NCBI GenBank assembly: GCA_948739805.1
Contig: CAPYID010000007.1
Span: 6,253 to 70,252 of the forward strand
Length of the DNA: 64,000 nucleotides
Reading direction: 5' to 3'
Source: an uncultured Clostridia bacterium
GTDB lineage: Bacteria; Bacillota; Clostridia; TANB77; CAG-508
This document shows positions 1 through 64,000 of this stretch, piece after piece (the stretch's first letter is position 1; every line of letters begins with the position of its first letter). A program made the position numbers and the translations under genes. A model generated the notes under the pieces. The model ran no database searches and had not been told where the DNA came from. It saw only the letters and a list, made by a program, of their open reading frames with translations.

Positions 1-971
1 TCTAATTTTCTTCCATCTGGACGTTTGTGTTCTTCTAAAATCATTTTTCTTACACATCTTTTTTCTAATTTGTAAAGTATTTCTCCTATTTCTTGTTTTC
101 TTTCTTCTACTGCTTCTTCTCCAAGCTCATTTATTAAGTATTCCATAACTTCTTCTTTTATTTGGTCTACATTTTCATCTCTTACAGTCTTGTCTACTTC
201 TTGTACATCATTATACATTCTTTCTTCATATTTTTCTGCAATTTTATCAAATAAATCATGGTCTACTTCAAAAGATTTATATTCAAATTTTGGTTTTCCT
301 ATCTCTGTTTTTATTTTTGATATGAATTCACAAAGTTTTTTGATTTCATTATGTGCTGTTTTTATTGCTTCTAACATAATATTGTCTGGAATTTCATTTG
401 CACCTGCTTCAATCATTGCGATTTTGTCTACTGTTCCTGCAACTGTTAATGTTAAGTCTGTTTTTTCTCTTTGTTCTAATGTTGGATTTATTATAATTTG
501 TCCATCAACATATCCAACATTTACTGCCGCTGTTGGTCCACCAAATGGTATGTCTGATATTGATAGTGCTACTGATGCTCCTATCATTGCTGCAACTTCT
601 GGTGAATTATCTGGTTCTACTGATAATACTGTTGCTACTACACATACATCATTTCTAAAGTCTTTTGGAAATAATGGTCTTAATGGTCTATCTATTGCTC
701 TTGATGTAAGTATTGCTTTATCTGCTGGTTTTCCTTCTCTTTTCGTAAAACTTCCTGGTATTTTTCCTGCTGCATATAATTTTTCTTCATAATCTACTGA
801 TAATGGAAAAAAGTCAATTCCCTCCTTTGGTTCTTTAGATGCTGTAACATTTACCATTACAACTGTCTCCCCATATCTTACCCAAACACTTCCATTGGCA
901 AGTTCTGAAGTTTTACCACTCTCAATTATAAATTTTCTTCCTGCTAATTCTGTTTCAAAAGTTTTAAACAT
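1..971 (-). CDS. pnp: polyribonucleotide nucleotidyltransferase (PNPase), N-terminal ~323 codons; the rest lies beyond the window start
   Basis: Absent from the ORF track because it is open at the window edge. Hand translation from the ATG at 971-969 (minus) gives MFKTFETELAGRKFIIESGKTSELANGSVWVRYGETVVMVNVTA. An AGAGG RBS lies upstream and the gene follows rpsO, the usual arrangement. ORF 190..792(+) is its antisense shadow. Confidence 0.88.
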   Translation of the reverse strand, partial: MFKTFETELAGRKFIIESGKTSELANGSVWVRYGETVVMVNVTASKEPKEGIDFFPLSVDYEEKLYAAGKIPGSFTKREGKPADKAILTSRAIDRPLRPLFPKDFRNDVCVVATVLSVEPDNSPEVAAMIGASVALSISDIPFGGPTAAVNVGYVDGQIIINPTLEQREKTDLTLTVAGTVDKIAMIEAGANEIPDNIMLEAIKTAHNEIKKLCEFISKIKTEIGKPKFEYKSFEVDHDLFDKIAEKYEERMYNDVQEVDKTVRDENVDQIKEEVMEYLINELGEEAVEERKQEIGEILYKLEKRCVRKMILEEHKRPDGRKL

Positions 972-1104
972 ATATTTTTACCTCTTTTCTTTTTGTTACA
1001 TAAATTAGTTCGTAACTTCGATAATACTTTAATTTATATTTATTTTGTACTTTTATTAAAATATTATCCAAGCTACTTCTAATTTATGTTAATTAATACA
1101 CTTT

Positions 1105-1134
1105 TGGACGTTTGACATATTTCTCAAACGTCCA
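1105..1134 (-). promoter_or_regulatory. perfect 11-bp stem hairpin in the rpsO-pnp spacer (pnp leader or rpsO 3' structure)
   Basis: TGGACGTTTGA-catatttc-TCAAACGTCCA. No 3' U-tract on either strand, so it is probably not a simple terminator. In E. coli the pnp leader carries a processing hairpin. Confidence 0.4.
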
Positions 1135-1191
1135 TAATATACTTAAGGAATTATTCCTTGTAATCATTGACGTTTAAATTACATCTAATGA

Positions 1192-1455
1192 TTATCTTCT
1201 TAAATTTAATTTTTCAACTATTTCTCTATATTTTTCAATGTCATTTTTTTCTAGATAGTTAAGTAAATTTCTTCTTTTACCAACCATTTTTAATAGTCCA
1301 CGTCTAGAATGATTATCTTTTTTGTGAACTTTTAAATGTTCTGTTAGTTCTATTATTCTTTCTGTTAAAAGAGCTATTTGAACTTCTGAAGAACCTGTGT
1401 CTTTTTCATCTCTTCTATAAGTATTAATTATTTCTTGTTTTCTTTCTACTGTCAT
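1192..1455 (-). CDS. rpsO: 30S ribosomal protein S15
   Basis: 87 aa with a typical S15 sequence ([39 protein letters not shown]). Confidence 0.97.
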
Positions 1456-1599
1456 TTAATTACACCTCCTATTTTTTTATATACGCCTTATTCATAGAAA
1501 AAGTGGTGCTTTCACCTTTTTCCAAGAGTAAGGTAATTTTTAATACTTTCTTAGTATACAACAAAAATTTTTAAAACGCAAGCATTTTTATATGCTTTT

Positions 1600-3546
1600 T
1601 TAAATTTCAAGAGTTGCCTCTTCATATGCTTTTCCTGCATTCACTATACTATCTGTTATGAAATAAGAATTTGATACTGGATCATATGGCTTTCTGAGAA
1701 TTTTTACTTCTTCTTCTGTTATTGCACCTATTTTAAGACAAAAGTTTACAAATCCTGAATCATTAAATCTAGATTCGATATATCCTAGCGCCAATTGTGA
1801 AGCTATTCTTTCATCTCTTTCTAGTAGCAATTTCTTTTTACCTTGTATGGATCTCATACTATTAATATCTTTATATATTGTCTCAATTTCTATGTCTGTA
1901 TATCCTTCCTGACTTATTGGATTTGGTATTCCTTTATTTGATGAATAAATATAATCATATACTCCTTGTTCTATTTCATCATCTATATTATTTATATATT
2001 CTCCTTTTTCACTTTTAAATCTTGCTTTAGCCTTCTCTATTTTCTCTATGAGTAAATTTACTCCATATTTATGGCAATCGTGTTTTATAAATTCATATTC
2101 TTCTGTTGTAGTTTCTAGTACATATCTGATAAAGTCTCTATATTCTTCTTTTCCTTCATACTGTTGCATTATAGTGTCTTTGTATTTTTCTCTTCTAGGA
2201 TCATCTTCTTTCATTTTAAATATTGCATTAAGTTGTCTTGAGAACATTCTATCTGTTTGTAGTATTTCATTAGATAATTTTTCTGCACATTTATACCATG
2301 CTTCCTGTAAAATTCTACTTTCTTCTTCTCCACTAGTGTATGGTAAATATTCAGAGTATGTTGGCATTCTAAGTCCTTGCACTTTAGTTTGTCCTGTCTC
2401 TTTATCCTTTTTTCCATATAGTGATGCTTCTAAACTCAATTTTATCATTTCTTTACTACTACTTCTTATTAAATCTTCGATTAATCTTTCCTGTATTTTT
2501 AATACGAGTTTATTTAATTCTGTGTCATTTCCTCCCAGCATTTCTATTGCCTTTTCTTTATCTATACCTAGAATTTGTGAAACTGGTTCAGCATAACTTG
2601 TAGGTATATCAATTGTTAGTCCTCCTTTTTGTCCATCTATCATGTCATATGGAATAGATGATATTTGGTCAGATATTTTTACTATTGCATCTATCATATT
2701 AGCAGCTTGCATTTCTTTATCTGCTCCTTCATATATAAAACAATTTTCTAATACTTTATGGAAATCACTAAATGTTATTTTATAATTTGGTAAAATATTG
2801 GCAGTACCTCTTTCACCATTATGCCTTCCTGCTGACATTGCTATAGTTTTTATTGCTTCATCTATTTGCTCTTTTAATTCTTCCCCTTTACTTTTAATTT
2901 TATTTTCTAGATTAGGTTCTTTTCCTAATTTTAGGTTGTTGGATATTTCTTCAATACTTACATTCCTTTTGTTTGCTTCTTCTGTTATTGTTTCAATTGC
3001 TATCCCAGTATTTATTGCTTTTTTGATTTTACTTGAGCATCTATATAAAATATGAGTAGCACCAGTTGCGTTATGAGGTCTTGGTCCACCTTGCTTTATA
3101 GCTGATATTTTTGAAGATGTGTTTTCTCCAAGGTGCCCTAAAGCAGGTTGTCCAGTATCATGAAGAAGTGTCGCTATTTCTACTCCTTTTGCTATATCTT
3201 CATTTCTAAAAATTCCTTTTGCTATTTTATATCCTATATTTCCAGCATTATGTATATGTATTTTTCTATCTGTTACTTCTCCTAGCTTTCTTTGTTGATG
3301 TACCATCATTGTTGTTCCTTTTAGTCTTTCAATTTCATCAAATAATGCGTCTTTTATGTATTTAGCATATTTTCCAATAAATTGTGCTGTTTTTAAACTT
3401 TTTACTCTTTCTGTAATAATAAAATTTTGCTCTTTTACTGAATTAATATAGCTCCTAAAATTTTCTTGATCTTCAACATTTAATTGCCTTACTTGAGGAC
3501 CTCTTACATATTCAAGAGACCTATATTTCGCTATTTTTTCTTTCAT
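1600..3546 (-). CDS. large HD-domain dNTP triphosphohydrolase (dGTPase)-like protein
   Basis: Carries H...HD motifs (KIHIHNAGNIGYKIA ; ATLLHDTGQPALGHLGE) that resemble the dGTPase HD[IL]GHPPFGHxGE. Start moved to MKEKIAKY, ATG at 3546, with a GGAGG RBS 7 nt upstream. Confidence 0.65.
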   Translation of the reverse strand: MKEKIAKYRSLEYVRGPQVRQLNVEDQENFRSYINSVKEQNFIITERVKSLKTAQFIGKYAKYIKDALFDEIERLKGTTMMVHQQRKLGEVTDRKIHIHNAGNIGYKIAKGIFRNEDIAKGVEIATLLHDTGQPALGHLGENTSSKISAIKQGGPRPHNATGATHILYRCSSKIKKAINTGIAIETITEEANKRNVSIEEISNNLKLGKEPNLENKIKSKGEELKEQIDEAIKTIAMSAGRHNGERGTANILPNYKITFSDFHKVLENCFIYEGADKEMQAANMIDAIVKISDQISSIPYDMIDGQKGGLTIDIPTSYAEPVSQILGIDKEKAIEMLGGNDTELNKLVLKIQERLIEDLIRSSSKEMIKLSLEASLYGKKDKETGQTKVQGLRMPTYSEYLPYTSGEEESRILQEAWYKCAEKLSNEILQTDRMFSRQLNAIFKMKEDDPRREKYKDTIMQQYEGKEEYRDFIRYVLETTTEEYEFIKHDCHKYGVNLLIEKIEKAKARFKSEKGEYINNIDDEIEQGVYDYIYSSNKGIPNPISQEGYTDIEIETIYKDINSMRSIQGKKKLLLERDERIASQLALGYIESRFNDSGFVNFCLKIGAITEEEVKILRKPYDPVSNSYFITDSIVNAGKAYEEATLEI

Positions 3547-3585
3547 TTTTAACCTCCAAAAATTTTTTATTAAAATCACTTTAAT

Positions 3586-3614
3586 ATTTTACCATATTTA
3601 TGTAAATCTGTAAA
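3586..3614 (-). promoter_or_regulatory. sigma-A type promoter for the HD-domain gene
   Basis: On the minus strand: TTTACA, 17 nt, TAAAAT, with an extended TGG immediately upstream of the -10. Confidence 0.45.
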
Positions 3615-3659
3615 GGGGATTTTGGGAGTATTTTCAATATTTATCCTCTGCACTTTTAT

Positions 3660-4793
3660 TTATTCTGTAGCTTTATGTAAAACATTTGCTACATATTTCA
3701 TACTTGCTAAACATTGTTCCAAAGTATTTCCTGTTGCTCCAACTTCCATTATTGTAGATGCTGTTGTTAAATGCTGATTATACCTTGCATTTCTTAATAT
3801 TATTGGTCTAAATAATCCTGGATATAATTCATCTGCAATACTTTGAACTTTTATTGCATATTGTAAGTTCTTTTTCCAGTTATCATGTGCAAGCCCTGAA
3901 CCATCTGTTCCAATTACAAACATAACTTGTGCACAAACTTCATCTCCTATTTGTACGCTTGGTGCATAATTGCTTTTACTTCCAACTGCATCTCTATGTA
4001 AATCTATTGTAATTTCTGCATCTTTGTTTTTGGTTAATATACTTTCTAATGTCTTTAATGACCTTCCATATGAACCATTATATGATGGATAGTCATGGTA
4101 GGTTTTGTTATGTATAACATTAAATCCATATCTTTCTAATTGGGATGTTAACTCATCTCCTACTTTTGATACAGTAAAGTTTAGGTCTGTAGTTCTATAT
4201 GAATCTGTCATTGGATAACTATACTTTTCTGTTGGAGTATAGCTTTCACATGTATGTGTATGATATATAATAACTTTTTTATTATTTGTAAATTCATATG
4301 AAGCATTTTCTAATATTGATGAAATATCATAATTAGTTTGATTGTTTATTTTTATATCTTTATATTTATTTGTATATGTTTCCTTTATATTGTTTTCGTC
4401 TATTATCTTAGTATCCTTATTTTCTAAATCTTGTGGTTCTGACTTTATTTCTTCTTGTTCTTCTGGCTCTATATATTCTTCTTGTGGTGGTTCTACTGCG
4501 ACTTCCTGCTCTTGTTTTTTTATTATATTATCAAATATCCCAATTTGCATTGATAATATTTTTATTCCCCAATTATTTTCATCATTTTCTTCTATACTTA
4601 TATTTTCTTTTACTACTCTTGTTATTGGTAATTCATATTTCATACATTGAAGTAATGATATTCTATCTTCTCTTTGTTCTCTTTTTTTATCTGTATTTAA
4701 TGATTTTACTAATAATATAAATATTATGGTTATCACAAAAAAAATGAATATATATTTAATAATTTTTTTTAGATTTATAACAGTAATCTTCAT
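3660..4793 (-). CDS. spoIIP: stage II sporulation protein P (SpoIIP amidase/endopeptidase)
   Basis: N-terminal TM segment, IIYHTHTCESY and IDLHRDA signatures, AAGGAG RBS. Confidence 0.85.
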   Translation of the reverse strand: MKITVINLKKIIKYIFIFFVITIIFILLVKSLNTDKKREQREDRISLLQCMKYELPITRVVKENISIEENDENNWGIKILSMQIGIFDNIIKKQEQEVAVEPPQEEYIEPEEQEEIKSEPQDLENKDTKIIDENNIKETYTNKYKDIKINNQTNYDISSILENASYEFTNNKKVIIYHTHTCESYTPTEKYSYPMTDSYRTTDLNFTVSKVGDELTSQLERYGFNVIHNKTYHDYPSYNGSYGRSLKTLESILTKNKDAEITIDLHRDAVGSKSNYAPSVQIGDEVCAQVMFVIGTDGSGLAHDNWKKNLQYAIKVQSIADELYPGLFRPIILRNARYNQHLTTASTIMEVGATGNTLEQCLASMKYVANVLHKATE

Positions 4794-4923
4794 TAGATTC
4801 TCCTTGTCCTAAACATCATTATTATATATATTCATTTATTTTTAATTTTATTACATAATTTCTTTATATTATTATCCTATATATTGTTATATTTTAATTA
4901 TTTAATTCTTCTTATTTGTTCTT

Positions 4924-5572
4924 TTAATACCCTCTAGGTTCTAATTTTAAATATATCGGTTTTTCCTCTCTTATAATAGTTGATACTCCATGCCCTGGAT
5001 AAACTAATGTATCATCTGGTAATATTAATAATTTATTTACTATTGAATTCATAATTTCCTCTAAATTCCCTGTTGGTAAATCTGTTCTTCCCCAAGTACC
5101 TCTAAATAAAGTATCTCCTGAAAATAACATCTTATCTTGTTTACAATATAATGATATTCCTCCACTTGTATGTCCGTGGAGTATGAATTACTCGCATTTG
5201 TATATTTCCTAAATGCAGTAAGTCTTCATCATCTACTCTTCTAACATCATTTAATATTACAGGTTCCATTCCTATATATTCTGTTAGCATTATTTCTTGA
5301 TTATTTATGTTTTTTTCACAGATTCTATGTAATAGTATAGTTCCTCCAGCTTTTTGCCTTAATTCATTTACTCCACCTACATGGTCTCCATGACAATGAG
5401 TTACTACTATATATTTTAATTTAGCTTTTAAAATTTCTAGCATTTCCAATATTTTATATATTTCACCCGCTGGATCTATTATCATAGTTTCTTTTGTTAT
5501 CTCATCATGTATTATATAACAATTTGTTGGATCTGCTAAAAAAGTATTTATCTTTAATGTCTTTAGTATCAT
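4924..5572 (-). pseudogene. MBL-fold metallo-hydrolase (glyoxalase II-like) with the frame interrupted by one extra C at CCA-CGG-A
   Basis: ORFs 5141..5572 (contains HCHGDH) and 4924..5130 are two halves of one gene. Removing the base at 5176 gives ...RVIHTPGHTSGGISLYCKQDKMLFSGDTLF..., and 649 nt = 3n+1. Confidence 0.85.
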
Positions 5573-5593
5573 CTTTATTATTTTCCCTTCTAT

Positions 5594-7789
5594 CTAATTC
5601 TTACGTTTAACCTCATACACACTATCAATCTTTCTTAAAACTCTAAATAATCTATTTAATGTTTCTAGATTTTCTATCTCTGTATTAACCTCTGTTATGA
5701 CTATTTTCTCTTTTGTAACCTTTGAACGAATATCCATAATGCTTACTTTTTCATTTCCAAATTCTCTTACAATATCTGATAATAATCCATCTCTATCATT
5801 TGAAAATATCTCTATATTTACACTATAAGAAGTTTTTGCTTTTTCATACCAAGAAACCTCAATTATTCTATCCTCTTGTTCTAATAGTTCTTTTACATTT
5901 ATACAATCGCTTCTATGAACAGAAACTCCTCTACCTTTTGTTATATAACCAATTATACTATCCCCTGGTACAGGGTTACAGCATTTTGCAAATTTAACCA
6001 AACAATTATCTATACCTTTTACAATAATACCAGAACTTGTTGGTTTTCCTTGAATTTTTTTGCTTGAACTTGATAGCTCTTCAATTTTCTTTTCTAATTC
6101 TTCTTCTTTATGATCTTTAGAATACTCGTTTAATAATTTAGAAACTATCTTCCCTGCAGATATTGCTCCAAATCCTACAGATGATTGCATTTCAGTTATA
6201 TTTGGAAATTTATATCTTTCTAGCATTGCATTAATATATTCTTGTTTGTAAAGTTCTGTTTCTGTTAGTCCTACTCTTTTTATTTCCCTTGAAAGTAACT
6301 CTTTTCCTTTTTCTATGTTTTCTTCCCTATTTGCTTTTTTAAACCATTGTTGAATTTTATTTTTTGCTCTAGTACTTTGAACAAATTTAAGCCAATCTCT
6401 ACTTGGTCCTTTTGCATTATCAGATGTCATTATGTCTACAATGTCCCCATTATTTAATTTTGTTACTATTGGCATCATCTGTGAGTTTATTTTACACCCA
6501 GTCATTCTATTTCCTATCTCTGTATGTATACTATAGGCAAAGTCTATTGGGGTTGCATCTTTTGGCAGTACTTTGATTTCACCATTTTTGGTGAATACAT
6601 ATACTTCATCTTCAAATAATTCTTTTTTCAATGTGTTTAAAAATTCATTTGGGTCATTCATTTCTTTTTGCCATTCTAAAGATTCTCTTAACCATGATAG
6701 TTTGTCCTCTTCAACTTTTACTGTAGTTTTCTTAAATCTATTTGCTTCTTTATAGGCCCAATGTGCTGCTATACCAAATTCTGCAATCCTATGCATGTCC
6801 CAAGTACGTATTTGTACCTCTACAGGTGTTGCATTTGGTCCTATCAAAGTTGTATGTAGTGATTGATACATATTAGCTTTTGGAACAGCTATATAGTCTT
6901 TAAATCTTCCTGGCATTGGATTATATAGTTCATGAACAACACCTAATGCTGCATAACAATCTTTTACTGAATTAACTATTATTCTTAATGCAAACAAATC
7001 ATATACTTGTTCTAGAGTTATTCCATCTCTTTGCATTTTTCTATAAATACTATAAATATGTTTTGCCCTTCCTGTTGTATCTGCAACTATTTTTGCTTTT
7101 TTCAATTCTATTGTAATTTCTTTTTTTATTTTATCTACAAAGTCTAATCTTTCTTCTCTTTTTTCATTTAATCCTTCTAAAATTTCCCTGTATTCATCTG
7201 GATATAAATATTTAAAACTTAAATCTTCTAATTCCCATTTTAATGAATACATACCTATTCTATTTGCAAGTGGTGCATATAAATCCATTGTCTCCTTAGA
7301 GATTGCTAGTTGCCTATCTCTTGTTAAGTATTTTAAAGTTCTCATATTGTGTAATCTATCTGCTAATTTTATGAGTATTACTCTTATATCTTTTCCCATA
7401 GCTAAAAACATTTTTCTATAATTTTCAACTTGTTGTTCTTCTTTATCTGTATATTGTAATTTTTGTAACTTTGTTACACCATCTACAATTTCTGTTACTT
7501 CTTTTCCAAATTCTTTTATTAAATCTTGACGTGTTGCTTCTGTATCTTCTATAACATCATGCAATAGAGCAGCACAAACTGTAGTAGTATCCATTCCTAA
7601 TCCTGCAAGAATATTTGCTACATTTAATGGATGTATAATATATGGTTCTCCTGATTTTCTTTTTTGTGCTCCATGATATTGTAAAGCATAATTATATGCT
7701 CTTGTTACTGTTTTTATATCTGCTATTTTATTATTCTTTTTTATTGTAGATATTAGGTCATTTAATGTTATTTGCTGTTCTTCTTGCAT
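5594..7789 (-). CDS. relA: bifunctional (p)ppGpp synthetase/hydrolase (RelA/SpoT homolog)
   Basis: 731 aa with an HD hydrolase N-terminus (HGAQKRKSGEPYIIHPL), a RelA_SpoT synthetase domain, and TGS/ACT C-terminal regions. Confidence 0.95.
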   Translation of the reverse strand: MQEEQQITLNDLISTIKKNNKIADIKTVTRAYNYALQYHGAQKRKSGEPYIIHPLNVANILAGLGMDTTTVCAALLHDVIEDTEATRQDLIKEFGKEVTEIVDGVTKLQKLQYTDKEEQQVENYRKMFLAMGKDIRVILIKLADRLHNMRTLKYLTRDRQLAISKETMDLYAPLANRIGMYSLKWELEDLSFKYLYPDEYREILEGLNEKREERLDFVDKIKKEITIELKKAKIVADTTGRAKHIYSIYRKMQRDGITLEQVYDLFALRIIVNSVKDCYAALGVVHELYNPMPGRFKDYIAVPKANMYQSLHTTLIGPNATPVEVQIRTWDMHRIAEFGIAAHWAYKEANRFKKTTVKVEEDKLSWLRESLEWQKEMNDPNEFLNTLKKELFEDEVYVFTKNGEIKVLPKDATPIDFAYSIHTEIGNRMTGCKINSQMMPIVTKLNNGDIVDIMTSDNAKGPSRDWLKFVQSTRAKNKIQQWFKKANREENIEKGKELLSREIKRVGLTETELYKQEYINAMLERYKFPNITEMQSSVGFGAISAGKIVSKLLNEYSKDHKEEELEKKIEELSSSSKKIQGKPTSSGIIVKGIDNCLVKFAKCCNPVPGDSIIGYITKGRGVSVHRSDCINVKELLEQEDRIIEVSWYEKAKTSYSVNIEIFSNDRDGLLSDIVREFGNEKVSIMDIRSKVTKEKIVITEVNTEIENLETLNRLFRVLRKIDSVYEVKRKN

Positions 7790-7838
7790 TTGCTATCATC
7801 CCTTCTTGAGTTACAGATTTCTCCTTTTATTTTTAATT

Positions 7839-9221
7839 TTAAAATTCCATTTTTTCTTCAATCCATTTATTTAGTTCATCTATTGGTAATCGTATCTGTT
7901 CCATTGTATCTCTATCTCTTATTGTTATTGTATTATCTTCTAATGTATCAAAATCTATTGTTACACAATAAGGGGTTCCTATTTCATCTTCTCTTCTATA
8001 TCTTTTTCCTATGCTTCCTGTTTCGTCATAATCACAAATAAATTTCCTAGATAACATATCATATACTTCATTTGCCTTGTCTGATAATTTTTTAGATAAT
8101 GGAAGTATTGCAACCTTATATGGTGCAAGTGCTGGATGTAAATGTAGTACTATTCTTGTATCTCCGTCTACAATTTCTTCTTCATCGTATGCATTACATA
8201 AAAATGCTAGTGCTACTCTATCTGCTCCTAATGATGGTTCTATACAATATGGCACATATTTTTCGTTAGTTTCTGTATCTAAATATGTCATATCTTCTTT
8301 AGAAAATTCCATATGTTTTTTTAAGTCAAAGTCTGTTCTATCTGCAATTCCCCATAGTTCTCCCCAACCAAATGGAAAAGCAAATTCTATATCTGTTGTA
8401 GCATTACTATAATGTGATAATTCTTCTTTTTCATGGTCTCTTAGTCTTATATTTTCTTCTTTCATTCCTAAAGATAATAGCCAATTTTTACAATATTCTT
8501 TCCAATAAGAATGCCATTCTAAGTCTGTACCAGGTTTACAGAAAAACTCTAGCTCCATTTGTTCAAATTCTCTTGTTCTAAATGTAAAGTTTCCTGGTGT
8601 TATTTCATTTCTAAATGCTTTTCCTATTTGTGCAATCCCCATTGGTAGTTTTTTTCTTGTAGTTCTTAAAACATTTTTGAAATTAACAAATATTCCCTGT
8701 GCAGTTTCTGGTCTTAAATATATTTCAGCTTTTGCATCTTCTGTAACACCTTGAAATGTTTTAAACATTAAATTAAATTTTCTAATTGATGTATAGTTCA
8801 ATTTTCCACATACAGGGCAAACAATATTATTATCATTTATGTATTTAACTGTTTGTTCGTCAGACCAACCATCTGCTATTACATCCTTGCCATTCTTTGT
8901 AGCCCATTCTTCAATTAGTTTATCTGCTCTATGTCTAGATTTACACTCTTTACAATCTATTAAAGGGTCTGAAAATCCTCCAACATGCCCAGAAGCAACC
9001 CATGTTTGTGGATTCATAAGTATTGCTGCATCTAATCCTACATTCATTTTATTTTCTTGAATAAATCTTTTTCTCCATGCTGTTTTTACATTATTTTTAA
9101 ATTCTACTCCTAATGGTCCATAGTCCCACGTATTTGCTAATCCTCCGTATATTTCTGAGCCTGGATATATATATCCTCTTGCTTTACATAAGTTCACAAT
9201 TTTTTCCATTGATTCTAACAT
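7839..9221 (-). CDS. glyQS: glycine--tRNA ligase (alpha2 type)
   Basis: Class II GlyRS sequence. Start placed at [30 protein letters not shown] at 9221, with a GGAGG RBS. The longer track ORF begins in the spacer. Confidence 0.93.
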
Positions 9222-9295
9222 TTTTAATCCTCCTTTTATACCTTTAATAATATTGTATTGGCACAGTGTATTTAGTAAAATTTTGTGGAGCATTA

Positions 9296-9334
9296 AACCA
9301 TGGGAATAAGAGGAATTTTCTTATTCTCATGGTT
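9296..9334. terminator. 15-bp stem hairpin downstream of the SecF-like gene
   Basis: AACCATGGGAATAAG...CTTATTCTCATGGTT with one G-T pair. The T-run is on the + strand and TTTAAT on the minus strand, so it is a possible bidirectional terminator. Confidence 0.5.
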
Positions 9335-9364
9335 TTTCTCACTTCGATGTGCCTATAAATCAAA

Positions 9365-9997
9365 TTATTGTTTATTTAATTTTATCGCATTGCAAATTAA
9401 TGTTAAGAAATATATAAGTACTAAAAATATTATAAAGAATTCATTAACTGGTATTCTTGTTAATGCTATTATGCTTACATATAATGCACTTACTCCAATT
9501 AGTGTTAATACTGGAATTCCTATACATTTTATAATTCCTTGATTTTTGTATCTAATTACAAAATATACAAGTATTACTATTGTTGTTATGACTAATGGTG
9601 ATATATACTTTGTTATCATTTTCAATATATCTGCTTGAGGTATTTGTGTTACTATTATATCATTGTCTTTATTAATTTCTATTTCATATTTTTCATTTAA
9701 TTTTTGGATTATATTGTTTTGTTGTTCTTCTGTTATCTCTTTTGCTACTATTGATACAACTGTTCCAAATGTATTTCCTTGTTGTACTTTTAGCTTATTT
9801 GTGCCTAAAATTTCTTTTGCTATTTCTTCAATTTCATCTACTTTAAATTCTTTGGTTAAATATATATTCATTCTAACAGATTTTGAATATAATAAATCGT
9901 AATTATAGCCTTTTACACATATCATAATTATTCCTGCTAATATAATTAGTGCTACTATTATAGTTATTATTTTCATAATATTATTCATGTTTTTCAT
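9365..9997 (-). CDS. SecF-like membrane protein (short, divergent)
   Basis: 210 aa: TM segment, a small periplasmic-type alpha/beta domain, then about 3 TMs. It lies next to the SecD-like gene and is shorter than canonical SecF. Confidence 0.4.
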   Translation of the reverse strand: MKNMNNIMKIITIIVALIILAGIIMICVKGYNYDLLYSKSVRMNIYLTKEFKVDEIEEIAKEILGTNKLKVQQGNTFGTVVSIVAKEITEEQQNNIIQKLNEKYEIEINKDNDIIVTQIPQADILKMITKYISPLVITTIVILVYFVIRYKNQGIIKCIGIPVLTLIGVSALYVSIIALTRIPVNEFFIIFLVLIYFLTLICNAIKLNKQ

Positions 9998-10020
9998 AAT
10001 CTAACATTCCTTCCTTCAAT

Positions 10021-11445
10021 TTATTTTTTTGCTTCTTCTATTAGTAATTTTCTTGTAAAGATAACATTCATTAATGCTATTACAATTATTCCCCAGAATA
10101 AAAGTGTTCCTATTGAAGAAATTGCTGAAAATGAATTGTATGTGAATATAACTGATGGAATTAGAGTTATTATTAATAAATCTATTACTTTTAAGCATGA
10201 TTTATATATTTTTGTTTTTCTATCTTCTTTAGAATCATCTTTGTCTAAGTTTCTTAAAATTTTACAATTTACATATGTGTTTATTAATATAAGTATTATA
10301 CTAGGTATTATAGTTTCTAGTCCTATTTCTGTTTTTGTATATCTTATTATAATTAATAATAATGCTATTGAACCAATATAAACTATTGCTGATAATAAAC
10401 CTAATTTTTTGTGTTTAATTATGATATATACTATACTTATTAATATTATTAATGTCATTACTCCTAAAAGGATATATTGGAATACGTTGTTTGCATATAT
10501 AGATTGTATATAGTCACTTGATTGAACTTCATATTCTAGTGGCATTTCTCCATTAGATAATAATGTTGCATAATATTGTGCTTGTTCTATATTTTCATTT
10601 ATTGTATTACTTTCTGTACTTGCTGATCCCATTGATATATTTAATTCGCTTATTTCTTCATCAAAATGTGTTGATAAGAATTCTTCATCATTAATTTTCA
10701 TTGTGACTGTTTTCTCTGTAGAAGTATCTTCATTTTCTTCTGTTGTCTCTCCTTCTTTGTTTTCTTCTTCAACTTTTGTATAGTCTTTACTAATTTGCTT
10801 AATTTTTTTCTTTCCTTCTTTATTAAATTTAACGTTTAAATATACATTAACTCCAGTCTCTGTTGAACTATATAATACGTTTGCGTTATCTACATCATCA
10901 TTTGTCATTAATACTGTTTTATCATTTGTGTCTATTATTTCAAATTTTCCACTTGCTAATAGATGTGATAAAGTTGTGTCTGTGTTATCTGTATCTTCTA
11001 ATTCTATATATATATTTCCATTTTCTTCATTTAATCTTACATCATATTTTGATATTTTAGAACTTTTTAATCTTCCCCTTATAATTTTTTCTGCTTTTTT
11101 ATAGTTTTCTATTGTTTTGCTTTCTTCACTATTTTCTGGTACTTGCTCTTTTGTATATGAATTTTCATCTGCGCCTTCTGGTATTTTATCTACAACATTA
11201 CCTTCAGAATCACGAATCACCTCATGTGTATGGTCTCCCACTTTTAATGTTGTTATTCTCGAACCTCTTAGATTTGTTCCAAGTTCATAATCTGGTAATA
11301 TATTATTGTAGGATACTAATTTCTTTACATAAACTCCTCCAAATCCTACTATAGTAACTAATACCATTGTTAATATTATTAGTGCAATCTTTAATTTTTT
11401 TTCCACTGTTCTCAATCCTTTCAATCTATAATAATTTTGTATCAT
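10021..11445 (-). CDS. SecD-like protein-export membrane protein (divergent)
   Basis: N-terminal TM, then a P1-head-like region (ELGTNLRGS..., RGRLKSSKISKYDVRLNEENGNIYIELED..., GKFEIID), then a C-terminal TM bundle. The start is uncertain: ATG at 11445 overlaps the upstream gene, and a GTG 13 codons downstream has an AAAGGA RBS. Confidence 0.5.
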   Translation of the reverse strand: MIQNYYRLKGLRTVEKKLKIALIILTMVLVTIVGFGGVYVKKLVSYNNILPDYELGTNLRGSRITTLKVGDHTHEVIRDSEGNVVDKIPEGADENSYTKEQVPENSEESKTIENYKKAEKIIRGRLKSSKISKYDVRLNEENGNIYIELEDTDNTDTTLSHLLASGKFEIIDTNDKTVLMTNDDVDNANVLYSSTETGVNVYLNVKFNKEGKKKIKQISKDYTKVEEENKEGETTEENEDTSTEKTVTMKINDEEFLSTHFDEEISELNISMGSASTESNTINENIEQAQYYATLLSNGEMPLEYEVQSSDYIQSIYANNVFQYILLGVMTLIILISIVYIIIKHKKLGLLSAIVYIGSIALLLIIIRYTKTEIGLETIIPSIILILINTYVNCKILRNLDKDDSKEDRKTKIYKSCLKVIDLLIITLIPSVIFTYNSFSAISSIGTLLFWGIIVIALMNVIFTRKLLIEEAKK

Positions 11446-12085
11446 TAATTATCAGTTCAAACCATATTTTTAAATATTTTGCTGCAAATTTACTCATTAT
11501 CATTCTGTCTATAAATATTTCAAAGTAATCTAATACTGGACATATTTCTGTGTCAATTTTTATTGATAAAACAATTTTCCTCTTTTCCTTGTCTAGAATA
11601 AGTTGTGCATCTGTAACTGCATAATTGACTTTATCATGTTTATCAAATGTTGCTATATTTGTTTTTACAACTCGATTTCTGTGTACATCTGATTTGTCTG
11701 CTAAGATTAATGCAGCAGAAATATCACTTACAGCTGTACCTGTTGCTTCGTCATGATTTCCTATTGCTGTCATTATTTCTGTTCTTAATTGTGGCTCCAT
11801 TCCCATATCTTTTAAAATGTCGTATGCAAGTATTGCTCCTGAATGTGCATGGTCTTGCCTATTTACACAGTTTCCTATGTCATGCAAGTATCCTGCTATT
11901 TTTGCTAGTTCTACTCTTTCTGGTGGATACCCTAAGTCCTGTAAAATTTTTCCTGCTCTTTCTGATACAATTGATGTGTGCCTTATAGAGTGCTCTGTAT
12001 ATCCTAATACATTTAGTTGCTGCTGGGAGCCACTTACTAGAGCTTGTACTTCTGGATTTTTTCTAACATCTTCCAGTGTTATCAT
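11426..12085 (-). CDS. HD domain-containing phosphohydrolase
   Basis: 219 aa with IRHT...GYLHDIGN...HAHSG motifs. Confidence 0.7.
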   Translation of the reverse strand: MITLEDVRKNPEVQALVSGSQQQLNVLGYTEHSIRHTSIVSERAGKILQDLGYPPERVELAKIAGYLHDIGNCVNRQDHAHSGAILAYDILKDMGMEPQLRTEIMTAIGNHDEATGTAVSDISAALILADKSDVHRNRVVKTNIATFDKHDKVNYAVTDAQLILDKEKRKIVLSIKIDTEICPVLDYFEIFIDRMIMSKFAAKYLKIWFELIINDTKLL

Positions 12086-12151
12086 CTTTTAATAACCTTC
12101 CTTTCAGTTCATTTGTATATTAACTATTGAATTTTATAATAAATAAAAAGA

Positions 12152-12176
12152 AATTTCAACCCTTTTGGTTGAAATT
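12152..12176 (-). terminator. rho-independent terminator after the S41 protease gene
   Basis: AATTTCAACC-loop-GGTTGAAATT, a 10-bp perfect stem followed on the minus strand by TCTTTTTATTT. Confidence 0.65.
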
Positions 12177-12221
12177 ATTTATATTTCACATCCATTTTTG
12201 ACTGGAATGGTAAAACCTCTT

Positions 12222-13415
12222 TTATTTTAATAATTCTATTGCTTTCTTTAGTTGTTCATCTTCTTCTGTTTCTTTTTTATTTACAATTTCATAATTTGGT
12301 GTTATTCCTATTTTATTAATTTTGTTTCTATTTGGAGTAAAATATTCTTTTATTGTTATTTTTAATCCACTACCATCATTTAATGTATATAATTCTTGTA
12401 TGACTCCTTTTCCATATGTTTTTTCTCCTACAATATCTGCTTTCTTATAATCTTGTATCGCTCCTGCTAATATCTCTGATGCACTTGCGGTTTCATTGTT
12501 TACTAGAATTATAATAGGTATGTTTATAATGGCATCATTTTTTGATGTTTCTATTTCCTCTGTTTTGTTCTTATCTGCTGTTATTAACATTGTAGAATCT
12601 TTATCTAAAATATAATCTGCTATTTGCAATGCTTCATCTACTATTCCTCCACCATTGTTTCTTAAATCTATGATTAATGATTTTACATTTTTATTTTTTA
12701 ACTCTTCATATGCAGTTTTAAATTGTTCTGCACATCCTTCATCAAAAGTAGCAAGTTCTATATAACCTATATTTTCTTCTAATACTACTCCTTCTACTGG
12801 ATATAGTTCTACACTTGCTCTTTCTAATGTATAGTTAATTGTTTGCCCATTTCTTATTATTTCTAAATCAACTGTTGTTCCTTCTTCTCCTTTTATGTTT
12901 GTAGACATTTTTGTTAATTCACTAGCATTATAAGAAACTCCATTTACTTTTGCTATTATGTCTTTAGCTTGCAAACCTGCCTTTTCTGCTGAACTATTTT
13001 TTATAGTAGATGAAACTCGTATAAAATTGTTTTCTGTATCTGCTTCCATATAGATTCCAATTCCTACATAGTTTCCTGTTGTATATGTTGTAAATGTTTT
13101 CATTTCTTCAGGAGTAAAGTATTCTGTGTATTCATCTCCTACTCCACTAATGTATCCTTTTATTGCAGCTTCTATCATTTCACTTTCGTTCATATCATAT
13201 AAATATCTTTTATTTAGTAATTCTTTGAAAGAGGTTAATGTTGCTCCTAATCCAGTAGTATCGCCCTTTGTTACTGCAATGTATTTGATACCTCCAGCTC
13301 TATATAATAAAATACTTGTTACACAGAATGTTACAACAGCAGTAATAATTATTAGCATTACAGTTTTGTATATTCGTGATAATTTTTCTTTGTTTATTTG
13401 CATTTTTAATCTCAT
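12222..13415 (-). CDS. S41 family C-terminal processing peptidase (CtpA-like)
   Basis: TM segment, PDZ domain and S41 core (LIIDLRNNGGG, ASASEILAGAIQD). The start may instead be the second ATG at 13403. Confidence 0.88.
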   Translation of the reverse strand: MRLKMQINKEKLSRIYKTVMLIIITAVVTFCVTSILLYRAGGIKYIAVTKGDTTGLGATLTSFKELLNKRYLYDMNESEMIEAAIKGYISGVGDEYTEYFTPEEMKTFTTYTTGNYVGIGIYMEADTENNFIRVSSTIKNSSAEKAGLQAKDIIAKVNGVSYNASELTKMSTNIKGEEGTTVDLEIIRNGQTINYTLERASVELYPVEGVVLEENIGYIELATFDEGCAEQFKTAYEELKNKNVKSLIIDLRNNGGGIVDEALQIADYILDKDSTMLITADKNKTEEIETSKNDAIINIPIIILVNNETASASEILAGAIQDYKKADIVGEKTYGKGVIQELYTLNDGSGLKITIKEYFTPNRNKINKIGITPNYEIVNKKETEEDEQLKKAIELLK

Positions 13416-13557
13416 TCCTTTCTAAGGCACAAACCCTGGTTGGAAAAGTTAGCCTTTTACCTCTCCTTACATTCTTAATTGCAAAAGTTAATGAACATTA
13501 TACTTATATATTGAAGATAAATTAGCTCATCAAATTTATAATATTCAGCTTGCAAAA

Positions 13558-13595
13558 ATGCAAAAATAATAAAATAAATTTTATTATTTTTGCAT
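13558..13595 (-). terminator. rho-independent terminator after the M23 peptidase gene
   Basis: 18-bp perfect AT-rich palindrome ATGCAAAAATAATAAAAT/ATTTTATTATTTTTGCAT, followed on the minus strand by TTTTGC. Confidence 0.6.
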
Positions 13596-13637
13596 CTAAT
13601 CTTTGTTGCCACTATATATTATATTCACAATTTATTT

Positions 13638-14819
13638 TTATAGACCTATATATGGTGCAGGATTTACATATGTACCATTTTGTAATACTCCGAAATGTAA
13701 GTGGTATCCTGTTGATGCTCCTGTTGAACCTACTGTGGCAATTGTTGCTCCTCTTGCTACTTTACTTCCTAATCCTACATTAATTGTCGAACAGTGTGCA
13801 TATACTGTAACTAATCCACCACCATGGCTTACCATAACATAATTTCCAAATCCACTACCACAACCACAACTCCTTGATTTTCCATAATTATGCGAACATC
13901 CTGTATAAACTGCTATAACTGTACCAGATTCTGACGCAAGGATTGACGTTCCTTTTTGCGCTGCTAAATCTACTCCCTTATGATATGATGAGCCTCCTGC
14001 TAATGGGCTACCCCTTGAACCAAAGTATGAAGAAACTCTTGAAAATCCTGGACATGGGAATTGTAAACTACCACCAGAATATGAACCTCCTGTATTTGCA
14101 TTTTGTTGTGCTAATCTTCTCCATTCTTCTTCTTGTCTTGCTAACTCAGCAGCTTTTTCTTCTTTTTCTTTTTGTAATGCAGCTTCTTCGGCGCTTAAAT
14201 TTGAAACCTTTTTTTGTTTTTCTGATTTTTTATTTGCAAGTACCACTTTTTGTTTTTCTACTTGTTGTTTTTCACTTTCTACCTTTGTTTTCTTTTGTTC
14301 TAATGTTACTTTATCATTCTCTATTTTTTCTTTTTCTTTTTCTAACTCATCTAATAATTGTTCATCTAATTCTAATATTTCATTTAGGGTAAAATAACTA
14401 GATAAAAGATTTGTTAAACTTGTAGAATTTAATAATACATCTAATATTGTCTTATTTCCATATTTATATTGTACTATCATTCTTTCACATGCAAGATCAT
14501 ATTTTCTATCATATTCTTGCTTCTTTTGTTCTAGTTCTGTCTCTAATTGTGTTATTTCTTTTTGCAATTCCTTTAGTTCTCTTTGTACATTACCTAAATT
14601 AAATTCAACCTCATCAATGTCACCTTCAAGTTCTTGTATCTCCTTCATTTCTTGTGACATTTTATCTTCTATTTCTTTTTTTTGTTTTTCAATTTCGTTA
14701 ATTTCCTCTTTAGTATCTTGTATGTCTTGCTGTGTTACTGCATATGTACTACACATTGTAGAAAAGATTAATATTGCTACTACTAATAATGATAATCCTA
14801 AGTTTATTTTTGTTTTCAC
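13638..14819 (-). CDS. coiled-coil M23 family metallopeptidase (EnvC/PcsB-like partner of FtsEX)
   Basis: Signal peptide, long E/K/Q coiled coil, and a C-terminal LytM domain with intact HKGVD and HLHF motifs. GTG start with an AAAGGA RBS. Confidence 0.88.
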   Translation of the reverse strand: MKTKINLGLSLLVVAILIFSTMCSTYAVTQQDIQDTKEEINEIEKQKKEIEDKMSQEMKEIQELEGDIDEVEFNLGNVQRELKELQKEITQLETELEQKKQEYDRKYDLACERMIVQYKYGNKTILDVLLNSTSLTNLLSSYFTLNEILELDEQLLDELEKEKEKIENDKVTLEQKKTKVESEKQQVEKQKVVLANKKSEKQKKVSNLSAEEAALQKEKEEKAAELARQEEEWRRLAQQNANTGGSYSGGSLQFPCPGFSRVSSYFGSRGSPLAGGSSYHKGVDLAAQKGTSILASESGTVIAVYTGCSHNYGKSRSCGCGSGFGNYVMVSHGGGLVTVYAHCSTINVGLGSKVARGATIATVGSTGASTGYHLHFGVLQNGTYVNPAPYIGL

Positions 14820-14859
14820 TTTTATTCATTCCTTTCGTTTGTATTTCCTATATATAATC

Positions 14860-15777
14860 TCACACTTCTAGGTATTTACGCATCGACATTCCACTTCCTA
14901 ATACACCAATTCCTATTCCTATTGCAAAATACATTATCATAATTAAATTAATCATATCTGCAAATGATACTAAACTTATATTTAGTTTTTGTAAAGTTTC
15001 AACTTGTACTGCTTGTACTGCAATTGCATTATATGCAAATCCAACTATTATAATTGTAATTAAGGCAGCTATTATTCCTATTATCATTCCTTCTACTATA
15101 AATGGCCATCGTATAAAGTTATTTGTTGCACCTACATATTTCATAATTGATATTTCTTTTCTTCTCGCATGAACCGATAATTTTATGGTATTTGATATAA
15201 TGAAAATTGATATTATTATTAGTGCAACGAGAATTACTAATATTCCTATCCTTAACCCTTTTGCTATTGAAGATAATGTTTCAATTGTACTATCTGTTGC
15301 TACAATATCTTCATCTTGTATTACTCTTCTGTCATTTATTCTTATTTCCTTTATTTGTCTTTGAACTTCTTTGTTTAATGATAAATCAGTTAAAGTAACT
15401 GTGTATGATGCTTGAAGTCTGTCTTCTGTAACTCCTTCCATAAATTGCTCATGATTTTTTATGTTCTCTTTCATTTGATTTAGGTTTTCCTCTTTTGATA
15501 CATATTTTGCTGTATTAACACCCTCAATTTTTTTTATTTCTTGTCCTACTTGCTGAATTTCTTCATCTGTTGCATCTTTAATTAAAAATACTTGCATTCC
15601 TTGTTGTTTTTCTATATTTGTTACTATATGATTAATATTTTCTCCTAGTATAAAGAATGCTCCAAACATTAGCATTGTTAAACACATGGTTGTTATTGAA
15701 ATCATTGTAGATTTTTTGTTTTTTAAAACATTTCTAAATCCTTCTCCAATCAAATAACTAATAATATTATATCTCAC
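14860..15777 (-). CDS. ftsX: cell division permease-like protein FtsX
   Basis: 4-TM FtsX topology directly after ftsE. Start set to the GTG at 15777 (VRYNIISY), 9 nt after an AAAGGTGG RBS. Confidence 0.88.
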   Translation of the reverse strand: MRYNIISYLIGEGFRNVLKNKKSTMISITTMCLTMLMFGAFFILGENINHIVTNIEKQQGMQVFLIKDATDEEIQQVGQEIKKIEGVNTAKYVSKEENLNQMKENIKNHEQFMEGVTEDRLQASYTVTLTDLSLNKEVQRQIKEIRINDRRVIQDEDIVATDSTIETLSSIAKGLRIGILVILVALIIISIFIISNTIKLSVHARRKEISIMKYVGATNNFIRWPFIVEGMIIGIIAALITIIIVGFAYNAIAVQAVQVETLQKLNISLVSFADMINLIMIMYFAIGIGIGVLGSGMSMRKYLEV

Positions 15778-16456
15778 TATTATAACCACCTTTTTTATCG
15801 TCTCTTACTATTACACCTTTATCTATTTGAATTACCCTTTTTTTCATTTCATCAACTATATCTTTTGCATGAGTTGCTACTACTACTGTTGTTCCTCTTA
15901 AGTTTATTTCATTTAATAGATTCATTATGTCCCAAGCTGTCTCTGGGTCTAAGTTTCCTGTTGGCTCATCTGCAATAATCATTGATGGATTATTAACTAA
16001 TGCTCTTGCTAGTGCTACTCTTTGCTGTTCTCCTCCTGATAGTTCATTGGGATACATTTTAGCTTTTCCACTAAGCCCTACTAGTGATAATACCATTGGT
16101 ACTTGTCTTCTTATGTGTCTTGGCGTTGCTCTTACTATGTACATTGCATATGCTACATTATCATATACTGTTTTATCTGGTAATAATCTAAAGTCTTGAA
16201 ACACTACTCCCATACTTCTTCTTAAATATGGAACTCTACTTTTTTTTAAGAATGTAGTGTCTTTTCCATTTATTATTATATTTCCTGATGTTGGTTCTTC
16301 TTCTTTTAATATCATTTTTATTAATGTTGATTTTCCTGAACCTGATGCTCCTACTAAAAATGCAAATTCTCCTTTTTCTATTTTAAAGTTTGCATTTTCA
16401 ACAGCTGGTGTATTTGTTGTTCCATATACCTTTTTTACATTTCTAAATTCTATCAT
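15767..16456 (-). CDS. ftsE: cell division ATP-binding protein FtsE
   Basis: Walker A GASGSGKST, signature LSGGEQQR, Walker B IIADEPTGNLD. Confidence 0.94.
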   Translation of the reverse strand: MIEFRNVKKVYGTTNTPAVENANFKIEKGEFAFLVGASGSGKSTLIKMILKEEEPTSGNIIINGKDTTFLKKSRVPYLRRSMGVVFQDFRLLPDKTVYDNVAYAMYIVRATPRHIRRQVPMVLSLVGLSGKAKMYPNELSGGEQQRVALARALVNNPSMIIADEPTGNLDPETAWDIMNLLNEINLRGTTVVVATHAKDIVDEMKKRVIQIDKGVIVRDDKKGGYNSEI

Positions 16457-16728
16457 TTTTGCACTCTTCCTTAAATAGATTTTTAATAATTGAATTTATA
16501 ATATCTAAAATATTAAGATATTATTAATATATAACTATAACATTTCTATTTTTAATTTTAGAATTTTTTAGCTATACAGATATATACATTTATATCATAA
16601 CAATAAACAAAATTTATTTCAAGACTTTTTTCTTAATATTTTTTATTAATTTTTGGTTATTTTTCCTTTTTCTTACGCATTCCTTGTTTTTATGCCGATT
16701 TTTGTTACTTTGTAAATTTTTTGTGTCC

Positions 16729-17565
16729 TTATTTTATTCTTTGTTTTACAATTTCATACATTACAATTCCTGCTGATACTGATGCATTTAATGAGTTTAT
16801 TTTTCCTTTCATTGGAATCTTTACTAATCCATCACAGTTCTTTTTTACTAAATCACTCATTCCAAAGCCTTCGCTTCCTATTATTATAGCTACTCCGTCT
16901 CTAAAATCTTGTTTGTAATACATGTTTTTAGCTTGTCCATCAGTTCCATAAATCCATACACCATTTTCCTTTAAGTATTTTATTGTATCATTTATATTAC
17001 TAACTCTCGCTATTTTTACATATTCTACAGCTCCTGTTGAGGTTTTTGCTACTGTTGCATTTACTGCTACTGACCTTCTTTTAGGTATTATTATACCATG
17101 TACCCCTGCTGTTTCTGCTGTTCTAATGATTGACCCCATATTATGTGGATCTTCTATTCCATCTAAAATTAGTATAAATGGTTTTTCTTCTTTTTCTTTT
17201 GCATATTCTAATATATCATATATATCACAGTATTCAAATGGTGGAACTATTGCTATTACTCCTTGATGATTTTTTGTTTCTGATATTTCATCTAGTTTGG
17301 ATTTTTGAACTTCTACCATTACTATTCTTTTTTCTTTCGCTTTTGCTATTATTTTATTTATTGAACCATTCTTTTCTCCAGATTGTATAAATATTTTGTT
17401 TATATCCTTTCCAGATTCTAATAATTCTAAAACAGGGTTACGACCTTCTATTATGTCATCATATATTTTTTCTGGTTTGTTATTATCTACTCTTGCATCA
17501 TTGTTTTTTCTTATATTTTCTTTTGAAAAACCTTTTTTGCTATATTGGGATTTTCTATTTTTCAT
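16729..17565 (-). CDS. rlmB: 23S rRNA (guanosine-2'-O)-methyltransferase, SpoU/TrmH family (RlmB-like)
   Basis: Lys-rich N-terminus, substrate-binding domain and SpoU methylase core (GIEDPHNMGSIIRTA, IIIGSEG.G, SLNASVSAGI). Confidence 0.8.
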   Translation of the reverse strand: MKNRKSQYSKKGFSKENIRKNNDARVDNNKPEKIYDDIIEGRNPVLELLESGKDINKIFIQSGEKNGSINKIIAKAKEKRIVMVEVQKSKLDEISETKNHQGVIAIVPPFEYCDIYDILEYAKEKEEKPFILILDGIEDPHNMGSIIRTAETAGVHGIIIPKRRSVAVNATVAKTSTGAVEYVKIARVSNINDTIKYLKENGVWIYGTDGQAKNMYYKQDFRDGVAIIIGSEGFGMSDLVKKNCDGLVKIPMKGKINSLNASVSAGIVMYEIVKQRIK

Positions 17566-17597
17566 AGTTATTGTTGTCCTTTCATATTATTTTTTTA

Positions 17598-17660
17598 GTG
17601 GGCATTGTGCACCAAGTAAAATTTGCTCCGCAAATTTTACTTGACTCATTCGCCCCTACA
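17598..17660 (-). repeat. composite REP-like unit in the lepA-rlmB spacer
   Basis: On the + strand: GTGGGCATTGTGCACC[CAAGTAAAATTTGC-TCC-GCAAATTTTACTTG]ACTCATTCGCCCCTACA. A 14-bp perfect hairpin is nested inside a unit that ends in the family tail GCCCCTACA. Confidence 0.55.
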
Positions 17661-19469
17661 TCATTCCTCATCATCTAGCTTTAAAACCGATAGAAACGCT
17701 TCTTGTGGTACTTCGACGTTTCCTATTTGACGCATTTTCTTTTTTCCTCGTTTTTGCTTTTCAAGTAGTTTCTTTTTTCTTGTTATATCTCCTCCATAAC
17801 ATTTTGCTAATACATCTTTTCTCATTGCTGATATTGTTTCTCTTGCTATTATTTTTCCTCCTACTACTGCTTGAAGTGGTATTATAAATAATTGTCTAGG
17901 TATTACTGTTTTTAGTTTTTCTACCATCTTTCTTCCTCTATTATAAGCACTGCCTTTAAATACTATAAATGATAAAGCATCAACTGGTTCATTGTTTACA
18001 TGTATGTCTAGTCTTACAAGTTCTGAACGTTTATATTCTTTGAATTCATAGTCAAAAGATGCATATCCCTTTGTTTTAGATTTTAGGTTATCAAAAAAGT
18101 CATATATTATTTCATTTAATGGCATATCATATATTAAAGTAACTCTGTTTTCATCTAAGTATTTCATATCTATATAATTTCCTCGTCTGTCTTGACATAT
18201 TTGCATTAGATTTCCTACATATTCTTTAGGTGTATATATTTCTGCTTTTACTATTGGTTCTTCAATATAAGAGATTTCTTGCCCTGATGGTAAATCTGTA
18301 GGATTATATAAATCTAATATTGTACCATCTGTTTTGTGTACCTTATATATAACTGATGGTGCAGTAGTTATTAGCCCTAAGTCAAATTCTCTATCTAATC
18401 TTTCTTGTATTATTTCTAAGTGTAATAATCCTAAAAATCCACATCGGAATCCAAATCCTAATGCTGCTGAGGTTTCTGGTTCATATTGAAGGGCAGCATC
18501 GTTTAGCTTTAATTTTTCAAGTGCTACTTTTAAATTCTCATATTGGCTTCCATCCATTGGATATATTCCACAATATACCATAGGATTTACTTTTTTATAT
18601 CCTGGTAATGCCTCTGTTGCGGGATTTGAATTAACTGTAATTGTGTCTCCAACATGTATATCTTCTAGATTTTTTATGCTTGCTGCAATATATCCAACTT
18701 CTCCTGCTTTTATTTCATTTGATTCTATATATGTTCCTGGTTCAAAATAACCTACCTCTGCTACTGTAAATACCTTGTTTGCTTTCATAAGTCTTATTTC
18801 GTCTCCTGGTTTTATTGTCCCTTCAAATACTCTTACATAAGCAATTGCTCCTTTGTAATTATCATAATATGAATCAAATATTAAACATTTGGCTGGTGAA
18901 TTTTCATCTCCTCTTGGTGCTGGAATGTCTTTTACAATTCTTTCTAATACCTCTTCAACATTTAATCCTGTTTTTGCTGAAATACATGGTGCTGTTTCTG
19001 CTTCAATTCCTATTATATCTTCTATTTCTTTTTTTATTTCGTCTGGTCTTGCATTTGGTAAATCTACTTTATTTATTACAGGTATTATTTCAAGATTATT
19101 ATCTATTGCTAGATAAACATTCGCTAAAGTTTGTGCTTCAACTCCTTGAGAAGCATCCACTACAAGTATTGCTCCATCACATGCTGCTAAACTCCTAGAT
19201 ACCTCATAATTGAAGTCAACATGTCCTGGTGTGTCTATTAAATTAAAAATATATTCTTCTCCATTTTTAGCTTTATATATCATTCTTACTGCTTGAGATT
19301 TTATAGTAATTCCACGCTCTTTTTCTAATTCCATATTATCTAATACTTGGCTTTCCATTTCACGTTTAGATAATACTCCTGTCATTTCTATTATTCTATC
19401 TGATAATGTAGACTTTCCATGATCTATATGTGCAATTATACTAAAATTTCTAATATGATTTCTATCCAT
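17661..19469 (-). CDS. lepA: translation elongation factor 4
   Basis: 602 aa with [25 protein letters not shown], and a LepA C-terminal domain. Confidence 0.97.
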
Positions 19470-19545
19470 TGTTTTCCCTTCTCATTTTATTTTTTTATAT
19501 TTTAGCATATAAGTTTTTTATTTTCAATGCTTTATATATCATCTC

Positions 19546-28867: not shown

Positions 28868-29326
28868 TTATTTCTCCTTTACATCAATAAATTTTAAACA
28901 TTCTAAAGAATTTTCTGTACAAAATGCAATTTGATGTGTTGGATGCCTAAATTTTGCTAATTCCCAAAATGCTTCTCTTGTAATTTGTCCTGATATTAAA
29001 TCTGTTACATAATTATATACTTGGTCATCTGCCATTGCACCTATTACAATATCGTAATTATGCTTTTTCCCACTTCTGCATTCTATTATAAAATCTAGCC
29101 ATTCCTCTGTCATCAATGTAAAATTCTTTATTTTCAACTTTGGAATTTCGTTATATTCATATATGTTAATCTTTGGTGTCTCATATTTCTTTGCCCATTT
29201 TTCTGCTTGCTCCTCTAATATTGTACAATAAAATCCAATCCCAAAATCTTTTGTAAATTTACCTTTTATTATTTCTGGATTTTCTACTTTGCAGTAACTA
29301 CCATGATATACTATTTGTTTTGACAT
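28868..29326 (-). CDS. DUF3990 domain protein
   Basis: N-terminus VYHGS....DFGIGFYCT...QAEKWA. Confidence 0.65.
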   Translation of the reverse strand: MSKQIVYHGSYCKVENPEIIKGKFTKDFGIGFYCTILEEQAEKWAKKYETPKINIYEYNEIPKLKIKNFTLMTEEWLDFIIECRSGKKHNYDIVIGAMADDQVYNYVTDLISGQITREAFWELAKFRHPTHQIAFCTENSLECLKFIDVKEK

Positions 29327-29338
29327 ATAATATCCTCC

Positions 29339-29647
29339 TTATATAATTATCATATAAATTAAAAATGCTATTTCTGCAATTAATATTAAAGGCATGCCTA
29401 TTGTAAATTTCTTTTTCTGTGTTTTATGTCTAAATGCGTACATTCCAGCTATTGTGCCTATTCCTCCACCTAACCATGTAAATACAAATAATGTATTTTC
29501 TGAAATTCTCCATCTACCTTTTTCTGCTTTTTTCTTATCTATCAACATTATTAAAAATCCTAATAAGTTTATTATTATTAAATATATTAATATATTCTTA
29601 AATGTTATTATTGGTAAAGTTAATAGCCATTCTTTAAAACCTTTCAT
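29339..29647 (-). CDS. DUF1294 membrane protein
   Basis: IDKKKAEKGRWRISENTLF...GGGIGTIAGMYAFRHKTQKKKF. Confidence 0.7.
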   Translation of the reverse strand: MKGFKEWLLTLPIITFKNILIYLIIINLLGFLIMLIDKKKAEKGRWRISENTLFVFTWLGGGIGTIAGMYAFRHKTQKKKFTIGMPLILIAEIAFLIYMIII

Positions 29648-29770
29648 TGTTTATTTCTCTCCCTTATTTTTTTATTTTCCTTTAATTATTTTATTATAAT
29701 ATGACAAAAATATCAAGTTTTTTGTTTACTATTTGCGGTTTTTATGATAATATTTAATAATGGAATAAAA

Positions 29771-29822
29771 GGGCACAGTGGTGTCATGTCTAATAAGTAT
29801 TCCCTCAAACGGTTCTCCTACA
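29771..29822 (-). repeat. 52-nt conserved intergenic element, copy 1 (ends in the CCTACA tail)
   Basis: GGGCACAGTGGTGTCATGTCTAATAAGTATTCCCTCAAACGGTTCTCCTACA. My hand alignment gives 41 of 52 identities with 55323..55374. Confidence 0.7.
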
Positions 29823-29882
29823 ATTTACATTAAATTATTAATCTAATATTTTTACGTTTTATGAAAGGATGATATAAATATT

Positions 29883-30842
29883 ATGGAAGATAATAAAAAA
29901 TTAGTTACAATATTAATTCCAACTTATAATGAAGAAGAAGCATTGCCTATACTTTATGAAAGACTTGTTAAATTAATGGATAGCCTTCCTCAATATAATT
30001 TTGAGCTTCTATTTGTAAATGATGGTAGTCGTGATAAAACTTTAGACATATTAAAAGAAATGAGAAAATCTGACTCTAGAGTTTGTTATGTTAATTTATC
30101 TAGAAACTATGGTAAAGAAGTTGCAATGATTGCTGGCTTTGATTATATTAATGGGGATTGTATGATTAATATTGATGCAGACTTACAAGACCCACCAGAA
30201 CTTATTCCTGAGATGTTAAAATATTGGGAAGAAGGATATGATGATGTTTATGCAAAACGTAAATCTAGAAAAGGAGAATCTATTTTTAAAAAATTAACTT
30301 CTTGGGGATATTATAGAGTTTTACAGAGTATGACTAATATTCAGATTCAAACTGATACTGGAGATTTTAGATTATTAGATAGACGTTGTGTTGAAGCCAT
30401 ACGCCAAATGAGAGAATCTCAAAGATATACTAAGGGGCTATATAGTTGGATTGGTTATAAGAAAAAAGAAATATTATATGATAGAGATGTAAGAGTTGCT
30501 GGTAAAACCAAATGGAATTATAGACAATTAGCTAATTTATCTATTGATGGAATAACCTCTTTTACTACCTCTCCTCTTCGTTGGGCTACTATAATTGGTA
30601 TGTTGGTTTCATTATGTGGTTTTATTTATATGATGATTATAATTGCAAAAACATTAATATCTGGTATTGATGTTCCTGGTTATGCTTCTATGATGGTTGT
30701 AATATTATTTTTAGGTGGATTACAACTTATATTCTTAGGTATTATTGGTGAATATCTTGGACGAGCGTTTTACGAATCTAAAGGAAGACCTTTATACTTT
30801 ATAGATTGCTATAATGAAAATAGGGAAACTAATATAAAATAA
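29883..30842 (+). CDS. family 2 glycosyltransferase (polyprenyl-phosphate glycosyltransferase, GtrB/ArnC-like)
   Basis: ILIPTYNEE, DGSRD and DADLQDP motifs, plus two C-terminal TM segments. Confidence 0.85.
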   Translation: MEDNKKLVTILIPTYNEEEALPILYERLVKLMDSLPQYNFELLFVNDGSRDKTLDILKEMRKSDSRVCYVNLSRNYGKEVAMIAGFDYINGDCMINIDADLQDPPELIPEMLKYWEEGYDDVYAKRKSRKGESIFKKLTSWGYYRVLQSMTNIQIQTDTGDFRLLDRRCVEAIRQMRESQRYTKGLYSWIGYKKKEILYDRDVRVAGKTKWNYRQLANLSIDGITSFTTSPLRWATIIGMLVSLCGFIYMMIIIAKTLISGIDVPGYASMMVVILFLGGLQLIFLGIIGEYLGRAFYESKGRPLYFIDCYNENRETNIK

Positions 30843-30848
30843 TTCTGT

Positions 30849-30872
30849 GGACGAGCAATGCTCGCCCCTATA
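30849..30872 (-). repeat. REP-like palindromic unit
   Basis: On the + strand: GGACGAGCA-A-TGCTCGCCC-CTATA. Near-identical to 55260..55283. Confidence 0.7.
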
Positions 30873-30958
30873 TTTTGAATTGATTTTTCCTATACAACCC
30901 AAAAGTGATGGATACAAAATCCTCCTACAACATAATCTTTATAATAAAGGAGATTTAT

Positions 30959-31708
30959 ATGAGTGCTTATGTTTTAAAATTAATTGCAATAATAACTATG
31001 GTGTTTGACCATAGTGGATATTTAATATATGGACATCTTTCCTGGATGAATTTTGTTGGTAGAATTGCCTTCCCTATTTTTGCATTTCAGATAAGTGAAG
31101 GATATATCCATACTCATAATTTAAAGAAATATATTGTAAGGTTAATAATATTTGCTATAATTTCCCAAGTTCCATACGCTTGGTTTGGCTATTGCTTCTT
31201 CTCTAAAATGTCTTTAAATATAATTTTTACTTTGATATTGGGGCTATTGTCTATATCTATTTATGAATTTATTTTATCAAAGGGCAAATTGCAATGTGTA
31301 CCTACATCTAATTATGATTCTTCTACAATAGAACAAAATAATAATATATTTCAATATAAAATGTTAGGTATTATAATTGTTTTAATTATTGCAGTTTTTG
31401 CTGATATTTTTGACTTTGATTATGGATTTTATGGTGTATTTATTATCTTCCTTTTCTATTTATACAGAAATAAAAAGTTGTCTATAAATATTGTTATTAC
31501 TATTTTAACTTTTATATATTATACTCCGTATTTTATGGCTAGTAATTTTAATATTACTTATTTGGGATTATTTATTTGCAGTCTTCTACCTCTTATATTC
31601 ATTAATTTATATAATGGTCAAAAAGGAAAAGACCACAAAATGTTATTTTATATTTTCTACCCAGTGCATTTATTAGTTTTATGTTTGATTTATACATTGT
31701 TACATTAA
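30959..31708 (+). CDS. TraX family membrane protein
   Basis: MSAYVLKLIAIITMVFDHSGY..., multi-TM. Start at ATG 30959 after AAAGGAG. Confidence 0.75.
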   Translation: MSAYVLKLIAIITMVFDHSGYLIYGHLSWMNFVGRIAFPIFAFQISEGYIHTHNLKKYIVRLIIFAIISQVPYAWFGYCFFSKMSLNIIFTLILGLLSISIYEFILSKGKLQCVPTSNYDSSTIEQNNNIFQYKMLGIIIVLIIAVFADIFDFDYGFYGVFIIFLFYLYRNKKLSINIVITILTFIYYTPYFMASNFNITYLGLFICSLLPLIFINLYNGQKGKDHKMLFYIFYPVHLLVLCLIYTLLH

Positions 31709-31782
31709 TTTATTTATAATTATATTATATATTAAATTAATAAATTCTCAAAATTATACAACTCAATTTTATAGAAAATTTA

Positions 31783-31840
31783 AGGAATTAATTTACAGCG
31801 CCCTCTCGATATACTCGAGATTCCCTATAAATTAATTCCT
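31783..31840. terminator. nested hairpin between convergent traX-like and polC genes (likely bidirectional terminator)
   Basis: Outer 13-bp perfect stem AGGAATTAATTTA/TAAATTAATTCCT enclosing an inner stem TCTCGA-TATAC-TCGAGA. Flanks are T-rich on both strands. Confidence 0.5.
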
Positions 31841-31909
31841 AACATTTTCTTATTTCAATTTCGTTTAAATAATTTTTCGAATTGATTAATTAATATATAA
31901 TACATTTGT

Positions 31910-34900
31910 TTATAATGCATCAAATAAACTTAATTGGTTGCTTGTGCTCATTCCATCTAAGCACCCAAATTTATCTAATAAATCTATTATAGATTTTCCT
32001 GCTTTTGACCTTTTCATTAAATCTTCTTTTGATATAAATTCTCCATCTTTTCTTGCTTCTACTATACTTTCAGCAGCTACCTGTCCAAGACCTGCTATAC
32101 TACATAATGAAGGTCTAATTCCTTCAGGCTCCATTTTAAATTTAGTAGCATCTGATTTATATATATCTATTGGTAAGAATGTTATCCCTCTTTTATACAT
32201 TTCTAGTACATATTCTAAAACGTTATACATTCCCTTATCTTTTTGTGTTGCAGCGTTTCCAAGTTTATCTATTTCCTCCATTTTGTCTTTTACCTTTTTT
32301 TCTCCGAAAATCATAAATTCACTATCAAATTCATCTGCCCTTATTGAGTACATTGTTGCATAATAAGCCTTTGGAATATGAACTTTAAACCATGCAATTC
32401 TAAAAGCATTAATAACATATGCTGCTGCATGTGCTTTTGGGAACATATATTTAATTTTTTTGCAAGATTCTATATACCATTCTGGAACATTATTATCCCT
32501 CATGAGAATTTCTTGGTCTTCTGTTAATCCTTTTCCTTTACGAACTGATTCCATTATTTTAAATGAATTTTGCGCAGGTAACCCCATACTCATTAAATAA
32601 ATCATAATGTCATCCCTTGTACATATAGCTTCTGATAGAGTTATTGTTCCATTATTAATTAATTCTTGTGCATTGTTTAACCATACATCTGTACCATGAG
32701 ATAAACCTGATATTCTTAATAATTCCTCAAATGTACTTGGTTTTGTGTCTACTAACATTCCTCTTACAAATTTTGTTCCAAACTCTGGTACTCCAAATGT
32801 AGCAACTTCTGAATTTATATCCTCTTTTCTCACCCCTATCGCTTCTGTTGATGAAAATATAGACATTGTAGTCTTATCATCTAATGGAACTTTAGTTGGA
32901 TCTATCCCTGTCAAATCATATAGCATTCTTATAACTGTTGGATCATCATGACCTAACATATCAAATTTCAAAATATTTTTATCTATTGAGTGGTAATCGA
33001 AATGTGTTGTAACAATATCTGAATCTGGATCATCTGCTGGATGTTGTACTGGACAGAATTCATAAATTTCATGCCCTGTTGGTACAACTACAACTCCTCC
33101 TGGATGCTGACCTGTTGTCCTCTTTATTCCTGTACACCCCTTAGATAATCTATTTATTTCTGCTGAACTAATAACTTGATTTCTTTCTTCAAAATATTTT
33201 TTTACATATCCATAAGCTGTTTTTTCTGCTATTGTTCCAATTGTACCTGCTTTAAATGTAGTTCCTTTTCCTAAAATAACCTCTGCATATTTATGTGCTT
33301 TTGTTTGATATTCTCCTGAGAAATTTAAATCTATATCTGGTTCTTTATCTCCATTAAATCCTAGGAATGTTTCAAATGGTATATCTATTCCATCTTTTAC
33401 AAGTTTTTTTCCGCATTTTGGACACCATGCATCTGGAAGGTCAATTCCATTCTTAAATCCATGATCAGAAAAATCTGAATATTTACATTTAGGACACCTG
33501 TAATGTGCTTTTAATCCATTAACCTCTGTTATACCTGTCATATACGCTACCAGTGATGAACCAACAGAACCTCTTGAACCAACTATGTATCCATCTTCAT
33601 TTGATTTCCAAACTAATTTCTGTGCAATAATATACATAACAGAAAATCCATTCTTTATGATAGAGTCTAATTCTTTCCTAAGTCTTGTTTCTACAATTTC
33701 TGGTAATGGATCCCCATATAATTCATGTGCTTTATTCATAGCAATATCTTCTATTGTTTTTTCACATCCTTCAATATATGGAGTACATTTATCTGGAGAT
33801 ATTGGACTTATTGGTTCACACATATCTGCTACTTTATTTGTATTTGTTACAACTACCTCATATGCCTTTTCCTTTCCTAAATATGCAAATTCGTTTAGCA
33901 TCTCTTCTGTTGTTCTTAAATATAATGGTGCTTGATGGTCTGCATCATCAAAGCCTTGTCCAGCCTGCAAAATCCTTCTATATATTTCATCTTCTGGATC
34001 CATGAAATGTACATCACAAGTAGCACAAACTAATTTATCTAATTTTTCTCCTAATTCAACTATCTTTCTATTTATAGCAATTAAATCATCTTGACTTTTT
34101 AAAATACCTTCTCTTATTAGATATTCATCATTTCCTAATGGTTGTATCTCTAAATAATCATAAAACCTTGCAATTTCTTCTATTTTATCTTCTGAATATC
34201 CATTTAGAATAGATTGATATAATTCTCCTTGGTCACATGCACTACCTATTATTAATCCTTCACTATATTTTTTATATATACTTTTGGGTATTCTTGGTCT
34301 TTTATAAAAATAATCCAAGTGTGAAAATGATATTAATTTATATAGATTTTTAAGTCCAATAGGATTTGTTGCTATAATTATTGCGTGATATGTTGGTAGC
34401 TTCTTTATGTTCATATTTTTAGAAGATATTGCATCAATATCATTTAATTTTGTAACTCCTTGTTCTTTTAATTTTTCTAACATTACCTCAAATACTTTTA
34501 CAAGTGTTTTAACATCATCTAAAGCACGATGTGCTACATCTACTTTTATTCTTAGGTTTGCTGCAATCATACCCAGTTTATATTTTGTATATTCTGGAAA
34601 CAAATCTTTTGCTAAGCTTAAAGTATCAATATATGTATTATTAAATTTTAATCCCAATTTATTTGCTTGATATCTTAAAAATCCTATATCAAAATTGGCA
34701 TTATGTGCAACTAATACATCGTCTCCACAGAATTTTATAAATTCTGGAAGAACATCTTTTATAGTTTTTGCGTTTTTAACCATATCATCTGTAATATGTG
34801 TAACTTGAACTACCTCATAAGGTATTGGTTTTTCTGGGTTTACAAAGCATTCAAATTCATCTACAATTTCTCCATTTTTAATCTTTATAGCACCTAATTC

Positions 34901-35893
34901 AGTTATCATTTCACTTCTATATGGTATACCTGTTGTCTCAATATCTAGAACACAATATTCCGTATCAATATCTATATTTCCCTCTCCATACACACTTGTT
35001 TGACCATCTGGACATAAATATGCTTCAACTCCATATAAAACTTTTATATCATTATTTCCTTTTTTTACAGTATCATTTGCATGTGGAAATGATTGTGCTA
35101 CACCATGATCTGTAATAGCAATAGATTTCATTCCCCATTTTCTTGCTCTATTTATCAAGTCTTCTACTGGGGTTATTCCATCCATTTGGCTCATTTGTGT
35201 ATGCATATGTAGTTCTACTCTTTTTATTTCTGCATTATCCATTCTTGTTAAAATTTCTTTTTTAGGTAGACTTATTACTACATTTGCAATAATTGTTATT
35301 TCTCTTGCATAAGGGTCAAATTGTGCATTTCCTTCTAATTCCACGTAACTATTTTCTTGTAATCGTGCTCTAACATCTTCTAATTTATCAGGTTCAACAA
35401 ATGATTTACATGTAATAGTACTGCTTCCATCATATATATCAAAACAATACAATGTTTTTCCATTTCTTAGTTCCCTTTCTTCAACTCTTGTAACTCTACC
35501 TGAAATTGCAACTTTTCCACTTTCAGCTGTAACCTCTTTTACTTTTATCATTTTTTCATTTATTTTAGCTCTTTTTGTTCCTATAATTATTGGACTTAGT
35601 TCTTGAATTGGTGCTTCTTTTTCGATATTTTTTTCTTCCTTATCTTCTTTTTTATTAGAATTTACATTTATGTATTCTATATTTATTGTAGCTTTTGCTA
35701 CATTAAATCTATTTTTTAAATATATTTCAAATGATAGAATTTCACCTGTTTGTATCTTAATATCTGTTTGAAGAAATATACTTAATTCTCTAGTCTTTTT
35801 TGACATTGTTATATTTGAAATTTTTGCTTTCATTATGTTATTTTTTTCTTCAAAATCATTAAATATTTCTGAAACTTTTTTCATTTCTGCCAT
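31910..35893 (-). CDS. polC: PolC-type DNA polymerase III alpha subunit
   Basis: PHP domain, inserted DEDD exonuclease (DIETTG...HNANFDIGFL...HRALDD) and polymerase core. Start at MAEMKK (ATG 35893). Confidence 0.96.
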   Translation of the reverse strand: MAEMKKVSEIFNDFEEKNNIMKAKISNITMSKKTRELSIFLQTDIKIQTGEILSFEIYLKNRFNVAKATINIEYINVNSNKKEDKEEKNIEKEAPIQELSPIIIGTKRAKINEKMIKVKEVTAESGKVAISGRVTRVEERELRNGKTLYCFDIYDGSSTITCKSFVEPDKLEDVRARLQENSYVELEGNAQFDPYAREITIIANVVISLPKKEILTRMDNAEIKRVELHMHTQMSQMDGITPVEDLINRARKWGMKSIAITDHGVAQSFPHANDTVKKGNNDIKVLYGVEAYLCPDGQTSVYGEGNIDIDTEYCVLDIETTGIPYRSEMITELGAIKIKNGEIVDEFECFVNPEKPIPYEVVQVTHITDDMVKNAKTIKDVLPEFIKFCGDDVLVAHNANFDIGFLRYQANKLGLKFNNTYIDTLSLAKDLFPEYTKYKLGMIAANLRIKVDVAHRALDDVKTLVKVFEVMLEKLKEQGVTKLNDIDAISSKNMNIKKLPTYHAIIIATNPIGLKNLYKLISFSHLDYFYKRPRIPKSIYKKYSEGLIIGSACDQGELYQSILNGYSEDKIEEIARFYDYLEIQPLGNDEYLIREGILKSQDDLIAINRKIVELGEKLDKLVCATCDVHFMDPEDEIYRRILQAGQGFDDADHQAPLYLRTTEEMLNEFAYLGKEKAYEVVVTNTNKVADMCEPISPISPDKCTPYIEGCEKTIEDIAMNKAHELYGDPLPEIVETRLRKELDSIIKNGFSVMYIIAQKLVWKSNEDGYIVGSRGSVGSSLVAYMTGITEVNGLKAHYRCPKCKYSDFSDHGFKNGIDLPDAWCPKCGKKLVKDGIDIPFETFLGFNGDKEPDIDLNFSGEYQTKAHKYAEVILGKGTTFKAGTIGTIAEKTAYGYVKKYFEERNQVISSAEINRLSKGCTGIKRTTGQHPGGVVVVPTGHEIYEFCPVQHPADDPDSDIVTTHFDYHSIDKNILKFDMLGHDDPTVIRMLYDLTGIDPTKVPLDDKTTMSIFSSTEAIGVRKEDINSEVATFGVPEFGTKFVRGMLVDTKPSTFEELLRISGLSHGTDVWLNNAQELINNGTITLSEAICTRDDIMIYLMSMGLPAQNSFKIMESVRKGKGLTEDQEILMRDNNVPEWYIESCKKIKYMFPKAHAAAYVINAFRIAWFKVHIPKAYYATMYSIRADEFDSEFMIFGEKKVKDKMEEIDKLGNAATQKDKGMYNVLEYVLEMYKRGITFLPIDIYKSDATKFKMEPEGIRPSLCSIAGLGQVAAESIVEARKDGEFISKEDLMKRSKAGKSIIDLLDKFGCLDGMSTSNQLSLFDAL

Positions 35894-35999
35894 TTTATTA
35901 GTCATTCCTTTTTATTATATTTTCTAGATTATTTTATCAAATTTAATGATTTTTTACAATTGTTTTTATAATTTTTAAAAAATAAGCTATGGAAAAATA

Positions 36000-37250
36000 T
36001 CAATTATCTCTATCTATTTTTTCTTCCATTTCTTTATTATAGTATTTATTCCTACAGTATTTTTTAGCAAGTCCTCCCTCACTTGTTTCTCTATAATGTT
36101 TACTTAAGTCTTTCCCTGTCTCATACATTGTGTCTACAACTAAATCAAATGAAATCTTTTTATTTTTTTCTAAAATTAAAGATAATGTACTAGAATCAAA
36201 TGCACGCATTGCAGCAACAGCATTTCGCTCTATACATGGAATTTGAACATATCCATAAATAGGATCACACGTTAATCCTAAATGATGTTCCATTGCTACT
36301 TCTGCTGAATTTTCAATTTTATCAATATCTTGTTTAAATAGATATGCACATGCACTTGCAGCCATAGAGCAAGCTGTTCCAATTTCAGCTTGGCATCCAC
36401 ATTCAGCTCCGCTTATAGATGCATTTGTTTTTACAACATTTCCTATTATACCTGCAATTGCTAATGCTTTTACTATTTCTTCTTCTTTTATTTTATATTC
36501 TTCTTTCATATAATATAATACTGCTGGTAAAACACCACATGCTCCACATGTTGGAGCTGTTACTATTACTCCTCCACTTGCATTTTCTTCACTTGTTGCA
36601 TAAGCATAACTACTAAGTAATCTTGTTTTCTTTATATCTTCTGTTTCGAAATCTAATTTATTTTCATATATGTTTTTGGCTCTTCTTTGTAATTTTAATC
36701 TTCCAGGTATTATTCCTGTTGTTGTTAATCCGTTTTTTATTGCTGATTTCATAGTATCCCAAACTTGTTTTAAAAATTCTGTTATTTCTTCTTTACCTTC
36801 CATTAAACATACATAATCATATAAATCTAGATTATTTTCTTTTATATATTCTTTTATTTCATTAAAGTTTTTTTGAGGATAGATATTTTTAATAATAGTT
36901 TCTTTTTCTTCTGCAATTTTAAATGATCCCCCACCTATTGAATAAATTCTCCAAGTACCTAATAATTTTCCTTCTTTATAGGCAAAAATATCAAAAGTAT
37001 TAGGATGAACTTTACATTCTGTTTTTGTATCAAATTCTATTTCCACTTCATATCCATCTAGTGTTTTTTTTATAATGTAGTCTGTTAAATGTCCTTTACC
37101 TGTCATAGCAAGCGACCCATATAAGATAATTTTAAATTTATCAGCATTTTTATATTTATTTCTAAATAACTCTGTTGCTCTTTTTGGTCCCATTGTATGT
37201 GAACTAGATGGACCATTTCCTATTTTATATAACTCTTTTAAAGATTGCAT
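36000..37250 (-). CDS. sdaA: L-serine ammonia-lyase, iron-sulfur dependent, single-chain form
   Basis: N-terminal IGNGPSSSHTMGP, then an alpha-domain with Cys ligands (PTCGACG..., ECGCQAEIG). Confidence 0.88.
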   Translation of the reverse strand: MQSLKELYKIGNGPSSSHTMGPKRATELFRNKYKNADKFKIILYGSLAMTGKGHLTDYIIKKTLDGYEVEIEFDTKTECKVHPNTFDIFAYKEGKLLGTWRIYSIGGGSFKIAEEKETIIKNIYPQKNFNEIKEYIKENNLDLYDYVCLMEGKEEITEFLKQVWDTMKSAIKNGLTTTGIIPGRLKLQRRAKNIYENKLDFETEDIKKTRLLSSYAYATSEENASGGVIVTAPTCGACGVLPAVLYYMKEEYKIKEEEIVKALAIAGIIGNVVKTNASISGAECGCQAEIGTACSMAASACAYLFKQDIDKIENSAEVAMEHHLGLTCDPIYGYVQIPCIERNAVAAMRAFDSSTLSLILEKNKKISFDLVVDTMYETGKDLSKHYRETSEGGLAKKYCRNKYYNKEMEEKIDRDN

Positions 37251-37494
37251 AATATATTCTCCTATTAATTAATAAAATTTTTAATTTTACAATATAGCTC
37301 ATTATTGTACATTATACAATAATTTTAAAAGTTTTTCTAGTATTTAAAGTATTTATTATTTATATAATTTAAGTTTAAAAGTAGAATTGCCTTTAAATTC
37401 TTATGAAGGCGGTAGCGAAATGTTGGTGGAGGGTTATTGTAATAAAAATATAAAACACATTTCTGTGCCCTAAAACATATAGTTATGATTTTAA

Positions 37495-38187
37495 TTAAAT
37501 ATATATCTGTAATAATCCCACTACTATATATGCTATATAATATATTGCTTCTATTATTGCAAATTTTTTTATATATGTTTTATCGTCTTTTTCTCCTAAT
37601 AGGTATTTTGCTCCAAAGTATATAAGTACTGTACTTATTGCACCACATAGTAGTCCAAATGGATTTGTTACAATTTGAACATCTTTACTAATTAATTTTA
37701 GCAAACTAACTACTGTTGCTGTAACTACTGGTAATTTTGCAGCTGTAACTACTGACATTATTGTTACTAAACTTTTATCCTTGTTTTTATTTAAAATAAA
37801 TATTGTTAATGATAATACTAAAATTGATAATATTGGTGCTACTGCTACCTTTAATAGTATTAATAAATATTTAAATACATTCCATGTTATTGAATAATTA
37901 TATAATCCTAATATTATTGATGCTAAAATCCAAACGATTGCTAAAATTACTGCATATTTAAAATTTTTGTTTGTTTTATCTTCTGAAATATTTTTTAATT
38001 CACCTATAGGATTTTTAAACATTCCTACTATAAAATTTGTAGTTTCTTTTGCACTATTTTTTAATTCATCTTTTTTAAATGAATCTTTTACTTGATCTTT
38101 TACTTCATTTATTGTTTCAGTTGTCTCTTTTATTATTTCATCAGTATCAACTGTTTTTTCTTTATTCTCTTTATTTTCTTCCTCCAT
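37495..38187 (-). CDS. hypothetical membrane protein (acidic N-terminus, ~5 TM; Yip1-like topology)
   Basis: The call rests on ORF length, hydrophobic periodicity and purine-rich coding-strand bias. No family recognised with confidence. Confidence 0.5.
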   Translation of the reverse strand: MEEENKENKEKTVDTDEIIKETTETINEVKDQVKDSFKKDELKNSAKETTNFIVGMFKNPIGELKNISEDKTNKNFKYAVILAIVWILASIILGLYNYSITWNVFKYLLILLKVAVAPILSILVLSLTIFILNKNKDKSLVTIMSVVTAAKLPVVTATVVSLLKLISKDVQIVTNPFGLLCGAISTVLIYFGAKYLLGEKDDKTYIKKFAIIEAIYYIAYIVVGLLQIYI

Positions 38188-38403
38188 TTTATTTTTTCCT
38201 CCTTAAACAATTATATACTTATTATATACTTATATTTTGTTTTTGTCAGTATATTTTTGTAATTTTTTTCATTTTGTACAATTTATTGTTTGTATATTAA
38301 TTTTATTTTTTCTAACAATATTAATAAGTTTTTTTATATTGTTCATTTTTTATTTTTTGAATTTTATAATTAAACTAAATCTTAAAATTGGAGGTATACA
38401 TCT

Positions 38404-38883
38404 ATGTTAAAAAGAATTTTAGCAATAGGTTTAATAGTTACAGTTTCATTATTTATTACTTCTTCTGTTTTCGCTAATGAAACACATATGATGAATAATG
38501 CAAAAAATACAGTTAATGATGTTATGCATAATGCTGAAAATGTTGTAAAAGATGCAACTGATGGTATAAAGAATGTAACAGGAAATGCTGAAAATACAAT
38601 GAATAATGTAACTGATAATATAATGAATAATAACAATAATAATGATAGAACTGATAATAATAATGACGATGATATGATTGATAATGGTTCAATAATAGGT
38701 AATGGAAATTATGGAGATGGTGGTGCATATTCTGCTGTTAGAACAACTGCTACTGATACAACTAACACTTCATATTCTTATCTATGGATTATTTTAGCAA
38801 TCGCAGCAGTTATAGTTATTGGTGCAATATGGTATTATGCTACAAGAACTACAAATAATGATGATAATCATAATGATAGATAG
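38404..38883 (+). CDS. hypothetical Asn/Asp-rich secreted protein with a C-terminal membrane anchor
   Basis: GGAGG RBS, signal peptide ...SSVFA|NE, repeated NA(K/E)N.(V/M)N(D/N)V motifs, C-terminal TM segment, and a terminator follows. Confidence 0.6.
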   Translation: MLKRILAIGLIVTVSLFITSSVFANETHMMNNAKNTVNDVMHNAENVVKDATDGIKNVTGNAENTMNNVTDNIMNNNNNNDRTDNNNDDDMIDNGSIIGNGNYGDGGAYSAVRTTATDTTNTSYSYLWIILAIAAVIVIGAIWYYATRTTNNDDNHNDR

Positions 38884-38924
38884 TAATCTAGAGTAACATT
38901 TAATATTTACTCTTACTAATTTTT

Positions 38925-38948
38925 AGGACACATGTATGTGTCCTTTTT
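38925..38948 (+). terminator. rho-independent terminator
   Basis: AGGACACA-TGTA-TGTGTCCT followed by TTTTTC. Confidence 0.8.
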
Positions 38949-39026
38949 CATATTATATATATTAAGTTATTTTGGTTCTTTTTTTCATTAAATAAACTAT
39001 ACTTTATATTAGGAGGTGTATTAATA

Positions 39027-47426: not shown

Positions 47427-48173
47427 CTATGATTTTTTCTTTTTCTGCATGTAATATGAACATTTTGCTAGAACCACCGTTGGCGTTAGTTTTGAAAAGA
47501 ACTTTGCTAGTTTTATTGTAAAGCCTGGTACTATATAAAATTTATTTTTTAACATTTTATCTACTGTATATCTTGCAACATATTCACTTGTTAAAGATTT
47601 TATTTCAAATTTTACATTTGCTACATTATTAAAATTTGTTTTTACTGGTCCTGGACATAGTAAGCTTATTTTTACTTTTGAGTTTTGTTTATTTAATTCT
47701 TCTCTTATTGCTTCTGAAAGTCTTACTACATATGCCTTTGAAGAATAGTAGGTTGCCATTAATGGTCCTGGCATAAATCCTGCTATTGATGCAACATTTA
47801 GTATTCTCCCACTATTTCTTTTAGTCATATCTTGTAAATATAATTTAGTTAATACATGTAATGCTATTATATTTGTGTCTATAATTGTTAATTCTTTTTC
47901 TAAATCTGTTTCTGTAAATTTTCCAAATTCTCCTAACCCTGCATTGTTCACTAGTATATCTATATCTTTTGCTTGTTCATATAATTTTTTGCAATTTTCT
48001 TCTATTGTTAAATCCATAACTATTATTTCTACTTTTGTTGTTAAGTCTTTCTTTAATTCTTCTAACTTTTCTTTATTTCTTGCTACTATTACTAGGTCAT
48101 ATCCTCTTTTTGATAATTCTCTTGCAATGTCTCTTCCTATTCCAGAAGAGGCTCCTGTTATTAAAGCTCTCAT
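47427..48173 (-). CDS. SDR family oxidoreductase
   Basis: TGASSGIGRDIA, NNAG, YSSSKAY. Confidence 0.88.
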   Translation of the reverse strand: MRALITGASSGIGRDIARELSKRGYDLVIVARNKEKLEELKKDLTTKVEIIVMDLTIEENCKKLYEQAKDIDILVNNAGLGEFGKFTETDLEKELTIIDTNIIALHVLTKLYLQDMTKRNSGRILNVASIAGFMPGPLMATYYSSKAYVVRLSEAIREELNKQNSKVKISLLCPGPVKTNFNNVANVKFEIKSLTSEYVARYTVDKMLKNKFYIVPGFTIKLAKFFSKLTPTVVLAKCSYYMQKKKKS

Positions 48174-48380
48174 AATTTATTTTTCTCCTTAATATCTTTA
48201 TTGATTATACAAATTTTTGTTCTTTTTAGTATTGACATTTTCTCAATTTTATATTAAACTTATTTTCATAGGAAATGAGAATAAGCAGATGTATGTTGCC
48301 ACTTTTAATCCGTGATTTTTTTCATAGGAATGGAGGTGGTAATTTCATTATCTCCATAATGATAGTTTTTTTGCAATAGA

Positions 48381-48404
48381 GGGCACATGCAATGTGCCCC
48401 TACA
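48381..48404 (-). repeat. REP-like palindromic unit
   Basis: On the + strand: GGGCACAT-GCA-ATGTGCCC-CTACA. The first 23 nt are identical to 57241..57263. Confidence 0.75.
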
Positions 48405-48433
48405 ATACATATTTTGTTTTATGTTTTCTAAAC

Positions 48434-48457
48434 GGACGCCCAAAGGGCGCCCCTACA
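48434..48457 (-). repeat. REP-like palindromic unit
   Basis: On the + strand: GGACGCCC-AAA-GGGCGCCC-CTACA (one A-C mismatch). Same subfamily as 45154..45177. Confidence 0.7.
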
Positions 48458-48467
48458 TATCTAATAT

Positions 48468-51400
48468 TTAAATTTTAGTTACATCAATATTTATTTTTTC
48501 TCCATTGATATTACATTCTGTGTATTCTTTTCTTTCTGCATTATATACTATCTCTATTGTTAATGTTTCTTTTTTTATTTCTGGCTTATTCTTTTCTATA
48601 ATGTCTTGTAAGGTTTTATTTCCATTTACATATAATGTAATTCTGTCTAATACTTCAAATCCTTTGTCTTTTCTCATGTTTTGTATTTTTGATATTAATT
48701 CTCTTACATACCCTTCTTCTCTTAGTTCTTCTGTTATTGTTGTATCTAATACTACACCTAGTGTTCCTGTTCCTGCAAATGCAAATCCTTCTATTCCTTG
48801 CATTGTTACAAGTAAATTTTCTGCATTTAATTCTATTTCTGTTTCTCCTAATTTCGCTATAACTGATTCACCATTTTTGATTTTTGATGCTAATTCCATT
48901 TGATTTTGAGCTGATATATATTTCTTTATTTCTGGAATTAGTTTTCCATATGTTTTTCCTAATACTGGTAAATTAGGCATTATATTAAAGTTTACATATT
49001 TTGATAAATCTGCTCCTAGTACTACTGTCTTTATATTTAATTCTTCTTTTATAATGTCTCCATAATAGTCTGGAATCGCTTTTTCTGATATTAACATTTT
49101 TGAAAGTGGTTGCCTATTTTTTATATTAGCTGAGTTTCTTGCACTTCTTCCTAATTTTACTAAGTTGTATGCTAATTCCATTTCTTCTTCTAGCTTTTTG
49201 TCTACTTCTTCTACATGATATTCTGGCCACATGTTTAAATGAACACTTTCTTTAGCATTCCTATCAAGTGATACTACTAAGTTTTGATACATATTTTCTG
49301 TTATAAATGGTACAAATGGTGCTGCTACTTGGCATAGTGTTACTAAAACTCTATATAGTGTTATAAATGCTCCTAATTTGTCATCTGTTAGTGCATTTGC
49401 CCAAAATCTGCTTCTGTTTCTTCTTACATACCAGTTTGAAAGTTCATCTGTAAAATTTTCTATATCTAGTGCTGCTCCTGTTATATCATATGCATCTAAT
49501 TTTTCATCTACAGATTTTACTAATGTGTTTAATTTACTTACTATCCATTTGTCCATTACATTTTCTGAGATAAATCCTTTATGTTCTAATGGATTAATTT
49601 TATCTATCTCTGCATATAAAACATAGAAAGAATATACATTCCATAAAGTTCCTAAAAATCTTCTTGAGGTTTCCCCAACATCTTCTTTTGAAAATCTTGT
49701 TGGTAGCCATGGTGCACTTGATGTATAGAAATGCCATCTTGTAGCATCTGCTCCTTCGCCTTCCATTACTTCAAATGGGTCTACAACATTTCCTTTTGAT
49801 TTTGACATTTTTAATCCTTTTTTGTCTAGGACATGTCCTAATACTATACAGTTTTCAAATGCTGATTTTCCAAATACCGCAGTTGATACAGCAAGTAATG
49901 TATAGAACCACCCTCTAGTTTGATCTACTGCTTCTGATATAAATTGTGCTGGGAAATTCTTTTCAAATAATTCTTTATTTTCAAAAGGATAATGTAATTG
50001 CGCAAAAGGCATTGATCCTGAATCAAACCAACAATCCATAACTTCTTTTACTCTTGTCATTTCTTTTCCACATTCAGGGCATTTTAAATGCACATCATCT
50101 ATATATGGTTTATGAAGTTCTATATCTTCTGGTACATTTATTCCTTTTTCTTTTAAATCTTTTATGCTTCCTATACATTCTTCATGTCCACATTCACATT
50201 GCCATATTGGAAGTGGTGTTCCCCAATATCTATCTCTTGAAATACACCAATCTATTACATTTTCTACAAAGTTTCCGAATCTTCCTGTTCTTATTGTATC
50301 TGGATACCAATGAATTTTGTTGTTATTTTCAACTAGTTCATCTTTTAATGTAGACATTGCTACAAACCAGCTATCCTTTGGATAGTATAATAATGGTGTG
50401 TCACATCTCCAACAATGTGGATATGAGTGCATATGTCTTTCTGCTTTAAATAGTTGATTCATGTTTTTTAAGTATTCTATTATACTTTCATTACATTTTC
50501 TAATATCTTTTCCTGCCCAAGGTGTAATTTCTGAAACGAATTTTCCATCTTTGTCAACAATATTTATAAATGCTATTCCATTTTGTTTTCTAACAACAGT
50601 ATCTTCCTCACCATAGGGTGCAATATGAACTATTCCTGTGCCATCTGATAAACTTACATAATCTCCATGTATTACAACAAAAGCCTTTCCCTCTACTTTT
50701 GCAAATGGCATTAATTGCTCATATTTTGTTCCTAATAATTCTTCACCCTTAAATTCTTTTATTATTTTGTATTTTCCTTCTCCCAATATTTTGTCACACA
50801 AATCTTTAGCCAGTATGTATATTTCTCCTGGTTTCATATTGCAATTCTCATCTACTTCAATATCTTCTTTAAGTTTAGCTTCTACATAAGTGAAATTTTT
50901 ATTTACACATATAGCTAAATTTGAAGGTAATGTCCATGGAGTTGTTGTCCATGATAGGATGTATTTATTTTCATCAACTTTAAACTTTGCTATACAAGTT
51001 ATATCATTTACATCTTTATATCCCTGAGCAAGTTCATGTGAAGACAAAGCTGTACCACATCTTGGACAATATGGCATAACTTTATGTCCTTGATATATTA
51101 AATTTTTGTCCCACATTTGTTTTACTGCCCACCAAATAGATTCTATGTATTCATTATGGTAGGTTACATATGGTTTTTCCATATCAACCCAGTAACCTAT
51201 TTGGTTTGTCATTTTTTCCCATTGTGAAACATAGTTAAATACACTTGATTTACAGTCTTTGATAAATTTTTCTACACCATATTCTTCTATTTGTGCTTTC
51301 CCAGATATTCCAAGTTTTTTTTCTATTTCAAGTTCTACTGGTAATCCTTGTGTATCCCATCCAGCTTTTCTAATTACTTTATAACCTTTCATTACTTTAT

Positions 51401-51611
51401 ATCTTGGTATAATATCTTTCATAACTCTAGTTAAAATATGTCCAACATGTGGTTTACCATTAGCTGTTGGTGGTCCATCATAAAATGTAAAGTATTCTCC
51501 ATCTTTGTTTAATTTGAAATTTTTATCTATTATGTCTTTTTCCTTCCACATGTTTAAAACTTCTCTTTCCATTCCTGGAAAACCATTTGGTAATTCAACT
51601 TTTTTGTACAT
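48468..51611 (-). CDS. ileS: isoleucine--tRNA ligase (long, type 2 form)
   Basis: 1047 aa with the HIGH region [17 protein letters not shown], and a CP1 editing domain. Confidence 0.96.
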
Positions 51612-51693
51612 GTTTATTCCTCCCCTACTATAATTAATAATTAATAGTGAATAGTTAATAATTATTCATTATTCATTATTCACTATCAAATTT

Positions 51694-53007
51694 TTAAGCA
51701 CTTTGTTTGTTTTTTTCTATTACTTTTTTTCTTTTCTTTTTCGTTGTAGAGTTTTGTCCTTTATTTTCATTTATAACTAATTTAGGTTGCTCATGGTTTA
51801 ATACTGTTTCTTTAGTTATAATACATTTTTCAATTTTATTATTCGAAGGTATATCAAACATAATATCTCTCATTATTTCTTCTATAATTGAACGAAGTCC
51901 TCTTGCGCCTGTATTTCTTTCTATCGCCTTATTTACAATTGCTTGTAGTGCTCCATCTTCAAATTCTAATTCTACTCCATCTAATTCTAATAATTTTTTA
52001 TATTGTTTGACTAAAGCATTTTTGGGTTCTGCCACTATTTTAATAAGTGCTTCTTTATTTAATTCTTTTAGTGTGGTTACAATAGGCAATCTCCCTACAA
52101 ATTCTGGAATTAGTCCAAATTTCAATAAATCTTGTGGTAATAACTCTTCATATGCTTTATATTTATCTATTTCTTGATTACTATCTTTTTCTTGACCAAA
52201 TCCTATTAATTTTTTTCCTATTCTTTCGTTAATAATTTTGTCTAGTCCCTCAAATGCTCCTCCACAAATAAATAATATGTTTTCTGTATTTATTTGAATT
52301 AGCTCTTGATGAGGATGTTTCCTTCCTCCTTGAGGTGGAACTGAAGCAATTGTTCCTTCTATTATTTTTAAGAGTGATTGTTGTACTCCTTCTCCACTAA
52401 CATCTCTTGTAATTGATGGATTTTCTGACTTTCTTGTTATTTTATCTATTTCATCAATATATACAATTCCTTGTTCCGCTTTTTCTACATCATAATCTGC
52501 AGATTGAATTAATTTTAATAGTATATTTTCTACATCTTCTCCTACATATCCTGCCTCTGTTAGTGTTGTTGCATCTGCTATTGCAAATGGAACATTTAAG
52601 ATTTTAGCTAAGGTTTGTGCTAATAATGTTTTTCCACAACCTGTAGGTCCTAGTAATAATACATTACTTTTTTGAATTTCAACATCATCAATATCTTCTT
52701 GATTATTTATTCTTTTATAATGATTGTATACTGCTACTGCTAAAGTTTTTTTCGCATCTTCTTGGCCTATTACATAATCATCTAATATATTTTTTATTTC
52801 TTGTGGGTTTGGTAATTCTTTTTTTTCTTCTTCTATTGCATATTGCATATTATCATATTCTAAATCGTCTTCATCTAATATATTTCTACATACGCCTATA
52901 CATTCATCGCATATATATACTCCTGGTCCTGCGATTATTCTTTTTACTCCTGTTTGTGGTTTTCCACAAAAGGAACATTTTATATTTTTCTCTTTACTCT
53001 TTGGCAT
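51694..53007 (-). CDS. clpX: ATP-dependent Clp protease ATP-binding subunit ClpX
   Basis: N-terminal zinc finger CSFCGK...CDEC, Walker A GPTGCGKT, and an IGF-type loop region. Confidence 0.97.
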
Positions 53008-53097
53008 TAACGTGCCTCCTATTTATTATATTTTATTATTGTTTCATTTGGTTTCATTTTTATACTCTATTCTTTTGTATATTTAAAAAATTTGATT

Positions 53098-53172
53098 ATA
53101 GGGGCATATTGCAATGTACCCGCTTTAAAATTATCTTTAATTTCTGCTAGCACGCTACAACATGCCCCTACG
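53098..53172. repeat. inverted pair of REP-like units (REPIN-like doublet) in the clpX-clpP spacer
   Basis: 53098-53121 ATAGGGGCATATTGCAATGTACCC has its head on the + strand. 53146-53172 ...ACATGCCCCTACG has its head on the minus strand. AGGGGCAT and ATGCCCCT form an 8-bp outer inverted repeat. Confidence 0.6.
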
Positions 53173-53224
53173 ATTTATTAATATATACTACACGTCTATG
53201 TCTAATTTTGGGCTTGTTTTAATT

Positions 53225-53833
53225 TTATTGTGGTCTTTCCATTATTCCATCTATTAATCCATACTTTAATGCTTCTTCTGCTGTCATGTAGTTGTCTCTT
53301 TCTGTATCTTTATTAATTACTTCTAATGGTTGACCTGTTCTTTCACTTAAAATTTTGTTTAATTTCTCTCTCGTTTTTACCATATGATCTGCATGTATTT
53401 TAATTTCTGTTGTTTGCCCTTGTATTCCACCACCCATTATTAATGGTTGGTGTATTAATATTTCTGAGTTTGGTGTTGCATAACGTTTTCCTTTTGTTCC
53501 TGAGGCTAGTAGTACTGCTCCCATACTTGCTGCCATCCCTATACATATTGTTGATACTGGGCATTTTATATAATTAATTGTATCATATATTGCCATACCA
53601 GCTGTTATAGAACCTCCTGGACTATTTATGTATAAATAAATTTCTTTGTCTGGATCTTCTGCTTCTAGAAATAATAGTTCTGCAACTATTACATTTGCAC
53701 TTGCTTGGTCTACCTCTTCTCCTAAAAATATTATTCTGTCTTTTAATAATCTTGAGTATATATCATATGATCTCTCACCTTTGTTTGTTTGTTCAATTAC
53801 ATATGGTATTAATGTATTTTTTTCATCTAACAT
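53225..53833 (-). CDS. clpP: ATP-dependent Clp protease proteolytic subunit
   Basis: 202 aa with the catalytic context GMAASMG and IHQP. Confidence 0.97.
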
Positions 53834-53865
53834 AAATTTTTCCTCCCTTGTTCAATTAATTTTAA

Positions 53866-55149
53866 TTATTTGATTTTTGCATTGTCAACAATAAATTTTA
53901 CAACTTTTTCATTTACTATAAAGTTTTTAATATAGTTCATAAATTGTTCGTTTTGTTTTAATTCATCTGCTGATTTTCGATAAGCATCTGCCATTTCCGT
54001 AACTTTTGTATTAATAGCTTCTTCTTCTGGTTCTATTTTTTCCTCTTTTATTATTGCTTCTAATACTAATCTTGTTTTTACAGATATTTTAGCTTGTTCC
54101 TCATTTTCTTTTCTAAATTCTTCAGTTGTTTTTCCTACCATTTGTAAATAGTTTTCTAAATTCATTCCTTGATATTGTAGTCTTGTTTCAACATCTTTTA
54201 CTATATTATCTATTTCTGTTTCTATCATTCCTGATGGAATATCAATTTCTGTGTTTTCACATACAGCTTTTATTGCCTCATCTTCTGTTTCATACTTTTC
54301 TCTATTTTTATTCTCGTCTTCTAATTTTTCTTTTATACTAGCTTTTAATTCTTCTAGTGTGTCGAATTCACTTGTGTCTTTTGCGAATTCGTCATTAATT
54401 TCTGGTATTTCCTTCTTCTTTATTTCATGCACTTTAACCTTAAATGTTGCATCTTTTCCTTTTAAGTCTTCAGAAAAATATTCTTCAGGAAATTTTACAT
54501 TAATGTCCTTTTCTTCATCTATCTTCATTCCAACCATTTGATCTTCAAATCCTGGAATAAAAGTATTACTTCCTATTTCTAGTTCATATCCTTCTGCTTT
54601 TCCACCTTCAAATGCTTTTCCTTCAACAAATCCTTCAAAATCCATTACAACTGTATCTTTATGTTCAACTGGTCTATCTTCTACTACAACTAGTCTAGAA
54701 TTTCTTTCTGCCATTGTATTTAATTCTTTGTTAATATCCTCTTCAGATACAGGATATTCTATTTTTCTAATTTGCACACCTTTATATTTTCCAAGTTTTA
54801 CTTCTGGCTTTGTTTGGATAACTGCTGTAAAAATCAATTCTTTCCCTTTTTCCATTTGTTTAACTTCAATTTCTGGTTTACTTACTGGTTCAATATTATT
54901 TGTTTTTATTTCTTCTTCAAATACTGGTGGAACAACCTCATTGAAAGCATCTTCATAAAATATTTCTGTACCATATATTCTTTCTGCCATTTCAAATGGA
55001 GCTTTTCCTTTTCTAAATCCTGGTATATTAAAATATTTTGAACTCTTTGCATATACTGTTTTTATTGCTTTTTCAAATTTCTCTGTTTCTATTGTAAATT
55101 CTAATTTTAATTCATTTGCATTCTCTGTTTTTTCAATTTTCACGCTCAT
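53866..55149 (-). CDS. tig: trigger factor
   Basis: 427 aa with the ribosome-binding motif GFRKGKAP and a central FKBP domain. Conserved tig-clpP-clpX order. Confidence 0.96.
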   Translation of the reverse strand: MSVKIEKTENANELKLEFTIETEKFEKAIKTVYAKSSKYFNIPGFRKGKAPFEMAERIYGTEIFYEDAFNEVVPPVFEEEIKTNNIEPVSKPEIEVKQMEKGKELIFTAVIQTKPEVKLGKYKGVQIRKIEYPVSEEDINKELNTMAERNSRLVVVEDRPVEHKDTVVMDFEGFVEGKAFEGGKAEGYELEIGSNTFIPGFEDQMVGMKIDEEKDINVKFPEEYFSEDLKGKDATFKVKVHEIKKKEIPEINDEFAKDTSEFDTLEELKASIKEKLEDENKNREKYETEDEAIKAVCENTEIDIPSGMIETEIDNIVKDVETRLQYQGMNLENYLQMVGKTTEEFRKENEEQAKISVKTRLVLEAIIKEEKIEPEEEAINTKVTEMADAYRKSADELKQNEQFMNYIKNFIVNEKVVKFIVDNAKIK

Positions 55150-55259
55150 TACTTTTTCTTCCTCTCTACTTTTTTAATTTTAATGTTATTATTATATCCA
55201 CTTTTTTATTTGGTGTCAATATTTTTAGGTAATTTATCATGGTAATTTATTCAGCAAAC

Positions 55260-55283
55260 GGACGAGCAATGCTCACCCCTATA
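55260..55283 (-). repeat. REP-like palindromic unit
   Basis: On the + strand: GGACGAGCAATGCTCACCCCTATA. Differs at 1 position from 30849..30872. Confidence 0.7.
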
Positions 55284-55322
55284 TTCATTCATAATATTTT
55301 ATAATTATTTTCTATATTTCAT

Positions 55323-55374
55323 GGGTACAGCGGTGTCATTTCTATGGGGTATTGCCTCAAAAGGTGCCCCTACA
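55323..55374 (-). repeat. 52-nt conserved intergenic element, copy 2
   Basis: GGGTACAGCGGTGTCATTTCTATGGGGTATTGCCTCAAAAGGTGCCCCTACA, followed by a TCTAA-rich run at 55378-55412. Confidence 0.7.
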
Positions 55375-55411
55375 TATTCTAACTTCTAGTCTCTAATATC
55401 TAATCTCTATC

Positions 55412-57034
55412 TCAATATTGCCTTACCCATTCTTCTATATTATAGAATATATTATAAAAATTTGGTGTTATTCTTCCTTGTAAATCTTGTGTATATATTA
55501 CAGTTCCTCTATTAAAGTATAAACTTACATATGGTCTTTCTTCTTCTATTAATCTTATTAATTGTTTATATTTATTTTGTAGTTCAGTTTCATTATCTGA
55601 TAAGTCTGCAATTTCTCTTAAAAGTTCATTTGCTTCTGTGTCTTCAAATTGTGATAGATTTCCATTTCCTATATAACTTGTTAGATCAGGGCTAATTCCA
55701 ATTAGTTTACCTGTTAAAATCATATCATAGTTTTTGTTTTCTAAATATTTGGCATATTGCGATGAATTTGCCCTTATTATATTTACGATTATTCCTGTTT
55801 CTGCTAGTTGCTTTTCAATTTCTTCTGCAACTGCAAGCCTTTTTAAATTATTCGCATCTACTACTAAATTTAAGCTTGCTCTCATAGTTGTTCCACTCTC
55901 TTGTTTTTGCCAATTTCCACTTACTAATTCCCAGCCAGCTTCTTCTAATAATTCTTTTGATTTATTTGTGTTATAACTAGAACTTACTTTTTCTACTTTA
56001 TATAAATAGTTTGATGTACTTACTGGAAAGTCTGCTACATAATATTTATTTTCATATACAGAGGTTACTATATTTGACTTGTCTATTGCATAGTTAATTG
56101 CTTTTCTTAGTTCTTCGTTTCTTAGTGCTCCACTTGAACAATTAAGTGCTAAATAGTCATATTCTCTTCCTATATATTCTACTGTTTTATATCCCATTGT
56201 TCCTATATGTTCTTCATAATTTAAACTTTGTGTAGTCATTAAATCAAGGTTTCCTAGCTTAAAAGCATTATACGCTTCGCCAGCAGATGCATACATTTTT
56301 ACTAAAATATTTTCTAATGATAAATTTTTTCCAGATGATAGACCCCACCAATTAGTGTTCTTTTTTAGTTCTATTTCTGTGCTTGTTATATTTCCAATCA
56401 CATATTTTCCTGTTCCTGGTGCATTATTATTTTTTAAACTTGTTGCAATTGCATCATTTTCATAATATTGTGATGACATTATGGGAAATGTTAAATTATA
56501 TTCAAAAAATGGTATCTTATCATCTATTGTTATTTTTATTGTATAAGTACTTAATATTTCTACATTTACTATATGATGTATATTTGAATAATAAATTGAG
56601 TTTCCTCCTATTGCTGCAATTTGTTCTATTGTGAATTTCACATCATTTGCTGTGAGTTCTCCTCCATTTTGCCATTTAATTCCTTCTTTTAAAACTACTA
56701 CATATGCTGTATCGCTAAGGTTTATCCATTCTTTTGCTAAACAATTTTCAATTTGGTAGTCTTCTGTAATTGATAGCATTGGCTCATATATTAGTTTAGA
56801 TATATCTTGCACATTTTGATTATTGCTTGTTATTGGATTTATTGTATCAATGCTTATAGCAGCAATTCTTAATGTTGTTATTGTCGTCAATTTTTTTTCT
56901 TCCTTTTCTTGAGCTGTTTCTTCTACTGCGTTTTCATCATTTCCTTTTTTATTTAAGAATACTGCACATATAATTAATACTATTACAAATATTACAAATA
57001 CATATTTTAAAAAATTGTATTTCTTCATAATCAA
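55412..57034 (-). CDS. ABC transporter substrate-binding protein, family 5 (peptide/nickel type)
   Basis: 540 aa with an N-terminal TM/signal anchor and SBP_bac_5-like sequence. No permease or ATPase genes are adjacent. Confidence 0.8.
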   Translation of the reverse strand: MIMKKYNFLKYVFVIFVIVLIICAVFLNKKGNDENAVEETAQEKEEKKLTTITTLRIAAISIDTINPITSNNQNVQDISKLIYEPMLSITEDYQIENCLAKEWINLSDTAYVVVLKEGIKWQNGGELTANDVKFTIEQIAAIGGNSIYYSNIHHIVNVEILSTYTIKITIDDKIPFFEYNLTFPIMSSQYYENDAIATSLKNNNAPGTGKYVIGNITSTEIELKKNTNWWGLSSGKNLSLENILVKMYASAGEAYNAFKLGNLDLMTTQSLNYEEHIGTMGYKTVEYIGREYDYLALNCSSGALRNEELRKAINYAIDKSNIVTSVYENKYYVADFPVSTSNYLYKVEKVSSSYNTNKSKELLEEAGWELVSGNWQKQESGTTMRASLNLVVDANNLKRLAVAEEIEKQLAETGIIVNIIRANSSQYAKYLENKNYDMILTGKLIGISPDLTSYIGNGNLSQFEDTEANELLREIADLSDNETELQNKYKQLIRLIEEERPYVSLYFNRGTVIYTQDLQGRITPNFYNIFYNIEEWVRQY

Positions 57035-57240
57035 TTCCTTTCTAAAAAAAGCAATTATTGTATTTCCTATTTTTGTTAAAACTATTTTATATTATTTTCC
57101 ATTTTTATGCAATATATAATATAAGAACAAATAAGAAAAATCAAAGATTTTTCTTTAATTTGTTCTCTCCCTACCAAAGTTTTCGACTGTAAGGAGAAAA
57201 TCTCAAGGGCTAGCGATTATAGCATTTATATAATAGGAAA

Positions 57241-57263
57241 GGGCACATGCAATGTGCCCCTAC
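57241..57263 (-). repeat. REP-like palindromic unit
   Basis: On the + strand: GGGCACATGCAATGTGCCCCTAC, identical to 48381..48403. Confidence 0.75.
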
Positions 57264-57304
57264 TGTACAAGACTTTATGATAAATTTAATGTTATAATTC
57301 TTTA

Positions 57305-64000: not shown

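Follow-up and report, generated by a model that had tools for sequence, protein, structure and literature searches.

To our knowledge, REP/RAYT systems, made up of short non-autonomous hairpin repeats (REPs) and Y1/HUH enzymes (RAYTs, or TnpA_REP), have been studied almost wholly in Proteobacteria. In E. coli, REP DNA in single-stranded form is cut and religated by one domesticated Y1 enzyme. The type that concerns us here is subclass 2.4 of TnpA_REP (Quentin et al., 2018, BMC Genomics 19:475; PMC6006769), whose counterpart in the scheme of Bertels et al. (2017) is probably RAYT Group 4. In this subclass the tnpA_REP gene itself contains in-frame REP copies, located between HuH and Y (PMC6006769). 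Coupling of REPs to the replication fork has been proposed by analogy with IS608 in work that does not demonstrate it (PMC3333891).

The 64-kb window analyzed here, that is, the whole stretch of DNA under study, carries a family of GC-rich units that are very probably REP elements of the GTAG-tagged type of RAYT/TnpA_REP subclass 2.4. The kind of repeat is already known, and it is hardly described in uncultured low-GC gut bacteria; the window offers a well-formed REP family from a gut lineage that is uncultured and very AT-rich, where GC-rich units are easily seen. Because the units are mostly single, their strand polarity can be measured, whereas the paired arrangement of BIMEs and REPINs in E. 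coli and Pseudomonas hides it. A polarity that flipped at oriC and ter in a complete genome would be evidence, at the level of the genome, for a link between the spread of REPs and the replication fork. For the annotation of metagenome-assembled genomes (MAGs), contig ends adjacent to units and in-frame peptides of the VGAHCMCP or GTLQCAPT type in RAYT gene calls are worth knowing.

The repeat family and its hairpin

The window contains eight canonical 23-nt units, in each of which a [G/A]TAG tetranucleotide precedes a GC-footed hairpin of 8 bp that closes on a 3-nt loop. Seven of these are minus-strand and one is plus-strand when read head-first, and the four relatives that are longer or decayed are all minus-strand. 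The resulting 12 units span 40 kb, and every one is intergenic. The GC-rich intergenic family proposed in a preliminary description of this DNA is real, as judged from motif counts against shuffles and from independent recovery by a covariance model (CM). The word CCCCTAYA occurs 8 times in the window compared to 1.7 ± 1.3 times in shuffled sequence (none of 100 shuffles reached 8), GTAGGGG occurs eight times on the minus strand and never on the plus strand, and CTAC follows 4 of the 10 perfect GC-rich hairpins in the 64 kb. Trained solely on units of relatives, with the window units excluded, the CM matched the minus strand at head coordinates 48403 and 57263 (37.7 bits each), 26759 (34.4 bits, E 1.5e-7), 48456 (33.8 bits), 30871 (26.3 bits, E 3e-5), 45176 (20.9 bits, E 0.001) and 55282 (19.2 bits, E 0.003), and the plus strand at 53098 (16.2 bits, E 0.023), with a partial minus-strand match at 55373 (13 bits). 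Scanned against Rfam with its gathering thresholds, and for tRNA and tmRNA genes, the window gave no match, and a generic direct-repeat finder missed the 23-nt units there, returning only chance matches in coding sequence.

The conserved head is present as described, save that its supposed ATAT prefix occurs in just three units and its corrected form is [G/A]TAGGGGC. Eight of the 12 window units have GTAG as their tetranucleotide, and the other four have ATAG, not GT[AG]G; among 22 distinct unit sequences from relatives, 20 have GTAG. Four outer stem pairs (GGGC/GCCC) are fixed, while the four inner pairs vary by subfamily through compensatory changes. Most units carry GGG...CCC at the stem bottom, the third pair being G-T in GTCC variants. 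Double changes at the inner positions fill 29 cells, compared to 9 ± 2 in shuffles; since the units were chosen for pairing, only this between-subfamily compensatory pattern counts as evidence for the pairing.

At the left end of the family, adjoining the lepA stop codon, a composite element (17598..17660, minus strand) bears a GTAGGGGCG head and a ...GCCC tail. It had been taken for a longer relative, but the core between this head and tail is an unrelated 14-bp AT-rich hairpin (17613-17643); at this site the relative L080 has another arrangement, which includes an exact canonical unit. The canonical unit GTAGGGGCGATTAGTAATCGCCC (26737..26759, minus), with a perfect 8-bp stem, lies between pflB (+) and the following plus-strand ORF, antisense to both, and the ATAG-headed ATAGGGGCGAGCATTGCTCGTCC (30849..30871, minus) is likewise antisense to the genes on its two sides, GT2 (+) and TraX (+), as named by Pfam. 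GTAGGGACGCCATTTGGGCGTCC (45154..45176, minus) separates the convergent smpB (+) and fba (-). Downstream of ileS is GTAGGGGCACATTGCATGTGCCC (48381..48403, minus), the variant that the genome scan recovered from many phyla and that, by the ortholog comparison, the relative L048 has as well. The unit GTAGGGGCGCCCTTTGGGCGTCC (48434..48456, minus), together with a 30-nt spacer (53 nt in total), is missing from the orthologous spacer of L048.

In the spacer that separates clpP from clpX, the sole plus-strand unit, ATAGGGGCATATTGCAATGTACCC (53098..53121), makes up one half of a REPIN-like inverted doublet. Its partner arm, GTAGGGGCATGTTGTAGCGTGCTAGC (53146..53171, minus), is decayed, with an intact head and a broken stem, so that what had been listed as two units is one inverted doublet; the 81-nt whole (53098/53171) folds at -14.8 kcal/mol with DNA parameters, and L048 has only a remnant at the site of the decayed arm. 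ATAGGGGTGAGCATTGCTCGTCC (55260..55282, minus) lies upstream of a 12/12 consensus promoter match (55219-55191), itself upstream of tig, and the entire ~170-nt block around it is missing in L048. Two 51-nt long variants, one with a GTAGGGGCAC head and a GTACCC tail (55323..55373, minus), the other with the head GTAGGAG in the divergent spacer of DUF1294 (-) and GT2 (+) (29771..29821, minus), had also been described as longer relatives. They do have the family head and tail within a common 51-nt sequence, in the former of which 35 nt replace the loop, but in the folding test neither gives a stable hairpin. GTAGGGGCACATTGCATGTGCCC recurs at 57241..57263 (minus), downstream of the M18 aminopeptidase gene, and contigs from other strains' metagenomes (L127, L130, L132, L135) start at window position 57152, ~90 nt away. 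The pairings pointed out earlier are exact: 48381 equals 57241, 30849 matches 55260, and 45154 matches 48434. Among the decayed copies suggested, GTAGGTGAAGTCCTTGCATCTGCCC (62663..62687, minus), under the CM threshold and preceded by a TTAGA-repeat cluster, is probably a decayed unit, and TGTAGCATTAATGCCC (58811..58826, minus) is, by its sequence, weakly a possible truncated one; 30922 and 57166 are mere GTAGG words.

Turnover, spread and RAYT association of the units

The window is 91-95% identical to its two closest MAGs, MGBC122997 and SRR17684645_bin.3; the latter is in turn 82% identical to MGBC114284 over a single common 1,375-nt stretch. Orthologous spacers of species 91-95% identical differ by whole units, and the copy complement therefore turns over, with units gained and lost between close species, although the indels could be deletions between GTAGGGGC direct repeats instead of insertions. 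Among ten contigs of the same species (96.7-99.98% identical), no clean unit gain or loss was seen. Three same-species contigs diverge from the window beside 55260-55282, ~50 nt from their own ends, and several units have the start or end of an other-strain contig at them or no more than ~100 nt away. Copies also occur well beyond this region, dispersed among relatives and across phyla. A genome scan with the pattern GTAGGGGCACAT-NNN-ATGTGCCC recovered at least 120 loci, with unrelated flanks, in at least 34 MAGs from at least 10 phyla, often as inverted pairs or double-foot GTAG...CTAC palindromes. Related MAGs contribute up to 11 match blocks apiece, on separate contigs. GTAGGGGCACATTGCATGTGCCC is the commonest unit, and the MAGs that carry it range, among the matches listed, from 25 to 63% GC.

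The REP/RAYT reading of the preliminary description is supported by the genes that the units accompany elsewhere. An unsupervised all-versus-all comparison of ORFs at unit loci yielded a Y1/HUH ORF cluster from five genomes and four phyla. The associated proteins pass Pfam Y1_Tnp at 40-43 bits (cutoff 23) and score 78.7 and 62.3 bits with NCBIfam NF047646 (REP_Tyr_transpos), the better one 1.3 bits under the curated cutoff of 80; in-frame REP inserts interrupt this match. The IS200 model gives 27.6 bits (cutoff 55) against the 78.7 bits of REP_Tyr_transpos. Homologs of the family number 7155, with the name RayT given to some by JGI, and a PDB sequence search returned weak matches only, to ISDra2 TnpA and E. 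coli TnpA_REP (E 0.003 for E. coli). The identical 23-mer flanks the RAYT gene in L028, L121, L139, L140, L026 and L081 and lies in frame inside RAYT genes in L028, L121, L137, L138, L139, L140, L143 and L026, physically linking units to RAYT genes in these other genomes. The in-frame copies are read as VGAHCMCP or, just past the HUH strand, as G[TH][LM]QCAPT, and the 23-mer is also present at gene ends. In 97 of the 115 homologs with an HUH motif, ...APT follows, at a median of 20 residues after the motif. The in-gene codons co-vary with the DNA palindrome kept: TLQR is written ACG TTG CAA CGT, TLQC ACA TTG CAA TGT, and TMHR ACG ATG CAT CGT.

Y1 transposase genes flanked by units were found in other genomes, relatives included. 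Some RAYT-bearing MAGs are genus-level relatives of the window organism, and MGBC114284 has its RAYT at a conserved prs-rpsU-RAYT-M16 locus common to two more species; a related species with leuS-M16 has no RAYT there. The window itself was correctly said to hold no RAYT-like gene: its 64 kb contain no Y1 or TnpB ORF, and 13 blocks of the two closest MAGs contain no RAYT. None could be linked to the window through clusters P0010 and P0005 and their members, which belong to another lineage (UvrB 56% identical to the window's), through clusters P0002 and P0004, or through the prs-rpsU-RAYT-M16 locus with M16 homologs traced. The sample accessions in the RAYT searches were never those with the window species, and overlap of a contig with the window or with either of the two closest MAGs was not seen in any case. 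The source genome may well still have an active RAYT.

Orientation, proposed mechanism and rival readings

Eleven of the 12 window units share one orientation (two-sided binomial p = 0.006), a clear strand bias. With ~90% of the window's coding length on the minus strand, this bias is confounded with transcription direction, and two units separate replication from transcription: 26737 and 30849, which have plus-strand genes on both sides, keep the window-wide orientation and are antisense to those genes. The earlier claim that orientation follows the replichore stands in part, in that it is one-sided even beside plus-strand genes (pflB, GT2), but just these two units are informative, and they are compatible with a replication cause without proving it. 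GC skew in the window follows gene strand, flipping at 24-28 kb, and for this reason is no independent guide to the direction of replication. In relatives, a strict unit definition and gene-flank classification placed 28 of 30 single units between codirectional genes in sense and two in antisense, with 13 further units in divergent spacers.

Modeled on the TnpA_REP enzymes of E. coli and Marinomonas and on IS608, the mechanism would employ a monomeric Y1/HUH enzyme that binds the folded single strand 5'-GTAG-hairpin-3', with [G/A]TAG, at the foot of the hairpin on its 5' side, acting as the guide tetranucleotide. By this analogy the enzyme, a RAYT, would cut at a CT or CA dinucleotide chosen through pairing with GTAG and then rejoin, whereby units and variable lengths of linker could be excised, inserted or amplified. 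Single-stranded DNA should be most available on the lagging-strand template, which is the proposed cause of the near-uniform orientation of single units; the GTAG strand is consistent with being that template, and unit insertion would be coupled to replication. The favored strand also carries most genes and would be what is called leading-strand sequence, which is physically the lagging-strand template. A bolder proposal, which we put forward tentatively and think somewhat unlikely, is that the RAYT gene carries its own REP as a master copy, a hairpin at a fixed in-frame position about 20 codons past the HUH motif, and that copies released from it in low-GC PolC bacteria lie almost only on the lagging-strand template. 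A master copy of this kind would explain the identical 23-mer in genomes of such different GC content and in so many phyla. If it exists, genome-wide strand polarity would be a direct footprint of replication-coupled REP transposition, for which we found no earlier report.

Transcription could instead have set the orientation, selection keeping units in whichever direction does the mRNA no harm or benefits it, as a 3' stabilizer might, where most genes share one strand. This is a substantial possibility, if the lesser one: the sense bias in relatives agrees with it, as does the absence of a replication marker separable from gene strand, and REPs are reported to lie mostly downstream of ORFs and to be likely RNA elements (PMC3733652). 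Against it stand the two antisense units of the window, an outcome that we estimate at about 0.005 if ~93% of units are sense, and the 13 units of relatives in divergent spacers. Somewhat improbably, the units might be orphan REPs, fossils that decay or are removed by slippage in a species that has lost its RAYT. The several decayed copies (53146, 62663, 58811) fit this, as do the lack of a RAYT in the window, in the blocks of the two closest MAGs and at the leuS-M16 locus of the related species; RAYT clusters of the L121/L028 type seldom have many members, though the window species is common in metagenomes. Yet 48381 and 57241 are identical copies at a distance of 9 kb, genomes that are 91-95% identical differ in unit content, and only about 100 kb of the relatives' sequence is covered, with RAYT loci poorly assembled because REPs break contigs.

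That the units are ordinary Rho-independent terminators, or look-alike regulatory hairpins of single genes, is very unlikely. They are GC-rich hairpins in AT-rich spacers, most of them downstream of a stop codon, but in neither orientation does a T-run follow the stem (the tails read CTACA... or TTTCC..., ACAG..., GCTAG...), a conserved GTAG head is unexpected, and the identical 23-mer, besides recurring in at least 10 phyla, turns up within ORFs and in divergent spacers. A terminator scan of 44-64 kb reported no unit, and this together with the missing T-tracts rules against terminators. Less likely still, the units would be ends or relics of IS200/IS605 elements, or MITEs with terminal inverted repeats. 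The hairpin with its 5' tetranucleotide does resemble the subterminal hairpins of IS608 and ISDra2, and the associated protein has a weak match in ISDra2 TnpA; however, no tnpA or tnpB adjoins any window unit, no cargo is bounded by a left-end/right-end pair, the associated proteins match REP_Tyr_transpos much better than IS200, and the RAYT occupies one conserved chromosomal locus in three related genomes.

Comparison with known systems

The REP units and their RAYTs resemble IS200/IS605 elements (IS608, ISDra2) in the Y1/HUH enzyme and in the guide tetranucleotide that lies 5' of the hairpin; as with those elements, the substrate would be single-stranded and the lagging-strand template preferred. 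IS200/IS605 elements differ in being autonomous and multicopy, in having a left end distinct from the right end, and in using a transposase that is dimeric. The REP/BIME system of E. coli (RAYT group 2; structure 4ER8) is alike in its GTAG head next to an imperfect palindrome and in its intergenic, dispersed repeats, but E. coli REPs are longer, bulged and mainly arranged as inverted BIME pairs, their stem sequence is unrelated, and E. coli TnpA_REP is only weakly similar to the associated protein. Inverted doublets, one in the window (53098/53171) and many elsewhere (L016, L053), recall the REPINs of Pseudomonas fluorescens (Bertels & Rainey, 2011; PMC3116915), as does a RAYT at a single locus in three related genomes, whereas 10 window units are singlets and the one doublet has a decayed arm. 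By architecture, the units can be likened to the GTAG-tagged palindromic families of Di Nocera et al. (2013; PMC3733652), GTAG-1 to GTAG-24, which have 6-13 bp stems and 2-3 nt loops, form subfamilies through complementary stem changes and prefer unidirectional or convergent spacers; the words Firmicutes, Clostridi- and Fusobacter- are absent from the text of that paper.

Compared to subclass 2.4, for which the paper stresses Cyanobacteria and Bacteroidetes (PMC6006769), the host here is a low-GC (28%), PolC-type gut bacterium; the window units are short (8-bp stem), mainly single rather than paired and strongly one-stranded, and the cluster and locus searches found no cognate gene for the source species. 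The likenesses to subclass 2.4 are a 5' GT[AG]G at the hairpin foot, a stem that begins with three G-C pairs in a row, the occurrence elsewhere of double-foot GTAG...CTAC forms, a patchy multi-phylum distribution, and in-frame REP copies within the RAYT genes of other genomes that carry the identical unit.

The repeat unit and its copies in the window

The REP-like family with a GTAG head proposed in the preliminary description is confirmed by both motif enrichment and covariance model matches. The word CCCCTAYA occurs eight times in the window against 1.7 expected, and all eight occurrences of GTAGGGG are on the minus strand. Read head-first, a unit spans 23 nt in total and comprises [G/A]TAG, GGGCxxxx, 3 nt, and xxxxG[C/T]CC. 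A covariance model trained on 22 distinct units, all from related genomes and none from the window, recovered seven minus-strand units with E-values of at most 0.003 and a single unit on the plus strand (E = 0.023). The outer stem, GGGC/GCCC, is invariant; the subfamilies, of which the window has four (ACAT/ATGT, GCCC/GGGC, GAGC/GCTC, and GATT/AATC), differ in the four inner pairs, with changes on both sides. Because the units of the model were chosen for pairing, only this compensatory pattern counts as evidence.

The presumed longer relatives at 29771 and 55323 are indeed 51-nt copies with the same head, tail, and interior, but lack a fold, and that at 17598-17660 is a composite enclosing an unrelated AT-rich hairpin. 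The elements at 53098 and 53146 constitute one inverted doublet, and two of the four sites described as decayed, 30922 and 57166, contain nothing beyond a GTAGG word.

A role for the units as transcription terminators was rejected, as a T-run following the unit is absent on both strands; a terminator scan of 44-64 kb likewise reported none of them. Unit 29771 is situated in a divergent spacer, as are 13 units of related genomes. Perfect hairpins outside the family occur at 38925-38944, 1105-1134, and 27493-27517, the first of which (AGGACACATGTATGTGTCCT, then TTTTC) looks like a canonical terminator.

Distribution across phyla and association with RAYT genes

One scan of a genome collection with the pattern GTAGGGGCACAT-NNN-ATGTGCCC returned at least 120 matching eight-kb blocks. 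Among the matches listed, the blocks derive from at least 34 genomes, MAGs throughout, range from 25% to 63% GC, and bear titles naming Clostridia, Fusobacteria, Armatimonadota, Planctomycetota, Chloroflexota, Omnitrophota, Kapaibacterium, Synechococcales, Acidobacteriota, and Elusimicrobia. Contamination as the source of such cross-phylum matches is ruled out by the native composition of the flanks, and by a 2.9-Mb contig of one genome that carries at least 13 matching blocks. Among the same listed matches, most copies have a TGC loop in common, inverted pairs and double-foot forms (GTAG...CTAC) are common, and the flanks of the loci are unrelated to each other; conservation therefore resides in the unit.

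An all-against-all ORF comparison over the matching blocks listed produced, beside the usual abundant families such as two-component regulators, one cluster of small ORFs adjoining units in five genomes from four phyla. By estimate, a single-copy gene would be met by chance about 0.3 times in 120 random 8-kb blocks, versus the five observed. The cluster bears the motifs IMPNH[VI]H (HUH) and WQRNYYEH (catalytic Tyr), and scores 40-43 bits against Pfam Y1_Tnp (cutoff 23), 78.7 bits against the NCBIfam REP-associated tyrosine transposase, just below its cutoff of 80, and 27.6 bits against IS200. Its database homologs number 7155 at E <= 1e-10, some of them named RayT by JGI.

The window's own 23-mer occurs in frame within these RAYT-type genes, where GTAGGGGCACATTGCATGTGCCC reads VGAHCMCP and its inverse, GGGCACATGCAATGTGCCCCTAC, reads G(H/T)(M/L)QCAPT immediately after the HUH strand. 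On contig L139, from another genome (region 8395-8977), a GTAG head supplies with its TAG the stop codon of the RAYT gene. The peptide ...APT lies at a median of 20 residues after the HUH motif in 97 of the 115 HUH-bearing proteins among homologs P0001-P0120. Back-translation of TLQR, TLQC, and TMHR gives palindromic DNA in which the codon changes come in pairs, the actual DNA having been seen for the TLQC/HMQC forms only.

Closer to the window organism, MGBC114284, Lapin-022 bin15, and contig L140 have in common the orthologous locus nrdD-nrdG-prs-(rpsU)-RAYT-M16, with flanks 82-89% identical among the three. The RAYT coding region of L140 aligns with that of contig L028 at about 68%; the RAYT proteins of L139 and L140 have 187 and 183 aa, respectively. 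Over their single common stretch of 1,375 nt, MGBC114284 has 82% identity with SRR17684645_bin.3, itself 93% identical to the window. A further species (contig L143) has a second RAYT paralogue (3056-3601) between nrdD and nrdG, endowed with its own REP subfamily, GTAGGGGCGGGCCCTGTGTCCGCCC. This sequence recurs in four tandem 64-nt repeats upstream of the gene (2775-2991) and twice in frame inside it (VGAGPVSAQ / DTGPAPT), in agreement with the literature rule of one RAYT, one REP family. The subfamily is present in SRR17684645_bin.3 and absent from the 64-kb window. Association in other genomes thus supports the REP/RAYT interpretation of the preliminary description. A Y1 transposase flanked by units, which it had proposed to seek, exists in those genomes, but none was found for the source species: none of the samples returned in the RAYT search contains that species, and none of the contigs overlaps the window or its closest MAGs.

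Orientation, replication, and turnover

The window has a GC content of 28%, and its minus strand carries about 90% of the coding length, including polC (31910-35905; PHP, exonuclease, and pol III alpha domains), ileS, tig-clpP-clpX, lepA, uvrB, glyS, and relA. Since low-GC bacteria with PolC keep the majority of their genes on the leading strand, the minus strand is read as leading-strand sequence. Plus-strand GC skew is about -0.2 across the window and turns positive at the plus-strand pflB island (24-28 kb; 24001-28000); coding-strand composition therefore dominates the skew, which provides no independent marker of replication direction. Also on the plus strand, smpB (44668-45133) is split by a frameshift at about 44740-44760 and continues in the +1 frame; either the assembly is wrong by one base here, or this normally conserved gene is a pseudogene.

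The one-way orientation noted in the preliminary description holds: in 11 of 12 window units the head comes first on the minus strand (p = 0.006). In low-GC relatives, single units flanked by codirectional genes are sense to them in 28 cases and antisense in two, and the remaining antisense units there are second arms of inverted pairs. TnpA_REP binds the strand reading 5'-GTAG-hairpin (4ER8, summarised in PMC6006769). In the window we infer this strand to be the leading-strand sequence, i.e., the lagging-strand template, which is the preferred substrate of IS608 and ISDra2; for REPs such a preference has been proposed, not shown. At most units, gene direction equals presumed replication direction. 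The two differ at 26737 (after pflB) and 30849 (after GT2) alone, and both units keep the window-wide orientation. On balance, replication is slightly more likely than not to be what sets the orientation.

Turnover was judged by comparing orthologous spacers of the window with those of the nearest genomes of the GTDB collection, two MAGs whose titles read uncultured Clostridiaceae/Clostridia: SRR17684645_bin.3 (89-95% nucleotide identity, 6.2 kb compared) and MGBC122997 (88-91%, 7.5 kb compared). MGBC122997 lacks a ~170-nt block that carries 55260 and 55323, has only a remnant of the clpP-clpX doublet, and lacks unit 48434 together with 30 nt, the adjacent unit 48381 being kept in both. A deletion between two GTAGGGGC repeats would account equally well for this 53-nt difference. 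Downstream of lepA, the spacer of SRR17684645_bin.3 has a different arrangement. Among strains of the window species (96.7-99.98% identity), no unit was seen to be cleanly gained or lost; several units coincide with the start or end of contigs from other strains or lie within about 100 nt of it.

Clusters of [T/C]TAGA repeats, spaced by 6-8 nt, lie just upstream of some units, directly after the stop codon of the upstream gene. Those at 55378-55403 and 62697-62720 (minus strand) adjoin a GTAG head on its 5' side, and that at 46176-46247 is an inverted pair without a REP. The 55378 cluster belongs to the block missing in MGBC122997; SRR17684645_bin.3 and its relatives have a different AT-rich motif, AATGAATAATGAATGATTAATGATGAATAAT, before many units. 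Because these sequences precede units, a segment of more than 23 nt may be what moves or is duplicated.

In three other strains (L129, L131, L134), divergence from the window begins just 3' of unit 55260-55282 (~55247). L131 carries a 47-nt inverted repeat (TACAAATTTTTTATAAAAGTTTGTTTCACATCATTGACATACTTACA) at both ends, and the end of L127, GATGTGAAACAAA, is related to it; to judge from these termini, the window species may harbor another small mobile element. Elsewhere, a Phd/ParE toxin-antitoxin pair located between uvrB and a YbaK-like gene has a ~220-nt direct repeat on either side (21644-21863 and 23101-23306; ~90% identical, and fully so over 103 nt at 21716-21818 and 23168-23270). Strain L002, whose alignment to the window stops at 21517, has this segment replaced by bAvd and reverse-transcriptase genes (DGR-like) upstream of uvrB.

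Comparison with known REP-RAYT systems

In TnpA_REP subclass 2.4, as described by Quentin et al. (2018; PMC6006769), the foot of the stem consists of three G-C pairs, double-foot REPs occur, and REPs also lie in frame in the stretch from HuH to Y. The units and RAYT-type genes described here resemble it in their GC-pair foot, double-foot forms, and in-frame REPs, and the kind of element is therefore already known. The host group is one where little has been noted: the text of Di Nocera (2013; PMC3733652) contains none of the words Firmicutes, Clostridi-, and Fusobacter-, and Bertels (2017) names Clostridia only for a different RAYT group. Three features may be new: single units show strand polarity, an identical 23-mer recurs across phyla, and the in-frame hairpin occupies a nearly constant position in RAYT.
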